Shown here: positions 1 through 48,039 of the stretch, piece by piece
Numbering within the stretch: position 1 is the stretch's first letter
Layout: each line of letters starts with the position of its first letter
Assembly (NCBI GenBank): GCA_024642575.1
Contig: JAHEBB010000001.1
Span: 1-48,039, forward strand
From: Trueperaceae bacterium
Lineage (GTDB): Bacteria; Deinococcota; Deinococci; Deinococcales; Trueperaceae
Length of the DNA stretch: 48,039 bases
Direction of reading: 5' to 3'
The notes under the pieces: generated by a model
Seen by the model: only the letters and a program-made list of their open reading frames with translations
What the model was told of the DNA's origin: nothing
Databases searched by the model: none
Position numbers and translations under genes: made by a program

Positions 1-691
1 CTAAAGGACTTACAGGTGTTGCAATAAGCGCTTCCATCGTGCCAAGTTCTCGCTCTCTAACAATAGCGAGGGCAGTGAGCAAGCAGGCAACTATGGTCAA
101 AATAAGACCGATGAGTCCAGGGACCATGTAAACAGCGGTGCGGTTATCTGGGTTATAAAGAAGCTCTATGGTTGGTTTAACAGGTGGGGTAAAGCCTGAC
201 CCTGTAAGGGAACGACCTGCAACCAGTTTGCTGCTTAAATCTTGTACAGCGGCATTGGTTGCCGCCCGAATCTGAGCTGAAAGGCTAGGGTCAGAGCCAT
301 CGACATAAAGTTTAAAAGGCACAGAATCACCTTTTCGGGCAGCACCTAGTGCGCCTGCAGGTATATCAAGAATAGCTCTAACGCTCGCACTATTCATCAA
401 GCTTTGCCCTTCAGCAAAACTACTTACAGAAATAGGCTTAAAGCGCTCTTCATCGCTAAAGGCTTTGATCATGGCTTCACTAATGCGGTCTTGCGACTCA
501 TCTAAAACGGCTAGGCGGATGTTTTTGACCGAGGTATTAAGGGCAAAGCCAAAGAGTAGCAGAAGTGCAAGAGGGAAAATAATGATAAGAGGGGGTAAAA
601 TGGGGTCGCGGCGAATTTGAAAGAGTTCTTTGCGGGCAACTGCGGCTACTTGCATGACTAGGCTAGCGCGAAAAGGTTTAGGAAAACTCAT
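1..691 (-). CDS. ABC-2 type transporter permease; about 230 N-terminal aa are present and the 3' part runs off the window
   Basis: My own translation of the minus strand from the ATG at 691 gives MSFPKPFRASLVMQVAAVARKELFQIRRDPILPPLIIIFPLALLLLFGF, then a long soluble loop, then a second TM segment (VYMVPGLIGLILTIVACLLTALAIVRERELGTMEAL). This is the YbhS/YhhJ-like ABC-2 layout. The ATG overlaps the TGA of the upstream ATPase gene (ATGA at 688-691). It is absent from the ORF track because it is open at the window edge. Confidence 0.75.
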   Translation of the reverse strand, partial: MSFPKPFRASLVMQVAAVARKELFQIRRDPILPPLIIIFPLALLLLFGFALNTSVKNIRLAVLDESQDRISEAMIKAFSDEERFKPISVSSFAEGQSLMNSASVRAILDIPAGALGAARKGDSVPFKLYVDGSDPSLSAQIRAATNAAVQDLSSKLVAGRSLTGSGFTPPVKPTIELLYNPDNRTAVYMVPGLIGLILTIVACLLTALAIVRERELGTMEALIATPVSPL

Positions 692-1602
692 AAACTTGCC
701 TCTTTTAAACTTCCGCCTGAAGCCAGATGTACAAAGCTATCTTCTAAACTTGGCATAACAGGCTCGAGCTGCTTACCTTCAAGCTCAGTTTCGTGCAGGG
801 GGCTTAGACTGCTTAAGCGCACACTGTTACTACTAATCCAGGCATCGCGAACATCGTCAAGTTGCCTTGCTGCCTTAAGACCTTCAGAAAGATTGTCAGG
901 CTCGAGCCGATAAAAATAGCCAGGGGTGGCTCTCCGTAGCGATTCAGGTGTTCCCTGAGCCAGCACCTTGCCACTGGCAATCATCGCAAGCTGATGACAA
1001 CGCTCAGCTTCTTCCATGTAATGGGTACTTACAAAGACCGTCACGCCTTCTAAGCTTAGAGAATAAATTAAATCCCAAAGTTCTCGGCGACCAATAGGGT
1101 CAACATTGGCAGTAGGTTCATCTAAAAAGATAAGGCTGGGGTGGTGAACCATAGCGGTACCTAAAAGAAGGCGTTGCCGCCAGCCTCCAGAAAGCTGGCC
1201 TGCTAGTACCTTGCGGTGTTCAGTTAAAGAAAAACGCTCGAGCACGTCTTCCACGGCAGCTTTTATTTCGCTTCTAGGCAGGTAAATCGAAGCCTTAAAG
1301 CGAAGATTTTCCTCAAGGCTTAAGTCATGGTAAACACTAGCTGCCTGATTGGCATACCCTATGGAAGCTTTCACGCTATCTGGTTCTTTAAGAGATATGC
1401 CAGCCACTGTTGCCGTGCCGCTGCTGGGTTTGGTTACGCCGCAAAGCATACGAATAGTCGTGGTTTTGCCCGCACCATTAGGCCCTAAAAAACCAAAAAC
1501 AATGCCCTTGGGCACGTTAAGGTTGAGCTTGTCCACTACAGGAATCTGCTGCCGACCTATGCGGTAGTTTTTGCTTAAATTCTGAGTTTCAATAGCATTC
1601 AT
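688..1602 (-). CDS. ABC transporter ATP-binding protein (ABC-2/DrrA-like exporter ATPase)
   Basis: Track ORF 688..1629. Walker A is GPNGAGKTT, the ABC signature is LSGGWRQRL and Walker B is LIFLDEPT. I place the start at the ATG at 1602 (MNAIETQNLSKNY) because a GGAG lies a few nt upstream. Confidence 0.9.
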   Translation of the reverse strand: MNAIETQNLSKNYRIGRQQIPVVDKLNLNVPKGIVFGFLGPNGAGKTTTIRMLCGVTKPSSGTATVAGISLKEPDSVKASIGYANQAASVYHDLSLEENLRFKASIYLPRSEIKAAVEDVLERFSLTEHRKVLAGQLSGGWRQRLLLGTAMVHHPSLIFLDEPTANVDPIGRRELWDLIYSLSLEGVTVFVSTHYMEEAERCHQLAMIASGKVLAQGTPESLRRATPGYFYRLEPDNLSEGLKAARQLDDVRDAWISSNSVRLSSLSPLHETELEGKQLEPVMPSLEDSFVHLASGGSLKEASL

Positions 1603-1705
1603 CTTTAACTCCTTGAAGCATGTAAGCACTTACTTGCATTATGAAGAGCGTCTGGAGACAAGTCAAGGGCGCAGAGCATTAGAGATGATAAAAAGCTCGG
1701 GGCAG

Positions 1706-1742
1706 CAAAAAAAGAGGCATCCTTATTTCTAAAGATGCCTCT
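1706..1742 (-). terminator. Rho-independent terminator downstream of the aldo/keto reductase gene
   Basis: A 9-bp perfect stem, AGAGGCATC (1713-1721) with GATGCCTCT (1734-1742), encloses a 12-nt loop. The adjacent A7 run on the plus strand (1707-1713) becomes a U-run right after the stem on the minus-strand transcript. Confidence 0.7.
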
Positions 1743-1799
1743 AAGATAAAGCAATTAGCGAACCAGGCGCATCGCCAAGGGTTTAGACCCAAAAGAGAT

Positions 1800-2699
1800 T
1801 TAAGTGAGTTGTGCCCAGTCTTTGCCAAGTGAATCAAACCGTCTATGCAATTCAGCCACAACGCTTTCTGGTATGGGTAAGGCTTGACTCACCATATCAA
1901 TATTGGCTTTGACGTATTTTGGGGTTTTGGTGCCGACAATGGCTACATCTACAGCGTCATGGGCAAAGGTAAAGCCTAAAGCCAATAAAATGCGGTCGGC
2001 TGGCTCATTTTCAATAGGGCCAAGGGCACGCAGTTTTTGGGCGCGTTCAAAATAACCATCAGCATAGCCACTTGGACTGCTAGCCGCACCCCAGGCACTA
2101 TTGGCAATCGGGCGTTTGATAATAAGCCCCATGTTTTTTTCTTTAATTTTGTCAAACAGGCTGTGCCTGGCTTTTTGCTCAACCAGATTAAAGCTGGTTT
2201 GTAGCGTATCAAATACGCCACTGTTTACCGCCCAAACCGCTGCGTCATTGTCACCACTGTAGCCAATGTAGCGTATTTTGCCTTCTTGCTGAGCTTTTTG
2301 TAAGGCTTTTATGGCTTCGCCTTTTTCCAGAACCTCGAGGCTACAGGAGTGTAACTGCACCAAATCAAGATAGTCTGTTTTCATTCGTTTTAAACTGCGG
2401 TCGATGCTGTCGCTTATGGTTTTTGCCGTCCAGGGTTCGCCTTCGTAGCCACCTGCAATGTGACCTGCTTTGGTAGCTAGATAATACTCATTGCGTCTAT
2501 GAGCAACCGTTTGACCGACAAATTCCTCACTTACGTTATAACAGGCTGCGGTATCTAAAAAGTTAATACCTAAATCTAAGGCATTGTTAAGAACTTCGGC
2601 AGCTCGAGCCGTATCTATACCCCCATAACCAATTTCGGAAAGCCCTGCGCCAAGACGAGACACTAACATATCTGTTTTTCCTAATTGTCTTTTTTCCAT
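1800..2699 (-). CDS. Aldo/keto reductase family oxidoreductase
   Basis: 299 aa. The N-terminus MEKRQLGKTDMLVSRLGAGLSEIG, plus LGINFLDTAACY, YLATK, LDLVQLH and IRYIGYS, are typical AKR blocks. Confidence 0.9.
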   Translation of the reverse strand: MEKRQLGKTDMLVSRLGAGLSEIGYGGIDTARAAEVLNNALDLGINFLDTAACYNVSEEFVGQTVAHRRNEYYLATKAGHIAGGYEGEPWTAKTISDSIDRSLKRMKTDYLDLVQLHSCSLEVLEKGEAIKALQKAQQEGKIRYIGYSGDNDAAVWAVNSGVFDTLQTSFNLVEQKARHSLFDKIKEKNMGLIIKRPIANSAWGAASSPSGYADGYFERAQKLRALGPIENEPADRILLALGFTFAHDAVDVAIVGTKTPKYVKANIDMVSQALPIPESVVAELHRRFDSLGKDWAQLT

Positions 2700-2974
2700 G
2701 TTTGAGCATACCTTAAGGTTTATAGAGCTCTTTGCAATGTAGCTGTCAATCCTTGTTACCGAAGTAAAAGCTTATGTTTCAAGCGAGGCATATGACAGTA
2801 GCTGAGACCAGTGTTAATGTATAAAATTTCGCATTTCCGATTTAAAACATCCTAAAAAACGATTCATTTCATTTTGTAAAAGAAGTGTAACAAAGCTGGT
2901 TTAAGCTCGGCTCATGATTATTTCATCTCTTGCGTTCTGAAAAATCAAAATTGAAGGTATTGAAAGGAATTTTT

Positions 2975-3475
2975 ATGAAACGATGGGTCACCTTGCTGGT
3001 TTTTGTTTGTTTCTATGCCAATGCCCAGCAATCTCCCCTCGAGCTTAAGCTCGAGCGCTTTGTCATTACACAAGTTGAGCAAGAGGGTGAAATGACAGAG
3101 TTAAGAGCAGCAGCTTTTGAATCACGTCCTGGGGACATGATTGAAGAAGTGCTCACAGCTACTAACCTTACGGATAACGCCTTAGCGGGTGTCACGCTTG
3201 AAATACCTGTGCCTATAGGTAGCAGCTATATCGCTGATAGTGCCAGCGTACTTGAGAGTGGTGGCGAGACGATTGTTGCCCAGTTCAGTTTTGACAACGG
3301 CTCGAGCTTTGGATTTGCGCCGCTTTATAAAACCATTACGGTGGTTGAAGACGGTAAGGAGGTAACAAAAGAGGTCATAGTTGACCCAAGTGAGTACACC
3401 CATGTTCGCTGGCTTTTGCCGAGTTTTAGTGCGAATGCAGAACTTACAGCCCAATTTCGCGCTGTAGTCCGTTAG
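2975..3475 (+). CDS. Small secreted protein with one DUF11-like domain (cluster gene A)
   Basis: Track ORF 2930..3475 begins at a TTG. The ATG at 2975 gives MKRWVTLLVFVCFYANAQ/Q, a clean signal peptide. The body contains PGDMIEEVLTATNLTDNALAGVTLEIPVPIGSSYIADSA, which resembles the DUF11 / conserved repeat domain core. Confidence 0.6.
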   Translation: MKRWVTLLVFVCFYANAQQSPLELKLERFVITQVEQEGEMTELRAAAFESRPGDMIEEVLTATNLTDNALAGVTLEIPVPIGSSYIADSASVLESGGETIVAQFSFDNGSSFGFAPLYKTITVVEDGKEVTKEVIVDPSEYTHVRWLLPSFSANAELTAQFRAVVR

Positions 3476-3514
3476 GTTTTCCCATACTCTTTTTATTCCG
3501 GAGGCATACTTTAC

Positions 3515-6262
3515 ATGTTGCATTTTAATAAAGGCCTGTTGGTTCTATTTGCGCTGCTGCTCAGTTTTGCATTAGCAGTAGGTACACCAGCGGGTGAAGA
3601 AATTACCAACCAGGCGACGGCTAAATATACCGATTCTGGTGGTCAACAACAAACCACAAACTCAAACCAAGTTATTACGGTTGTTAAACAAATTTTTGGT
3701 ATTAACATCGTAGCTAACGGTACAACCACTGTGCCTGGTCAAAGCCAGGACAGCACGCCAGGTAGCACCGTTTACTATCCTTATACCTTAACCAATACGG
3801 GTAACGGCATTGATAGCTTTACCCTTAGTTCAGTCATTGATACCGATGAAACCAGTGATAATGGCAGTATCAGTACCCCTGTTTTTTATCTTGACCGTGA
3901 TGGGGATGGGGTCGTTGATGCAGGTGAAAGTCAGATAACAAGCGTTGCTGATTTGGCAGCTGACGCTTCGGTAAAACTCATTATGGCCTACCGTTTACCT
4001 ACCGGTGCTGATTCTGCCGATGAGGTTATTGCAACCCTTAAAGGCGTGAGTGTCAATGATCCAGCGGGTAGCCCAGCTAGCGATGAAAACAACTACCATT
4101 TGACCACAGTGGTTCAAGATGCCACGATTGTTGTTTCAAAGGCAGCCAGCGTGTCTGAGGTAGAACCTGGCGATACCATTACTTATACGATTACAGCAAC
4201 CAATACGGGCTCAAAAAATGCTACCACTGTAACCCTTACTGACGCTGCACCAACAGGTACCACTATGGTCTCAGCTTCAGTGACGACGATTCCTAGTGGT
4301 AATGCTGCTGATACCAGTGTGCCAGTTGGCATTTTCGCAACAGTTATTCCTGGACAGACGGTACAAATGAGCTTTAGTGTTACCGTAGATGCAGGCACGC
4401 TCCCCGGTAATATTGATAATAGTGCCAGTGTCAGTTTTGTCGATAGTACCTCGAGCACCAAAACCGTTACCACCAATACAACCACGACCCAAGTCCTAGC
4501 CAGTTACGATACTGCTGTTGGCCCTAAAGATGATCCTTTGGATGGTTTAGCTGGCGATAGCGCTACACCCGTGTCTTATACCAGCGCAGAAGGCTACACC
4601 ATTACCGCTGCCGATGATGATGACGAGCAAACAGTTGCTGAAGTCGATGCAGGCGACAGCATAAGTTTTGTCAACTCGGTTAAGAACCTTGGTACAGCAA
4701 CCGATACCTTCAATTTTACGCTTGATAATACGGCTTTAAACCTTTCCTCAGGTTTTTCTGTAGTCATTACCCGTCTTGATGGTACACCTTTGCCTGATTC
4801 TGATGGTGACGGTAACCCAGATAGTGGTCCTTTGGCCAGAACAGCTGAGTTCGATTTTGTCGTCAAGGTTTTCTTGCCCGCTTCTCAAGATGACAGCGAT
4901 GGTGCCACCACGGTGCATAGTGTCGTGCTAACGGCAACCTCAAAACAAGACAATACGCAAACGGATACGACCACCAATACCATTACCGATGTTAAAGGCC
5001 CTGGGGTTGATTTTGGTAACAATACCGACACCGATGTCGATGGTGCCGATGATGACACCGTAGATAGCGCATTAGCCGTCACCAAAACCCAAAACCCTGG
5101 CACCAAAGCGGTATTCCCCATGGATGTTGTTAATACAGGTAGCCGTTTAGATAGCTATGATTTAAGTGGTAGCGTGAGCTTTAGCAGTACTACAGGCGCT
5201 ACTTTGGCAGTAGCTGTGTTTTATTACCGTGATAGTGCTGATACTAATGGTGATGGTACCTTAAGCAGTGCTGAAATTGCTGCGGCTACGCCCATAACCA
5301 ATACGGGGCTTATTGATCCAGATGTTGATGCTGAAAAAACGGTGTTTGCGGTGGTTTCTATTCCGGCAACGGCGACACCCCAAACCGTAACCCTAAGTCA
5401 ATCAGCTAGCTCACCCTTAACAGGGGTTAGTATGGCCTTTAACCTTGACAGGGTAACGGTAAATGCAGTTAGAGATTTTAGCTTTAACCCTGATCGTAAC
5501 GGTACGATTCCAAGCCCAGGTACGATTATTTATCAGCATAGCGTTACTAATAACGGTAACTTAAACATTAGCGATTTAGATATTACTGAGTTAGCAAGTG
5601 GTAACACAACAGGTTGGACCTATCTGTACTCTTATAACGGCACAACCTATTTCCCAGCTGCTAGCATGCCGGCACCTACGGCAATTACCCCAGGCTCGAG
5701 CCAGACCATCTTTATTAAGGTCAATGCGCCGGCTGGTGTACCACGTAATGCAAACAATATTGTCACTGTGACTGCCGCTCCTACCTGGGGTAGTGAAGGT
5801 AGTTCTTCAGGTAGTGACGGTGTTACCGATACCACAACAGTTATTAGCGGTGAATTGACCGTTGTAAAAGAGTGGAGTGCTGATGGTGGCACAAATTGGT
5901 TTAAAGGCGATGGTACCGATGGTTCTACCCCACCAGAGGTAGCCCCAAGCGGTGACATCTTGTACCGTATGCGCATAACTAATATTGGTACGGCCAATGT
6001 CACAGCTACCTATTTGCTTGACTCAGTACCTACCTTTACTGACTATGTAACAGGTTCAGCCAAGTTTCAGACAACGCCGGGTGTTAGTGATAGCATACGC
6101 TGCTCAAACAATGGTGGCTCAACGTTTATCGTGATTTGTCCTGTAGCCTCGGGCTCGAGCCCCTTTAATGTTGATACAGCTGTTGACGCAGTTCGTTTCT
6201 ACATCGATAGTCTTAACCCAGGTGCAACCGTAGAAGTTCGTTTTACTGTCCGTATTCAATAA
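3515..6262 (+). CDS. Secreted DUF11-repeat protein, Thr/Asp/Ser-rich, 915 aa (cluster gene B; candidate major structural subunit)
   Basis: GGAGG lies 10 nt upstream of the ATG. The signal peptide is LLVLFALLLSFALA, followed by TPAGEEITNQATAKY. A textbook DUF11 core is present (VEPGDTITYTITATNTGSKNATTVTLTDAAPTGTTMVS), with further copies such as VDAGDSISFVNSVKNLGTATDTFNF and SGDILYRMRITNIGTANVTATYLLDSVP. EF-hand-like loops are DRDGDGVVDAGE and DTNGDGTLSSAE. Confidence 0.8.
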   Translation: MLHFNKGLLVLFALLLSFALAVGTPAGEEITNQATAKYTDSGGQQQTTNSNQVITVVKQIFGINIVANGTTTVPGQSQDSTPGSTVYYPYTLTNTGNGIDSFTLSSVIDTDETSDNGSISTPVFYLDRDGDGVVDAGESQITSVADLAADASVKLIMAYRLPTGADSADEVIATLKGVSVNDPAGSPASDENNYHLTTVVQDATIVVSKAASVSEVEPGDTITYTITATNTGSKNATTVTLTDAAPTGTTMVSASVTTIPSGNAADTSVPVGIFATVIPGQTVQMSFSVTVDAGTLPGNIDNSASVSFVDSTSSTKTVTTNTTTTQVLASYDTAVGPKDDPLDGLAGDSATPVSYTSAEGYTITAADDDDEQTVAEVDAGDSISFVNSVKNLGTATDTFNFTLDNTALNLSSGFSVVITRLDGTPLPDSDGDGNPDSGPLARTAEFDFVVKVFLPASQDDSDGATTVHSVVLTATSKQDNTQTDTTTNTITDVKGPGVDFGNNTDTDVDGADDDTVDSALAVTKTQNPGTKAVFPMDVVNTGSRLDSYDLSGSVSFSSTTGATLAVAVFYYRDSADTNGDGTLSSAEIAAATPITNTGLIDPDVDAEKTVFAVVSIPATATPQTVTLSQSASSPLTGVSMAFNLDRVTVNAVRDFSFNPDRNGTIPSPGTIIYQHSVTNNGNLNISDLDITELASGNTTGWTYLYSYNGTTYFPAASMPAPTAITPGSSQTIFIKVNAPAGVPRNANNIVTVTAAPTWGSEGSSSGSDGVTDTTTVISGELTVVKEWSADGGTNWFKGDGTDGSTPPEVAPSGDILYRMRITNIGTANVTATYLLDSVPTFTDYVTGSAKFQTTPGVSDSIRCSNNGGSTFIVICPVASGSSPFNVDTAVDAVRFYIDSLNPGATVEVRFTVRIQ

Positions 6263-6268
6263 ATGACT

Positions 6269-6290
6269 GTGGCCCCTTAACGGGGGCCAC
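6269..6290 (+). terminator. GC-rich hairpin between cluster genes B and C; possible partial terminator or attenuator
   Basis: GTGGCCCC (6269-6276), loop TTAACG, GGGGCCAC (6283-6290). It begins 7 nt after the gene B stop codon. A pyrimidine/T-rich tract CTCTCCTATTTTA follows, then the gene C ATG at 6303. Confidence 0.5.
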
Positions 6291-6302
6291 CTCTCCTATT
6301 TT

Positions 6303-9116
6303 ATGAACCCCATGAAACTATTAAGCATCTTACTTATTTTTTTTCACTCAGCCTTGGCGCTTACACCTGCTGGCACCCTTATTCGCAATCAGGCCAGTGC
6401 TAGTTTTCAAGGGGAAACCTATTTATCAAATGAAGTCGGAACCAAGGTCAGAGCGCTTTGTGTGCCGCAACTTGGCCCCAATGGCAGTGTTGCTAAGCCT
6501 GGACAGCAAGTAACCAGTCGCCAGGGCGAATTTATTTATCTTTCTTATTTGATGCAAAATGTCGGCAATGCCAGCTTTGATTTTCGCCTGGGCTGGGCGC
6601 AAGATGTTAGCTCGAGCTGGACACCTGAAACGGTTCGTTTCTTTGCCGATACGAATGCCAACGGACAGCTTGATGAAGCTGAACCCGTGCTAAAAAGCCT
6701 GAATCTTGCCAGAAATAAATCCCAGCCGCTGATTATGGAGTTAAAACTGCCCCCAGATGCACTTGGTCAAAGTTATATTACGCCAACCTTGCAGTGCTCA
6801 ACAGGTGAACTTGACAGTGATAACTATGCCCTTATTCGAGTGACTCAGGGGCCAGCTTTACAACTTATTAAGTCTGTATCGCAGCAAACTGCAAAACCAG
6901 GAGAGAGCCTCGAGTTTGGTTTACAACTGGTTAATAAGGGCGGCTCGAGCGCTAGTGGCGAAGTTATTTTAACGGATCTTTTTGATACCCCTGAGCTGAT
7001 GGGTTTGCGTTTTGAAACGGGCTCAGCTAAGGCTAGTACAGGAAAGCTCGAGTATTTTGATGGCCTGAACTGGCAAGAGACCGAACCTGAAAGTGTCAAA
7101 GGTATTCGCCTGATTATTACAGATTTAACCGTTGAAGAAGTCGCCCAATTAGGCTATAAAATGCAGGTTCTGGCTACAGCACAAGCGGGCAAGCGCCGTA
7201 ATTCTGCGCTTGCGGAAGGACCAGGCGGGCCAGCCGAGGCTGCTGTAGAATTTGAGCTTATTGCCCATTATGAGCACCATCTGGGGCCAATCAATAACGC
7301 TCGAGCCCTGCCGGGGGGCGAAGAAAGTCTTAACGATAGCCAAAGTATCGATAAACTTATTTTTGGGCAAAGCCGCTGTTTTTTGCATACCCTTGAAAAT
7401 GCCAGTACCAGCCAAGACAGTTATCAACTTCATCTTTTAGGATTGCCCCCGCAAGTCAGCGCCAGTTTTAATACCATGCAAGATTTGCCTCTGGCTGAAA
7501 GCATTGCTTTGGACGCGGGCGAGACGCTAGATTTTAAGCTCTGTTTAACAACCTCAGGTATTGCGGGAGGGTTTAACCTAACGCTCGAGGCGATTTCAGA
7601 GACAACAGAAGAAGCTAATCTAACCTTTGACAAGGTAGAGAGCAGCGTCAGTGCCAGTCAAATTAGCCTCATAAAAACAGCCAGTAAGCCTTTTGCTGTT
7701 GATACTGGTGAAGACTTAAGTTATACGCTTAGTATCAAAAATGGGAATAGTTTCGAGCTTCATAATTTAGTGATAAGCGATCAGCTTCAAGAGTTTAAAA
7801 GTCAATCAGGTAAACCTGTGGAGATTCAAACTGCCTTTGTTTCTGCCTCAGATGGCGGCGTCTTTGACACTGAAAATCGGCTGATTCTCTGGCAACTTGA
7901 TAGCTTAAAGGCAGGGGAAAGCCTCGAGCTTCAGCTCACGGTTCGTATGCCTAAGTCGCCACCCAAGGGTGAGGTCTTTTCACTGGCTAATTATTTCACT
8001 TTAGAGGCTACTGAACTCATCAATCCTTTAAAGTCAAATACCGTTTTTAACGGCTTTCCCGTCATCAATATTGCGATTGAAAAAACAGTAGAGCCTGCTG
8101 TTATTAAGGTGGGCGAAACCCTGCATTACAGCATTACCGTAAGCAACCCGAACAATGTGCCTATGGCTATTGAACTGAGTGACCTACCTGATAGCCGCCT
8201 TGCCTACGTGGACGGCTCGAGCCTTCTTAAACTAGGTGCAACTCAGAAAGCGCTCGAGCCTTTAAAAGAAGGGAAAAACCTTATCTGGAACCTGCGTAAT
8301 GAGGAAGGCTTTTTGCTGCAAGCTGCGGGTGACCTACAAGGTCAAGACAAGCTAACTGTGAGCTATGAGATGGTGCCCAAACCAGGGGCAAGTGGAGAAT
8401 TAAAAAATATTGCCCAAGTCATTGGTCAATATACTTTTGCCTCGAGCGGAGATGAAACCTCAAATCCCGTGAGTGGTATTTCGGTAACCAGCCTCGAGGT
8501 TGAGGCCCTGGTAGAAGTTCAAGAGAGAACCTTAGCAGAGCGCAGCGCTTTGCTAGCCGGCCGCGTTTTCTTTGATTACAACGGCAATAATCTCTATGAT
8601 TATGGGCTAGATTTGGCGCTACCGGGTGCGCGTTTGTTACTCAGCAATGGCTGGCAGACGCTGACCGATCTTGAGGGAAGGTACAGCTTTAGGGACTTAG
8701 CGCCAGGTACTTGGTCGGTCATGCTTGACTCCAGCTCAGCACCGTTTGTACCTCTAGCTCATCCTGAAAGTTTAGATGATGGTTACCGTCACCGCATCGT
8801 TGTTGAAGGACTAAGTGTGTCTGATTTTGTGCTCGAGCTGCCGCTTGGCATGATTTCTGCCAGTCGTGAAACCAGCCTGATTTTTGGCCCTTTGCGTATT
8901 GATAAATCACTCATTGAGTTAGGCGAGTTTTCCAGAGTTGTTTTGCACCTAAGTAGCTCTGAAGCCTTACCTGAACTTAGCCTTAGTGACACTGTGCCAG
9001 GTCAAGAAGCAAAGCTCTTTTACTTTGAGCTTTTTCAAGGGGAAACTACCCTTACCTACGACATACCTAAAGATTTGCCCCTTACCGACCCGAATGTTCG
9101 CTGGAGATATCCATGA
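6303..9116 (+). CDS. Secreted DUF11-repeat protein with a C-terminal SdrD-B/CnaB-like domain, 937 aa (cluster gene C)
   Basis: The signal peptide LLSILLIFFHSALA is followed by LTPAGTLIRNQASASF, the same motif as in gene B. DUF11 cores include AKPGESLEFGLQLVNKGGSSASGEVILTDLF, VDTGEDLSYTLSIKNGNSFELHNLVISDQL and IKVGETLHYSITVSNPNNVPMAIELSDLPDSRLAYVDGS. The SdrD-B-like block is LAGRVFFDYNGNNLYDYGLDLALPGARLLLSNGWQTLTDLEGRYSFRDLAPGTWSV. Confidence 0.8.
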   Translation: MNPMKLLSILLIFFHSALALTPAGTLIRNQASASFQGETYLSNEVGTKVRALCVPQLGPNGSVAKPGQQVTSRQGEFIYLSYLMQNVGNASFDFRLGWAQDVSSSWTPETVRFFADTNANGQLDEAEPVLKSLNLARNKSQPLIMELKLPPDALGQSYITPTLQCSTGELDSDNYALIRVTQGPALQLIKSVSQQTAKPGESLEFGLQLVNKGGSSASGEVILTDLFDTPELMGLRFETGSAKASTGKLEYFDGLNWQETEPESVKGIRLIITDLTVEEVAQLGYKMQVLATAQAGKRRNSALAEGPGGPAEAAVEFELIAHYEHHLGPINNARALPGGEESLNDSQSIDKLIFGQSRCFLHTLENASTSQDSYQLHLLGLPPQVSASFNTMQDLPLAESIALDAGETLDFKLCLTTSGIAGGFNLTLEAISETTEEANLTFDKVESSVSASQISLIKTASKPFAVDTGEDLSYTLSIKNGNSFELHNLVISDQLQEFKSQSGKPVEIQTAFVSASDGGVFDTENRLILWQLDSLKAGESLELQLTVRMPKSPPKGEVFSLANYFTLEATELINPLKSNTVFNGFPVINIAIEKTVEPAVIKVGETLHYSITVSNPNNVPMAIELSDLPDSRLAYVDGSSLLKLGATQKALEPLKEGKNLIWNLRNEEGFLLQAAGDLQGQDKLTVSYEMVPKPGASGELKNIAQVIGQYTFASSGDETSNPVSGISVTSLEVEALVEVQERTLAERSALLAGRVFFDYNGNNLYDYGLDLALPGARLLLSNGWQTLTDLEGRYSFRDLAPGTWSVMLDSSSAPFVPLAHPESLDDGYRHRIVVEGLSVSDFVLELPLGMISASRETSLIFGPLRIDKSLIELGEFSRVVLHLSSSEALPELSLSDTVPGQEAKLFYFELFQGETTLTYDIPKDLPLTDPNVRWRYP

Positions 9117-12100
9117 GACGCTGCTTAGTGCTTTTCTTTGTCTTCTTAAATCTTGTTTTCTTTAATTTGGGGCGGGCTCAGGTTGAAATTAAGGGGATCG
9201 TCCCTGGAGATGGTCTTGGCTGGGAAATTAAAGACGTTAAGATGCTCTTGTCTGTTGGTACGGATAGTTTCGTCAAGCTCGAGATTTACTCGCCAGGGTT
9301 TGACCCCGATGATTACCGCGCAGCCTTAAAGGGGCTCGAGGAACTTGGGGATGAAAATTATGATCCTGCCAGTCGCTTAGAAGGCGAGTTTCGCCTAAGC
9401 CAAGGTGAACAAGTGGTTGCTCGAGCCAAGTACGCGGTTGAGCAGCATCAGTGGGTCAGTTTGTTTGAAGGTGAGCTAAAAGCTGGAGCCTATACGCTTA
9501 GTTCCAGATTTTTTGGCAATGCCAAAAATGCCTATATCTACCGTTTAACTAGCCCTAACCAATCGGCAGTGTCCTTAAGCTATGCGGATGGCCTTAAGCT
9601 TTTTGATGTCAGAGGGCGTGACTGGCAAAAAGGGTTTGAAGTTTCCCTACCTGCTGAGGCTTTACCTGCGCGTTACGCGCTTTATGATGGCGATGGCGAA
9701 ACTGAGCTCGAGGCAAAGGTCGTGCTGCCTAATGGCTCAGAAAAACACCTTGAGGTCTCTGGAAAACTTGCTTGGGAGACCTGGGAATTTAACGAACCTG
9801 GCAACTACCAGATTTTCTTTCGCATCCCTAAAACTGCGACCCAGTACTCAAATACCGTAGCTTTTCAGGAAGTTTTTCCTGCCCCTGTAACGGTTGAAGT
9901 TGTTGATACTGCTTTAGAACCTCTAAACATTCCTTATACCCTGACAGGCTATAGCCTGCGGGACGTGGATTTGGGTGAGAAAGGCAAGTACCAACTGCTA
10001 AAGGTTGAAGCTGATGGGGGAGAGGCGCTTTCAGAAACCCATTATCAATTTGGCTATGAAGGTGGGCATATACGCTATATTTTAGGTTTACCTATACCCT
10101 TGCCAAAGCCTTTGATAAGGTACGCAGAACCTGCCAAGCTTACTATTAAGTCTGTACTCCGCTTACCAGCTGCAACCAGACCCTACGCGCTAGGGTTTTC
10201 TCTCAATGGCGAAACAAAACGGCTGAATGAAACAGGGGAAATGACCTTAGAGGTACCCGCGGGCACCTATAGTCTTACAGCTGGACTAAAAGGGGCTCGA
10301 GTTGTTTTACCTGAACCTTTTATACTCAAGGCAGCTGAAGCCAAAACGGTGGTCATAGAGATTTATCCGCAGGTCGCGCTCAGCCTTGAAGCTGAACCAA
10401 GAACCCTCTATCTTGGGGAGTCAAGTAAGGTAAGAGCGGTAGCCAGCACTGATTTTGCTGACCTTTTACCTTCGGATCTATTTCTTGATTTGCCAGAAGG
10501 CTGGCGTAGTAGCAGCGCGCCTAGATTAACCAGCCCTATCTCGGCAACGCGCTCTGCTCTTTTAGAACTTGAGGTTTGGCCAGATGCTACTGGCGTTTAC
10601 CCTGTTGCTGACAGGCTCGAGCCCTGGGGACTAAGCAAAAGCCTCAATGTAACGGTTTTAGAACCTGCAAGACTAAGCCTTAGCAAGACCCTTGATAAAG
10701 CTTCTGCCCAGTTAGGTGACACTGTTACCTTTAACCTTGAAGTGAGCAATTCGGGGCAGGCAGATGCTAAAGACGTTGAACTGCAAGATAGTTTGCCAGC
10801 AGGTTTATCAGGGCAAAACCTGGATACCGTATTTGATTTGCCTGCAGGGGAGAGTCGCAGCTTTCAAGTGCCAGCAACCGTTGTAGCTGGTACGGAAAAA
10901 ACAGTTACCAATACCGCAAAACTGATTTTTAATGAAGAAGTTCAGGAGAGCAGTGCCAGTCTAGAGGTCTTGTTGCCCGAGCCTAAGCTCGAGCGCAGCT
11001 TAAATTACACTGAAGTTTTACCAAGCGAAAAGGTCGTAGTTACCCTGACAGTAAGCAATACAGGTCAAGCCAGGCTAAACTTTCAAGTTACCGATACTCC
11101 CCCTGAATGGCTCGAGCTTTTAGGCTCTAACAGCTTCTCAGGCGAGCTCGAGCCTGGTGAAAGTCAGACTTATAGCTACGAAGCGCAGGTGCGCTTTGGA
11201 CCTGAAGTGAGTGCGCAGTTTGAGGCTAGTCTGGTAAGCAATGGCGGAAGCTTAACGAATACTGCAGCGCTCAAACGAAAACTTATCCCGCTAGAAAAGG
11301 TGGCTAGCGCAGCTGTTTTACTGGAAGGCGAAAGCGTTAGCTTTATTGTTCGGGTGAGCAATCCTTTAACACGCCCCATTACCCTTGATCTTAGAGAATC
11401 GCCAGATGCAGGCTTAAATCTTGAGGCCGATAGTCTGATAAGTCTTGCCTTTACTCCGCTAGAACGCAAGGAGCTTAGTTTTACAGCAAAACCAAGCCAA
11501 ACCGGAGACTTGCTCAACGAGGTATCGGTATTTTTGGGAACTACCCCTGTAAGCTTTCCTGCCCAAGCAAGTGTCCTAGTTAAGCCAGCCCTTTTGCCCG
11601 AGCGCCTGTCAACGATTCGCTTGCCCTTTACCGTTGAAGCAAGTCAAGGAGATTTACTGCTTGTGCGGCATGAAGAGATGCCAGGGAGCCAGTACCAGGA
11701 AGGCTCGAGCCGTCTTAACGGGGAACCTTTAGCTGACCCCAAACGTCTTGTGCTACCAGATGGCGAAACTGAGCATACTTATCTTTTCTGGGAACTGCCC
11801 TTTGCTAAAACGGGTCTTTTGAGCTATACCTTGAGGCATCAGGCAGAACTTGCTGAGATAGCCGAACCCAGCCTGACGCTGCAAGTTGGCGCTCGAGAGC
11901 TTTATTTACAGGGGAAAGCCAGTTTTGCTGACTTAACAAACGCGGTGCAAATTGGTTTAACCGAGCGCGAAGGTTTGATTAGAGAGCCTTTAGCCGGCAC
12001 TATTTACCGCCTGCTTGACCAAGCCAAGGTTGTCCTTGAACTTAAGACGATGGAACGCCCCAGTTTGCTGCTTAACGGTGAAGTTGTATCAGATGACTAT

Positions 12101-14599
12101 TTGGGTAAGCTCGAGCTAGATCAAGAGCAGGGTATTCAGCGTCTTGAGTACTATGGTTTGCCCCTGATTCCTGGTGAAAATAAGCTCGAGCTGAGTGCCG
12201 CAGGACAATATGACACCGTGACGGTTTGGCGCGCGCTTAACCCAACTAAGCTGGCTTTTAAGGTTATAAGTGGCGAAGCCGATGGGGTAAGCCCTGTGCG
12301 TATTGAAGTGCAAGCCCTTGATGATTATGGTTTGAGCAATGGTTTTGGGGCGCTCAGTCTTGAAACGAACCTCGAGCCTTTAGATGAAGATGCCTTTCCC
12401 GATATGTCAGGCTATCAACTGCTGTTAAAAGATGGACGTGCTGTCCTAAATTTACGTCCGGTAAGTTATTCCCAGCCAGTCAAACTTAAGGCTCAGTTTA
12501 ATGATCTTAAGGCCGAATTTGACCATTTTCTGGGTGGTGCAGACGCTACGCTTTATCAGTATCAGGGAGTCATTACAGCCAGTTTTGATAGAGGTGAATT
12601 TGCCCTTGAAGCCGAAGCCAAAGCCTATCTGGAGACACCGTTTTTGCAAGGAAGTCTTCAGGGAGCATTAGACAGCAGTGGAAATCTAGCCAAAGCAGCC
12701 GAAGATCTGGAGCGCTTTCCCTTAACAGGTAGTGGACAAGATGCTCAAGCCGCCTTGCAATCAGATGATCTTATTGCTCTGCGCTATGACGATCCTCAGT
12801 TTAGTGTGGGTTACTACCGAAGCAGTCTTGATTTGCCAGGGCTTAATTTGGGCACAGCAACGGCCTTACAAGCTGAAGCTCGACTCGAGCCTTATGCTGC
12901 GGCTGAGCTAGGTCTTAAAGGCTTCGCTGCTCTTATGCCTGAAAGCGAAAGGGTTGAACTTATCAGCCCTGACGGTACGCGTTTTTATCTTGTTAAAGGA
13001 GCTAAAGACGGAATCAAGCGAGGCTCCGAAACGCTGACGGTGATTACGGGTGCACAGAGGCGTAAACTCATTCCTTTTAAGGATTACACCCTTAATTATG
13101 AAACAGGCGCGCTCATTTTAATTGCGCCTCTTTATGCGACCAATCCTCAGTTCCCAGGGCAAGAAGTGCTTCTTGAGGTTCATTATCAATTGCAAAATGA
13201 ACCACGTACTCAGCTTTCTTATGGCATGGGAGTTAGCTATAACCTCGAGCACTGGCAATTTGGTTTGGCGGCAGCCGAGCAAAAAGGGCTTAAACTGGCT
13301 GCTTATGCTAATTATCAAGATGAAGGTTTAAACTTTAAAACTCAGTACCGCTACGATGATCAAGGTCTTTCGCAGCTTAATCTAGATATTGCCTATACTT
13401 ATGAAACCTTAGTAACGAGTTTAAATCTGAGTTATAACCGACGCTTGCAAGGTCAGGCAAGGCTAGCGCTTGGTATTGCCGAAGGTCAAGCTATTGCGCT
13501 CGAGCATAGCACTAGCCTAAGCCGTAATCAGACCAATGCCCTTTATGAGCTTAATTTTGAACCGCTGAAGTTTGGTTTAGGGCTTGCCTATCTCTGGGAA
13601 GCAAATTCGGTCAATGCTGTTGCGCGAATGGGATACAGTGCAAATCAGTTTGGTATTGACTTGACGCATACTCAGGCGCTGAACGCTTCCGTCCCCTCGC
13701 TTAGTCAGCTGAATTTTTCCTATAAGGTTAGTGAAACCTTAACGGCTGACCTAAATTTTGACTACCTTTGGGGGGCAACCCTGTCAGGCAGTTTGGGTTT
13801 GGTTCAAACCTTAGGTAGCAGTACCTTAGCGCTGACCTATCAGCTTCCAGGTAGTGATGGCAAAGGTAATCGGGCGCGTTTTGGCGTTGAAACCCCTATT
13901 AGCCTCACAGAAGAATTGTCTCTTAACGTGGCCGGGACTTATGAACATGACTTTAGTCAATCATCAGATTTGGCACAGGGAAGTCTTGCTCTTAAATACC
14001 AGACAGAAGGTTTAACTGCCAGTAGTGCAGCCGAACTCAGCATAGATACACAGTCAGATTCTGAACTATTTAAACTTACTTATCGTGGCGGCATAAGTGG
14101 TCAGTTAGATCATCAGCAAAGTTTGTCATTTGACGTTAATTATCAACTTATTCCAGACCTTGAAGGCGATTTTACTCTGTCTTACGCCTTACGAGGTCGC
14201 GACCTAAGTTTACTTAGCTATCACCGTTTGACAACAGGTTCTAGCCCGATACTAGAAGGTGAATTTGCGCCGACCCTGCACCTGGCTAACAATTGGCAAT
14301 TAAGACCAGGTATTTCCTATAAGTTTCCGCTTGATAACCCCATTGGTACTACCTATCTAGCTTCTTTAGGTGGACACTATTACTTAAATAGTCAGTTTGG
14401 CTTAGGCGGAGCCGTTTATCACGAATGGCAGCCTGGAACTTCTTCAAATGCCACCGCGATAAGTTTTGAAGGAAGTATGCGGATGCTTGATGATCTCTGG
14501 ATGGTTGCTGGCTATACGATCAATGGGTTTGATGGTCTCTCAAGTCAGACAAAAAATGGGCTTTACTTGAGGCTCGAGCTGTTTGGAGGTAATCAGTGA
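9113..14599 (+). CDS. Giant envelope protein, 1828 aa: signal peptide, unknown N-domain, DUF11 repeats, Big_1-like Ig domain, C-terminal predicted beta-barrel of about 480 aa (cluster gene D)
   Basis: The ATG overlaps the gene C stop codon (ATGA at 9113-9116). The signal peptide is LVLFFVFLNLVFFNLGRAQ. DUF11 cores include AQLGDTVTFNLEVSNSGQADAKDVELQDSLPAGLS and EKVVVTLTVSNTGQARLNFQVTDTPPEWLE. The Big_1-like segment is GEADGVSPVRIEVQALDDYGLSNGFG. From about residue 1346 there are many amphipathic strands rich in aromatic residues (QLSYGMGVSYNL, LKLAAYANYQD, LNFKTQYRYDD, LNLDIAYTYE, LKFGLGLAYLWE and others), ending in GLYLRLELFGGNQ. Confidence 0.8.
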   Translation: MRRCLVLFFVFLNLVFFNLGRAQVEIKGIVPGDGLGWEIKDVKMLLSVGTDSFVKLEIYSPGFDPDDYRAALKGLEELGDENYDPASRLEGEFRLSQGEQVVARAKYAVEQHQWVSLFEGELKAGAYTLSSRFFGNAKNAYIYRLTSPNQSAVSLSYADGLKLFDVRGRDWQKGFEVSLPAEALPARYALYDGDGETELEAKVVLPNGSEKHLEVSGKLAWETWEFNEPGNYQIFFRIPKTATQYSNTVAFQEVFPAPVTVEVVDTALEPLNIPYTLTGYSLRDVDLGEKGKYQLLKVEADGGEALSETHYQFGYEGGHIRYILGLPIPLPKPLIRYAEPAKLTIKSVLRLPAATRPYALGFSLNGETKRLNETGEMTLEVPAGTYSLTAGLKGARVVLPEPFILKAAEAKTVVIEIYPQVALSLEAEPRTLYLGESSKVRAVASTDFADLLPSDLFLDLPEGWRSSSAPRLTSPISATRSALLELEVWPDATGVYPVADRLEPWGLSKSLNVTVLEPARLSLSKTLDKASAQLGDTVTFNLEVSNSGQADAKDVELQDSLPAGLSGQNLDTVFDLPAGESRSFQVPATVVAGTEKTVTNTAKLIFNEEVQESSASLEVLLPEPKLERSLNYTEVLPSEKVVVTLTVSNTGQARLNFQVTDTPPEWLELLGSNSFSGELEPGESQTYSYEAQVRFGPEVSAQFEASLVSNGGSLTNTAALKRKLIPLEKVASAAVLLEGESVSFIVRVSNPLTRPITLDLRESPDAGLNLEADSLISLAFTPLERKELSFTAKPSQTGDLLNEVSVFLGTTPVSFPAQASVLVKPALLPERLSTIRLPFTVEASQGDLLLVRHEEMPGSQYQEGSSRLNGEPLADPKRLVLPDGETEHTYLFWELPFAKTGLLSYTLRHQAELAEIAEPSLTLQVGARELYLQGKASFADLTNAVQIGLTEREGLIREPLAGTIYRLLDQAKVVLELKTMERPSLLLNGEVVSDDYLGKLELDQEQGIQRLEYYGLPLIPGENKLELSAAGQYDTVTVWRALNPTKLAFKVISGEADGVSPVRIEVQALDDYGLSNGFGALSLETNLEPLDEDAFPDMSGYQLLLKDGRAVLNLRPVSYSQPVKLKAQFNDLKAEFDHFLGGADATLYQYQGVITASFDRGEFALEAEAKAYLETPFLQGSLQGALDSSGNLAKAAEDLERFPLTGSGQDAQAALQSDDLIALRYDDPQFSVGYYRSSLDLPGLNLGTATALQAEARLEPYAAAELGLKGFAALMPESERVELISPDGTRFYLVKGAKDGIKRGSETLTVITGAQRRKLIPFKDYTLNYETGALILIAPLYATNPQFPGQEVLLEVHYQLQNEPRTQLSYGMGVSYNLEHWQFGLAAAEQKGLKLAAYANYQDEGLNFKTQYRYDDQGLSQLNLDIAYTYETLVTSLNLSYNRRLQGQARLALGIAEGQAIALEHSTSLSRNQTNALYELNFEPLKFGLGLAYLWEANSVNAVARMGYSANQFGIDLTHTQALNASVPSLSQLNFSYKVSETLTADLNFDYLWGATLSGSLGLVQTLGSSTLALTYQLPGSDGKGNRARFGVETPISLTEELSLNVAGTYEHDFSQSSDLAQGSLALKYQTEGLTASSAAELSIDTQSDSELFKLTYRGGISGQLDHQQSLSFDVNYQLIPDLEGDFTLSYALRGRDLSLLSYHRLTTGSSPILEGEFAPTLHLANNWQLRPGISYKFPLDNPIGTTYLASLGGHYYLNSQFGLGGAVYHEWQPGTSSNATAISFEGSMRMLDDLWMVAGYTINGFDGLSSQTKNGLYLRLELFGGNQ

Positions 14600-14687
14600 T
14601 GCTGCAGAAGGCTTGGGAATGGAACTATAAATCACTGCTCACTTTGGCTCGAGTCAAATCGCTTTTTGATAAAAGGAATAAAACACA

Positions 14688-17600
14688 ATGAAATGGCTAA
14701 GATGGTTAAATACTAGGATAGTTTTCAGACATTGCTTAGTCCTAAACTTAGAACTAAAGCAGTGCCTTTTCTGTATTAGTTTTATCCTTTTAGTGCTGTT
14801 TGGTCATTCTGCTTCTGCTCAAACGTTAAGCTATACCGGGCAACCTTCCTTTTTCCGTGCTGATCGGGGTTCCACTAACGTGGCTTCATCTGGGTATATT
14901 TCCTACCAATTTACCAGCAGCAGTGCATGCTCGGATGTTTGGATAAGGCTTAATAGCATTAGTGGTTTAGAGGGGAAACTTACACTTGCTACTAATGAAG
15001 ATGGTCTATTTCGTGTTGGCCCTATGACAACTTCAGAGACCAAGGCAGCCTATTTCTACCTTAAAACTACAGGCATATCTACAGTTGCCGCAACTCTATC
15101 AACCAGCGCATTTTGTGGTAGACCCGGTCAAGTGGGTACAACAACTTTGTTAACAACCAGTAACACGATATCATCGATTGCAAGTACTCAAGCTGCTTCA
15201 CCGCAGACCCTTATTTCTACTTTGGTTTGCAGCTCACCTCAAGTAGGGAGTGTCTGTAGTTTAAAAGTGATTAGCGATCAAGGAAATATGGGAGGCAGTG
15301 GGGTTATGGCTTGGGCTCCGGCTTCTGCTGCAGATTGGCCAGCTGACACTTTTGAACTCTTTTCAACAACCATTAATGTCAATATGACAGATATAAATGG
15401 CGATAAGATTTGTGAGACAACTGCAGATTCGTTTACCTTGCTTAATGACTTATACGATGATAATACTCAAGGTACAAAAGATGGGCTTTCAGCTAAGCTT
15501 TATTGTGCAGAATACTTATTTCGTTTGAAAGATAGTTTTGCAAATCCTTCAGCTATAAAAACCAGCTTACTGATGTACGCTAGTAGTGGTGGACCAATTA
15601 AATTTACGGGCAATTTTGATGACCCTTTATTTACTTTAAGCTTACCTCCCTCAAGTAATAATGTGATTTTAAGCAAATCGGTCAGTCCTACTTCAGCTCT
15701 ACTAGGTCCATTGACGGTAACTTATACAGTTAACATTCAAAACAGCTCAGGTTATACCCTTTACCTTGATAGTGTTAAGGATATTTTGCCCTCATCACCG
15801 GCTGTAGTAGTCTATGTATCGGGGTCAAGTAGCTTTGCGGGAAGCAGTATTCCTGACCCTAGCCAATCAGGTCAAACGCTTACCTGGAATCGACTTTTTA
15901 CTGTACCTAATGGTGGGACTACGCTCCGATATCAAGCCAGTATCCTTAATACCTTTGGAACCTATACAAACAGTGTTACGGCGTTAATTGGCAGTACTCA
16001 AATTGATACTACGGTAAATACAGGGGACAACCAACCAGCAACCGCTAGTTTTAAACTTGGTTCAGGTACGATCACCTTACGTAAAACGGCTCTAGGTGGT
16101 AACGGTAGCTTTGATTTCAGTAGTTCAGATAGTAATTTAGATAGTGTCAGCTTAGCTGTGACAAATGGAAATACCGTTAGTAGCTCAGGCTTTACTAAGA
16201 CTGAAGGATCTTATACTGTTTCAGAAGATAGCTTAAGTGGCTGGAATTTAGAAAGTATTAGTTGTACTGGAGACACAGATAATGGCTCGAGCGTTAATCT
16301 TGGTTTGCGTAGTGTAACGATTGATCTTGATATAAACGAAAATATTGTGTGTACTTTTACTAATGTTAAAAATGGTTCGATACAAATTATAAAAAATACC
16401 ATACCTGATGATGCCCAAGACTTTGATTTTGTAACTACAGGCACAGGTTTATCTAGCTTTAGTTTAGATGATGATGCAGATTCGAGTAAGAGTAATAGTA
16501 TAACGTTCTCGAATTTGGCTCCTGGAAATTACAATATTAGCGAAAGTATCAATACAATCTGGGCGCTTACAGGTTTAAGTTGTACAGGGGCCAGCAGTAG
16601 TACCATCGCCTACTTAGGTGCTTCAGCAGGTACAAATGTTTTTGAGATGGGTGATAATAGCGTCGCGATTAATTTAGGGGCGAGTGAAAATATTATATGC
16701 ACCTTTGTTAGTCAGCCTGCAGATTTTGGAGATGCGCCAGCCAGTTATGGCAATGCCAGACATATTATTCCGACAACCCCTGGTATTTATCTGGGTGGAG
16801 TTGCTCCAGATAGTGAAGCCCGAAGCCAAAATACTGTTAATGGTGGTATAGATGGTAGTGGGGATGATACTTCTGGTACAGATGATGAAGACGGCATTGT
16901 CATTAGTAAGCTACTTACCAGCTCGAGCACAAACTTTAGCATTCCCGCCTCAGACATCACCCTGACCAATACCAGTGGCAGTTCAGCAACACTGCATGCC
17001 TGGATTGACTTTAACAAAAACGGTTCTTTTGAGGCTTCAGAGTACGCTTCTGCGACAGTGAGTAGTGGTATCACAAATGGTCATCCAGCCACAGGACTTA
17101 GCTGGACAGGGCTATCAGGCTTAAGCAATGGTACGACCTATGCGCGATTCAGACTGACCACCACAAGTTTGAGTGATAGTGGCGGGACCACTTTTGATGA
17201 TAGGGCTGTGGGTGAAGCTGCGAATGGTGAAGTTGAAGATTATAGTCTGAGTATTGTTTCAGGGATTTCTGGGACGGTTTTTAAAGATGAAAATAGTAAT
17301 GACACTTTAGAGGGTAGCGATGTTGGCGTAGCTGCTATTAGTGTCAAGTTTTACCGAGATAGTAACAGTAATAGTCTTTTTGACCCTGCAACAGATACGC
17401 TCATTGATACCGATGTAACTGTGAGTGGCGGGCTCTTTTCACTTGGAGCTAGTACCACTGGTACTTATTTTGTGGTGCTTCAGCACTTAGACCCAAATAT
17501 GCCCTCAGGCTATTTACCTGACCGAACTGTAAGACTTGTTAGCTTTTCAGGCTCGAGCGTTGCAGGTGAAAATTTCCCTTTAGACCCAGTTACGACCAGC

Positions 17601-19982
17601 TTGGCAAGTTGTACCGTTAGTGCTTATTTGTTTCAACAAAGCCCTACAGATGTTTATGGGCTTAACTTAGCAACAGGCTCGAGCACTTTACTCGCAAGCG
17701 ATATTGGTAATATTCAGGTCAACGCTATAGGTTTTAACCCGCTGGATAATTTCATCTATGGTTCAAATAACACCAATAGCAACGGCACAATCGCAAAAGT
17801 AGATGGCAGTTTTAATGTTATAAGCCTTGGCCCCATAGTAGGTTTACCTCTAACAAGTTTTAATACAGGTGACGTAAGCCCTGCTGGCAAACTCTACCTT
17901 TATGGAAGTTATGGAAGTAATCTGTTGCAAGTTGTCGATGTAAATTCAAGTTCGGCCACCTATTTGCAATTGACTACACTTACCCTCTCGCAAGGCTTAT
18001 CGCTGACAGATTTAGCTTTTAACCCCATAGATGAGATGATTTATACGGTAGCTAACAATACTAAGAACCTGTACCGTATTAATCCAACAACAGGCGTGGT
18101 AACTGATCTGGGTAATACGGGTATTGCGGGTACATCTACCTTTGGAGCCCAGTTTTATGATGCCGATGGTTTTATGTACCTCTCTAGAAATCAAGATGGC
18201 AATATCTACCGAGTAGATACAAGAAACCCAGCCAGTATTTCTGCTACCGCAACCTTTTTTGCCAGTGGACCATTGTCTGGAACCAATGATGGTGCACGCT
18301 GTATGTACGCGCCTGTTTTAAATGACTATGGTGACGCACCTTCAAGTTATAAAACGCTATTAAATGATAGTGGTGCCAAGCATGATATTTCTTTAGGTAC
18401 AAGCTACTATCTAGGTTCAAATGCTCCTGATGCTGAAATTGATGGACAGCCTTCAAATGGTGCCAATGCCGATGGTAGTGATGAAGACGGCGTAACCTGG
18501 AAGGGCAGTGACTTAAATGGTCAGACTGTGAGCTATGTGGATAGCTCGAGCCTCATCGTAACCACCACGGGTAATGCTTATTTGCAAGCCTGGATTGACT
18601 GGGACGGAAACGGTACGTTTGATAATGATGAGCAAATTGCCAAAAACTTTCGCCCGGTTGCAGGTCAAATCAAGATTCCCTTTAGCATGCCTTTTGACGC
18701 CGTTGCAGGTGTCAGCTACGCTCGTTTTCGCTACAGTACGGATCTTAATTTGGGGGCTAGTGGAGCAGCTAGCGATGGTGAAGTTGAAGATTACCGCCTT
18801 ACCCTGGTCAATGCGGGCATTTCAGGTACGGTTTTTTACGATGATGGACGAGGTGGGGGTACAGCCAATAATAGCCTGCAAGATGGTACCGAGTTGGGGG
18901 CTAGCGGTATACGCATGACTGCCAGTGATGGAACGAATAGTGTTTCAACGCTCACCGATGGTGCAGGGAATTACCAGCTTGTTATTCCACCAGGCTTTGG
19001 TGCAAATGTCACCCTTTCTCACACGCATTATCCGGCTACAGGAACCAGTGTGTCAGGTCTCTTTGTTTCGCAATGCTTGGCAACAGGTATCAGAGACGTG
19101 CATGCCGCTAGCCGCATCCTTAGCGATACAAACTGCTCTGGAAGTATTGACGGGCTCGAGCCTGGCTATGTGAGTGGCACCAGCTATACCAACTATGACT
19201 TTGGCATTATTGAAGCGGTTAGCTTAAAACCAGATCAAAATGGTCAGGCAACAAGCCCTGACGCTGTTTCCTATACCCATCTGTTTAGTCCTGGAACGCT
19301 TGGCGCGGTTAGCTTGAGCGTATCAGGCGGACGTTACAGCTATCAGGTCTTTTTAGATAGTGATTGTAATGGCATCATTGACCCAGCTGAACAAAGCGAT
19401 GTGCTTAGTACGGGCTTTACGGTGGGTTCAGGCTGGGCCAGAGATGATGATGGTCGTCTGGCTGCTTGTGCGCTCGAGCTGCGGGTAATTGTGCCTGCGG
19501 GAGAAGTGAATGGTCGATTAGATATTGCTGGGCTCGAGGCTTCACTCTTTTGGGCAACCAGCGAAATGGTCACGGATGAAAGTGATGTCACTGACATGAC
19601 GACTATAAACAGCGGTGCCACCTTAAAAGTCAGCAAGCGCGTTCGAAATATTACTGAAGGAGGCAGCTTTGCAGTTCGTACCGAAGGCTCTCCAGGAGAT
19701 GTACTGGAGTATTGTATTAGTTACGAAAATATTGGTATTAACCCGCTTAATAATGTGCAAATGAGTGATCCACTGCCCTACTTCACCAGTTTTGAGAGTG
19801 ATGGTTATGATACAGGTGCAGGAGATCAGAGTATTCAGTGGACAGCGGCAAGCACAACTCTTTTAAGTCAAGCCCAAGATGTTGATGTTGGTTCTTTTGA
19901 TAACAGTTTTGTTTGGCTCTCGGTAGGAACGGTTGCACCAGGAGCTACGGGAAGCCTATGTTACAAAGCAAGTATTGATTAG
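14688..19982 (+). CDS. Giant secreted multi-domain adhesin-like protein, 1764 aa (cluster gene E)
   Basis: AAGGA lies upstream of the ATG and the signal peptide is CISFILLVLFGHSASAQ. There is a DUF11-like block (LGPLTVTYTVNIQNSSGYTLYLDSVKDILP). Two prealbumin-fold (SpaA-like) modules end in NIVCTFTNV and NIICTFVSQ. Two GEVED modules run from GDAPASYG to WIDFNKNGSFEASE to GEVEDYSL, and from GDAPSSYK to WIDWDGNGTFDNDE to GEVEDYRL. Each is followed by an SdrD-B-like ISGTVF block. A propeller-like segment is also present (AIGFNPLDNFIYGSNN, DLAFNPIDEMIYTV, DADGFMYLSRNQDGNIYRVD). The C-terminal DUF11 core is GSPGDVLEYCISYENIGINPLNNVQMSDPLPYFTSF. Confidence 0.8.
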   Translation: MKWLRWLNTRIVFRHCLVLNLELKQCLFCISFILLVLFGHSASAQTLSYTGQPSFFRADRGSTNVASSGYISYQFTSSSACSDVWIRLNSISGLEGKLTLATNEDGLFRVGPMTTSETKAAYFYLKTTGISTVAATLSTSAFCGRPGQVGTTTLLTTSNTISSIASTQAASPQTLISTLVCSSPQVGSVCSLKVISDQGNMGGSGVMAWAPASAADWPADTFELFSTTINVNMTDINGDKICETTADSFTLLNDLYDDNTQGTKDGLSAKLYCAEYLFRLKDSFANPSAIKTSLLMYASSGGPIKFTGNFDDPLFTLSLPPSSNNVILSKSVSPTSALLGPLTVTYTVNIQNSSGYTLYLDSVKDILPSSPAVVVYVSGSSSFAGSSIPDPSQSGQTLTWNRLFTVPNGGTTLRYQASILNTFGTYTNSVTALIGSTQIDTTVNTGDNQPATASFKLGSGTITLRKTALGGNGSFDFSSSDSNLDSVSLAVTNGNTVSSSGFTKTEGSYTVSEDSLSGWNLESISCTGDTDNGSSVNLGLRSVTIDLDINENIVCTFTNVKNGSIQIIKNTIPDDAQDFDFVTTGTGLSSFSLDDDADSSKSNSITFSNLAPGNYNISESINTIWALTGLSCTGASSSTIAYLGASAGTNVFEMGDNSVAINLGASENIICTFVSQPADFGDAPASYGNARHIIPTTPGIYLGGVAPDSEARSQNTVNGGIDGSGDDTSGTDDEDGIVISKLLTSSSTNFSIPASDITLTNTSGSSATLHAWIDFNKNGSFEASEYASATVSSGITNGHPATGLSWTGLSGLSNGTTYARFRLTTTSLSDSGGTTFDDRAVGEAANGEVEDYSLSIVSGISGTVFKDENSNDTLEGSDVGVAAISVKFYRDSNSNSLFDPATDTLIDTDVTVSGGLFSLGASTTGTYFVVLQHLDPNMPSGYLPDRTVRLVSFSGSSVAGENFPLDPVTTSLASCTVSAYLFQQSPTDVYGLNLATGSSTLLASDIGNIQVNAIGFNPLDNFIYGSNNTNSNGTIAKVDGSFNVISLGPIVGLPLTSFNTGDVSPAGKLYLYGSYGSNLLQVVDVNSSSATYLQLTTLTLSQGLSLTDLAFNPIDEMIYTVANNTKNLYRINPTTGVVTDLGNTGIAGTSTFGAQFYDADGFMYLSRNQDGNIYRVDTRNPASISATATFFASGPLSGTNDGARCMYAPVLNDYGDAPSSYKTLLNDSGAKHDISLGTSYYLGSNAPDAEIDGQPSNGANADGSDEDGVTWKGSDLNGQTVSYVDSSSLIVTTTGNAYLQAWIDWDGNGTFDNDEQIAKNFRPVAGQIKIPFSMPFDAVAGVSYARFRYSTDLNLGASGAASDGEVEDYRLTLVNAGISGTVFYDDGRGGGTANNSLQDGTELGASGIRMTASDGTNSVSTLTDGAGNYQLVIPPGFGANVTLSHTHYPATGTSVSGLFVSQCLATGIRDVHAASRILSDTNCSGSIDGLEPGYVSGTSYTNYDFGIIEAVSLKPDQNGQATSPDAVSYTHLFSPGTLGAVSLSVSGGRYSYQVFLDSDCNGIIDPAEQSDVLSTGFTVGSGWARDDDGRLAACALELRVIVPAGEVNGRLDIAGLEASLFWATSEMVTDESDVTDMTTINSGATLKVSKRVRNITEGGSFAVRTEGSPGDVLEYCISYENIGINPLNNVQMSDPLPYFTSFESDGYDTGAGDQSIQWTAASTTLLSQAQDVDVGSFDNSFVWLSVGTVAPGATGSLCYKASID

Positions 19983-19988
19983 GATTAG

Positions 19989-21812
19989 TTAGGCTTTTAG
20001 ATCAGATGCGCTAGATAAAGGAATCGAGATAAAAATCTCTGTGCCTTGACCTGGTGATGACCTTATACTTATATTGCCTTTTACCAGTTGTATGCGCTCT
20101 GCCAAGCCTAAAAGCCCAAAATGTTGCTTGCTGGAAAGCTCATGAAGATCAGTGGGTACAATAAAGCCTTTGCCATTGTCTTCGACGCATAAACTTAAAC
20201 TGTCTGTGTGCTGAGTCAAACTTATGCTAATAAGACTTGCTTTTGCGTGTTTGTTTATATTACTAAGGATTTCCTGAGTTGAGCGAAACAAAGTCAGATT
20301 AATTTCATCGGCTAATTCACCGCTAAGGTTATACGAAAAATTAATGGCAATAGCATAATCACGCTTAAAACGTCCAAAATAACCCTCTAAGGCTGAGATT
20401 AAGCCAAATTCGTCTAGACCTGCGGGTCTTAAGTCATTGATGGCAGCACGCAACTGCTTAATGGTTTTGGTAATGTCTTGTCGCCACTGACCAACCCTTA
20501 ACATGAGTTCAGCTAAGTCATAGTCTTGACCACTAGGGTTTCGACATAGATTTGACATCGAGTAACTAAGCCCAACCAGGTCTTGTACAGGGCCATCATG
20601 GATGTCCCTGGCTAGCCTTCGGCGCTCTTCTTCGCGGCTTTGCGCCAGTTTTCGACTTATTTGTGCCAGGCTAAGATCGCGTTCCTTTAACTGGGTACTA
20701 TCTCTAATGGTGTATAGATAACCAAGGTTTTCAGAACCATTTCGCAAAGAACTGACCGTGACTTCAGCAAAAAAGCTCGAGTTATCTTTTTTGATAAAAT
20801 TGATTTCGGGAAAATAGAGCCCTTCTTCAGTAACAGAGGTTAATTTTGATTGAAATTGACTAAAATTCATGGCTGAGTGAAAGAGAATCCAAATGTTTCT
20901 GCCAAAAAGTTCTGCTTCAGGGTAGTCAAAAAGCTCCTTCGCTTTGGGATTTGCGCTGCTAATACGCCCCAAGGTTGTGGTGCTGATAACCGCATCAAAT
21001 TGAGAAGTAAAAATAGCCTTATATCTTGTTTCTTCTTCTATGAGGGCGCGTTGCTGAGCTTTTTTCTCAGATATATCGATGATGGAGCCGGTAAACCCAG
21101 CCATTTCCCCTTCAGAACCAAAGCGAACCCTGCTACTAAATTGCATATAATAATAATGTTCCTGATGTTTAAGCCTAAGCTCAGCATCAAAACTTGTTTG
21201 TTTGAAAAAAGCCTCCACTAAGTTTTGCTTAAACAAAGGTAAATCCTCAGGATGAAAGCGCTCGAGCCAGCTATGACCAAGGGCCTCATCTTGTCTTAAG
21301 CCTAAAAACCTTTGTAAATCTCGATTTAGAAATTCGGCATTGCCAAGTCTGTCACTCATCCAAATCATGACAGGGGCAGCGTCAGCCAGAGAGCTGAACT
21401 GTTGCTTACTCGCTTCAAGCGCCCGTTTCATTTTTTGCTGTTTAAGAGCGTTTTGAATAATGCGACTCACGGCAGCTTGGGTTAGGTTTTGCTTGATAAG
21501 GTAGTCAATCGCCCCCTCTTTCATCGCCTCTACGGCTATTTCTTCGTTGCCTGAGCCTGTTAGCATGGCAAAACTAGGTTGCAGAGGCAGCGCATAATGC
21601 TGGGTTCTTAGCTTTTTTAAGGTTTCAACCCCCGTACCATCGGGAAGCAAAAAATCTAAAAAAACCAGGTCAATGGGCTGCTTTGCCAGTGTACCCAAGG
21701 CTTCTTCCGCGGTTTCTGCTTCAAAAATATTGCCTTCAAACCCTAGCTGCTTTAGGTGTCGCTTCAGAATCTTTCGGTCATACAGGTTGTCGTCAACAAT
21801 AAGTAGGTTCAT
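19989..21812 (-). CDS. Hybrid sensor: receiver (REC), two PAS domains, and a HisKA_3/HATPase_c histidine kinase
   Basis: REC is MNLLIVDDNLYDRKILK plus DLVFLDFLLPDGTG. The middle contains PAS-like segments. The HisKA_3 H-box is EERRRLARDIHDGPVQDL. The ATPase part includes DNGKGF and GLLGLAERIQLVKGNISIRSSPGQGTEIFISIP. Confidence 0.85.
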   Translation of the reverse strand: MNLLIVDDNLYDRKILKRHLKQLGFEGNIFEAETAEEALGTLAKQPIDLVFLDFLLPDGTGVETLKKLRTQHYALPLQPSFAMLTGSGNEEIAVEAMKEGAIDYLIKQNLTQAAVSRIIQNALKQQKMKRALEASKQQFSSLADAAPVMIWMSDRLGNAEFLNRDLQRFLGLRQDEALGHSWLERFHPEDLPLFKQNLVEAFFKQTSFDAELRLKHQEHYYYMQFSSRVRFGSEGEMAGFTGSIIDISEKKAQQRALIEEETRYKAIFTSQFDAVISTTTLGRISSANPKAKELFDYPEAELFGRNIWILFHSAMNFSQFQSKLTSVTEEGLYFPEINFIKKDNSSFFAEVTVSSLRNGSENLGYLYTIRDSTQLKERDLSLAQISRKLAQSREEERRRLARDIHDGPVQDLVGLSYSMSNLCRNPSGQDYDLAELMLRVGQWRQDITKTIKQLRAAINDLRPAGLDEFGLISALEGYFGRFKRDYAIAINFSYNLSGELADEINLTLFRSTQEILSNINKHAKASLISISLTQHTDSLSLCVEDNGKGFIVPTDLHELSSKQHFGLLGLAERIQLVKGNISIRSSPGQGTEIFISIPLSSASDLKA

Positions 21813-21818
21813 GCAGAC

Positions 21819-22259
21819 CTAAAGATACGTTAGCCGCCGAGTATCAATAACAATTGACCAGTAGGCAGCAAAAATGGCTAGAATTTTCTTGAAGGCCATA
21901 AAATCAACAGGTTTTACCATGTAGGAATTTGCACCGTACTGGTAACACAAATCAATATCTTGAGGACTTGATGAAGTACTTAAAATAATAATGGGTATGC
22001 GTTTAAAAGGAGAGGTTTGTTTTAATTCTTGCAAAATGTCGCGACCATCGGTGCCAGGCATATTTAAGTCAAGTAAGACGAGATCGGGAAGTTCGGGTTC
22101 AGGCAAACCTTGGAGGGTTTGCATCGCCCTATCACCTGATTCAAAATGCTCAATATGAAAGCTGTAGCCTGAAGCTTTTAAGCCTCGGCGAGCAGCTACA
22201 AAATCCTCTTTACTATCTTCAACCATCCACAGCTTTAAAGGTTGCAGGTTTGAACTCAT
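21819..22259 (-). CDS. Single-domain CheY-like response regulator, phytochrome-associated Rcp1/BphR type
   Basis: 146 aa. Motifs are LKLWMVEDSKEDF, PDLVLLDLNMPGTDGRDILQELKQTSPFKRIPIIILSTSS and YMVKP. The gene overlaps the bphP stop codon by 4 bp. Confidence 0.9.
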   Translation of the reverse strand: MSSNLQPLKLWMVEDSKEDFVAARRGLKASGYSFHIEHFESGDRAMQTLQGLPEPELPDLVLLDLNMPGTDGRDILQELKQTSPFKRIPIIILSTSSSPQDIDLCYQYGANSYMVKPVDFMAFKKILAIFAAYWSIVIDTRRLTYL

Positions 22260-24472
22260 AGGGTCTCCTCGGGGCTCAAAGTAAAATAAAAGGTGGTGCC
22301 CTCTTCATCAGACTCGAGCCATATCTTGCCACCATGTCGCTCAATTATCTTTTTGACAATGGTTAAGCCCATCCCCGTACCTCCGCCGTAAGCATTTTTG
22401 GCATGAAGACGTTTAAAAAGTTTGAAAATATCTGCCTGATGTTTTGCGGGAACGCCTATGCCATTGTCCTTGATAAAAAAGAGCGGGGCTTGTCCTGGCC
22501 TATCTTTGCTACCAATCTGGATTACAGGCGGGCTCGAGCTGTTGTACTTTAGTGCATTGGTAATTAAGTTATTAAAAACCTCTCTAAGCCTTACACGATC
22601 GGCAAATACGATAGGCAGGTTCTCTACCCGAAGCTCTGCTTGAGAAGCTTTAAGTCTCGGAACGAGCAGCTCTTTAACCTCGTCAACCAGCTCATTGGGA
22701 GACGTTTCCTGCAAGGATAAATCGACGCGCCCAACACGAGAAAAGTGAAGCAGTGAGTTAATCAAGTCTTCCATTCGCTGGGACAAAGAGACCAAGGTAT
22801 GCAGCTGCTCTACCCCTTCTTGATCGAGTTGGGCTTCATAGTCCTCAAGTAAAAAGCTGGCGTAGTTATGAATGCCTCTTAAGGGTTCTTTGAGATCATG
22901 CGAGGCAATATAGGCAAACGAGTCGAGTTCGGCATTTGAGCGCTCGAGCTCTCTATTAAGCCGATTGAGATCATCCATATAACGAAATACCGCATTGATT
23001 AAAGTGTTTCTAAGTTCTGAAACGGCTGAGAGGTGATAGTTTTGCCAACTTAAAGAGCGACACCTAACTGATTCTTGCCAGGCGGCAAAAGAGCTTCGCG
23101 GCCTTAAAGTTTCACCCTCTTTTAGTTTTTCAGGTTTTCCGCCCCAACTTACCGTCTGAATAACTTCGGGTCGAAACCAGATTAGGTACATGGCCTGTGT
23201 TTGCGAAATGGCTATTGCCATCAGCCCTGCAAAGCGTTCTCCCATGCTCATCTGATTTGGATAAACGTCTCTCAGTCTATCTGTAACAAAGAGGCTAGGC
23301 TTAGGGGAACTTTTAAGCCAGCTTATAAATTCTTTTAAAGCTGCATTAGGAGGCGTTTTACCAAGGCAGGTGAATTCGTCATTATGACTTATGGCAACGC
23401 CATCCGCTGCTGCCAGCGTTAGCAAATCGTCCCCGCAATCTGCCAAATCCTGAAGAAAGTTTTCCCCAGCGGCAACCCGCTTGATACAACGTAACAGCGC
23501 TTCCCTAACCTTAAGCTCTTGAGCAAAATGATCACTATCTAACTTGGTAGAAAGTTGCATGGAAAAAACCTGCCCTAAAAACTCACAAGCGCTTAAGGTT
23601 TCATAGGCAATGGTTTTAGGGCTTTCATGATGACAGGCAATTAACCCCCAGAGTTTTTCATCTTTGATTAAAGAAATAGATAAAGACGCACCAACCCCCA
23701 TATTTTTTAAGTACTCAATGTGTATCGGTGAAACGCTTCTTAAAAAGCTGTAGCTCATATCTAGAGGTTCTTGGGTATGAGGGTTCACGTAAGGCTCGAG
23801 CGCTACTGCCTGGTAATCGACATCAGCAATATGTCTGATCCAGTTTTGCGTATAAAGTCGTCTTGCTTGCACAGGAATATCGGTTGCGGGAAAGTGCAAA
23901 CCTAAAAACGCTTCCGCAGAATCTGAGCGGGCTTCGGCAATAACCTCACCGTGCCAGTCACTATCAAACTTGTAAACCATGACGCGATCAAAGTCGATAA
24001 GCTTTCGAACCTCATCGGCCATTACCTGACAAAGCTCATGCTGATTTTTTGAAAGGCTAAGGCGAGGGCTAGAAAGTCTAAGAGACTGATAAATTTCATG
24101 ATTGTTAGCCGCACTAGGCTCGAGTTCCAAGACAAGCAAACCATCTATTCTATGAGGCACAACAGTAAAGGGCCCGGTTTTTAGCTCGAGTTTTAAAGGA
24201 TGAGCGTATTTTTCCGCTTCATTAAAAACCAGTTGACTAAGCTCAAGAGCCTCTTTATTAAAAAGGTCAGTTAAGGGTTTACCCAAAATTTCCTCAGGGT
24301 TTAAACCCGTAAGACTTTCTAGGTTACGGCTATATTGGATGAGGCTTCCATCATGAAATACCAGCAAAGCACCTCTAGGTTGAATGCTTCCTGGTATATG
24401 AATAGGCTCGCGGTCGCAGTTACTCAAATTGACGACTTCATCTGGAATTAAAAATTTGCTTTCTAAACTCAT
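22256..24472 (-). CDS. bphP: Bacteriophytochrome histidine kinase (PAS-GAF-PHY-HisKA-HATPase)
   Basis: The N-terminal biliverdin-site motif is SNCDREPIHIPGSIQPRGALLVF. The GAF DIP motif is HFPATDIPVQARRLY. SPIHIEYLKNMGVGASLSISL is present. PHY tongue motifs are WGGKPEK and PRSSFAAWQE. The H-box is ASHDLKEPLRGI, and the G-boxes are DNGIGV and GTGMGLTIVKKIIERHGG. Confidence 0.92.
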   Translation of the reverse strand: MSLESKFLIPDEVVNLSNCDREPIHIPGSIQPRGALLVFHDGSLIQYSRNLESLTGLNPEEILGKPLTDLFNKEALELSQLVFNEAEKYAHPLKLELKTGPFTVVPHRIDGLLVLELEPSAANNHEIYQSLRLSSPRLSLSKNQHELCQVMADEVRKLIDFDRVMVYKFDSDWHGEVIAEARSDSAEAFLGLHFPATDIPVQARRLYTQNWIRHIADVDYQAVALEPYVNPHTQEPLDMSYSFLRSVSPIHIEYLKNMGVGASLSISLIKDEKLWGLIACHHESPKTIAYETLSACEFLGQVFSMQLSTKLDSDHFAQELKVREALLRCIKRVAAGENFLQDLADCGDDLLTLAAADGVAISHNDEFTCLGKTPPNAALKEFISWLKSSPKPSLFVTDRLRDVYPNQMSMGERFAGLMAIAISQTQAMYLIWFRPEVIQTVSWGGKPEKLKEGETLRPRSSFAAWQESVRCRSLSWQNYHLSAVSELRNTLINAVFRYMDDLNRLNRELERSNAELDSFAYIASHDLKEPLRGIHNYASFLLEDYEAQLDQEGVEQLHTLVSLSQRMEDLINSLLHFSRVGRVDLSLQETSPNELVDEVKELLVPRLKASQAELRVENLPIVFADRVRLREVFNNLITNALKYNSSSPPVIQIGSKDRPGQAPLFFIKDNGIGVPAKHQADIFKLFKRLHAKNAYGGGTGMGLTIVKKIIERHGGKIWLESDEEGTTFYFTLSPEETL

Positions 24473-25026
24473 GACTTTGACATCCAGCGCGCATAAGCAT
24501 TAAAGGTTTCACTCGCTGCGCTAATCGTCATCTGTGGGTCTGGTTCTAAAGCTTCAAGTTGCTCTGCAAAGGCTTTCCACTTTTGTCCTGTTGTTTCTCG
24601 GTAAGAAGAAAAAAAATGGAGCTGATTCTCGGCAATGCCCTGCCTTTTTAAGCACCTACTAATGATTTGCCCCCCCAAGGTAGACCCTTCAAGGACATAA
24701 AGACAGCCCAAAATGCTTTCAAGTGTCCTAAGATTTGGAAAACTCGTGCAATTGTCCAGAGCATCTAGGGTTTTTGGTTTATGACCGAATCCTCTTAAAT
24801 CTCGAGCTATCAAATTGGTTTTTTGACGCTCTGACCAATCCTTTAGATGTACGCTTGCATAAGGGTGAAGTTTTGGCTCGAGGGGTTTGTAAAAGCCATA
24901 AAGTCGCTCAAGAAGGTTTTTGTAAGACTCTTTTGAAGTAATACCTTCTAAACTCATGCTTTGTTCAGTTAATTTGTGCTGCGCAGCGGTTTCACTTTTT
25001 AGTAGCTGCATAATGCCTTGACCCAC
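24469..25026 (-). CDS. bphO: Heme oxygenase (biliverdin-producing, BphO type)
   Basis: 185 aa. The HO-like N-terminus is LLKSETAAQHKLTEQS, and YVLEGSTLGG is the conserved HO block. There is a 4-bp overlap (ATGA) with the bphP start. The GTG start at 25026 has AGGAGA 6 nt upstream; the ATG at 25011 is an alternative start. Confidence 0.8.
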   Translation of the reverse strand: MGQGIMQLLKSETAAQHKLTEQSMSLEGITSKESYKNLLERLYGFYKPLEPKLHPYASVHLKDWSERQKTNLIARDLRGFGHKPKTLDALDNCTSFPNLRTLESILGCLYVLEGSTLGGQIISRCLKRQGIAENQLHFFSSYRETTGQKWKAFAEQLEALEPDPQMTISAASETFNAYARWMSKS

Positions 25027-25348
25027 GACGTTTCTCCTGGTAATAAGAAGCTAAAGCTTTCGAGCTTTTATTAAATTTTTGGGTGAAAAACCAACCATAA
25101 TAATAGACATTAGCTTGTTCAGATAGTTGCTGAATGTACAAAATAAACAATTCAAGCCTTAAAAAAGGCACTTATTTTTATTGTTTGTCCTTGCTTAAAA
25201 ATGCCAGCGCTTTGTAAAAAAGTACCCTGATACCTAATTTACTTATTGCAATAAACACTTATTTGGGTATAAGTCAGTCTTTTGTTTGAAATTGTGCTTT
25301 GCTTTAATAGATTACCTAAGGATGATAGTTACAAAGAAATGAGCCGAT

Positions 25349-25837
25349 ATGATCATAACAGGGAATCTGATAGCTAAAACGGACTTAAATGCAATACGAA
25401 ATTTAAATGCTATGCGAGATAAAGTATTGGTCTATGCCAATTTGCGTAAACACCAATCTGTTGAAACCCTAGATAGGGTTTCTGATTCTAGATTGAACCC
25501 CTTTTTCTTGGACTTAATAGAGGGTCAAACTACTTTTATAAACCAATTAACGTTGCTGAACTTCAGCGAATTTGAGTCAAGTAACACTTATAAACAAAGA
25601 TGCCCGGGTTCACTCGCAAGCCAAAATCCTATAAAAGAAACGCTAAATCTTTTAGAGACTGATTGTTGCATTTATCAAGAGCTACTTGGCCTAACAATGG
25701 CTGCTAATTTAAGAGCTGTTATTGAGGCTCAACTTTTAAGCATTAGAGGGAATGCCGCCTATCTGAATCGGTATTTGAGGAATCATCTGGAAAGGCAAGA
25801 TAATTATAGTTTGCATGGCTCGAGCCATGCTTATTAA
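25349..25837 (+). CDS. Hypothetical protein, 162 aa, in an AT-rich region
   Basis: Only the open frame supports it. There is no convincing RBS and I recognise no motif. Its last codons contain the 18-bp perfect palindrome GCATGGCTCGAGCCATGC (25813-25830). Confidence 0.35.
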   Translation: MIITGNLIAKTDLNAIRNLNAMRDKVLVYANLRKHQSVETLDRVSDSRLNPFFLDLIEGQTTFINQLTLLNFSEFESSNTYKQRCPGSLASQNPIKETLNLLETDCCIYQELLGLTMAANLRAVIEAQLLSIRGNAAYLNRYLRNHLERQDNYSLHGSSHAY

Positions 25838-26038
25838 GCAAACTTATCTTCCTCTTGAGCTTAAATTAAAGCAAAAAAGGGAAGGTAAACCACTTATGCT
25901 TTATTCATACCTATTCCCAGGGCTAATAAGGTCGTCACTGACTTAGTTTTTCACAATAAATGCCCTTACTACTTAGAAGTGTAAACCTGAATCTATTTTT
26001 TTGCCGCCATGATTATTAGAACTGAAAAAAGTTTTGGA

Positions 26039-27160
26039 CTAGCCCTTTGTCATCTTTATACTTGGTAACCTTTGATTTAAGTTAAGTACATTATAGGTTT
26101 TGCAAATTTCTAAAACCTTTTGAAGGGGAATAGCCTCAGCTGTATTTCCGCCATGACCCCTCACACTTGTTGCCATAAACATAGAATTATAGATAGCCTC
26201 TTCGGTAGCCTCAACGACAGCCATAAATAGGCTGTTCATCGTGGCATTGGCTAGCAGTGAAACAGAAGGTTCCAGTATGCCTTGTTCATGTGGGATGCGG
26301 TACGCGGTTGAAAACGCAAGGGCGTAGTCACCTGAACCATTAAACATAGGAGAGCCTGTGCGAGCTAAACCAAATAAGGCACGTTTGGCTAATCGTTTGA
26401 GATTGCGGGCAGATAATGGGGCATCGGTAGCAATCACAATCATGCAAGAACCTTGCGCTTGCTGACCCGTTGTGTAGTTGCTAAATGAAAAACTGCCAAG
26501 TTCTCGCCCAACAGGTGCGCCGTTAATCGTTAAAAGACCACCATAATTACTCTGTACCAGTACGCCAACACTAAAGCCTCCAAGATCTTTGGGAAGAATT
26601 CTTGAAGAACTGCCGATGCCACCTTTAAAACCAAAACAGGTTGTGCCTGTTCCTGCACCAACGCTTCCCTCTTCAACAAGACCCGAAGTCGCGGCTTCAA
26701 GAGCCTCTTTAATATTTTTTTCGGTAACGTGCATGCTCCGAATATCATTGAGGAACCCATCATTGGTTTCTCCTACAATTGCGTTGACAGAGCTAACATG
26801 TTCATTGCCAGCTTGCGCTAAGGTGTAGCGAATTAAGCCTTGTAAAGCGATGCCTACACTTAAGGTATTGGTTAAGGCAATTGGGGTTTCAAGGTTGCCG
26901 AGTTCTTTGACCTGGGTATAGCCAGCCATTTTGCCGAAAGCATTACCCAGATAGATTGCCGCAGGTACTTTTTCCTGAAAGATATTAGCGCCATGCGGCA
27001 AAATGACAGTGACGCCTGTGCGGACAGATTCCCCTTGCCAAACCGTTTTGTGACCGACTTTTACTCCTTTAACATCGGTAATGGCATTGAGCTTTCCTGT
27101 AGGCAAGATGCCTACTTCGATGCCAATATCACGTGCTCTAACCCTGCTTGAGTTCTTCAT
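26039..27160 (-). CDS. P1/S58 family peptidase (DmpA-like L-aminopeptidase / D-esterase)
   Basis: ARDIGIEVGILPTGKLNAITDVKGVKVGH at the N-terminus and GAGTGTTCFGFKGGIGSSSR around the self-processing/nucleophile region are typical of the DmpA/Ntn family. The track ORF starts at a TTG (27169); I use the ATG at 27160. Confidence 0.8.
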   Translation of the reverse strand: MKNSSRVRARDIGIEVGILPTGKLNAITDVKGVKVGHKTVWQGESVRTGVTVILPHGANIFQEKVPAAIYLGNAFGKMAGYTQVKELGNLETPIALTNTLSVGIALQGLIRYTLAQAGNEHVSSVNAIVGETNDGFLNDIRSMHVTEKNIKEALEAATSGLVEEGSVGAGTGTTCFGFKGGIGSSSRILPKDLGGFSVGVLVQSNYGGLLTINGAPVGRELGSFSFSNYTTGQQAQGSCMIVIATDAPLSARNLKRLAKRALFGLARTGSPMFNGSGDYALAFSTAYRIPHEQGILEPSVSLLANATMNSLFMAVVEATEEAIYNSMFMATSVRGHGGNTAEAIPLQKVLEICKTYNVLNLNQRLPSIKMTKG

Positions 27161-27410
27161 AGTAAGCAAGTCTTACACTTATGACACTTGCTGAATAGAG
27201 GCTTCACTCAAAGGTTGTTGACCGCAGGCCTATTTAACCGATGGTTTGGTATACCTCAGTTGAGGTGAGGGCTAAGCCTTTTAAAGAATGACTCAAGCGT
27301 CTTGTAGCCTTGCATGACTGAGTATAAAATGAACCAACCTATTTTAAACGGGCGTTCAATGACTTGAACCTATCGGCACTCAGAATTCTTAAAGATACAA
27401 GGAGTTGGCT

Positions 27411-28346
27411 ATGCAAAGTACCAGTATTTACTACCCACAAGATGGCGGCGTTGAACTCATTGACTTAGATATTTCTGACCCAAAAGAAAACGAAGTGCAA
27501 ATCCAGGGAGGAGCTTGTGGCATTTGCTCCTGGGATATTGCTACAGCTAAACTTGGTGACCGAATGGTGCCTAAAGCGCCCGCAGGGCACGAGGGCGTAG
27601 GCTACGTTGCCAAAGTAGGGAAGGGGGTTACAGGACTTAAAGAGGGCGACCGCGTAGCTGGAGGTGGTTTTGCAACCTTGAGGAATATTGCTGAATCGCT
27701 TGTTTACAAACTCCCTGATTCAAATTTAGCAGATGAATACTGGGTGGTTGAACCTGTTTCTTGTGCGGTGACAGGTCTAGATCACTGTCATTTACGCCCT
27801 GGCGATAAAGTTGCAGTGATTGGTGCAGGTTTTATGGGGCTACTCATTTTGCAGGCTTTAGCTAAGTCATTTGCTGCTGAAGTCGTAGCGATTGATGTTG
27901 TTCAAAGTCGGCTCGAGCTTGCACAAAGTTTTGGCATTAAGGCAATCTATAACTCAGCTCAGATGGACCCTGAGCAACTTATTAAAAGTTTAAAAGAGTA
28001 TGCTTTTGATGTGGTTGTCGATACCTCAGGCGTGCAGGCCGGACTTGACCTGGCGACAGAGATTGTGAAAACAGGCGGACTCATTAATCTTTTTGGCTGG
28101 ATGAAAGGTGAGACAGCAAACTTTAACCCAACCAAGTGGCATCTGGGTGGCTTTAGACTGGTCAATTCCTCACCAATGGCAAAGTTACGTGACCCTTTTC
28201 CCCCCGCCATTCGCCTGATGCATGAGGGAATTATTGATTTGCGTCCTTTGGTAAGCCATATTGACACGCTCGAGCACTACCCAAATCTAATGCAGCGTAT
28301 TATGCATGGTGATAAGCAATATTTAAAAGGGGTTATCAAGTTATGA
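27411..28346 (+). CDS. Zinc-type medium-chain alcohol/polyol dehydrogenase family protein
   Basis: AAGGAG lies 6 nt upstream of the ATG at 27411 (the track starts at the TTG at 27405). Motifs are GACGICSWD, GHEGVGYV and the Rossmann motif VAVIGAGFMG. Confidence 0.85.
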   Translation: MQSTSIYYPQDGGVELIDLDISDPKENEVQIQGGACGICSWDIATAKLGDRMVPKAPAGHEGVGYVAKVGKGVTGLKEGDRVAGGGFATLRNIAESLVYKLPDSNLADEYWVVEPVSCAVTGLDHCHLRPGDKVAVIGAGFMGLLILQALAKSFAAEVVAIDVVQSRLELAQSFGIKAIYNSAQMDPEQLIKSLKEYAFDVVVDTSGVQAGLDLATEIVKTGGLINLFGWMKGETANFNPTKWHLGGFRLVNSSPMAKLRDPFPPAIRLMHEGIIDLRPLVSHIDTLEHYPNLMQRIMHGDKQYLKGVIKL

Positions 28347-28397
28347 GATGGGCCAAAAAAGCTCGACTAACCTATTAACACTCTCTCGTACCAAGTG

Positions 28398-28431
28398 CTT
28401 AGGCTTTTAGCTACTCTGCTATAAGCCTAAG
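28398..28431. terminator. Weak hairpin between convergent genes; possible bidirectional terminator
   Basis: CTTAGGCTT (28398-28406) pairs with AAGCCTAAG (28423-28431) around a 16-nt loop. There is no clear U-run on either strand. Confidence 0.3.
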
Positions 28432-28481
28432 TAAATCAAGAAGTTTCGGTTTACTTTCAAGGTAATAAATAAAATTATGAC

Positions 28482-29735
28482 TTAGGGATTCCAATAATTG
28501 CCACTCATAATAAGTAAGCACAAAAGCGTCACGGAGTCTTCATAATAATCTTCATGGTCTTGATAAACGCTATCGTAAAGACTATTAAGCCAAGATTGCT
28601 GGCTGGGCTCGAGCATAGCGGCTACCCCAAAGGGTGCAACAAAGAAACTGCTGAAGTAGTCGCCGATAGGGTTGCCATCAAGGGTATAACCCGCTTTTAT
28701 GTTCTCAACTATGCCTTCAGAAGCCGTTTGCAACCAGAGACTCATTTTTTGCGCTTGGGCCTTAGAGGTCGCATCGTTATTTAATAGGGCATCGCTGCCA
28801 ATGCGAAAGGGGTCGCGGCCGGCATTGTAAAAGAAATGACCATCATGCGGCCCTTCAAGAAAATCTTCTTCCGCAGGACAGTATGCATGACCATCAGCAC
28901 AAGTATTTACAATAAAGTCAGGCAGCAGACCTGTCTTAGAGGCGTAACCACTCTGAATGTCGTCAATCACTTTTTGGGTTGCAGTAATGACATCAATCCA
29001 ATAATTACTATCGACGACTGCCCCATAGGCACGAAAATGTGCAGGCATAAAATCTGAACTCCGTGGGCTATATTGATTGTATTGCTCATTATCTGGAATA
29101 CCGCTTGCCCAATCACCTAATAAGGGAAGCTTGCTAACTTTGCCCATGGTTGATTCACGTATTGCAGTAATAAGCGTTTGGGCTTCTGCTAGATAATCAA
29201 TCCGCCCATTGCTACCCCACTGACGATTGGCTAACAGCAGGGCGTATGCCATATCTGCGTCTCCATCAAAGGCACTATCATTGCCATTTAAACTGGGTAC
29301 TCGAAAACCCATGAGGCGAGAGTCGATATCACTTGGGTGTGAGCTCGCAAAAACCCAAAGCCCATCAAACAAGGTCTGTGCCTTGGGTTCGTAACCCGCC
29401 ATAAGGGCAACAATGAGCATGCCGTAGCCTTGTCCTTCGGATACGGTAACTTCGTAATTATCGGTGCCAGGTTTGCCAAAGGCGATGCGGTAAAGAATTT
29501 GTCCATTTGAAGACTCCGCTTCAACAAGATAATTCTTTTTCCAGTAGCCATAGAAGGCGCGTACATCGTCATCGAGTTGTTCTTGACTACGGTGATTGGG
29601 TTTTATCGTGCTCGGAGCATAGACAAAGTGTTGAGGAAAAGGCTTTTTCGGTAGAGAATCGCTGGTGTTTTGTGCCGAACCGAAGGTGCAGCTATTAAGA
29701 AAAAGCAAAAAACTAAGTAAGAATAGTTTATACAT
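28482..29735 (-). CDS. Secreted glycoside hydrolase family 8 (chitosanase/endoglucanase-type); possible lipoprotein
   Basis: The signal peptide MYKLFLLSFLLFLNSC has a marginal lipobox. The catalytic-acid block is VSEGQGYGMLI. AFDGDADMAYALLLANRQW matches the GH8 signature A-[ST]-D-[AG]-D-x2-[IM]-A-x-[SA]-[LIVM]-[LIVMG]-x-A-x3-[FW] except at position 2. Confidence 0.8.
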   Translation of the reverse strand: MYKLFLLSFLLFLNSCTFGSAQNTSDSLPKKPFPQHFVYAPSTIKPNHRSQEQLDDDVRAFYGYWKKNYLVEAESSNGQILYRIAFGKPGTDNYEVTVSEGQGYGMLIVALMAGYEPKAQTLFDGLWVFASSHPSDIDSRLMGFRVPSLNGNDSAFDGDADMAYALLLANRQWGSNGRIDYLAEAQTLITAIRESTMGKVSKLPLLGDWASGIPDNEQYNQYSPRSSDFMPAHFRAYGAVVDSNYWIDVITATQKVIDDIQSGYASKTGLLPDFIVNTCADGHAYCPAEEDFLEGPHDGHFFYNAGRDPFRIGSDALLNNDATSKAQAQKMSLWLQTASEGIVENIKAGYTLDGNPIGDYFSSFFVAPFGVAAMLEPSQQSWLNSLYDSVYQDHEDYYEDSVTLLCLLIMSGNYWNP

Positions 29736-30071
29736 GGCTTGAGACTCCCCGTAAAGCGAATGAAATATATCTATATTATCTTACAGGTATCAAAATTGGC
29801 AGCTACTTTTGTTTTTGAGTGTAAGTTCACTTAACCCTAAAAATAAAAACACTGTCTAGAAGGGTGTTTTTATTTGGCATGCGATGATGGGCTCGAGCCG
29901 CCAACTCTGTGCTTATAAAACCAAACCGAAAAGGGGGTGTAACAATCCCTAGCTTGTTTAAGTGTACGACCAAATAGGTTAGGGATGATAGTAAAATCAT
30001 CGATTCTGATCTGAAATTAAGTTATCAATGGAGCTTCACAGCCTAGCTCTTTTTATCATAATTTCCTCTTC

Positions 30072-30236
30072 TATAGGCTTTTCAATTTTTATCGATAAAC
30101 ATCGGAGGGCTCAAACCGATTCCGTTTTTACTCGTCATTCCGCCTTTAGCCCCAGCGAAGGCTGGGGGAGACTGGAATCCATAGCCTAATATTCGCCGAA
30201 ACCTGCATTTGCAATTCTCAAATAATTTTAGAAAGA
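30072..30236 (+). repeat. Copy 1 of a ~165-bp intergenic repeat with an internal conserved hairpin
   Basis: It aligns along its full length, with scattered substitutions and no large indels, to 40256-40419 in the same orientation. The shared core is TCGTCATTCCGCCTTTAGCCCCAGCGAAGGCTGGGGGAG. The hairpin is CCCCAGC (30150-30156), GAAG, GCTGGGG (30161-30167), and it can be extended by ATTCCGCC pairing with GGCTGGAAT-like arms. Confidence 0.85.
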
Positions 30237-30309
30237 CCATAGAACGAATAAAAACTGTTTTGCTTGTCAAATCACTTGACCATAAGCATACCCAATCAGC
30301 AACACTACT

Positions 30310-31116
30310 TTACTCAATACCTGTTGTCAAACCCCTAATAAATTGCCGCTGAAAAATCAAATAGATAATAATTAAAGGTGTACTTACGATGGTTGCACCT
30401 GCTGCAAGTAAGGGGATATTTACGGTGTAGCGACCTTGAAAAAAAGCTAGCCCAACAGGTAAGGTACGCAACTCGTCTTTTGAGATTAAAATGAGCGGGA
30501 GCAAAAAATCATTCCAGTTCCAGATAAAGAAAAAGACGATAAGTACGTTAATGGTTGGCCGAGAAAGTGGAACCAAAACACGCCATAAGATAGCGCTTCG
30601 GCTAGCACCATCTAGAACCGCAGCATCTACCAAACTTTGGGGTGCGCCTTTAAAGCTTGCCCAGAGCAAATAACTGCCAAAGGGTATCGAGAGGGCAACA
30701 TCTGGCAAGATAAGCGCCCAGTAGGTATCTAGTAATTTTAGGCTGCGTAAGGTGTAGTAAAGAGGAATGATTAGACCCTCGAGTGGCACAATAAGCCCTA
30801 ATAAAAACAGCGCAAAGACAATGCTGCGTCCAGGAAGGGGTAAATGAGCAAGGGCATAAGCACTTAAAATAGAAAATAAAGTAGCCAGGATGACCACAGG
30901 TATTATCACGATAAGGGAATTAACAAAGTAAATATTAAAATGCCCTTGCGTCCAGGCGTCTGTAAAGTTTTGCCAGTTGAGCCTTTCAGGTAAGGTAAAA
31001 ACACCTTTGGCTAATTCAGGTTGGGTTTTAAAAGCGGTGAGCAGGGTTAAAAAAAAAGGTACGAGAATTGTCAAAGTAAATAAAATGAGTACAGCATAAA
31101 GTAAAAAACGTTTCAT
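30310..31116 (-). CDS. Carbohydrate ABC transporter permease (MalG/CUT1-type)
   Basis: 268 aa with six predicted TM segments. An EAA-like loop is present (AAVLDGASRSAILWRVLVPLSRP). There is a 4-bp overlap with the upstream permease gene. Confidence 0.9.
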   Translation of the reverse strand: MKRFLLYAVLILFTLTILVPFFLTLLTAFKTQPELAKGVFTLPERLNWQNFTDAWTQGHFNIYFVNSLIVIIPVVILATLFSILSAYALAHLPLPGRSIVFALFLLGLIVPLEGLIIPLYYTLRSLKLLDTYWALILPDVALSIPFGSYLLWASFKGAPQSLVDAAVLDGASRSAILWRVLVPLSRPTINVLIVFFFIWNWNDFLLPLILISKDELRTLPVGLAFFQGRYTVNIPLLAAGATIVSTPLIIIYLIFQRQFIRGLTTGIE

Positions 31117-32024
31117 ACTTTGCGTTCCTGATAGCGTCGTAAAAAGAGCGCAATTAAAATCGTAAATATAGTCAAGATAACGGCAATGCTTGCTCCATAC
31201 CCTACTGCTTTTTGCTTAAATGCTTTTTCATAGAGGTAAAGAGAAGTGACAAGGGTGCTATCTCCTGGACCACCCCGAGTGGTCACAAAAACCACATCAA
31301 ATACTTTTAGGGCGGTAATAAAGGTAAACATCATGACTACGCCAATTTCACGGCGCAAATCAGGCAAGGTGATGTACCAGAATTGCTGTAATGCGCTTGC
31401 TCCATCAAGTCCAGCAGCATCGTAAAGATGGGGCTCAATTTTTTGAATTCCTGCCAAAAAGACCACCATGCAAAAACCATAAAAGTACCAGGTAGCAACT
31501 ATTCCCAGACTTGGCAAGGCCCAGTCAAAATCGCCAAGCCATGGCCGTGCTAGTGCTTTTAAGCCAATTGCTTTAAGAATTTGATTGATAGGACCATTGA
31601 CGGGCGAATAAAGCCAGCGCCAGATGATGCCAATCAAAACCATAGGCAAAATTTGAGGTAAAAAGAGTAAGGTGCGAAATAGGGTAACGCCCTTAAACCA
31701 CCTTTGGTGGAGAATGCTTGAGAGCACTAAGCCTAAAACTATTGGAATAATGCTATAAAAAATCACAAACTGCAAATTATGGAAAATGCCTTGCCAGAAA
31801 AGCTTGTCTTGAAAAAGTTTTAGATAATTCCCCAAACCTAACCAAACTGGTCTACCAATGCCTGCCCAATCATGAAAGCTATACCAGAATGTTAACCCAA
31901 GTGGGTAGAGAACTAAGGCGGCAAAGATAAAAAAACCGGGCAGCAAATAAACCCAGCCCGTGTACCAGCGGTCACCTGGGCGCATGGTAATGCCACGCGC
32001 CCAGTTTGCTTGCTCTTTAGCCAT
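31113..32024 (-). CDS. Carbohydrate ABC transporter permease (MalF/CUT1-type)
   Basis: 303 aa. The EAA loop is YDAAGLDGASALQQFWYITLPDLRREI, and multiple TM segments are present. Confidence 0.9.
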   Translation of the reverse strand: MAKEQANWARGITMRPGDRWYTGWVYLLPGFFIFAALVLYPLGLTFWYSFHDWAGIGRPVWLGLGNYLKLFQDKLFWQGIFHNLQFVIFYSIIPIVLGLVLSSILHQRWFKGVTLFRTLLFLPQILPMVLIGIIWRWLYSPVNGPINQILKAIGLKALARPWLGDFDWALPSLGIVATWYFYGFCMVVFLAGIQKIEPHLYDAAGLDGASALQQFWYITLPDLRREIGVVMMFTFITALKVFDVVFVTTRGGPGDSTLVTSLYLYEKAFKQKAVGYGASIAVILTIFTILIALFLRRYQERKV

Positions 32025-32036
32025 ATACCTGTTTCA

Positions 32037-33317
32037 TTATTGTTTGCTGAGGTGCTCCTGAAAATCTTTGTCCAGTATAGCTACAAATTCTTCAGGTGTG
32101 ACTCTACTTGCCTCGAGCTGTTGAATCGCTGAAGTCGTCGTATCATAAAAACTTGGTGTTGCCCAGTCTATGTAATGACCCATCGCATTGGCTTCGTTGA
32201 TTTTTTGCCAGGCAATATAAGTATCAGCCACCAGGCTGCCTTCTTGAATTAAGCTTTCATCAGCTTTCATGGCAGGAACCAGACCCGCCTCTAACCAAAG
32301 GTCAGCTGCTCGTGGTGAATGCATAAAGTTAATGTATTCGGCGGCGAGGTCAGCATTTTTTGAATTAACGCTTATGGTAAAGGGAACTTCGGTACCGGCA
32401 ATATGGGGTGGAATCGTGCCCTTGTTGGCTGCCAAGGGCGGCATCAAGAAAAACCCAATATCAGGATTACTAACAAATTCACCGGTAATCCAGGTACCCG
32501 TAATCATCATGGCAGCTTGCCCTTGTAAAAATAGACCCCATGAATCATCATAGCCAATACCAGAAAAGCCTTCGGTCAGGTAGCCCTGCTTCACCCAATC
32601 TTGAATGATGCGAGCAGCTTCAATATTGCCATCAGTAATCCAGGTACCCCCGCGGGCAAAAATCAGCTCGTCAAGCTCTTCAGTTGTGCTAAAAAGATGC
32701 TGCACACTGCTGTACAAGTGTATCCCTGGCCAACCCTCAAGATTTCCATAAGCTAGCGGTGTAATGCCAGCAGCCTTGAGGCTAGCAAAACTTGTTTGCA
32801 TCTCTTCAAACGTTTCAGGAATACTAATACCGGCTTGTTTGAAAATCGCTTTGTTGTAATAAACGCCGACAAACTGAGCGGTTGAGGCCATTCCATAAAG
32901 ATGCCCAATCCCAAACTTGTGATCATCTGACCAGCGAAAACGGTCAATCAGTTTAGATGAGTACAGGTCAGCCCAACCATATTTTTCGGCATAGGTGTCA
33001 AGATTTAAGAGTAAGCCTGCTTTGACAGCAGCTCCCATATCGTTAGCGCCTTGATTAACCATCGCAATGTCGGGTGGGTCATTAGAGCTAAGTGCTAAAT
33101 TTACTGTGGCAATCAAATCGTCAAAAGACATACTATTGCGCTCAATCGTTACGCCTGGATGCGCCTCCAAGAACTCCTTATTTAGTTGCTCTTGTACTGA
33201 ATTGGTGACACCGCGATTAAGCAAATCCCACTCTTTTAAGGTTTGTGCGGAGGCTACAGAGAGTAGCAGTAAAAGGCCGATAAGTAGTTTCTTCACGTTG
33301 TCCTCCCTCGAGAACAT
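32037..33317 (-). CDS. Extracellular sugar-binding protein (ABC family 1 SBP)
   Basis: The signal peptide is KKLLIGLLLLLSVASAQ. The length is typical of CUT1 SBPs. The likely true start is the GTG at 33296 (VKKLL), which has GGAGG 5 nt upstream; the track ATG is at 33317. Confidence 0.88.
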   Translation of the reverse strand: MFSREDNVKKLLIGLLLLLSVASAQTLKEWDLLNRGVTNSVQEQLNKEFLEAHPGVTIERNSMSFDDLIATVNLALSSNDPPDIAMVNQGANDMGAAVKAGLLLNLDTYAEKYGWADLYSSKLIDRFRWSDDHKFGIGHLYGMASTAQFVGVYYNKAIFKQAGISIPETFEEMQTSFASLKAAGITPLAYGNLEGWPGIHLYSSVQHLFSTTEELDELIFARGGTWITDGNIEAARIIQDWVKQGYLTEGFSGIGYDDSWGLFLQGQAAMMITGTWITGEFVSNPDIGFFLMPPLAANKGTIPPHIAGTEVPFTISVNSKNADLAAEYINFMHSPRAADLWLEAGLVPAMKADESLIQEGSLVADTYIAWQKINEANAMGHYIDWATPSFYDTTTSAIQQLEASRVTPEEFVAILDKDFQEHLSKQ

Positions 33318-33386
33318 GCTAGAACGAGAGTCCCATAGTTTCTAATTAGTATAGTCAAACGACTGCTCTTAAAACGCATCACCTCC

Positions 33387-34148
33387 CTAATCAAGAACCA
33401 GCGAAAAGCTAGCTCTTTGGCGTTGCTGGCGCTGGCTCAAAACAGCTACCTTGAAACGGTCACCTCGAAAGGCTGACTTAAAAAATTCTAGGGGTTGGTT
33501 CTCTTTATTAAAACTGGTACCTTCAATCAGGAGCATACTTGTTCCCTTGGCTAGCCCCAGATGTTCTTCCTCAAACGGGTTGGCCACTGACGCCTCAATG
33601 GTTTGCTCGGCCTGCTCGAGCCGCACACCATAAATATCTTCAAGGATGGAATAAAGCGAAGCCTCATTTAAATTCATGCTTTCTAAACCTGCAAAGCGAG
33701 CGGCCGAAAAATAATTCCGCTCAATAGCCATAGGCACGTTTTCAATAAGACGTACCCGCACAATTTCTATGACCTCACGTTTTTCTAAAAGAGCCAGGGC
33801 TCGACTTATCTGAATAGAAGCAGGTTGTACTCTTTGCGAAAGAACTTTTGAACTTAGTTTGCTTTTTCGTCCGAGCATCGTATCGGTAAAACTCAGCATA
33901 TTGATTGCGTCATAGGTGAGTTTGGGTTCAGCGACAAAACTGCCAACCCCAGACTTTACGATAACCAAACCCTCACGCTCGAGGCTTGCGAGAGCTTGTC
34001 TGACGGTCATGCGGCTTATGCCATAATTGTTACTCAAGTCACGCTCTGCTGGCAATTTGTCGCCTGGCAATAGTTGACCTGAGGCAATCTGCTCACGCAT
34101 GATTTCTACCAGCTGGTAATAAAGGGGAGTGGATAGCGTTTTATCCAT
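33387..34148 (-). CDS. GntR/HutC-family transcriptional regulator (DasR/NagR-like; wHTH plus UTRA domain)
   Basis: From the ATG at 34148: MDKTLSTPLYYQLVEIMREQIASGQLLPGDKLPAERDLSNNYGISRMTVRQALASLEREGLV, a GntR wHTH, followed by a UTRA-like C-terminal domain. The 48-codon N-terminal extension in the track ORF (to 34292) looks non-coding. It would also run over the operator sites. Confidence 0.85.
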   Translation of the reverse strand: MDKTLSTPLYYQLVEIMREQIASGQLLPGDKLPAERDLSNNYGISRMTVRQALASLEREGLVIVKSGVGSFVAEPKLTYDAINMLSFTDTMLGRKSKLSSKVLSQRVQPASIQISRALALLEKREVIEIVRVRLIENVPMAIERNYFSAARFAGLESMNLNEASLYSILEDIYGVRLEQAEQTIEASVANPFEEEHLGLAKGTSMLLIEGTSFNKENQPLEFFKSAFRGDRFKVAVLSQRQQRQRASFSLVLD

Positions 34149-34191
34149 ACCAATAAAGAATTCTCCGAAACCTCTTGAAGTATTATATTTC

Positions 34192-34203
34192 TGGTCTATA
34201 CCA
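34192..34203. promoter_or_regulatory. dre/NagR-like operator half-degenerate site upstream of the regulator gene
   Basis: TGGTCTATACCA has one mismatch to the palindromic core TGGTCTAGACCA. It lies 44 bp upstream of the regulator ATG, which fits autoregulation. Confidence 0.5.
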
Positions 34204-34285
34204 CAAAACATAGCAGACAAGATAGGGATTGTCAACGTGCTCTTGAAAACCATTAGAGGCTTAAATGATGGGCTTTTGGTCTTGA

Positions 34286-34314
34286 TTGACAAGTTCGAAC
34301 TAGCTTGCTAATCT
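34286..34314 (+). promoter_or_regulatory. Sigma-70-like promoter of the GH4-nagB-kinase operon
   Basis: The -35 box is TTGACA (34286-34291). A 17-nt spacer follows. The -10 box is TAATCT (34309-34314), 33 nt upstream of the ATG at 34348. An RBS, GAGAGGA, lies at 34337-34343. Confidence 0.55.
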
Positions 34315-34328
34315 GGTCTAGACCAGAT
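34311..34328. promoter_or_regulatory. Perfect 18-bp palindromic operator of DasR/NagR (dre) type
   Basis: ATCTGGTCTAGACCAGAT is a perfect inverted repeat. Its 12-bp core TGGTCTAGACCA equals the core of the published Streptomyces DasR-responsive element. It overlaps the -10 box and the probable transcription start of the plus-strand operon. Confidence 0.7.
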
Positions 34329-34347
34329 TAATTTCTGAGAGGACATT

Positions 34348-35649
34348 ATGGCTAGTATCAAGCTTGCATATATTGGTGGTGGTAGCACCCGCGCACCTGG
34401 AACCGTTGCCTCCATTATTCATCAGGGTAAAAACTTTGATGGCAGTGAAATTGTGCTTATTGATTTAGATGAAAATAGGCTCGAGCTTGTTAAAACGATT
34501 GGCGATAAGTTAGCAAAGGCCAGAGGTATCAACCTTAAAATCACAACAACAACGGATAGGCGGGCTGGCCTTAGAGATTGTGACGCAGTTTTAACCAGTT
34601 TTCGTCCAGGTGGTTTTGAGGCTCGTTATCTTGATGAAAGTATCCCCCTTAAATACGGAGTGATCGGGCAAGAAACACAAGGGCCAGGGGGATTTTTTAT
34701 GGCCTTGCGCTCAGTTTATGTGATGCAGGGCATTTTAAACGATATGGAAAGTGTTTGCCCTAAGGCTATTGTTTTTAACTATACCAACCCTATTAATCTT
34801 GTCTCGGAAGCTGTCACGCACCATTCACCTATACGTATTTATTCCCTTTGTGAGGGTCCCATTCTATTTCCAGGTCAGGTTGCCAAAGCTGCCGACCTCG
34901 AGCCTGCAAAAATGAGCGCTACGCTAATTGGTCTTAATCACGCCTCATGGAGCAGCAAACATCAGTATGAGGGTGATGACTTGTTTCCCCTCATTCAAGC
35001 AGCTTATGAGCGTAAGCGTAATGACCCCAATATCGATACCCATACCAAGAGACTTTTGCATATTGCGTCAGTCATGGAAAGTATTCCACCGACAGAGTAT
35101 TTCCAATATTATTTTTTTAAAGACGAGGTTTTAGCGGAATTAAAGGCTAAGCCTAGAACGCGTTCACAAGACATTATGGCTTTGGTGCCTGATTACTGGA
35201 AGCACTACGCAGCGCAAGCTGAGGCCAAAGTTCCAGAGCTTGACCCAGAGCGCTCGAGAGGTGGTATTTATGAGCTCGAGCTTGCCCTTGACCTCATGGA
35301 CGCTATCTTTAATGACCGCAAAGAAGTCTTGCCCGTTAATCTCCCTAATCAGGGGGCACTTCCAGACTTTCCCGATGACCTGGTTGTTGAAGTTCCGGCT
35401 TATGTTGATAGCACGGGCGCAACGCCCCTTACCAGTGGCCCTCTTCCCAAACCCGTTGCCGGTCTTTTAAAAATGCTGGGTGAATATCAATCCTTAACTG
35501 GTAAGGCTGCCTGGTCAGGTAATCGCAGAGATGCTATTCGAGCTTTAGCAAGTAACCCGCTGGTGATGTCACTAGCTAAGGCGGAACTTCTCTATGATGA
35601 AATGGCTGCAGCGCACAAAGCCTATTTGCCAAAGAGGTTAGTCAACTAA
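34348..35649 (+). CDS. Glycoside hydrolase family 4 (NAD/Mn-dependent 6-phospho-glycosidase/glycosidase, ChbF/CelF-like)
   Basis: The N-terminal Rossmann motif is IKLAYIGGGSTRAPG. NYTNPINLVSEAV and SLCEGP (the GH4 Cys motif) are present, as is GLNHASW. Confidence 0.85.
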   Translation: MASIKLAYIGGGSTRAPGTVASIIHQGKNFDGSEIVLIDLDENRLELVKTIGDKLAKARGINLKITTTTDRRAGLRDCDAVLTSFRPGGFEARYLDESIPLKYGVIGQETQGPGGFFMALRSVYVMQGILNDMESVCPKAIVFNYTNPINLVSEAVTHHSPIRIYSLCEGPILFPGQVAKAADLEPAKMSATLIGLNHASWSSKHQYEGDDLFPLIQAAYERKRNDPNIDTHTKRLLHIASVMESIPPTEYFQYYFFKDEVLAELKAKPRTRSQDIMALVPDYWKHYAAQAEAKVPELDPERSRGGIYELELALDLMDAIFNDRKEVLPVNLPNQGALPDFPDDLVVEVPAYVDSTGATPLTSGPLPKPVAGLLKMLGEYQSLTGKAAWSGNRRDAIRALASNPLVMSLAKAELLYDEMAAAHKAYLPKRLVN

Positions 35650-35650
35650 A

Positions 35651-36367
35651 ATGCAAGTTCTGCGCGTACTTAATTCGAGTTTTAATCAGCACGGGGCAGC
35701 GCTGATTGCTAGCCTCCTTAGAGCCAAGCCAAATGCAAATTTGGTGATTGCAACTGGTAACACGCCGATGGGTGTTTATGATGAATTAGCAAAGCTAAAA
35801 CTACAAGGAGAACTGGACAGCTCGAGCCTTCATGCTTTTCAGCTGGATGCTTATGCTGATGTGCCTCTAAGTGACCCACGCTCCCTGCAAGGCTGGTCGC
35901 GGCGTTCTTTTGTTGAACCTTTAGGTCTTGCTGAAAAGCAGTTCACGCCCCTCATAGGCTACTCTGACAATCATGAAAGGGCTTGTCAAAGCTATCATGA
36001 TGCGGTGATTAAAGCAGGTGGTTACGATTTAGCCATTTTAGGGCTAGGTCCAAATGGACACTTGGGTTTTAACGAACCACCCTCGAGCAAGACCTCGACG
36101 ACTCGCGTGATTAGCCTGACTGAAGAAAGCCTCATTAGCAATGCCGTCTATTGGGGCAGGGGAAATGTACCTACCCAAGCGCTGACTGCTGGCATGGACT
36201 TGCTATTAGCTGCTAAACAAATCTTGCTACTGGTAACAGGTAAGCATAAATACGAGATTTTACAAAAAACGCTTTATGGTGCGATTACGCCAGAAGTTCC
36301 CTCGAGCTATTTGCAGGCATCCCAGCACGTGATGGTACTTGCCGATGAAGCAGCTCTAGGCAGCTAA
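35651..36367 (+). CDS. nagB: Glucosamine-6-phosphate deaminase family protein
   Basis: 238 aa. Motifs are ATGNTPMGVYDEL, FQLDAY and LGLGPNGHLGFNEP, which are characteristic NagB/SolR-fold blocks. Confidence 0.8.
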   Translation: MQVLRVLNSSFNQHGAALIASLLRAKPNANLVIATGNTPMGVYDELAKLKLQGELDSSSLHAFQLDAYADVPLSDPRSLQGWSRRSFVEPLGLAEKQFTPLIGYSDNHERACQSYHDAVIKAGGYDLAILGLGPNGHLGFNEPPSSKTSTTRVISLTEESLISNAVYWGRGNVPTQALTAGMDLLLAAKQILLLVTGKHKYEILQKTLYGAITPEVPSSYLQASQHVMVLADEAALGS

Positions 36368-36371
36368 AGCT

Positions 36372-37340
36372 ATGGAAATAGTTCTTGGGGTTGATGCAGG
36401 TAATACTAAGACCATTGCTTTAGTCTCAGATTTGCAAGGGAATATAGTTGGCAAAGGCCGCAGTGGTTGTGGCGATATTTATGGGGTAAAAGATAAGCTC
36501 GAGGCTATTGCTAATCTGCGAGAGGCTACTAAGCAAGCCCTTGCCCCCTTTGACCTGCTTCCCAGTCAAGCCTGCTTTTGTCTTGCGGGTGCTGATTGGC
36601 AAGATGATTATAAGTACCTCAAGGAGCAACTTATCGCTATTGTTCCTTACACGCCTTTTCAGCTTTATAACGACGGTTTAGGTGCGCTCCGAGCAGGCAG
36701 TCCTACGGGTTATGGTTTGGCCATTTCTGTAGGAACTTATGTGGCAACGGCCTCACGCTCCCCGACTGCTTTCTGGCATAGCAGTTTCTGGCAAGAGGAA
36801 AGTGGTGCACGTTATATGGCAGCCGATTGTCTCAAAGCCCTTTACCGCGCAGACCTTGGGCTAATGGCGACGAGTTCAATGAAAGATAGAATTCTCGAGC
36901 TTTATCAGTTGCCTACTGTTGAAGCTTTGCTCTACAACCAGACGAGTCTTCAGACCAAAGCGATTTTTATCCATGAAGGTCAGATTGTAAGGGTACTGCT
37001 TGAGGAAGCTGACAAAGGTGACAAGGTAGCGCTTAGTATTATCAAACATCATGCTGACTTACTGACAAATACGGCTTTGGTAGCTATTCGTAAGGTTGGG
37101 CTCGAGTCGCCGTTTCCCCTGGTGTTTAGTGGAGGAGTGTTAAAGCATCCCTCAAGACTTTTACCTGGTGAAATTGTGAAGCGCTTACAAACACACTACG
37201 CTATAGACGTCGTTAACAGTCAGCGCGAACCGGTGCTCGGGGCATTACTCTTTGCCTTAGAAGCAAAAGCTCTAGCCAATCAGCAGACGCTTGAGCGACT
37301 CGAGGCAAGTTTACCTGAAGCCGCATTTTTCAGCACATAG
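36372..37340 (+). CDS. BadF/BadG/BcrA/BcrD-type ATPase (N-acetylglucosamine/glucosamine kinase-like)
   Basis: The N-terminal phosphate-1 motif is VLGVDAGNTKTIALV. ND(G)LGALRAG and FSGGVLKH blocks fit the ASKHA fold of eukaryote-type GlcNAc kinases. Confidence 0.72.
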   Translation: MEIVLGVDAGNTKTIALVSDLQGNIVGKGRSGCGDIYGVKDKLEAIANLREATKQALAPFDLLPSQACFCLAGADWQDDYKYLKEQLIAIVPYTPFQLYNDGLGALRAGSPTGYGLAISVGTYVATASRSPTAFWHSSFWQEESGARYMAADCLKALYRADLGLMATSSMKDRILELYQLPTVEALLYNQTSLQTKAIFIHEGQIVRVLLEEADKGDKVALSIIKHHADLLTNTALVAIRKVGLESPFPLVFSGGVLKHPSRLLPGEIVKRLQTHYAIDVVNSQREPVLGALLFALEAKALANQQTLERLEASLPEAAFFST

Positions 37341-37347
37341 GAGGACT

Positions 37348-38466
37348 ATGACAGTCAAGTTAGGCATTCTGGGATGTGGCAGTGTTTTGTGGGGGCCTTA
37401 TTTAAGCCTGCTCGAGCCGCTTATACGTGAAGGTCGTGTTGAAATTTGCGCTGCCTATGACCCGATTCCAGCCAAGGCAGAGGCCGTTAACAAAAGACTT
37501 GGACTGACAAAGAGGGCAAACAGTACTGAAGAGGTCATTGACCATAAAGAACTTAATACCGTAGGTATTTTTACCAGTATGAAGGCACATGCCAGCCTGA
37601 CCATTGCTGCGCTCGAGGCGGGCAAGCATGTGCTGGTTGAAAAACCTATGGCGACTACCTTGGCAGAGGGGCAGCGGGTGCTTGAAGTTGCCCGAAAGGC
37701 CAAGGGAAAACTTATTTGCGCACCTCATATTTTATTGTCACCAACCTATCAGGCAATGTACGCTCACATTAAGGAAAAAAGTATAGGGGAAGTGCTTAGT
37801 GCAAGAGCGCGCTACGGCTGGTCTGGCCCCTGGTGGGGTAAATGGTTTTACGAACCAGGAGGTGGCTCGCTCTTTGATTTGGGCATCTACAACGTAACCA
37901 GTCTTTGCGGCTTTATGGGGAGTGCCAAACGTGTGACGGCTATGGCGGGAGTTGCCATTCCTGAACGAGAAGTTGAAGGTGAGACGATAACTGTGAACCC
38001 TGACGCTGAAGATAATGCCCATGTTCTGATTGACTTTGGTCAAAACCGTTTTGCAGTGATAACGACGGGATTCACGATGCAAAAATACCGCTCACCCGCC
38101 ATTGAGCTATATGGCAGTACAGGGGTGTTGCAAATGCTTGGGGATGACTGGGCACCGGAAGGTTATGAACTCTGGCGCAATACCAAGGGAACTTGGGAAT
38201 TTTTCCCAGACACTGAACCTGGCTGGCCTTGGACTGCCGGTATGACACATCTGGTTCGTTGTATTGAAGAAGATGCAAAGCCGCTCATTCGACCTGAGCA
38301 CGCTTATCATGCACTTGAGATTATTTTGGCGGCTAAAGCAGCTGCTAAAGATGGGCAGGCTCGAGCTATTTCAAGTCAGTTCCCAGCCCCTGATTACCTA
38401 AGCCTGGCTAGCCAAGACGATGCCGAAAAACGCAAACGTCGCCAGCACGACCCGAGGTCACTATGA
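37348..38466 (+). CDS. Gfo/Idh/MocA family NAD(P)-dependent oxidoreductase
   Basis: AGGAGG lies 3 nt upstream of the ATG at 37348 (the track ORF starts at the TTG at 37291, inside the previous gene). Motifs are MTVKLGILGCGSV and HVLVEKPMA. Confidence 0.85.
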   Translation: MTVKLGILGCGSVLWGPYLSLLEPLIREGRVEICAAYDPIPAKAEAVNKRLGLTKRANSTEEVIDHKELNTVGIFTSMKAHASLTIAALEAGKHVLVEKPMATTLAEGQRVLEVARKAKGKLICAPHILLSPTYQAMYAHIKEKSIGEVLSARARYGWSGPWWGKWFYEPGGGSLFDLGIYNVTSLCGFMGSAKRVTAMAGVAIPEREVEGETITVNPDAEDNAHVLIDFGQNRFAVITTGFTMQKYRSPAIELYGSTGVLQMLGDDWAPEGYELWRNTKGTWEFFPDTEPGWPWTAGMTHLVRCIEEDAKPLIRPEHAYHALEIILAAKAAAKDGQARAISSQFPAPDYLSLASQDDAEKRKRRQHDPRSL

Positions 38467-39338
38467 GTCAACAAGAAAATTCTACCAAAGTCAGCTATCA
38501 AGCTTCACCGCGCCCCTCTTTTGATAAAGCTACCCTTATTCGCTATGACACTGTGACGCGACATCTTTGGGGAGATGATGAAGCTGGACGCGTGGCTGAC
38601 TGGATTTATGTATCGAGTCAAGACATTCATCAAATTGTCTTTGGGCTTCCGCCGGGAGGGGTGTTTCGGCATTCCGAGGCTTACCGAACCGTTTTTGGTG
38701 CAGATGAAGTCTTACTCGTTTTAGAAGGTGAAATGGCCTTTTCTAATCCAGAAGAGGCTGAAGTTCATGTGGTCAAGCAAGGTGAAGCAGTCTTCTTTCG
38801 CAAAGATACCTGGCATCATGCGCATAGCGTGAGTCAGGATGCTTTGAGAGTGCTCGAATTTTTTGCTCCACCGCCCGCAACAGGAACCTCCGGGGCATAT
38901 GCTAAAACTAAGCCCTATCTTTCAGAGTCGCGTTATACGCGAGATGAGCTTTTAACGCACTGGCCAGCTAAGCAAGCTGAAACGCTTAAAACCAATACTA
39001 TTCGTGTTATCAGAGAGCAAGATCTGTTGTGGCGGCTCGAAGGTAAAGACCCTATCTTGGTAGGTATTCTGGCTTCAACTGAGCATCTTATGGTGGGAAA
39101 AGTCAGGCTTTTACCTGGTCAAGTTTCAAGTGTTCATACCCACGCTGGGGCTGAAAGTATCTATGTCTTAGAAGGAACCCTTAATGTTTTAACTCAAGAA
39201 GAAAATGGTAAGCAGTGGCTCGAGGCAAAGCCTAAAGATGGCATTTTTATTCCTTCAAAGGCAAGTCATCAATATTACAACTATAGTGCTGAGATCGTTG
39301 AGTTTGTTTTTGGAGTCGCGCCAAACTATTTACCTTGA
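38463..39338 (+). CDS. Bicupin protein of unknown specificity
   Basis: There are two cupin barrels. The first is LVLEGEMAFSNPEEAEVHVVKQGEAVFFRKDTWHHAHS. The second is LLPGQVSSVHTHAGAESIYVLEGTLNV followed by GIFIPSKASHQYYN. The start overlaps the upstream stop codon (ATGA). Confidence 0.7.
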   Translation: MSQQENSTKVSYQASPRPSFDKATLIRYDTVTRHLWGDDEAGRVADWIYVSSQDIHQIVFGLPPGGVFRHSEAYRTVFGADEVLLVLEGEMAFSNPEEAEVHVVKQGEAVFFRKDTWHHAHSVSQDALRVLEFFAPPPATGTSGAYAKTKPYLSESRYTRDELLTHWPAKQAETLKTNTIRVIREQDLLWRLEGKDPILVGILASTEHLMVGKVRLLPGQVSSVHTHAGAESIYVLEGTLNVLTQEENGKQWLEAKPKDGIFIPSKASHQYYNYSAEIVEFVFGVAPNYLP

Positions 39339-40249
39339 TGATGGAACGGTACGCTATTGGTATTGATATAGGCGGCACAAAAATTGCCGCAGGCTTGATT
39401 TCAGAATCGGCTAAGGTTTTGTTTCCTAAACATGTCCCTACCGAGGCACACCTTGGGGGCGAGGCTGTTTTAGCCAAAGTTGACGGGCTCATTCAAGAGC
39501 TTTTACAAAAGGCTCAAGGCATACAGATTGAAGGTATTGGGCTTGGTATTGCAGAATTGGTTGATAATCGAGGCAAAATAAGCAGCAGTCACACTATCAA
39601 ATGGCAATGGCTTGACGTTCGGTCAAGACTTTCCCGAGACTTTCCCATGGTTATTGAAGCAGATGTGCGTGCAGCAGCACTGGCTGAGGCGCGTTTTGGG
39701 GCTGGAAAAAATTTTAAGAATTTTCTTTTTATAACCGTAGGAACGGGTATCAGTCATAGTCTGGTCATAGCCGGAACTCCCTATGCTGGAAGCCATGGCA
39801 ATGCGCTACTCTTTGCTTCTAGCCCCATTACGATTTACGATAAGAATGAAGCAAAAACCTACCCTGCTCTTGAAGATTTTAGTTCAGGGCCAGCAATTGT
39901 AAAGCGTTATAATCAAGCAACAGGGAAAACGTTTCTTAAGGGGCAAGAAGTTGTTGCTGCTTCTGAGCAAGGCGATAGGGAAGCCCAGTTCGTGCTCGAG
40001 TCTGCGGGTACGGCTTTGGGTGCTGGTGTGGGGTGGTTGGTCAATACCCTAGACCCAGAGATTATTGTTCTTGGTGGTGGTCTTGGAGTATCTGAAGGGC
40101 ATTATTGGCAGGCATTTGAAAGCTCTATACGACAGCATATCTGGGCTGAAGTGAGCCAGAAAATTAGCCTTCACAAAGCCGCCTTTGGTATAGAGGCAGC
40201 TATGCTAGGTGCAGCACTCAAGGTATTTGAAGGCGAAAATATTTTTTGA
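39338..40249 (+). CDS. ROK family protein (sugar kinase-like, no HTH)
   Basis: AIGIDIGGTKIAAG is the ATP-binding motif. VGTGISHSLVIAG and IIVLGGGLG are also present. The ATG overlaps the upstream TGA (TGATG). Confidence 0.85.
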   Translation: MMERYAIGIDIGGTKIAAGLISESAKVLFPKHVPTEAHLGGEAVLAKVDGLIQELLQKAQGIQIEGIGLGIAELVDNRGKISSSHTIKWQWLDVRSRLSRDFPMVIEADVRAAALAEARFGAGKNFKNFLFITVGTGISHSLVIAGTPYAGSHGNALLFASSPITIYDKNEAKTYPALEDFSSGPAIVKRYNQATGKTFLKGQEVVAASEQGDREAQFVLESAGTALGAGVGWLVNTLDPEIIVLGGGLGVSEGHYWQAFESSIRQHIWAEVSQKISLHKAAFGIEAAMLGAALKVFEGENIF

Positions 40250-40255
40250 GAAATG

Positions 40256-40419
40256 TATAGGCTTTCCAATTTTTATTGGTAAATATCGGCGGGTTCAATC
40301 TGATTCCGTGTTCACTCGTCATTCCGCCTTTAGCCCCAGCGAAGGCTGGGGGAGGCTGGAATCAATAGCCTAGAATTTGACGAAACCTGCATTTGCAATT
40401 CTCAAATCATTTTAGATTG
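40256..40419 (+). repeat. Copy 2 of the ~165-bp intergenic repeat
   Basis: Same orientation and same hairpin core (CCCCAGC GAAG GCTGGGG at 40334-40351) as copy 1 at 30072-30236. It begins 7 nt after the ROK stop codon, in a convergent spacer. Confidence 0.85.
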
Positions 40420-40550
40420 ATTATATAAATAAGGGGTTGAACTCAATTTTCCCATTTAAAAGTTTGGTGCTAGGGTTTAAGGGCGAAATACTTTGCGGTG
40501 TATTCAGTAGAAATTTCAATTCTTGTTGCTTGCCTTTTCTACCAACAGTC

Positions 40551-41648
40551 TCACTGAGCAGGGAAGGTATAAACATCTTGCTGATAAGCAATGCCCGTAT
40601 GCAATTCTCCGTCAAACTCGAAAAATGTAGCATTTTCCCAGTGGGAACCCTGTCCCCAAAGCGTAGAACATTTGGTTGAAACCCAGGCGGGCTCCCAGTA
40701 AATGACCCCCAACGCCTTACTTGTTATTAGACTTTGGCTTAAATCATGCATATAGCTGCGTTGACCCTCTGAGGTTATAGGGTAGTCTTTTAACCCCTCC
40801 GTTAGAATATTGCTTGCGGTTTCTTCAACATAATCGAGCGTCCAGGGGTAGGCTGTTTCGACGATCATGACTTCTTTTTTGAACCGTTCGCGTAAAAATC
40901 CTACCTGCTCGGCTAAATCGGTGATACTAAAGCTGCTCCACTGAGGGTAATAAGAAATTCCAATAATGTCAAAGCCCTCGATCCCAGCTTTTTCCGCTTC
41001 CGTAAACCACCAGGTAGTATTTTCGGGCTGAGCTACGTGCAAAAGAATTTGAATACTGAGTTTATGGGTAGTAGAAAAATCTCTTACGGCGCGAATTCCA
41101 GCATTAAAAAGCTGAACATCCCTTGGCCAGTCAGATTTAATAATTTCTTTTAACATCCCAGAATTGGTTTCATTGCCAATTTGCACAAAATCAGGGGGTA
41201 AGCCTTCTTTATAGAGTTCGCTCATGACCTCTTGGGTATAGCTATATACGGCATTTGCTAAATCATTCGTAGTTTCAAGTGTTGCCCAGGCCTCTGGTAT
41301 AGTTTGCCTTCCTGGATCAGCCCAGGTATCTGAGTAATGAATGTCAAGCATCGTTGACATTCCAGCGTTTTTGGCTCGCCTGAAGGTTTTTTTGACATCG
41401 GATAGATTGCTATAGTTTGTCCAAGTTGGCGTATGCCAGAGTCTTGCCCTCACTAGAGTTGAGCCAAAATCGTGAAATAAGTTAAAAGGGTCTTGCGGTT
41501 CGCCTTTTACTTTATATATTGCGCCACAGTCTTCCATTTCATTGACGTAAGACAAATCAACCCCGAAGTAAAACATTGTTGCTCCTTCTTGTGCCTTAAT
41601 ACCCCCATAAAATAAGCAAAACAGACTTAAAGCTAGGATGACTTTCAT
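40551..41648 (-). CDS. Secreted GH53 arabinogalactan endo-beta-1,4-galactanase
   Basis: The signal peptide is MKVILALSLFCLFYGGIKAQ. Motifs are FGVDLSYVNEME, ARLWHTP, DIHYSDTWADPG, VQIGNETNSGML (acid/base Glu) and IVETAYPW (nucleophile Glu). Confidence 0.85.
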   Translation of the reverse strand: MKVILALSLFCLFYGGIKAQEGATMFYFGVDLSYVNEMEDCGAIYKVKGEPQDPFNLFHDFGSTLVRARLWHTPTWTNYSNLSDVKKTFRRAKNAGMSTMLDIHYSDTWADPGRQTIPEAWATLETTNDLANAVYSYTQEVMSELYKEGLPPDFVQIGNETNSGMLKEIIKSDWPRDVQLFNAGIRAVRDFSTTHKLSIQILLHVAQPENTTWWFTEAEKAGIEGFDIIGISYYPQWSSFSITDLAEQVGFLRERFKKEVMIVETAYPWTLDYVEETASNILTEGLKDYPITSEGQRSYMHDLSQSLITSKALGVIYWEPAWVSTKCSTLWGQGSHWENATFFEFDGELHTGIAYQQDVYTFPAQ

Positions 41649-42288
41649 AGTGGCTTACCATACTCTGTGAGGAGCTTAAGATTCCAGTAGCTTAGAGAAT
41701 TAGTGTGTGTGTGATCTGTTGTCGGTAGAATTTACCCAATACGCATAGCTTTCTCTGAACGGGGCTCGAGCCACTATCTGAAATACTTTAACTTTCAAGT
41801 AGCCAATAAATTCAGATTGCTTAAGGTCACTGGCTATGAACTTAAGGGCTCTTTATATAGGGCAGACGTTTAGGGAAAATCGGCTAGGGTAGCTTGGGTC
41901 GCAAGGCATAATATGACATCAAGCAGTTGGCAGCCATACTTTAATCTCAGAGATCAATTCCCGAGACTTGCCTCGAAACAAAGGTGCGTCAAGGTAAGCA
42001 AAGCTTACGAGATTATTCTTATTACTATGGGCTTGCCGCGGGAAATTTTTGTTTAACATAAGCAGCCATTTTATAAACGGTCATCAAGTAATGATTTCGT
42101 AGGTTACGGTAAATGGGCTTTGAAAACCCGTGCTATTTGATATGGGTTACGTTCCTGATTGGTAATTTCTACCTAAAAGGTGTTTTCTAAGTGCAAAATA
42201 GCAATATATTTTCGGCTGTTTGCCTTATTTGTTTACTTAATAAAACCCTTTGATTGGAAATAATTCAAACTAACAAGTAGACTGTTTT

Positions 42289-42312
42289 AATTAAGGGCTC
42301 GAGCTCTTAATT
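42289..42312. promoter_or_regulatory. 24-bp near-perfect palindrome centred on CTCGAG, just upstream of the peptide-SBP RBS
   Basis: AATTAAGGGCTCGAGCTCTTAATT has one mismatch between its arms. The GGGAGG RBS starts 2 nt downstream and the ATG is at 42325. It could be an operator or a 5'-UTR hairpin; the function is unknown. Confidence 0.3.
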
Positions 42313-42324
42313 TGGGAGGTCACG

Positions 42325-43908
42325 ATGCTTCGAAAATATCTCGTTGCAACTTTATTTTGTCTTACGTTTTTCCTGCTTAGTATTTCATTGGCACAAGGTG
42401 AATTGGTCGTGGGTTTGCAGGGAGATATCGTAGCGGTTGACCCTGTTTATGCCTATGATTTCACTGCTAACCCAGTGGTTTGCCAAATTACTGAAGGACT
42501 ACTTCGTTTTGAAAATGGGGAAACGCTAGCCCCAAATTTGGCCGAGAGCTGGGAGAACCCTGACCCATTAACGTACATTTATCATTTGCGTCAAGATGTG
42601 ACCTTTCAAGATGGCAGTCCCATGACTATCGATGATGTTATTTTTAGTATGGAACGTACCCGTAACCCAGAAACAGCCTCTTATGTTGGCTGGATGTATG
42701 ACAGTGTCGATACGATAGAAAAAGTAGATGACTGGACGATTAAAGTTAGTCTTAAGCAACCCGATGCTCTCTGGCAGTATGTTCCTGCTACAACAGCCGG
42801 TCATGTTATAAGCAAAGCCTATTATGAAGCCCACAAAGATACGTTTGGTAAACCCGAAGGTGGTCTCTTGGGCACAGGGCCTTTTAAGTTTATGAGCTGG
42901 TCAACGGGTAGTGAGATTGATCTGGAAAAATATGATGGCTACTGGAATAAAGCTAACGGTGGCCCTTATCTAGACAAGCTTACCTTTAAAATTTTACCTG
43001 AAGCTACGACTCGCATTGCTGGTTTGCAAACGGGGGAAGTACAAGCTCTTTTAGGGACAGACTCTACACCTGCTGATCAATTGCCCATTGCCATGAAAAT
43101 GGACAATATCACGGTTGACTTTCAAGATAGCTACCTGACCTATTTTATAGCCTTTAATACTCAGCGCCCACCGTTTGATAATGTCAAGGTTCGTCAAGCG
43201 CTAAATTATGCTTTAGACAAAGTTTTACTGACCCAAAATCTTTATCCTGTTTCGGATGCTGTCAGCGTAGCAAAAGCGGTTGACGTTATGCCAAGGCTCT
43301 GGACATTTGAAAAAGATAAATGGCAAGCAGCCTATGATGCTTTACCTGATTATGCCTTTGATATGGATAAGGCAAAGCAACTTTTAGAAGAATCAGGTGT
43401 CGCAGATGAACTTAATGGCAAAGTTATTACCACTGACGAAAACCCCTTAACTTTAGGAATGGCGTTGGCATTGCAGGCAGCTGCGGCTGAATTAGGCTAC
43501 GAATTAGAAATTAATAAAGTTACCTTCCAGGAATCCATCAGCTTGGCCTTTAGTGGTGCACGCGATTATGATATTTTACCCATTCCTTGGGGTTCAGATT
43601 TTCCTGATCCATCAGGTAATTTGCTGCCTGTTTTTCACTCGAGATATGTGGGTGATGGTGGCTCAAACTTTGGTAATTATGTCAATCCAGAAGTAGATAA
43701 GCTCTTAGATGATGCAAACAGTTTAACCGACAATGCTGAACGTACAGATTTAATGGTCCAGGCTGAACAAATCATTGCTCAGGACTCACCTTGGATTGTG
43801 ATTTTGCACCCTAAACAAACCTTTGTACTCAACAATGACTTTGAAGGCTATACGATTACCCCACTTTGGTACTGGGATGCTTTTGCCAAAGACATTAAAA
43901 TGAAATAA
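42325..43908 (+). CDS. Peptide/nickel ABC transporter substrate-binding protein (family 5, DppA/OppA-like)
   Basis: 527 aa. The signal peptide is LFCLTFFLLSISLAQG. Typical family-5 blocks are LVRFENGETLAPNLAESWE, TFQDGSPMTIDDVIFS and YDGYWN. Confidence 0.9.
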   Translation: MLRKYLVATLFCLTFFLLSISLAQGELVVGLQGDIVAVDPVYAYDFTANPVVCQITEGLLRFENGETLAPNLAESWENPDPLTYIYHLRQDVTFQDGSPMTIDDVIFSMERTRNPETASYVGWMYDSVDTIEKVDDWTIKVSLKQPDALWQYVPATTAGHVISKAYYEAHKDTFGKPEGGLLGTGPFKFMSWSTGSEIDLEKYDGYWNKANGGPYLDKLTFKILPEATTRIAGLQTGEVQALLGTDSTPADQLPIAMKMDNITVDFQDSYLTYFIAFNTQRPPFDNVKVRQALNYALDKVLLTQNLYPVSDAVSVAKAVDVMPRLWTFEKDKWQAAYDALPDYAFDMDKAKQLLEESGVADELNGKVITTDENPLTLGMALALQAAAAELGYELEINKVTFQESISLAFSGARDYDILPIPWGSDFPDPSGNLLPVFHSRYVGDGGSNFGNYVNPEVDKLLDDANSLTDNAERTDLMVQAEQIIAQDSPWIVILHPKQTFVLNNDFEGYTITPLWYWDAFAKDIKMK

Positions 43909-43921
43909 CTGCAGTGCCCTT

Positions 43922-43964
43922 ATGTTCTAGCCTGAGAGCGTTATTTAGGCTAGAACATTTTAAT
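43922..43964 (+). terminator. Intra-operon hairpin after the SBP gene (attenuator or partial terminator)
   Basis: A 12-bp perfect stem, ATGTTCTAGCCT (43922-43933) with AGGCTAGAACAT (43947-43958), encloses a 13-nt loop and is followed by TTTTAAT. Confidence 0.55.
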
Positions 43965-44029
43965 GAGTGCAAATAGCTTTGACTTTTCTCAGCAATGTCA
44001 TCATTCAAAACAAATGAGATGAAATCTTA

Positions 44030-44968
44030 ATGACCAGCTATATCCTTAAGCGCTTGCTAGCTCTAATTCCCATCCTGATATTTACCTCATTTCTGGTATC
44101 AACCTTGGTACGTCTTACGCCAGGCGACCCTGCTCTAATCATGGTTGGGGGCAGGCGCACCTCTCCTGAGATCTTACAAGCCATTCGCCATCAATATGCC
44201 CTGGATAAAAGTGTTCTCGGTCAATATGTCTTTTGGGTTGGTAATGCTGTTAGAGGAAACTTAGGAGAAAGCTTTAGGCTAAAGCAAAAAGTCTCGAGCC
44301 TTATTGCAGCTCGTTTACCTATTACGATGCAGCTAATTATTTTCAGTGGCGTATTATCCTTGGTCATCGCTTTGCCTTTGGGCATTCTTGCCGCAGTGTA
44401 CAAAAATACTTGGGTAGATTATCTGGCAACCTTAGTAAGTTTGCTGGGCATGTCCTCACCTGTTTATTTTAGTGGGATTGTCTTCATTTTGATTTTTGCC
44501 TATACCCTGGATTGGTTCCCAGCTTTAGGTGCAGGAAAAGGGCTTTGGGACAGGCTTTATCATCTCATTTTGCCCTCGAGCGTATTGGCCTTAAACATGG
44601 CGGCGCTTACCTCGCGTATGACCCGCTCATCTATGCTAGATGTTTTTGGAAATGATTACATTACGGTTGCTAAAGCAAAAGGACTTGCCTGGCGCAGAGT
44701 CGTGTTACGTCATGCCTTTCGCAATGCCTTGATTCCTGTGGTGACCGTAGCTGCTTTGCAATTAGGTTTCTTATTTGTGGGGAGTGTATTGGTTGAATTC
44801 ACCTTTGGTTTAGGGGGATTAGGGAGTTTGATTACTGATGCTATACAAAACCGCGATTACCCGGTGGTACAAGGAACAACGCTCTTTTTGGTGACGGTTT
44901 TTGTACTTTTAAATCTTGTCACGGATTTGCTTTATATGGTCATTGACCCCAGAATCAGGTATGGCTAA
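44030..44968 (+). CDS. Peptide ABC transporter permease (DppB/OppB-like)
   Basis: 312 aa. The N-terminus is YILKRLLALIPILIFTSFLV. The EAA region is DYITVAKAKGLAWRRVVLRHAFRNALIPV. The C-terminus is DLLYMVIDPRIRY. Confidence 0.9.
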   Translation: MTSYILKRLLALIPILIFTSFLVSTLVRLTPGDPALIMVGGRRTSPEILQAIRHQYALDKSVLGQYVFWVGNAVRGNLGESFRLKQKVSSLIAARLPITMQLIIFSGVLSLVIALPLGILAAVYKNTWVDYLATLVSLLGMSSPVYFSGIVFILIFAYTLDWFPALGAGKGLWDRLYHLILPSSVLALNMAALTSRMTRSSMLDVFGNDYITVAKAKGLAWRRVVLRHAFRNALIPVVTVAALQLGFLFVGSVLVEFTFGLGGLGSLITDAIQNRDYPVVQGTTLFLVTVFVLLNLVTDLLYMVIDPRIRYG

Positions 44969-45837
44969 TGCTAAGTCTAGAAAAGGCTCGAGCCTCTACC
45001 CTTAAAAAACCATTTTGGCGTTCACCCTTTTTTCGTAACCGTACCGCAGTCTTAGGCAGTTTGTTATTAATCTTGCTTGGCTTTGCTTCACTGGCTGCTC
45101 CTTGGGTAAGCAACTATAATCCAGTAAAACAAGATATGACCAGCTCGCTTCAGGCACCGACTAAGACTCACTGGCTCGGTACTGATAAACAAGGGCGAGA
45201 CACCTGGAGTCGGGTAGTTTATGGCTCGAGGCCCACCTTGCTCGGGGCACTATTTGTGGTGCTTATTGCCTATCTTATTGGGGTTCCTTTAGGACTGATG
45301 TCTGGCTACTATGGGGGACGCATGGATACTCTTATCATGCGAATACTAGACATGTTACTTGCGTTTCCTGCATTATTGCTGGCTATTTTGATTGTTGCCA
45401 CTTTTGGGCGCGGACTTGTGAATACGGTTATTGCTCTGGGTATTGTTTATATTCCAGCCATAACTCGCGTGGTGCGAAGTGCTACGCTGGTTCAGCGTAA
45501 TCTTAACTATGTTGAAGCTGCAAAAGGAAGTGGAATGGGCGATGCTCGGATTCTATTTCGGCACCTTTTGCCCAACGTAGCTTCACCTATACTTGTACAA
45601 GGCAGTAATGATTTAGCCTATGCGATTTTAGATATTGCGGCTCTTTCCTTTTTGGGCTTGGGGATCCAACCCCCTGATCCAGACTGGGGTTCTATGCTAG
45701 CTGAAGGTCGTTCGTTTTTACTTTTATCTCCTTACGTCTCTATTTTTTCTGGTTTGGCTATCATGATTGCGGTTATTGCTTTTAATTGGTTTAGTGACGG
45801 CCTGCGCGCGCAGCTAGACCCAAAACAGCGAAAGTAA
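44968..45837 (+). CDS. Peptide ABC transporter permease (DppC/OppC-like)
   Basis: 289 aa. The EAA region is NYVEAAKGSGMGDARILFRHLLPNVASPI. The start overlaps the upstream stop codon (TAATG). Confidence 0.9.
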   Translation: MLSLEKARASTLKKPFWRSPFFRNRTAVLGSLLLILLGFASLAAPWVSNYNPVKQDMTSSLQAPTKTHWLGTDKQGRDTWSRVVYGSRPTLLGALFVVLIAYLIGVPLGLMSGYYGGRMDTLIMRILDMLLAFPALLLAILIVATFGRGLVNTVIALGIVYIPAITRVVRSATLVQRNLNYVEAAKGSGMGDARILFRHLLPNVASPILVQGSNDLAYAILDIAALSFLGLGIQPPDPDWGSMLAEGRSFLLLSPYVSIFSGLAIMIAVIAFNWFSDGLRAQLDPKQRK

Positions 45838-45946
45838 GGAGACTAATTAACCACTTCTTTTAAAGACATCTATTAGGTCTATACTCAAACATATAAGGCA
45901 ATTTTATAAAGGCAAATAAGCTAAACCTTTAGTTCTAGGAGGAAAG

Positions 45947-46852
45947 ATGGCAGTACCTTACCCATTTAAAGAAGGTAAAATTAGTTTTAAGGGTTATAAC
46001 ACCTGGTACCGAATTGTGGGTGAAAAAGAGGAGTCAGGTAAATTTCCCCTACTTTGCTTGCATGGTGGGCCAGGTGTGCCCCATGACTACCTCGAGTCTT
46101 TAGAGGCTATGGCTGCTACAGGCCGCAGGGTTATTTTTTATGATCAACTGGGTTGTGGTAACTCTGACCATGTAGATGACCCTGCTATGTGGACGGTTGA
46201 TTTGTTTGTTGAAGAAGTTGATGTAGTTCGCAAAGCTTTAGGTCTGGATCAGCTTCACATCCTAGGTCAATCATGGGGTGGCATGTTAACGATGCAGTAC
46301 ATGCTAACACAGCCTAAGGGGGTAGCGAGTATCACTATTGCAAGTTCACCCTCGAGCATTCCAATGTGGCTTTCCGAAGCAAATCGTTTGCGCGCTGAAT
46401 TGCCTAACGAAGTACAAAAAACGCTTCTAAAGCATGAAGATGCCGAAACCACCAATGACCCTGACTACCTTGCAGCTATGCAAGTATTTTATGATCGTTA
46501 TGTTTGCCGTGTTGTTCCTAATCCACCTTATGTGCAACGAGCCTTTGCCAAACTGGGAGAGTGGCCACAGGTTTATCACACAATGAATGGCCCTAGCGAG
46601 TTTCATGTGATTGGTGTGATGAAAGATTGGGATGTGACCGCACGCCTTGGTGAAATCAAAGTACCAACCCTGGTAACGACGGGGCGCTTTGATGAGGCCA
46701 CGCCGTTAATTGGCGAAACGGTGAATAAAGGGATTAAAGGCTCTGAGTGGGTAATTTTTGAAAAGAGTGCGCACTTAGCTCATGCTGAAGAACCTGAAAG
46801 GTACATGGCAGTCTTGGCAGACTTTTTGGCGAGAGTAGAAAGTAGTGCTTAA
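45947..46852 (+). CDS. Proline iminopeptidase-family alpha/beta hydrolase (S33), paralog 1
   Basis: AGGAGG lies upstream. Motifs are LHGGPGVPHDYLESLE, the nucleophile elbow GQSWGG, and a catalytic-His region SAHLAHAEEPERY. Confidence 0.85.
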   Translation: MAVPYPFKEGKISFKGYNTWYRIVGEKEESGKFPLLCLHGGPGVPHDYLESLEAMAATGRRVIFYDQLGCGNSDHVDDPAMWTVDLFVEEVDVVRKALGLDQLHILGQSWGGMLTMQYMLTQPKGVASITIASSPSSIPMWLSEANRLRAELPNEVQKTLLKHEDAETTNDPDYLAAMQVFYDRYVCRVVPNPPYVQRAFAKLGEWPQVYHTMNGPSEFHVIGVMKDWDVTARLGEIKVPTLVTTGRFDEATPLIGETVNKGIKGSEWVIFEKSAHLAHAEEPERYMAVLADFLARVESSA

Positions 46853-47734
46853 ATGAAAACACAAGAAGGAATGATTCAAGTAGATGGCTATCAGGTCTGG
46901 TATCGCCGTATAGGCGAAGGAGGTATACCTCTTTTAACCTTGCATGGTGGACCCGGAGCTGGGCATGACTATTTGGAAAGCCTGGAGGCTTTATCTGCTA
47001 TTCGTCCTATTATATTTTTTGACCAACTTGGTTGTGGTAAATCAGATCAGCCTAATGACCGCTCGCTTTGGAAAATACAGCGTTTTGTTAAGGAGGTAGA
47101 TGTCGTTAGGCAGGTACTAGAGTTAGATCAGATTCATTTATTAGGTCAGTCTTGGGGAGGTTGGCTAGGTATTGAATATATGCTCTCTAATCCAAAAGGT
47201 ATTTTGAGTCTTACACTAGCCTCTACTTCTGCCAGTATGCCGCAGTTTATTGCAGAAACCAAGCGCTTAAAATCTGAACTTCCCTCAGAAGTTTATCAGA
47301 CTATGCTGAAATATGAAGCAGCTGAAGACTATCATCATCCTGACTACGAGGCAGCTGTAATGGAGTTTTATAAACGCCATGTCTGCAGACTGGAAGCTTG
47401 GCCAGATTGTCTACTTAGAACTGTGCAAAACTTTGAGGGTAACGCTGTTTATGAAACCATTAATGGTCCCAACGAATTTACTGTAATTGGTAATCTCAAA
47501 GACTGGAATCGGATTGATCGATTACATGAAATTACGGTACCTACCCTGATTACTGTTGGGCGCTATGACGAACTTACCCCTGCTTGTGCTGAAACTATGA
47601 GGCAGGGTATCACAGGTTCACAAATGCATATTTTTGAGCACAGTTCCCACAGCTCCCATCTGGAAGAACCCGAAAGATATATGGCTGTTTTGGCAGATTT
47701 TTTGGCAAGGGTTGAAAGTGGGATGCTTCATTAA
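46853..47734 (+). CDS. Proline iminopeptidase-family alpha/beta hydrolase (S33), paralog 2
   Basis: The ATG directly abuts the paralog 1 stop codon (TAAATG). Motifs are LHGGPGAGHDYLESLE, GQSWGG and SSHSSHLEEPERY. Confidence 0.85.
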   Translation: MKTQEGMIQVDGYQVWYRRIGEGGIPLLTLHGGPGAGHDYLESLEALSAIRPIIFFDQLGCGKSDQPNDRSLWKIQRFVKEVDVVRQVLELDQIHLLGQSWGGWLGIEYMLSNPKGILSLTLASTSASMPQFIAETKRLKSELPSEVYQTMLKYEAAEDYHHPDYEAAVMEFYKRHVCRLEAWPDCLLRTVQNFEGNAVYETINGPNEFTVIGNLKDWNRIDRLHEITVPTLITVGRYDELTPACAETMRQGITGSQMHIFEHSSHSSHLEEPERYMAVLADFLARVESGMLH

Positions 47735-47789
47735 AACGATACTACTTTGTCAGGATTTGCACAGACTGATTGGTTATTGCTAGCGACCT

Positions 47790-47885
47790 TCAAGGCTCGA
47801 GCCAGTGCTCCACCTTATAGCCATATTTCTTTTCAATTGAGGGAAAATAAGAGGCTGGGCCTTTTGGCTTGTCTTCATTTGCCAT
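47790..47885 (-). pseudogene. 31-codon ORF with a DUF4287-like N-terminus; either a truncated remnant or a small protein
   Basis: My own translation gives MANEDKPKGPASYFPSIEKKYGYKVEHWLEP*. AAGGAG lies 7 nt upstream of the ATG. The SYxxSIEKKxG motif resembles the start of DUF4287 proteins, which are considerably longer. The frame stops just after a GGCTCGAGCC decamer. Confidence 0.3.
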
Positions 47886-48039
47886 AAGTAAACTCCTTGA
47901 ATTTAGACCATTTTTGTAATGAAACTGCCAAGACACGATGGCTGTCTACTGACCAGGCTTAACCTCGAGCCCACGAAGCAGGGGAGTCGGCTGTAGCGTT
48001 GGTTAGCAGTTAGTCTCTGCGCTTTAATTCGTCGGGTGT

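What the first reader, a model, noticed from the sequence alone, without database searches (positions are those of the whole stretch)
1..48039. Highly iterated palindrome GCTCGAGC (core CTCGAG) across genes, frames, strands and spacers
By hand I counted about 97 CTCGAG sites, possibly off by a few. Start positions: 763, 901, 1237, 2334, 2603, 3038, 3050, 3301, 4450, 5695, 6154, 6611, 6909, 6954, 7047, 7300, 7584, 7923, 8216, 8253, 8441, 8493, 8832, 9278, 9335, 9420, 9707, 10296, 10616, 10988, 11111, 11147, 11704, 11892, 12110, 12185, 12371, 12884, 13244, 13499, 14573, 14648, 16286, 16922, 17552, 17678, 18545, 19155, 19473, 19533, 20776, 21261, 22314, 22533, 22943, 23795, 24119, 24185, 24801, 24877, 25819, 27912, 28269, 28608, 29892, 30778, 32112, 33307, 33615, 33978, 34480, 34897, 35253, 35275, 35821, 36082, 36301, 36498, 36894, 37101, 37299, 37411, 37612, 38360, 39229, 39995, 41765, 42298, 43638, 44293, 44575, 44987, 45225, 46091, 46351, 47796, 47964. 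About 50 of these are the full octamer GCTCGAGC and about 12 are the decamer GGCTCGAGCC. Most of the rest keep one flank (GCTCGAG or CTCGAGC). Assuming about 45% G+C (estimated by eye), simple composition predicts roughly 9 hexamers, fewer than 1 octamer and far fewer than 1 decamer. The octamer is therefore enriched by about two orders of magnitude, at roughly one per kb. It is not a codon artefact, because inside genes it sits in all three frames. Examples are CTC-GAG = Leu-Glu at 3038, GGC-TCG-AGC = Gly-Ser-Ser at 3301, and GCT-CGA-GCC = Ala-Arg-Ala at 9420. It occurs in genes on both strands and in unrelated protein families. It also occurs in spacers (14648, 29892, 41765, 42298, 47964). 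This frequency and behaviour parallel the cyanobacterial HIP1 octamer GCGATCGC, but the word is different. I do not recognise GCTCGAGC as a described HIP.
Basis: partly seen in the sequence, partly recalled or inferred. Interest (0 to 1): 0.85.

Follow-up and report, generated by a model that had tools for sequence, protein, structure and literature searches.

The report
Hyperabundant CTCGAG palindrome outside cyanobacteria
The six-letter palindrome CTCGAG, usually extended to GCTCGAGC, occurs about twice per kilobase through the genes and spacers of this uncultured Deinococcus-relative genome; it behaves like the long-unexplained 'HIP1' word of cyanobacteria, but the word is different and so is the phylum.

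Summary
The window holds 97 CTCGAG, 50 GCTCGAGC and 12 GGCTCGAGCC. Dinucleotide-preserving shuffles give about 6 hexamers and 0.4 octamers. These are the commonest 6-mer and 8-mer in the window.

It is not a codon artefact. Synonymous-codon shuffling predicts 10 sites in genes and 92 are seen. All three frames and the spacers carry it, and a symmetric G/C flank preference holds whatever the codon position. It is not a longer repeat either.

39% of Leu-Glu dipeptides are written CTC-GAG, although CTC is otherwise the rarest Leu codon. Ortholog alignments show sites arising both by synonymous changes and by amino-acid replacements (D>E, K>E, R>L).

The same word is hyperabundant in seven further independent assemblies (GC 41-60%) that are related to the window or labelled Trueperaceae (Deinococcota). 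Several high-GC Trueperaceae loci lack it.

I found no prior description. Published alternate HIPs do not include CTCGAG, and all are cyanobacterial.

The best reading is a HIP-type DNA-level mark kept up by continuing pressure. It is probably read by a two-fold-symmetric protein, most plausibly a solitary CTCGAG methyltransferase, but no methyltransferase could be found or tested here. The function is unknown.

The parts
763..768 (.). GGCTCGAGCT octamer; CDS 688-1629(-), CTC|GAG
901..906 (.). GGCTCGAGCC decamer; CDS 688-1629(-), CTC|GAG
1237..1242 (.). CGCTCGAGCA octamer; CDS 688-1629(-), CTC|GAG
2334..2339 (.). ACCTCGAGGC hexamer; CDS 1800-2699(-), CTC|GAG
2603..2608 (.). AGCTCGAGCC octamer; CDS 1800-2699(-), xCT|CGA|Gxx
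3038..3043 (.). CCCTCGAGCT hexamer; ORF 2930-3475(+), CTC|GAG
3050..3055 (.). AGCTCGAGCG octamer; ORF 2930-3475(+), CTC|GAG
3301..3306 (.). GGCTCGAGCT octamer; ORF 2930-3475(+), xxC|TCG|AGx
4450..4455 (.). ACCTCGAGCA hexamer; CDS 3515-6262(+), xxC|TCG|AGx
5695..5700 (.). GGCTCGAGCC decamer; CDS 3515-6262(+), xxC|TCG|AGx
6154..6159 (.). GGCTCGAGCC decamer; CDS 3515-6262(+), xxC|TCG|AGx
6611..6616 (.). AGCTCGAGCT octamer; CDS 6303-9116(+), xxC|TCG|AGx
6909..6914 (.). GCCTCGAGTT hexamer; CDS 6303-9116(+), CTC|GAG
6944..6949 (.). GGCTCGAGCG octamer; CDS 6303-9116(+), xxC|TCG|AGx (reader wrote 6954)
7047..7052 (.). AGCTCGAGTA hexamer; CDS 6303-9116(+), CTC|GAG
7300..7305 (.). CGCTCGAGCC octamer; CDS 6303-9116(+), xCT|CGA|Gxx
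7584..7589 (.). CGCTCGAGGC hexamer; CDS 6303-9116(+), CTC|GAG
7923..7928 (.). GCCTCGAGCT hexamer; CDS 6303-9116(+), CTC|GAG
8216..8221 (.). GGCTCGAGCC decamer; CDS 6303-9116(+), xxC|TCG|AGx
8253..8258 (.). CGCTCGAGCC octamer; CDS 6303-9116(+), CTC|GAG
8441..8446 (.). GCCTCGAGCG hexamer; CDS 6303-9116(+), xxC|TCG|AGx
8493..8498 (.). GCCTCGAGGT hexamer; CDS 6303-9116(+), CTC|GAG
8832..8837 (.). TGCTCGAGCT octamer; CDS 6303-9116(+), CTC|GAG
9278..9283 (.). AGCTCGAGAT hexamer; CDS 9113-14599(+), CTC|GAG
9335..9340 (.). GGCTCGAGGA hexamer; CDS 9113-14599(+), CTC|GAG
9420..9425 (.). TGCTCGAGCC octamer; CDS 9113-14599(+), xCT|CGA|Gxx
9707..9712 (.). AGCTCGAGGC hexamer; CDS 9113-14599(+), CTC|GAG
10296..10301 (.). 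GGCTCGAGTT hexamer; CDS 9113-14599(+), xCT|CGA|Gxx
10616..10621 (.). GGCTCGAGCC decamer; CDS 9113-14599(+), CTC|GAG
10988..10993 (.). AGCTCGAGCG octamer; CDS 9113-14599(+), CTC|GAG
11111..11116 (.). GGCTCGAGCT octamer; CDS 9113-14599(+), CTC|GAG
11147..11152 (.). AGCTCGAGCC octamer; CDS 9113-14599(+), CTC|GAG
11704..11709 (.). GGCTCGAGCC decamer; CDS 9113-14599(+), xxC|TCG|AGx
11892..11897 (.). CGCTCGAGAG hexamer; CDS 9113-14599(+), xCT|CGA|Gxx
12110..12115 (.). AGCTCGAGCT octamer; CDS 9113-14599(+), CTC|GAG
12185..12190 (.). AGCTCGAGCT octamer; CDS 9113-14599(+), CTC|GAG
12371..12376 (.). ACCTCGAGCC hexamer; CDS 9113-14599(+), CTC|GAG
12884..12889 (.). GACTCGAGCC hexamer; CDS 9113-14599(+), CTC|GAG
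13244..13249 (.). ACCTCGAGCA hexamer; CDS 9113-14599(+), CTC|GAG
13499..13504 (.). CGCTCGAGCA octamer; CDS 9113-14599(+), CTC|GAG
14573..14578 (.). GGCTCGAGCT octamer; CDS 9113-14599(+), CTC|GAG
14648..14653 (.). GGCTCGAGTC hexamer; spacer
16286..16291 (.). GGCTCGAGCG octamer; CDS 14688-19982(+), xxC|TCG|AGx
16922..16927 (.). AGCTCGAGCA octamer; CDS 14688-19982(+), xxC|TCG|AGx
17552..17557 (.). GGCTCGAGCG octamer; CDS 14688-19982(+), xxC|TCG|AGx
17678..17683 (.). GGCTCGAGCA octamer; CDS 14688-19982(+), xxC|TCG|AGx
18545..18550 (.). AGCTCGAGCC octamer; CDS 14688-19982(+), xxC|TCG|AGx
19155..19160 (.). GGCTCGAGCC decamer; CDS 14688-19982(+), CTC|GAG
19473..19478 (.). CGCTCGAGCT octamer; CDS 14688-19982(+), CTC|GAG
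19533..19538 (.). GGCTCGAGGC hexamer; CDS 14688-19982(+), CTC|GAG
20776..20781 (.). AGCTCGAGTT hexamer; CDS 19989-21812(-), xxC|TCG|AGx
21261..21266 (.). CGCTCGAGCC octamer; CDS 19989-21812(-), CTC|GAG
22313..22318 (.). GACTCGAGCC hexamer; CDS 22256-24472(-), CTC|GAG (reader wrote 22314)
22533..22538 (.). GGCTCGAGCT octamer; CDS 22256-24472(-), xxC|TCG|AGx
22943..22948 (.). CGCTCGAGCT octamer; CDS 22256-24472(-), CTC|GAG
23795..23800 (.). GGCTCGAGCG octamer; CDS 22256-24472(-), CTC|GAG
24119..24124 (.). GGCTCGAGTT hexamer; CDS 22256-24472(-), CTC|GAG
24185..24190 (.). AGCTCGAGTT hexamer; CDS 22256-24472(-), CTC|GAG
24801..24806 (.). ATCTCGAGCT hexamer; CDS 24469-25026(-), xCT|CGA|Gxx
24877..24882 (.). 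GGCTCGAGGG hexamer; CDS 24469-25026(-), CTC|GAG
25819..25824 (.). GGCTCGAGCC decamer; ORF 25349-25837(+), xxC|TCG|AGx
27912..27917 (.). GGCTCGAGCT octamer; CDS 27405-28346(+), CTC|GAG
28269..28274 (.). CGCTCGAGCA octamer; CDS 27405-28346(+), CTC|GAG
28608..28613 (.). GGCTCGAGCA octamer; CDS 28482-29735(-), CTC|GAG
29892..29897 (.). GGCTCGAGCC decamer; spacer
30778..30783 (.). CCCTCGAGTG hexamer; CDS 30310-31116(-), CTC|GAG
32112..32117 (.). GCCTCGAGCT hexamer; CDS 32037-33317(-), CTC|GAG
33307..33312 (.). CCCTCGAGAA hexamer; CDS 32037-33317(-), xxC|TCG|AGx
33615..33620 (.). TGCTCGAGCC octamer; CDS 33387-34292(-), CTC|GAG
33978..33983 (.). CGCTCGAGGC hexamer; CDS 33387-34292(-), CTC|GAG
34480..34485 (.). 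GGCTCGAGCT octamer; GH4 CDS 34348-35649(+), CTC|GAG; Leu-Glu here against Leu-Lys in L001, L023 and three non-HIP taxa (K>E)
34897..34902 (.). ACCTCGAGCC hexamer; GH4 CDS, CTC|GAG; Leu-Glu here and in L018 against Leu-Asp in 7 other taxa (D>E)
35253..35258 (.). CGCTCGAGAG hexamer; GH4 CDS, xxC|TCG|AGx; same column in L001 and L018
35275..35280 (.). AGCTCGAGCT octamer; GH4 CDS, CTC|GAG; same column is CTCGAG in 5 of 5 HIP-bearing and 0 of 5 other taxa
35821..35826 (.). AGCTCGAGCC octamer; CDS 35651-36367(+), xxC|TCG|AGx; shared with L001
36082..36087 (.). CCCTCGAGCA hexamer; CDS 35651-36367(+), xxC|TCG|AGx
36301..36306 (.). CCCTCGAGCT hexamer; CDS 35651-36367(+), xxC|TCG|AGx; shared with L001
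36498..36503 (.). AGCTCGAGGC hexamer; CDS 36372-37340(+), CTC|GAG
36894..36899 (.). TTCTCGAGCT hexamer; CDS 36372-37340(+), CTC|GAG; shared with L001
37101..37106 (.). GGCTCGAGTC hexamer; CDS 36372-37340(+), CTC|GAG
37299..37304 (.). GACTCGAGGC hexamer; overlap of ORFs 36372-37340 and 37291-38466; shared with L001
37411..37416 (.). TGCTCGAGCC octamer; CDS 37291-38466(+), CTC|GAG
37612..37617 (.). CGCTCGAGGC hexamer; CDS 37291-38466(+), CTC|GAG
38360..38365 (.). GGCTCGAGCT octamer; CDS 37291-38466(+), xCT|CGA|Gxx
39219..39224 (.). GGCTCGAGGC hexamer; CDS 38463-39338(+), CTC|GAG; shared with L001 (reader wrote 39229)
39995..40000 (.). TGCTCGAGTC hexamer; CDS 39335-40249(+), CTC|GAG
41765..41770 (.). 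GGCTCGAGCC decamer; spacer
42298..42303 (.). GGCTCGAGCT octamer; spacer, centre of the near-palindrome AATTAAGGGCTCGAGCTCTTAATT upstream of CDS 42325
43638..43643 (.). CACTCGAGAT hexamer; CDS 42325-43908(+), xxC|TCG|AGx
44293..44298 (.). GTCTCGAGCC hexamer; CDS 44030-44968(+), xxC|TCG|AGx
44575..44580 (.). CCCTCGAGCG hexamer; CDS 44030-44968(+), xxC|TCG|AGx
44987..44992 (.). GGCTCGAGCC decamer; CDS 44968-45837(+), xCT|CGA|Gxx
45225..45230 (.). GGCTCGAGGC hexamer; CDS 44968-45837(+), xxC|TCG|AGx
46091..46096 (.). ACCTCGAGTC hexamer; CDS 45947-46852(+), CTC|GAG
46351..46356 (.). CCCTCGAGCA hexamer; CDS 45947-46852(+), xxC|TCG|AGx
47796..47801 (.). GGCTCGAGCC decamer; spacer after CDS 46853-47734
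47964..47969 (.). ACCTCGAGCC hexamer; spacer

Best explanation
CTCGAG is a lineage-specific highly iterated palindrome (a HIP-type element). It acts on double-stranded DNA, not on the protein or the mRNA. It is present in one set of lower-GC, uncultured assemblies that are related to the window or labelled Trueperaceae (Deinococcota).

Shown here. A continuing pressure writes and keeps the exact hexamer wherever the coding sequence tolerates it. It does this by synonymous choice at Leu-Glu, x-Ser-Ser/Arg and x-Arg-x positions, and also by conservative amino-acid replacement. In this genome the same pressure adds a two-fold-symmetric flank preference, aGG-CTCGAG-CCt. The result is about 2 hexamers and 1 octamer per kb, placed at random intervals in genes and spacers alike.

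Inferred. The reader of the site is a two-fold-symmetric, sequence-specific DNA protein. The most plausible candidate is a solitary (restriction-less) CTCGAG DNA methyltransferase, as proposed for the cyanobacterial HIPs. The sites would be kept up either by selection for a genome-wide 'self' mark, or by a methyl-directed repair bias that converts near-sites and restores lost ones.

The purpose of the mark is not established. Candidates are recognition of self DNA in natural transformation or recombination, strand or repair guidance, and nucleoid organisation.
For: Enrichment. 97 hexamers and 50 octamers, against 5.8 and 0.42 in dinucleotide shuffles. These are the top 6-mer and 8-mer.

DNA-level, not codon-level.
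- A synonymous-codon shuffle gives 10.4 +/- 3.1 hexamers against 92, and 1.2 octamers against 46.
- All three frames (56/8/27) and 6 spacer sites carry it.
- 56 of 142 Leu-Glu dipeptides are CTC-GAG, against 2.7-4.3% expected. CTC is otherwise 8.5% of Leu codons.

Two-fold symmetry.
- Overall, G at -1 is 73% and C at +1 is 70%. G at -2 is 46% and C at +2 is 43%. A at -3 is 42% and T at +3 is 37%. The two flanks are independent of each other.
- In frame-0 sites the -1 G is 70% (background 18% at codon position 3) and the +1 C is 66% (background 20% at position 1), so the symmetry ignores codon position.
- 5 of 6 spacer sites have G at -1 and C at +1.

Not a longer repeat. The top 12-mer occurs 3 times and the top 14-mer twice.

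Active upkeep. One-mismatch versions of the core do not carry the G...C flanks: 7 of 115, against a background of 5.3%. So there is no pool of decayed sites.

Comparison with relatives.
- Against the syntenic relative L001, 8 of 17 window sites sit at the same column, against 11.9% for other hexamers (P = 3.5e-4). In amino-acid-identical contexts it is 7 of 9 against 23% (P = 8e-4).
- In the GH4 gene, a conserved Leu-Glu-Leu is CTCGAG in 5 of 5 motif-bearing taxa and 0 of 5 others.
- Other GH4 sites go with D>E, K>E and R>L replacements.
- Leu-Glu is the 4th most over-represented of 265 dipeptides (1.48x). Glu-Leu is 1.05x.

Distribution. The motif is 5- to 18-fold over order-2 expectation in seven further independent assemblies (L001, L018, L023, L031, L081/L082, L084, L085; GC 41-60%), at unrelated loci. 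It is absent (1.4- to 2.4-fold) in high-GC Trueperaceae loci.

Precedent.
- Elhai 2015 reports a cognate methyltransferase in every HIP-bearing cyanobacterium (PMC4390886).
- Blow 2016 reports a solitary CTCGAG methyltransferase in Nocardia (PMC4752239).
- Density of 1,041 octamers per Mb falls in the 1,000-2,000 per Mb range that Elhai gives for HIPs.
Against: - No methyltransferase, restriction enzyme or Vsr gene was found in the window (Pfam scans) or in about 160 kb of motif-bearing loci (motif screen plus Pfam). The methylation step therefore rests on analogy only.
- A hexamer-specific methyltransferase does not by itself explain a preference reaching 3 bases beyond the hexamer. It also does not explain why L001 has none.
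- Sharing of sites between lineages does not prove inheritance or site-specific selection. At 11 aligned Leu-Glu positions the window has 6 sites, L001 has 7, and both have 4. Independence predicts 3.8.
- Only 48 kb of this genome was seen, so genome-wide extent is inferred from relatives.
- No periodicity was detectable (KS against exponential, p = 0.13), and the window is too short for the 10-90 kb periods reported for HIP1.
Confidence: 0.6

Rival explanations
1. Neutral by-product of a biased repair process, with no function of its own. A very-short-patch-type or mismatch-correction activity tied to a CTCGAG-recognising enzyme converts near-cognate sequences to the cognate one, so sites pile up and are restored when they mutate.
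For: - Sites override protein sequence (D>E, K>E, R>L) and inflate the Leu-Glu dipeptide, as a drive would.
- Site sharing between lineages equals what independent saturation predicts.
- There is no pool of decayed sites, as expected if lost sites are repaired back.
- Elhai 2015 proposes such a ratchet for HIP1 (PMC4390886).
Against: - The transition precursors expected to be drained by a T:G-to-C:G repair are not depleted. CTTGAG/CTCAAG is at observed/expected 1.26 and TTCGAG/CTCGAA at 1.11.
- No one-mismatch variant is outside the normal range for hexamers.
- No repair or methylase gene was seen.
- For HIP1, Xu 2018 argued for selection over replenishment (PMC5861425).
Confidence: 0.2
2. DNA uptake or self-recognition signal for natural transformation. 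A competence or recombination protein prefers DNA carrying (methylated) CTCGAG, so the word accumulates by molecular drive, as with the Neisseria DUS and Pasteurellaceae USS, and as now proposed for HIP1.
For: - Density of about 1-2 per kb and presence inside genes resemble uptake sequences.
- Recent work links HIP1 to methylation-dependent transformation efficiency and to DNA-uptake genes (bioRxiv 10.64898/2026.06.24.733823; 10.1101/2024.09.10.611283).
- From my own knowledge: cultured Deinococcota such as Deinococcus and Thermus are naturally competent.
Against: - Known uptake sequences are asymmetric 9-12-mers. They are often paired in terminators, and their one-mismatch variants are also over-represented (PMC1939737).
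- Here the word is a palindrome, the spacer sites are not in terminator hairpins, and one-off variants are not enriched.
- From my own knowledge: uptake in Deinococcus and Thermus is not known to be sequence-specific.
- No competence genes were examined.
Confidence: 0.12
3. Binding site of an abundant nucleoid or chromosome-organising protein (a homodimer with a footprint of about 12 bp). It would be selected at roughly regular density, with no methylation involved.
For: - The symmetric preference fades over 3 bases beyond the hexamer, which looks like a dimer footprint rather than a 6-bp enzyme site.
- Xu 2018 favoured a chromosome-structure role for HIP1.
Against: - Spacing fits an exponential distribution, with no regularity at this scale.
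- The flank preference is absent in L001 although the core is equally enriched.
- There is no candidate protein.
Confidence: 0.06
4. Artefact or trivial cause: codon or dipeptide usage, a dispersed repeat family (REP/MITE), or cloning-linker or assembly contamination with XhoI sites.
For: 58% of the sites (56 of 97) are Leu-Glu codon pairs, and CTCGAG is a common cloning site.
Against: - The synonymous shuffle gives 10 against 92.
- Two other frames and the spacers carry it.
- No conserved sequence extends beyond about 12 bp.
- Sites lie in frame inside conserved genes, at columns shared with independently assembled public MAGs.
- The same word is enriched in seven other assemblies from different projects.
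Confidence: 0.02

Closest known systems
HIP1 (GCGATCGC) of cyanobacteria (Robinson 1995; Elhai 2015, PMC4390886; Xu 2018, PMC5861425)
   Same: - An octameric GC-rich palindrome built on a 6-bp core with G...C flanks.
- The top oligomer of the genome.
- About 1 per kb and 50- to 100-fold over-represented.
- Found in all reading frames and in spacers, and not part of a longer repeat.
- More often identical between orthologs than other words.
- The flank letters vary between lineages while the core stays.
   Different: - A different word (core CTCGAG, not CGATCG). HIP1 itself has 0 copies here.
- A different phylum (Deinococcota-like, not Cyanobacteria).
- 62% G+C, against 75% for HIP1.
- The cognate methyltransferases known for HIP1 (DmtA and partners) are not identified here.
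- The 10-90 kb periodicity could not be examined.
Alternate cyanobacterial HIPs (GGCGCC, GCsGC, GGGATCCC, rCCGGy, TCGATCGA, CAGGCCTG)
   Same: Replacement of HIP1 by another palindrome at 1,000-2,000 copies per Mb in particular lineages. Elhai finds a matching methyltransferase gene with each.
   Different: CTCGAG is not among them. All of them are in cyanobacteria. Here the matching methyltransferase is only hypothesised.
Solitary CTCGAG methyltransferase of Nocardia (Blow et al. 2016, PMC4752239)
   Same: Shows that restriction-less methylation of exactly this hexamer exists in bacteria and can be tied to a cellular function.
   Different: In Nocardia the sites cluster at the replication origin between dnaA and the polymerase gene. 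No genome-wide hyperabundance is described.
DNA uptake sequences (Neisseria DUS, Pasteurellaceae USS; PMC1939737)
   Same: Short words at about 1 per kb, inside genes in all frames. They are maintained by a sequence-specific protein and shape codon and amino-acid choice.
   Different: They are asymmetric 9-12-mers, often in inverted pairs at terminators, and their mismatched variants are also enriched. None of this is seen here.
Over-representation of CCWGG through very-short-patch repair in E. coli (Bhagwat and McClelland 1992; from my own knowledge)
   Same: A methyltransferase target enriched through a repair bias, acting on DNA irrespective of coding.
   Different: The effect there is modest (less than 2-fold) and goes with depletion of the T-containing precursors. 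Here enrichment is 12- to 100-fold with no precursor depletion.

Membership tests
HIP-type element (class defined by Elhai 2015 and Xu 2018) | A short GC-rich palindrome that is the most over-represented oligomer, with observed/expected of at least about 15 | tested here: met
   It is the top 6-mer and top 8-mer. The octamer is 50 against 0.42-0.87 expected (58- to 119-fold). The hexamer is 97 against 5.8-9.2.
HIP-type element (class defined by Elhai 2015 and Xu 2018) | Density of the order of 1,000-2,000 per Mb | tested here: met
   1,041 octamers and 2,019 hexamers per Mb of window. The range is quoted from PMC4390886.
HIP-type element (class defined by Elhai 2015 and Xu 2018) | Dispersed in coding DNA (all frames) and in spacers; not part of a longer repeat; not explained by codon use | tested here: met
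   Frames 56/8/27 plus 6 spacer sites. The synonymous shuffle gives 10.4 against 92. No repeated 14-mer occurs more than twice.
HIP-type element (class defined by Elhai 2015 and Xu 2018) | Sites identical between orthologs more often than control words | tested here: met
   8 of 17 against 11.9% (P = 3.5e-4), and 7 of 9 against 23% in amino-acid-identical contexts. However, independent saturation explains the overlap equally well.
HIP-type element (class defined by Elhai 2015 and Xu 2018) | Genome-wide, and shared by a lineage rather than by one locus | tested here: inconclusive
   Only 48 kb of this genome is available. Relatives carry the motif at three unrelated loci: the GH4 operon, the phytochrome locus and the rplM-rpsI region.
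HIP-type element (class defined by Elhai 2015 and Xu 2018) | A methyltransferase specific for the word or its core is encoded in the genome | not testable with these tools
   None in the window or in about 160 kb of motif-bearing loci. The rest of these genomes could not be fetched.
HIP-type element (class defined by Elhai 2015 and Xu 2018) | Periodic distribution with periods of 10-90 kb (Xu 2018) | not testable with these tools
   The window is 48 kb. At short range the gaps fit an exponential distribution.
HIP1 proper | The word is GCGATCGC (core CGATCG) and the host is a cyanobacterium | tested here: not met
   GCGATCGC has 0 copies and CGATCG has 1. The nearest relatives are labelled Trueperaceae.
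DNA uptake sequence (DUS/USS) | An asymmetric 9-12-mer, frequently as inverted pairs in terminators | tested here: not met
   The word is a palindrome. The spacer sites are single and are not followed by T-runs or embedded in hairpins.
DNA uptake sequence (DUS/USS) | One-mismatch variants are also over-represented (molecular drive, PMC1939737) | tested here: not met
   One-off hexamers are at observed/expected 0.53-1.39, within the normal spread.
DNA uptake sequence (DUS/USS) | A sequence-specific uptake receptor and competence machinery | not testable with these tools
Repair-driven enrichment of a methylase target (VSP type) | Depletion of the T:G precursor words | tested here: not met
   CTTGAG/CTCAAG is 42 against 33.4 expected. 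TTCGAG/CTCGAA is 13 against 11.7. Power is limited to 48 kb.
REP / MITE dispersed repeat | A conserved unit of at least 20-40 nt, mostly extragenic | tested here: not met
   Information is gone by position +/-4. 91 of 97 sites are inside genes.
Target of an active restriction-modification system | The target word is avoided in the host genome | tested here: not met
   The word is enriched 12- to 17-fold. By contrast GATC, CCGG, GGCC, GTCGAC and others are depleted.

The most novel reading that the evidence does not exclude
This is the first HIP system outside the cyanobacteria. It would be an independent, convergent origin, in an uncultured branch of Deinococcota, of a hyperabundant palindromic 'self' mark with its own word (core CTCGAG). 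It is strong enough to rewrite codons and amino acids, evolves in its flanks between lineages, and is switched on in some Trueperaceae-labelled lineages and off in other loci from the same family. If a cognate solitary methyltransferase tracks this on/off pattern, the clade gives a natural experiment for what HIPs are for.
Probability: 0.5. Interest if true: 0.82.

Novelty: new variant of a known kind. Interest (0 to 1): 0.72.

Why it matters
HIP1 has been known for thirty years, and its function is still debated: chromosome structure, methyl-directed repair or DNA uptake. Every known HIP sits in one phylum, so phylogeny and function cannot be separated.

A second, unrelated instance supplies an independent replicate. 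It has a different word, a GC range of 41-60%, and loci from the same family that lack it. Comparing motif-bearing and motif-free genomes for methyltransferase, repair and competence genes could show which partner is universal to HIPs.

Practical consequences:
- CTCGAG density is a strong binning and horizontal-transfer marker for this clade.
- It affects XhoI-based cloning of DNA from these organisms.
- A DNA-level pressure can measurably bias protein sequence. Leu-Glu is 1.5-fold in excess, and there are D>E and K>E replacements.

Tried and rejected
1. Codon or dipeptide artefact. Rejected by the synonymous shuffle, by the frames and by the spacers.

2. Longer repeat or MITE. Rejected. The repeat families that the repeat finder reports around the sites are only the motif plus chance flanks.

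3. Computed and set aside as uninformative at 48 kb.

4. VSP-like precursor depletion. Not seen. One-off cores also lack the flank signature.

5. Periodicity. None at this scale.

6. Finding the source genome. Two window proteins are not on record. The GTDB species scan returned only relatives of at most 79% identity.

7. Finding a methyltransferase.
- Pfam scans of all 31 window ORFs of at least 100 aa found none.
- A motif screen of about 160 kb of motif-bearing loci gave two false candidates, an alpha/beta hydrolase and an ORF with no family.
- A truncated N6_Mtase-like ORF without the catalytic NPPY motif lies in viral contig L231, and nothing similar to it was found in the motif-bearing loci.
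- Phage beta-class methylases in other viral contigs have unknown specificity.

8. First impression that all Trueperaceae carry the motif. Withdrawn after order-2 expectations and three named MAGs showed that the high-GC members are only 1.4- to 2.4-fold.

9. Phytochrome homologs as a taxonomic guide. Rejected: beyond the best hit they are mostly cyanobacterial at 47-50% identity.

10. L13 identities. They do not resolve whether the motif-bearing lineages form one clade.

11. Literature. No description of a CTCGAG HIP, and no HIP in Deinococcota.

Full report
**1. The observation**

The window is 48,039 bp at 44.75% G+C. It contains exactly 97 CTCGAG, 50 GCTCGAGC and 12 GGCTCGAGCC. Three are slips of 1-10 bases (true positions 6944, 22313, 39219).

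Expected numbers:

| Model | Hexamer | Octamer | Decamer |
|---|---|---|---|
| Base composition | 9.2 | 0.46 | 0.023 |
| Order-2 Markov | 7.7 | 0.87 | 0.049 |
| Dinucleotide shuffles | 5.8 +/- 2.6 (max 11) | 0.42 +/- 0.67 (max 3) | not run |

CTCGAG is the commonest hexamer and GCTCGAGC the commonest octamer of the window. The cyanobacterial HIP1 word GCGATCGC does not occur at all.

**2.

Under 5th- and 6th-order models the octamer expectation is 43.1 and 49.8, against 50 observed. In 48 kb the 6- and 7-mer sub-words are almost entirely copies of the motif. All the test shows is that 71 x 68 / 97 = 49.8, meaning the left G and the right C are chosen independently once the core is present.

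The excess is spread along the ladder of sub-words. CTCGA and TCGAG are each about 1.9-fold over their own sub-words, and CTCGAG is 1.28-fold. The irreducible unit is therefore the hexamer, with separately preferred flanks.

**3. Anatomy of the site**

- The flank logo is a-G-G-CTCGAG-C-C-t and fades outward. G at -1 is 73% and C at +1 is 70%. G at -2 is 46% and C at +2 is 43%. A at -3 is 42% and T at +3 is 37%. Nothing remains beyond that.
- 39 of the 47 non-octamer sites keep one flank.
- 97 of the 163 TCGA tetramers in the window lie inside CTCGAG.
- No longer unit exists. The commonest 12-mer occurs three times and the commonest 14-mer twice. The families that the repeat finder reports around the sites are the motif plus chance flanks.
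- Gaps between sites have mean 492 bp and median 339 bp. They fit an exponential distribution (KS p = 0.13), so there is no short-range periodicity.

**4. It is not a coding artefact**

- The window is 91% coding (31 ORFs, ordinary chromosomal genes).
- 91 sites lie in genes: 56 as CTC|GAG, 27 as xxC|TCG|AGx and 8 as xCT|CGA|Gxx. Six lie in spacers.
- Shuffling synonymous codons within each gene keeps the proteins and the already inflated codon usage. It gives 10.4 +/- 3.1 hexamers (max 20) against 92, and 1.2 octamers against 46.
- 56 of 142 Leu-Glu dipeptides (39%) are written CTC-GAG, where codon usage predicts 2.7-4.3%. Outside the motif CTC is the rarest Leu codon at 8.5%.
- The flank preference is the same in all three frames and in spacers.
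- In frame-0 sites the -1 G is a third codon position (70% against a background of 18%). The +1 C is a first codon position (66% against 20%). The residue after a motif-encoded Leu-Glu is accordingly Pro, Leu, Arg or His, rather than the Gly, Ala, Ser or Val that follow other Leu-Glu pairs.

A preference that is mirror-symmetric regardless of codon position points to recognition of double-stranded DNA by something with two-fold symmetry.

**5. Relatives**

The window's own genome is not in the searchable collections.

The closest locus, L001, is labelled 'uncultured Trueperaceae bacterium MFD04651.bin.2.182' and has 42% G+C. It is syntenic with window 34.3-40.2 kb over six genes at 59-79% amino-acid identity.

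Loci with strong enrichment (the expected column is order-2):

| Locus | G+C | CTCGAG seen | Expected | Notes |
|---|---|---|---|---|
| L001 | 42% | 37 in 21 kb | 2.2 | no flank preference, no octamer |
| L018 ('Trueperaceae bacterium HKST-UBA01') | 48% | 47 | 2.6 | GCTCGAGC is its top 8-mer |
| L023 | 41% | 7 | 0.4 | unnamed |
| L031 | about 41% | 6 | 0.4 | unnamed |
| L081/L082 | 60% | 15 in L081 | 3.0 | 9 octamers in 6.5 kb, top 8-mer; best homolog of the window's phytochrome (58%) |
| L084 | 52.5% | 49 | 7.0 | top 6-mer and 8-mer |
| L085 | 50% | 3 in 1 kb | 0.2 | too short to judge alone |

L081 also carries rplM-rpsI. Its L13 protein's nearest named relatives are all Trueperaceae MAGs.

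With order-2 expectations the high-GC loci of the family are only 1.4- to 2.4-fold. These are L087-L093 and the named MAG contigs L284, L286 and L287/L288. I therefore withdrew my first impression that the whole family carries the motif.

All other loci fetched (Chloroflexota and others) show nothing beyond composition. L13 identities do not resolve whether the motif-bearing lineages form one clade.

**6. How sites arise and persist**

- In codon alignments of the six syntenic genes, the window has 17 sites and L001 has 15. Eight are at the same column. Other hexamers are identical in 11.9% of cases (P = 3.5e-4). Restricted to contexts with identical amino acids, it is 7 of 9 against 23% (P = 8e-4).
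- This need not mean inheritance. At the 11 aligned positions where both proteins have Leu-Glu, the window uses CTCGAG 6 times, L001 uses it 7 times, and both use it 4 times. Independence predicts 3.8. Both lineages are simply saturating the permissive positions.
- A ten-taxon alignment of the GH4 gene makes the same point:
  - A universally conserved Leu-Glu-Leu is CTCGAG in all five motif-bearing taxa and in none of the five others.
  - A conserved Arg-Ser-Arg is xxC-TCG-AGx in three motif-bearing taxa only.
  - Other sites coincide with replacements: Leu-Asp to Leu-Glu in the window and L018, Leu-Lys to Leu-Glu in the window, and Arg-Glu to Leu-Glu in L018.
- Consistently, Leu-Glu is the 4th most over-represented of 265 dipeptides in the window (1.48x), while Glu-Leu is at 1.05x.
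- One-mismatch versions of the core are neither depleted nor enriched (observed/expected 0.53-1.39). They do not carry the G...C flanks (7 of 115 against a background of 5.3%). So there is neither a reservoir of half-made sites nor a graveyard of decayed ones.

Together these results show a continuing, strong, DNA-level pressure for the exact hexamer. They do not separate selection from a repair drive.

**7. Mechanism**

Shown:
- The pressure acts on DNA.
- It is symmetric.
- It is all-or-none for the core.
- Its flank preference is lineage-specific.
- It is strong enough to change amino acids.
- It is present in several related lineages over a 20-point G+C range and absent in other loci from the same family.

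Inferred by analogy:
- Elhai 2015 found a cognate methyltransferase in every HIP-bearing cyanobacterium and proposed a methyl-directed repair ratchet (PMC4390886).
- Xu 2018 argued for selection and a chromosome-structure role (PMC5861425).
- Recent preprints link HIP1 to methylation-dependent transformation.
- A restriction-less methyltransferase for exactly CTCGAG exists in Nocardia (PMC4752239).
- From my own knowledge, XhoI-type systems include N6-adenine enzymes and the 5-methylcytosine enzymes of BsuMI. A paper on BsuMI was among the hits (PMC11311917).

My best reading is therefore a solitary CTCGAG methyltransferase, or another two-fold-symmetric reader, marking self DNA.

I could not test this. 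No methyltransferase, restriction or Vsr gene lies in the window or in about 160 kb of motif-bearing loci, and the rest of those genomes could not be fetched. Enrichment is the opposite of what an active restriction system produces, so if an enzyme is involved it is probably an orphan.

**8. Comparison with what is known, and novelty**

The element meets every HIP criterion I could test: rank, fold excess, density of 1,041 octamers per Mb, dispersion, and above-background identity between orthologs. It fails only the criteria that define HIP1 proper, namely the word and the host.

It does not fit:
- uptake sequences, which are asymmetric, paired in terminators and have enriched mismatch variants;
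- REP or MITE elements;
- a VSP-type by-product, which would show precursor depletion;
- a restriction target, which would be avoided.

The published alternate HIPs (GGCGCC, GCsGC, GGGATCCC, rCCGGy, TCGATCGA, CAGGCCTG) do not include CTCGAG, and all are cyanobacterial. Full-text searches found no paper joining 'highly iterated palindrom' with CTCGAG, none joining Truepera with a CTCGAG motif, and no HIP in Deinococcota.

I rate it a new variant of a known kind: a HIP with a new word in a new phylum.

**9. Verdict**

The finding is real.

Confidence that it is a HIP-type, DNA-level, lineage-wide motif under continuing pressure is about 0.9. Confidence in the full statement, including a methyltransferase-type reader, is about 0.6. 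Interest is 0.72.

Noticed in passing
window 1-48039; also L001, L018, L023, L031, L081, L084, L085: GATC is strongly avoided in the window: 67 against 183 expected by composition, and 0.49 against the maximal-order expectation. It is also avoided in every motif-bearing relative (observed/expected 0.19-0.55). The motif-free Trueperaceae loci have GATC at 0.8-3.0. CTCGAG enrichment and GATC avoidance therefore co-occur.
   Followed up: partly
window 1-48039: Many other palindromes are scarce. CCGG and GGCC are at about 0.5 of the maximal-order expectation. GTCGAC, ACTAGT, CGTACG and GGCGCC have 0 copies. CGATCG, GGATCC, GACGTC, TCCGGA, CCCGGG and GGGCCC have 1 copy each, against 6-14 expected by composition. 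This suggests a rich restriction-modification history. TCGA outside CTCGAG is also low: 66 against about 183 expected by composition.
   Followed up: partly
window 30072-30244 and 40256-40428: A 173-nt intergenic direct repeat, 87% identical between its two copies. It contains a GC-rich hairpin (GCCCCAGC-GAAG-GCTGGGG) and no CTCGAG. Both copies lie in spacers flanking sugar-utilisation genes. It has no Rfam match. It could be a small mobile element or a regulatory RNA or operator.
   Followed up: partly
L231 (IMGVR_UViG_3300045256_000857), L228, L242, L256, L180 and others: Some IMG/VR viral contigs of 64-71% G+C carry dispersed CTCGAG at 5-7 per kb. In L231 there are 92 sites in 12.4 kb, CTCGAG is the top hexamer, GAGCTC occurs only once, and enrichment is 9.8-fold over the order-2 expectation. 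L231 looks temperate (S24 repressor, helicase, DnaC-like protein). It has a truncated N6_Mtase-like ORF that lacks the NPPY motif. The hosts are unknown.
   Followed up: partly
L001 1-21296: In this closest relative the hexamer is as enriched as in the window (37 sites), but the flanks are random (C at +1 is 26%) and GCTCGAGC never occurs. The extended word therefore evolves between lineages while the core stays.
   Followed up: yes
window 19989-25026 (- strand): An operon of heme oxygenase, bacteriophytochrome, response regulator and a response-regulator/PAS/HisKA_3 kinase. The phytochrome's best homolog is only 58% identical. The next hits, at 47-50%, are mostly cyanobacterial Cph1-type proteins, plus one from a Chloroflexota genome (Candidatus Chlorohelix).
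   Followed up: partly
window 42285-42315: The spacer site at 42298 sits at the centre of a longer near-palindrome, AATTAAGGGCTCGAGCTCTTAATT, about 20 nt upstream of the start of the family-5 solute-binding protein gene. It may be an operator.
   Followed up: no
window 3515-19982: Four consecutive giant secreted or surface-type proteins of 915-1,828 aa, with DUF11, DUF6923, GEVED and SpaA-like domains. ORF 9113-14599 alone holds 37 Leu-Glu dipeptides and 18 motif sites.
   Followed up: no
window 26039-27169, 31113-32024, 40551-41648, 46853-47734, 21819-22259: Five genes have no CTCGAG at all, although two of them contain 4-5 Leu-Glu dipeptides. Individually this is not significant (P is about 0.1 per kb). 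Motif-free genes could mark recent horizontal acquisitions, as has been exploited for HIP1.
   Followed up: no
L081, L085, L087, L088, L089 (rpsI gene): One CTCGAG in the ribosomal protein S9 gene sits at the same position (offset 563 from the rplM start; 560 in L085) in lineages from 50 to 74% G+C, including loci that are not otherwise enriched.
   Followed up: partly

What the first reader, a model, noticed from the sequence alone, without database searches (positions are those of the whole stretch)
2975..19982. 17-kb five-gene operon of only secreted DUF11-repeat proteins: candidate uncharacterised surface-fibre or envelope-layer system
Five co-directional genes encode proteins of 166, 915, 937, 1828 and 1764 aa. 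Together they fill 35% of the window. Each starts with a Sec-type signal peptide, and each contains at least one DUF11 / conserved-repeat-domain core of the PGDxxxYxxxxxNxG type. The genes are tightly packed: a 39-bp gap, a 40-bp gap containing a hairpin, an ATGA overlap at 9113-9116, and an 88-bp gap. No cytoplasmic, inner-membrane, chaperone, sortase, usher or ATPase component is encoded. The only plausible membrane-embedded element is the C-terminal beta-barrel fused to gene D. The layout is a small subunit, an abundant-looking repeat subunit, a second repeat subunit, a barrel-bearing giant and a tip-like multi-domain adhesin. This is formally reminiscent of pilus or fibre operons, but it matches no assembly pathway I know (chaperone-usher, type V, curli, sortase pili, type IV). 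An S-layer or sheath-like role for gene B, which is Thr/Asp-rich and almost free of Cys, is an alternative.
Basis: inference. Interest (0 to 1): 0.8.

Follow-up and report, generated by a model that had tools for sequence, protein, structure and literature searches.

The report
Self-locking surface fibre gene cluster
Five neighbouring genes, conserved as a unit in several bacterial phyla, appear to build a surface fibre whose subunits snap together and lock chemically without a helper enzyme, held in the outer membrane by a very large barrel protein; no description of such a system was found.

Summary
The five genes are real, at the stated coordinates, and the spacing is as described. The order A-B-C-D-E is conserved in Trueperaceae, Meiothermus and Deinococcus, with unrelated flanking genes. 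Polaromonas, Opitutaceae and Desulfuromonadales have A, B, a ~2,000-aa gene (shown to be a C::D fusion in the first two) and an E-like gene; Moraxella has a 1,593-aa third gene and no E.

The main new result is a split CLIPPER (DUF11) isopeptide domain. B and E end in a domain that keeps the reactive Lys and catalytic Asp. That domain stops exactly where the Asn-bearing beta-hairpin should begin. B and C start with exactly that hairpin (Asn in 83/83 B homologues). A is a stand-alone copy of the truncated domain without the Lys or Asp. D's conserved core is predicted with high confidence to be about three beta-sandwich domains followed by a beta-barrel of roughly 36-40 strands. It has no Pfam family and no close structural relative.

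Best reading: tip E, then repeated B, then base C, joined by hairpin complementation and probably Lys-Asn isopeptide bonds, with D as outer-membrane anchor or pore and A as a possible chaperone. It works like chaperone-usher pili combined with "exchange-and-lock" fibres, but belongs to neither. All evidence is computational. No fibre, bond or protein location has been shown.

The parts
2700..2974 (+). AT-rich intergenic region upstream of A; presumed promoter region of the cluster
   Evidence: Divergent from the aldo-keto reductase gene at 1800-2699 on the - strand. No convincing sigma-70 match was found. The promoter assignment is inferred only.
2975..3475 (+). Gene A (166 aa): a secreted, stand-alone truncated CLIPPER-type acceptor domain that lacks the reactive Lys and the catalytic Asp. 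Candidate periplasmic chaperone or cap for the donor hairpins.
   Evidence: hhalign against the B C-terminal domain: 98.3%, E = 2e-14. It aligns to positions 15-92 of a complete CLIPPER domain and ends at the protein's C-terminus. The Asp position is Ile77 here, and Gly 36 / Asp 4 among 56 homologues; there is no conserved Lys. It is the first gene of the cluster in the six lineages outside Deinococcota that were examined and, within Deinococcota, in every locus whose upstream sequence was available and matched.
3515..6262 (+). Gene B (915 aa): presumed major repeating subunit, about six Ig-like/CLIPPER-like domains, Thr/Asp/Ser-rich
   Evidence: Pfam DUF11 and TIGR01451 hits. AF2 pLDDT 87.8. 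317 homologues at E <= 1e-10, most about 900 aa and full-length, in several phyla.
3578..3685 (+). B donor hairpin (aa 22-57, TPAGxxIxN32QAxAxYxD...): equivalent to the last two strands of a CLIPPER domain, including the isopeptide Asn
   Evidence: It aligns to positions 94-127 of 127 of the complete internal domain (hhalign 93.3%, E = 2.8e-7) and to HMM positions 108-140 of 141. I30, N32 and D40 are present in 83/83 sequences and Y38 in 82/83.
4112..4492 (+). B internal complete CLIPPER domain with an intact intramolecular isopeptide triad K209-D243-N302
   Evidence: Pfam DUF11 at 205-321. K209 in 80/83, D243 in 83/83, N302 in 83/83.
5852..6259 (+). B acceptor domain (aa 780-915): a CLIPPER domain truncated before the Asn hairpin that keeps Lys785 and Asp836
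   Evidence: It aligns to positions 5-93 of 127 of the complete domain and ends at the stop codon (99.1%), and to HMM positions 14-107 of 141. K785 is present in 83/83 and D836 in 82/83, and the tail has no conserved Asn. The Pfam DUF11 score rises from 18.5 to 25.1 bits when the donor hairpin is appended, but only to 18.8 with a shuffled hairpin.
6269..6290 (+). GC-rich stem-loop just after the B stop codon; candidate partial terminator or mRNA stabiliser that would give excess A and B
   Evidence: A stable hairpin lies at the same position in all six orthologous loci folded (five independent clusters, since L002 and L004 are one contig), although their sequences differ.
6303..9116 (+). Gene C (937 aa): presumed base or terminator subunit. 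It has a donor hairpin but no clear acceptor domain. It contains CLIPPER domains (two with a full K-D-N triad) and an SdrD_B-like domain.
   Evidence: The stop/start overlap with D is conserved, and C is fused to D in Polaromonas and Opitutaceae.
6360..6476 (+). C donor hairpin (aa 20-58, TPAGTLIRN29QASASF...)
   Evidence: The donor-hairpin HMM hits only the N-termini of B and C in a six-frame scan of the whole window, and only B and C orthologues elsewhere.
9081..9113 (+). Conserved C-terminal motif of C, LTDPNVRWRYP; function unknown, possibly a docking element for D
   Evidence: It is invariant as TDPxxRWRYP in Trueperaceae and Meiothermus, and reads TDPTVTWRNP in Deinococcus.
9113..11560 (+). 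D N-terminal extension (aa 1-816), including CLIPPER domains at 519-679. It is lineage-specific: absent from Deinococcus D and from the C::D fusions.
11561..14599 (+). D conserved core (aa 817-1828). It comprises about three beta-sandwich domains (aa ~831-1141) and a giant beta-barrel (aa ~1147-1828). DSSP counts about 39 strands, and a small beta-domain is inserted at aa ~1280-1346. Presumed outer-membrane anchor or translocation pore.
   Evidence: AF2 with a 44-sequence alignment gives pLDDT 89.4 and pTM 0.75. Foldseek against the PDB finds only generic large barrels (LptD, MtrB, TonB-dependent receptors, SlpA) with TM < 0.2, and no usher in the top 50. No Pfam family covers the core. There are 262 representative homologues in 1.84 billion proteins.
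14688..19982 (+). Gene E (1764 aa): presumed tip adhesin. Its N-terminal and middle modules are variable (DUF11, SpaA_4 x2, GEVED x2, DUF6923). Its last ~390 aa are conserved and end in an acceptor domain (aa ~1645-1764; Lys1650, Asp1694). It has no donor hairpin.
   Evidence: The acceptor aligns to positions 4-93 of 127 of the complete domain and ends at the stop codon (97.9%). Lys and Asp are present in all 8 orthologues. Pfam DUF11 rises from 23.1 to 32.4 bits when B's donor hairpin is appended.

Best explanation
The cluster encodes a self-contained outer-membrane fibre (pilus-like adhesin) system found in several diderm phyla.

All five proteins are exported by Sec. B, the major subunit, carries one half of a CLIPPER isopeptide domain at each end. 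At its C-terminus is an acceptor domain with the reactive Lys785 and catalytic Asp836, but without its last two strands. At its N-terminus is a donor beta-hairpin that corresponds to exactly those two strands and carries the reactive Asn32.

The hairpin of one subunit is proposed to complete the acceptor domain of the subunit ahead of it. A spontaneous Lys-Asn isopeptide bond would then lock the joint. This needs no sortase and no ATP.

E has adhesin modules and an acceptor but no donor, so it would be the tip. C has a donor but no acceptor, and it is translationally coupled to D here and fused to D in other phyla. C would therefore be the last subunit, tying the fibre to D.

D's giant barrel would be the outer-membrane anchor and probably the export pore. 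A is an acceptor domain without the Lys or Asp, co-expressed with B upstream of a conserved mRNA hairpin. It would bind donor hairpins reversibly in the periplasm, acting as a chaperone or polymerisation inhibitor.

Shown here: gene order and its conservation, the exact split of the domain, residue conservation, the C::D fusion, and a confident barrel prediction. Inferred: complementation between molecules, the covalent bond, polarity, export through D, surface location, and A's role.
For: 1. Conserved module. A-B-C-D-E occurs in Trueperaceae, Meiothermus and Deinococcus with unrelated flanks. A, B and a long third gene occur in Polaromonas, Opitutaceae, Desulfuromonadales and Moraxella, with an E-like fourth gene in all but Moraxella. 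A fragmented variant occurs in Sericytochromatia.

2. Split domain. The B acceptor aligns to positions 5-93 of the complete CLIPPER domain and the B N-terminus to positions 94-127. An independent hmmsearch gives 14-107 and 108-140. The E and A domains are truncated at the same point.

3. Residue pattern. N32, K785 and I30 are present in 83/83 B homologues and D836 in 82/83, and the acceptor tail has no conserved Asn. Lys and Asp are kept in all E orthologues. They are lost in all 11 A orthologues examined and in most of 56 A-family members.

4. Orphan halves. The donor HMM hits only B and C N-termini. E and A have acceptors only, and C has a donor only. These halves can only be completed by another protein.

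5. In-silico reconstitution. Appending a donor hairpin raises the Pfam DUF11 score of the B acceptor from 18.5 to 25.1 bits, and of the E acceptor from 23.1 to 32.4 bits. Model coverage extends to position 110 of 114. A shuffled hairpin gives 18.8 bits.

6. C::D fusion. The fused proteins match both the C HMM (E = 4e-55) and the D-core HMM (E = 3e-83). The C/D stop-start overlap is conserved.

7. D model. pLDDT 89.4, with a giant barrel.

8. Expression. A hairpin follows the B stop codon in all orthologous loci folded, as expected for an over-produced major subunit.

9. Precedents. CLIPPER domains form Lys-Asn bonds catalysed by Asp (PMC12617251). Donor-strand exchange followed by an intermolecular Asn-Lys lock is documented for BsaA (bioRxiv 10.1101/2024.11.04.621531) and for archaeal threads (PMC9715654).
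Against: There is no experimental evidence for a fibre, a bond or surface exposure.

No multimer prediction was possible. The coordinates of the B monomer model could not be inspected. Its N-terminal hairpin is confidently structured (pLDDT 79-92), so it might dock on B's own acceptor, which would cyclise the protein rather than polymerise it.

The number of B copies per fibre is unknown and could be one.

The Opitutaceae C::D fusion has Ala in place of the donor Asn, so the base joint is not always covalent.

D has no detectable relation to ushers. Whether folded subunits pass through it, and which side its N-terminal domains face, is unknown. The strand count comes from a DSSP string and is odd (39), so the barrel size is approximate.

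A's chaperone role rests only on its missing residues and its position in the operon.

One Thermaceae locus lacks E.
Confidence: 0.6

Rival explanations
1. A single-copy covalent adhesin rather than a polymer. One E, one B and one C join end to end by the same hairpin and acceptor chemistry. The result is one long (~3,600-aa) stalk anchored on D, with no repeated B.
For: It uses the same donor and acceptor pattern. Nothing measured here fixes the number of B copies.
Against: B carries both a donor and an acceptor of the same type as its partners, so B-B joining should be as feasible as B-E or C-B. The conserved hairpin after B suggests that B is made in excess over C, D and E. Moraxella has two B paralogues in tandem.
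Confidence: 0.15
2. Self-complementation. B's own N-terminal hairpin completes its own C-terminal domain, giving a closed, cross-linked monomer. The cluster would then be a set of separately acting fibrillar adhesins or envelope proteins, with D as a pore or anchor.
For: The AF2 monomer model has a confidently structured N-terminal hairpin, and its pTM of 0.54 is rather high for a fully extended bead chain. The closest folds to B include ring-forming alpha-2-macroglobulin and complement proteins, though with low TM scores.
Against: E and A have acceptors with no donor in the same chain, and C has a donor with no acceptor in the same chain. These can only be completed by another protein. AF2 on a single chain tends to satisfy an incomplete fold with whatever strand is available.
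Confidence: 0.12
3. An envelope layer (S-layer or sheath) built mainly from B, as the first reader offered as an alternative.
For: B is abundant-looking, acidic, Thr/Ser-rich and nearly Cys-free. DUF11 proteins occur in archaeal sheath and S-layer contexts (PMC12617251). The Sericytochromatia cluster includes an SLH-domain gene.
Against: One donor and one acceptor per subunit gives linear chains, not two-dimensional lattices. A tip-like adhesin and a barrel-coupled base subunit fit a fibre. No S-layer family or SLH domain is present in the window's five proteins.
Confidence: 0.05
4. A very divergent member of a known secretion or assembly class: chaperone-usher, or autotransporter/two-partner secretion with D as translocator of C.
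For: The overall logic (tip, major subunit, base subunit, outer-membrane barrel) resembles chaperone-usher operons. The C::D fusions have the N-terminal passenger and C-terminal barrel order of autotransporters.
Against: There are no Pfam or NCBIfam hits to ushers, PapD-like chaperones, autotransporter barrels, POTRA or TpsB. Foldseek's top 50 matches contain no usher, autotransporter or Omp85 protein, and all TM scores are below 0.2. The barrel has about 36-40 strands, against 24, 12 or 16 in those classes.
Confidence: 0.05

Closest known systems
Chaperone-usher pili (type 1 / P pili: FimA-FimH-FimI-FimC-FimD)
   Same: The fibre would be assembled at an outer-membrane barrel without ATP. Each subunit has an N-terminal donor element that completes the incomplete Ig-like fold of the subunit ahead of it. 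The tip adhesin has an acceptor but no donor. A special last subunit ties the fibre to the barrel protein. The major subunit gene is followed by an mRNA hairpin.
   Different: There is no homology to ushers or PapD-like chaperones. The donor is a two-strand hairpin of a CnaA-like CLIPPER domain. The joint is predicted to be covalent. Subunits are about 900 aa with six domains, against about 150 aa. The barrel has about 36-40 strands, against 24. The candidate chaperone would supply an acceptor, not a donor strand. The base subunit is fused to the barrel in several phyla.
Donor-strand 'exchange-and-lock' fibres: Clostridium perfringens BsaA (TasA family; bioRxiv 10.1101/2024.11.04.621531) and Sulfolobus threads (PMC9715654)
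   Same: An N-terminal strand from one subunit inserts into the next subunit. A spontaneous Asn-Lys isopeptide bond, catalysed by an acidic residue of the acceptor, locks the polymer.
   Different: Those fibres use a different fold (TasA/camelysin-like or thread subunit, not CLIPPER). They occur in a monoderm bacterium and an archaeon, so they need no outer-membrane barrel. They use SipW-type processing or other export routes. They have no tip, base and dead-acceptor division of labour.
Sortase-assembled Gram-positive pili (SpaA, RrgB, BcpA)
   Same: Subunits are built of CnaA/CnaB-type domains with intramolecular isopeptide bonds, and are covalently linked into a fibre with tip, shaft and base pilins. 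C and D score just below or near the cut-off of TIGR04226, the RrgB isopeptide domain.
   Different: There is no LPXTG signal, no C-terminal membrane anchor, no sortase gene and no YPKN pilin motif. The hosts are diderm bacteria. The link is predicted to form autocatalytically inside a reconstituted domain.
CLIPPER/DUF11 monomeric fibrillar adhesins (e.g. Acinetobacter silvestris B9T28_05395, PDB 9IFR; PMC12617251)
   Same: They use the same domain family and the same Lys-Asp-Asn chemistry, and they also have adhesin modules such as GEVED at the distal end.
   Different: Those are single polypeptides with complete domains and intramolecular bonds only, anchored by OmpA-like, T9SS or other sorting domains. 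Here the terminal domain is split between polypeptides.
SpyTag/SpyCatcher (engineered split CnaB2 domain)
   Same: An isopeptide domain is split into a peptide bearing one reactive residue and a truncated domain bearing the partner and the catalytic acid. The two parts reconstitute and bond spontaneously.
   Different: SpyTag/SpyCatcher is an engineered CnaB-type pair. The system here would be a natural CnaA-type split used for polymerisation.

Membership tests
CLIPPER / DUF11 domain proteins (PF01345, TIGR01451) | Significant match to the family profile | tested here: met
   B 44.6, C 75.3 and D 68.5 bits against a cut-off of 24.6. E scores 29.1 against 24 on TIGR01451. A matches only by profile-profile comparison.
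CLIPPER / DUF11 domain proteins (PF01345, TIGR01451) | Lys (first strand), Asp (catalytic) and Asn (penultimate strand) triad for an intramolecular isopeptide bond | tested here: met
   Complete triads at B 200-325, C 183-302, C 590-706 and D 519-611. Bond formation itself was not tested.
Chaperone-usher pili | PapD-like two-domain periplasmic chaperone (PF00345/PF02753) | tested here: not met
   None of the five proteins or their neighbours has such a hit. A is a single CLIPPER-like domain.
Chaperone-usher pili | Usher: 24-strand barrel with plug, N- and C-terminal domains (PF00577) | tested here: not met
   There is no Pfam hit on D or on distant homologues. Foldseek's top 50 PDB matches contain no usher. 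DSSP counts about 39 strands.
Chaperone-usher pili | N-terminal donor strand completing the incomplete Ig fold of the neighbouring subunit | tested here: inconclusive
   A complementary split is shown at sequence level. Complementation between molecules has not been demonstrated.
Sortase-dependent pili | C-terminal LPXTG sorting signal with hydrophobic tail, and a sortase gene in the cluster | tested here: not met
   The C-termini read ...RFTVRIQ...RWRYP and ...CYKASID. There is no sortase family hit.
Exchange-and-lock fibres (BsaA/TasA family; archaeal threads) | Donor-strand Asn plus acceptor Lys and an acidic catalytic residue, conserved | tested here: met
   N32 and K785 in 83/83 and D836 in 82/83. 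The same pattern holds in E and C.
Exchange-and-lock fibres (BsaA/TasA family; archaeal threads) | TasA/camelysin-type or thread-type subunit fold, with SipW-type signal peptidase | tested here: not met
   No Peptidase_M73/TasA hit; the subunits are CLIPPER/Ig-like. No signal peptidase gene lies in the cluster.
Type V secretion (autotransporters, two-partner, intimin/invasin) | 12- or 16-strand barrel of the autotransporter, Omp85/TpsB or intimin families | tested here: not met
   No PF03797, PF01103, POTRA or PF11924 hits. The barrel is about three times larger. Foldseek finds no close match.
Type V pili of Bacteroidota (FimA/Mfa) | Lipoprotein signal peptide (lipobox Cys) and FimA-type pilin fold | tested here: not met
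   The signal peptides end in AxA with no Cys at +1. There are no P_gingi_FimA or Mfa hits.
T9SS cargo / grappling-hook DUF11 giants (GhpA-like) | C-terminal Por_Secre_tail/CHU_C sorting domain; a single giant polypeptide spanning the filament | tested here: not met
   There is no such domain. The subunits are separate genes with split terminal domains.
S-layer proteins | SLH or another known S-layer anchoring or lattice domain | tested here: not met
   None is present in A-E. Lattice formation cannot be tested with these tools.

The most novel reading that the evidence does not exclude
This is a previously unrecognised and phylogenetically widespread class of Gram-negative pili. The subunits polymerise covalently by splitting one CLIPPER isopeptide domain between neighbouring polypeptides, a natural SpyTag/SpyCatcher-like joint. 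It would have its own outer-membrane platform, a barrel of about 36-40 strands unrelated to ushers and often fused to the base subunit. It would also have a 'dead acceptor' chaperone. That would make it an assembly pathway distinct from chaperone-usher, type IV, curli, type V and sortase pili.
Probability: 0.45. Interest if true: 0.9.

Novelty: new variant of a known kind. Interest (0 to 1): 0.8.

Why it matters
Pilus classes are defined by how they are assembled, and only a handful are known.

Covalently polymerised pili have been seen as a Gram-positive, sortase-dependent speciality. Whether Gram-negative bacteria use isopeptide chemistry beyond stabilising single domains was posed as an open question (PMC12617251).

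If this model holds, bacteria from at least five phyla build covalent fibres with no enzyme and no energy source in the periplasm. They would do so by dividing an autocatalytic domain between subunits.

The model also makes specific residues testable: Lys785, Asp836 and Asn32 in B, Asn29 in C, and Lys1650 and Asp1694 in E.

It would add one of the largest single-chain outer-membrane barrels predicted so far.

It would also supply natural, thermostable, orthogonal "tag/catcher" pairs from thermophiles (Meiothermus, Thermus) for protein engineering.

Tried and rejected
- Sequence searches of A (as an alignment profile), B, C and D against PDB chains found nothing useful.
- Foldseek of the D core and of B gave only generic large barrels and generic multi-Ig proteins, with TM below 0.3. 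This rules out close relatives but gives no functional lead.
- The word-indexed homologue search with the D barrel found only two proteins. The exhaustive HMMER search was needed to see the family.
- The first attempt to scan genomes with the four-row D alignment failed for lack of conserved blocks.
- The genome scan with the D pattern found only Deinococcota. This under-states the distribution, because the patterns were specific to that lineage. The wider range came from B homologues.
- The promoter and terminator consensus scan was no better than shuffled sequence, apart from the B-C hairpin.
- Rfam and tRNA scans of the window were empty.
- Regulation by the adjacent phytochrome and two-component genes was considered and rejected. 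They are convergent and are not conserved beside orthologous clusters.
- C's C-terminal domain was tested as a possible acceptor and was not convincing (71% over 46 columns).
- D's mature N-terminus was inspected as a possible donor. It has no Asn motif and gets no donor-HMM hit.
- Seven literature searches found no description of this cluster. Subscription-only papers were not searched.
- The coordinates of the AF2 models could not be read. Where B's hairpin docks, and the barrel's true strand number and plug position, therefore remain open.

Full report
OBSERVATION

- A: 2975-3475 (166 aa)
- B: 3515-6262 (915 aa)
- C: 6303-9116 (937 aa)
- D: 9113-14599 (1828 aa)
- E: 14688-19982 (1764 aa)

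The gaps are 39 bp and 40 bp, then an ATGA overlap, then 88 bp. The cluster fills 35% of the window.

Every N-terminus looks like a Sec signal peptide. I judged this by eye, since no predictor was available.

Pfam and NCBIfam give DUF11 hits above threshold in B, C and D. DUF11 has since been renamed CLIPPER (PMC12617251). E passes TIGR01451 and also carries SpaA_4, GEVED and DUF6923. A has no hit.

No chaperone, usher, sortase, ATPase or autotransporter family is matched. The neighbours are an aldo-keto reductase, an ABC ATPase, a convergent phytochrome and two-component operon, and sugar and peptide uptake genes.

The closest B homologue (86% identity) comes from a Trueperaceae metagenome-assembled genome. 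The window is therefore probably from a Trueperaceae-like member of the Deinococcota with about 45% G+C.

CONSERVATION

The opposite is found.

A scan of one genome per species with a D pattern returned ten loci, all from Deinococcota. tblastn and ORF mapping show the order A-B-C-D-E in Trueperaceae, four Meiothermus or Thermaceae genomes, and Deinococcus. A complete Deinococcus replicon carries genes of 168, 664, 925, 1044 and 804 aa in that order.

Flanking genes differ between lineages, so the five genes travel as a module. The C/D stop-start overlap is conserved.

Only the last ~390 aa of E are conserved. Its middle is a variable set of binding modules, as expected of a tip adhesin.

Full-length B homologues of about 900 aa occur well beyond Deinococcota. 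In Polaromonas, Opitutaceae TAV5 and a Desulfuromonadales genome the neighbourhood is an A-like gene (166-180 aa), B, a ~2,000-aa gene and an E-like giant. Moraxella has an A-like gene (158 aa), B and a 1,593-aa gene, with no E-like gene. Sericytochromatia has a fragmented variant.

The ~2,000-aa proteins of Polaromonas and Opitutaceae match both the C profile (E = 4e-55) and the D-core profile (E = 3e-83). They are therefore C::D fusions. This is strong evidence that C and D act as one unit.

THE SPLIT DOMAIN

This is the key finding.

An 83-sequence alignment of B homologues from several phyla shows one complete internal CLIPPER domain. It has the canonical triad K209, D243, N302, present in 80, 83 and 83 of 83 sequences.

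The same alignment shows an invariant Lys785 and Asp836 in the C-terminal domain, with no conserved Asn anywhere in that domain's tail. It also shows an invariant Ile30, Asn32 and Asp40, and Tyr38 in 82/83, in the first strand of the mature protein.

Profile-profile alignment explains the pattern. The C-terminal domain corresponds to positions 5-93 of the 127-column complete domain and stops at the stop codon (probability 99.1%). The mature N-terminus corresponds to positions 94-127, with Asn32 aligned on the isopeptide Asn302 (93.3%, E = 2.8e-7).

An independent hmmsearch places the break between model positions 107 and 108.

The C-terminal domains of E (97.9%) and of A (95.2%) are truncated at the same point. 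A is closest to B's acceptor domain (98.3%).

A profile of the donor hairpin hits only the N-termini of B and C, both in the six-frame translation of the whole window and in all orthologous clusters. It never hits A, D or E.

The pattern is therefore:
- B: donor and acceptor
- C: donor only
- E: acceptor only
- A: acceptor-like only

As a control with a curated model, I appended a donor hairpin to an acceptor and scored it against Pfam DUF11. The B acceptor rose from 18.5 to 25.1 bits and the E acceptor from 23.1 to 32.4 bits. Coverage extended to position 110 of 114. A shuffled hairpin gave 18.8 bits.

REACTIVE RESIDUES

All B and E acceptors, in every lineage examined, keep the Lys and the Asp.

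All eleven A orthologues replace the Asp with Gly, Ile, Leu, Val or Asn, and none has a conserved Lys. Among 56 A-family proteins the Asp position is Gly in 36 and Asp in only 4.

A therefore looks like an acceptor that can bind a hairpin but cannot bond to it.

THE BARREL PROTEIN

The conserved core of D (aa 817-1828) has 262 representative homologues in 1.84 billion proteins and no Pfam family, even in distant members.

AlphaFold2 with a 44-sequence alignment gives pLDDT 89.4 and pTM 0.75. The model has about three beta-sandwich domains, followed from about aa 1147 by an uninterrupted run of roughly 39 DSSP strands. A small beta-domain is inserted at aa 1280-1346.

Foldseek against the PDB finds only generic large barrels (LptD, MtrB, TonB-dependent receptors, Deinococcus SlpA) with TM below 0.2. 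No usher appears in the top 50.

I could not read the model coordinates. The strand number, lumen size and location of the inserted domain are therefore approximate.

The first 816 aa of the window's D are a lineage-specific extension. They are absent from Deinococcus D and from the fusions.

EXPRESSION

A stable GC-rich hairpin follows the B stop codon in the window (6269-6290; z = -4.0). One lies at the same position in all six orthologous loci folded (five independent clusters, since L002 and L004 are one contig), although the sequences differ.

This is the classic arrangement for over-producing a major subunit relative to downstream minor components. It would place A and B in the high-expression part of the operon. 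This is an inference.

MECHANISM

Shown here:
- a conserved module
- an exactly complementary split of a CLIPPER domain across protein termini
- conservation of the three residues that form isopeptide bonds in this domain family (PMC12617251)
- orphan donor and acceptor halves on different proteins
- the C::D fusion
- a confidently predicted giant barrel

Inferred:
- The hairpin of each incoming subunit completes the acceptor of the preceding one, and a Lys-Asn bond locks it.
- The order is E (tip), then repeated B, then C (base).
- C ties the fibre to D, which also serves as the export pore.
- A holds hairpins in the periplasm.

The polarity copies chaperone-usher pili. The lock copies BsaA and archaeal threads (10.1101/2024.11.04.621531; PMC9715654).

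The main uncertainty is whether complementation is between molecules or within one. The AF2 monomer of B has a well-ordered N-terminal hairpin, and I could not see where it docks. The orphan halves on E, C and A argue for complementation between molecules. The number of B copies per fibre is unknown.

The Opitutaceae fusion has Ala in place of the donor Asn, so some joints may be non-covalent.

COMPARISON AND NOVELTY

The system works like a chaperone-usher pilus with a covalent lock. It fails the membership tests for chaperone-usher pili, sortase pili, autotransporters, type V pili, T9SS cargo and TasA-type fibres (see the membership table).

The 2025 CLIPPER survey covers intramolecular bonds only. 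It does not mention split domains, barrels or ushers.

The roughly 50 papers in the library that mention DUF11 describe monomeric adhesins, archaeal aggregation proteins and "grappling hooks" made from single giant polypeptides.

Source databases name these proteins "hypothetical", "DUF11 domain-containing" or "beta strand repeat-containing".

I therefore rate it a new variant of a known kind (donor-strand-exchange fibres). There is a substantial chance that it deserves to be called a new pilus class.

Everything here is computational. The literature check cannot exclude a report in a journal outside the held library.

Noticed in passing
window 19989-25026 (- strand): A bacteriophytochrome operon lies convergent with gene E. 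It comprises heme oxygenase (24469-25026), a PAS2-GAF-PHY histidine kinase (22256-24472), a single-domain response regulator (21819-22259) and a REC-PAS-PAS-HisKA_3 kinase (19989-21812). It is not conserved next to orthologous clusters, so it is probably unrelated.
   Followed up: partly
window 14688-14822: Gene E has an unusually long signal region of 45 aa, with no alternative in-frame start codon. This recalls the extended signal peptides of very large secreted adhesins.
   Followed up: partly
window 3515-6262 (B aa ~125-135, ~425-435, ~575-585): B contains DxDGDG-type loops (YLDRDGDGVVD, DSDGDGNPD, DTNGDGTLS) that look like calcium-binding sites. This was not analysed further.
   Followed up: no
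window 9081-9113; L002, L003, L005, L007-L009, L013: C ends in a strongly conserved motif, LTDPxxRWRYP (TDPTVTWRNP in Deinococcus), immediately before the overlapping D start codon. Its role is unknown. It is not recognisable in the C::D fusions.
   Followed up: partly
window 12950-13150 (D aa 1280-1346): A small conserved beta-domain (PDGTRxY...GSE...DYTL...G.L.L..PL) is inserted after about the seventh predicted strand of the barrel region. Its position recalls the plug domain inserted between barrel strands of ushers. Whether it lies in the lumen could not be checked without coordinates.
   Followed up: no
L002/L004 10001-14639: In one Trueperaceae metagenome-assembled genome the D orthologue is split into 1380-aa and 180-aa ORFs by a frameshift. 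It also lacks the ~290-aa insertion (window D aa ~325-615) that holds the window's best DUF11 hit.
   Followed up: partly
L012 7067-15246 (Deinococcus lacus): The C and D orthologues are broken into several ORFs. This could be gene decay or sequencing errors.
   Followed up: no
L006 (Thermaceae MAG): This cluster lacks an E gene. D is followed directly by the genes that lie downstream of E in related Meiothermus genomes.
   Followed up: no
L021 (Moraxella, 1-17627): Two sets lie in tandem: two B paralogues plus a 1596-aa protein, then an A-like gene, B and a 1593-aa protein. There is no obvious E. This hints at heteropolymeric or alternative fibres.
   Followed up: no
L019 18888-20045; L020 16286-17020: Extra envelope-anchoring genes lie inside the cluster in other phyla: an OmpA-domain protein in Desulfuromonadales and an SLH-domain protein in Sericytochromatia.
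   Followed up: no
L016 1-18088 (GCA_013298595.1): A distant D-family member of 2695 aa, with seven CLIPPER domains, is preceded by a CLIPPER giant of more than 4179 aa with an overlapping stop/start. A neighbouring gene has a PatA_N domain, which may point to a cyanobacterial host.
   Followed up: no
L018 12801-12950 (Opitutaceae TAV5 C::D fusion): The donor hairpin of this fusion has Ala where the reactive Asn should be (PAPGTLIRAQAYLNY). The base joint may therefore be non-covalent in this lineage.
   Followed up: partly
window 25349-25837 (+): A 162-aa ORF with no Pfam match lies between the phytochrome operon and a peptidase S58 gene.
   Followed up: no
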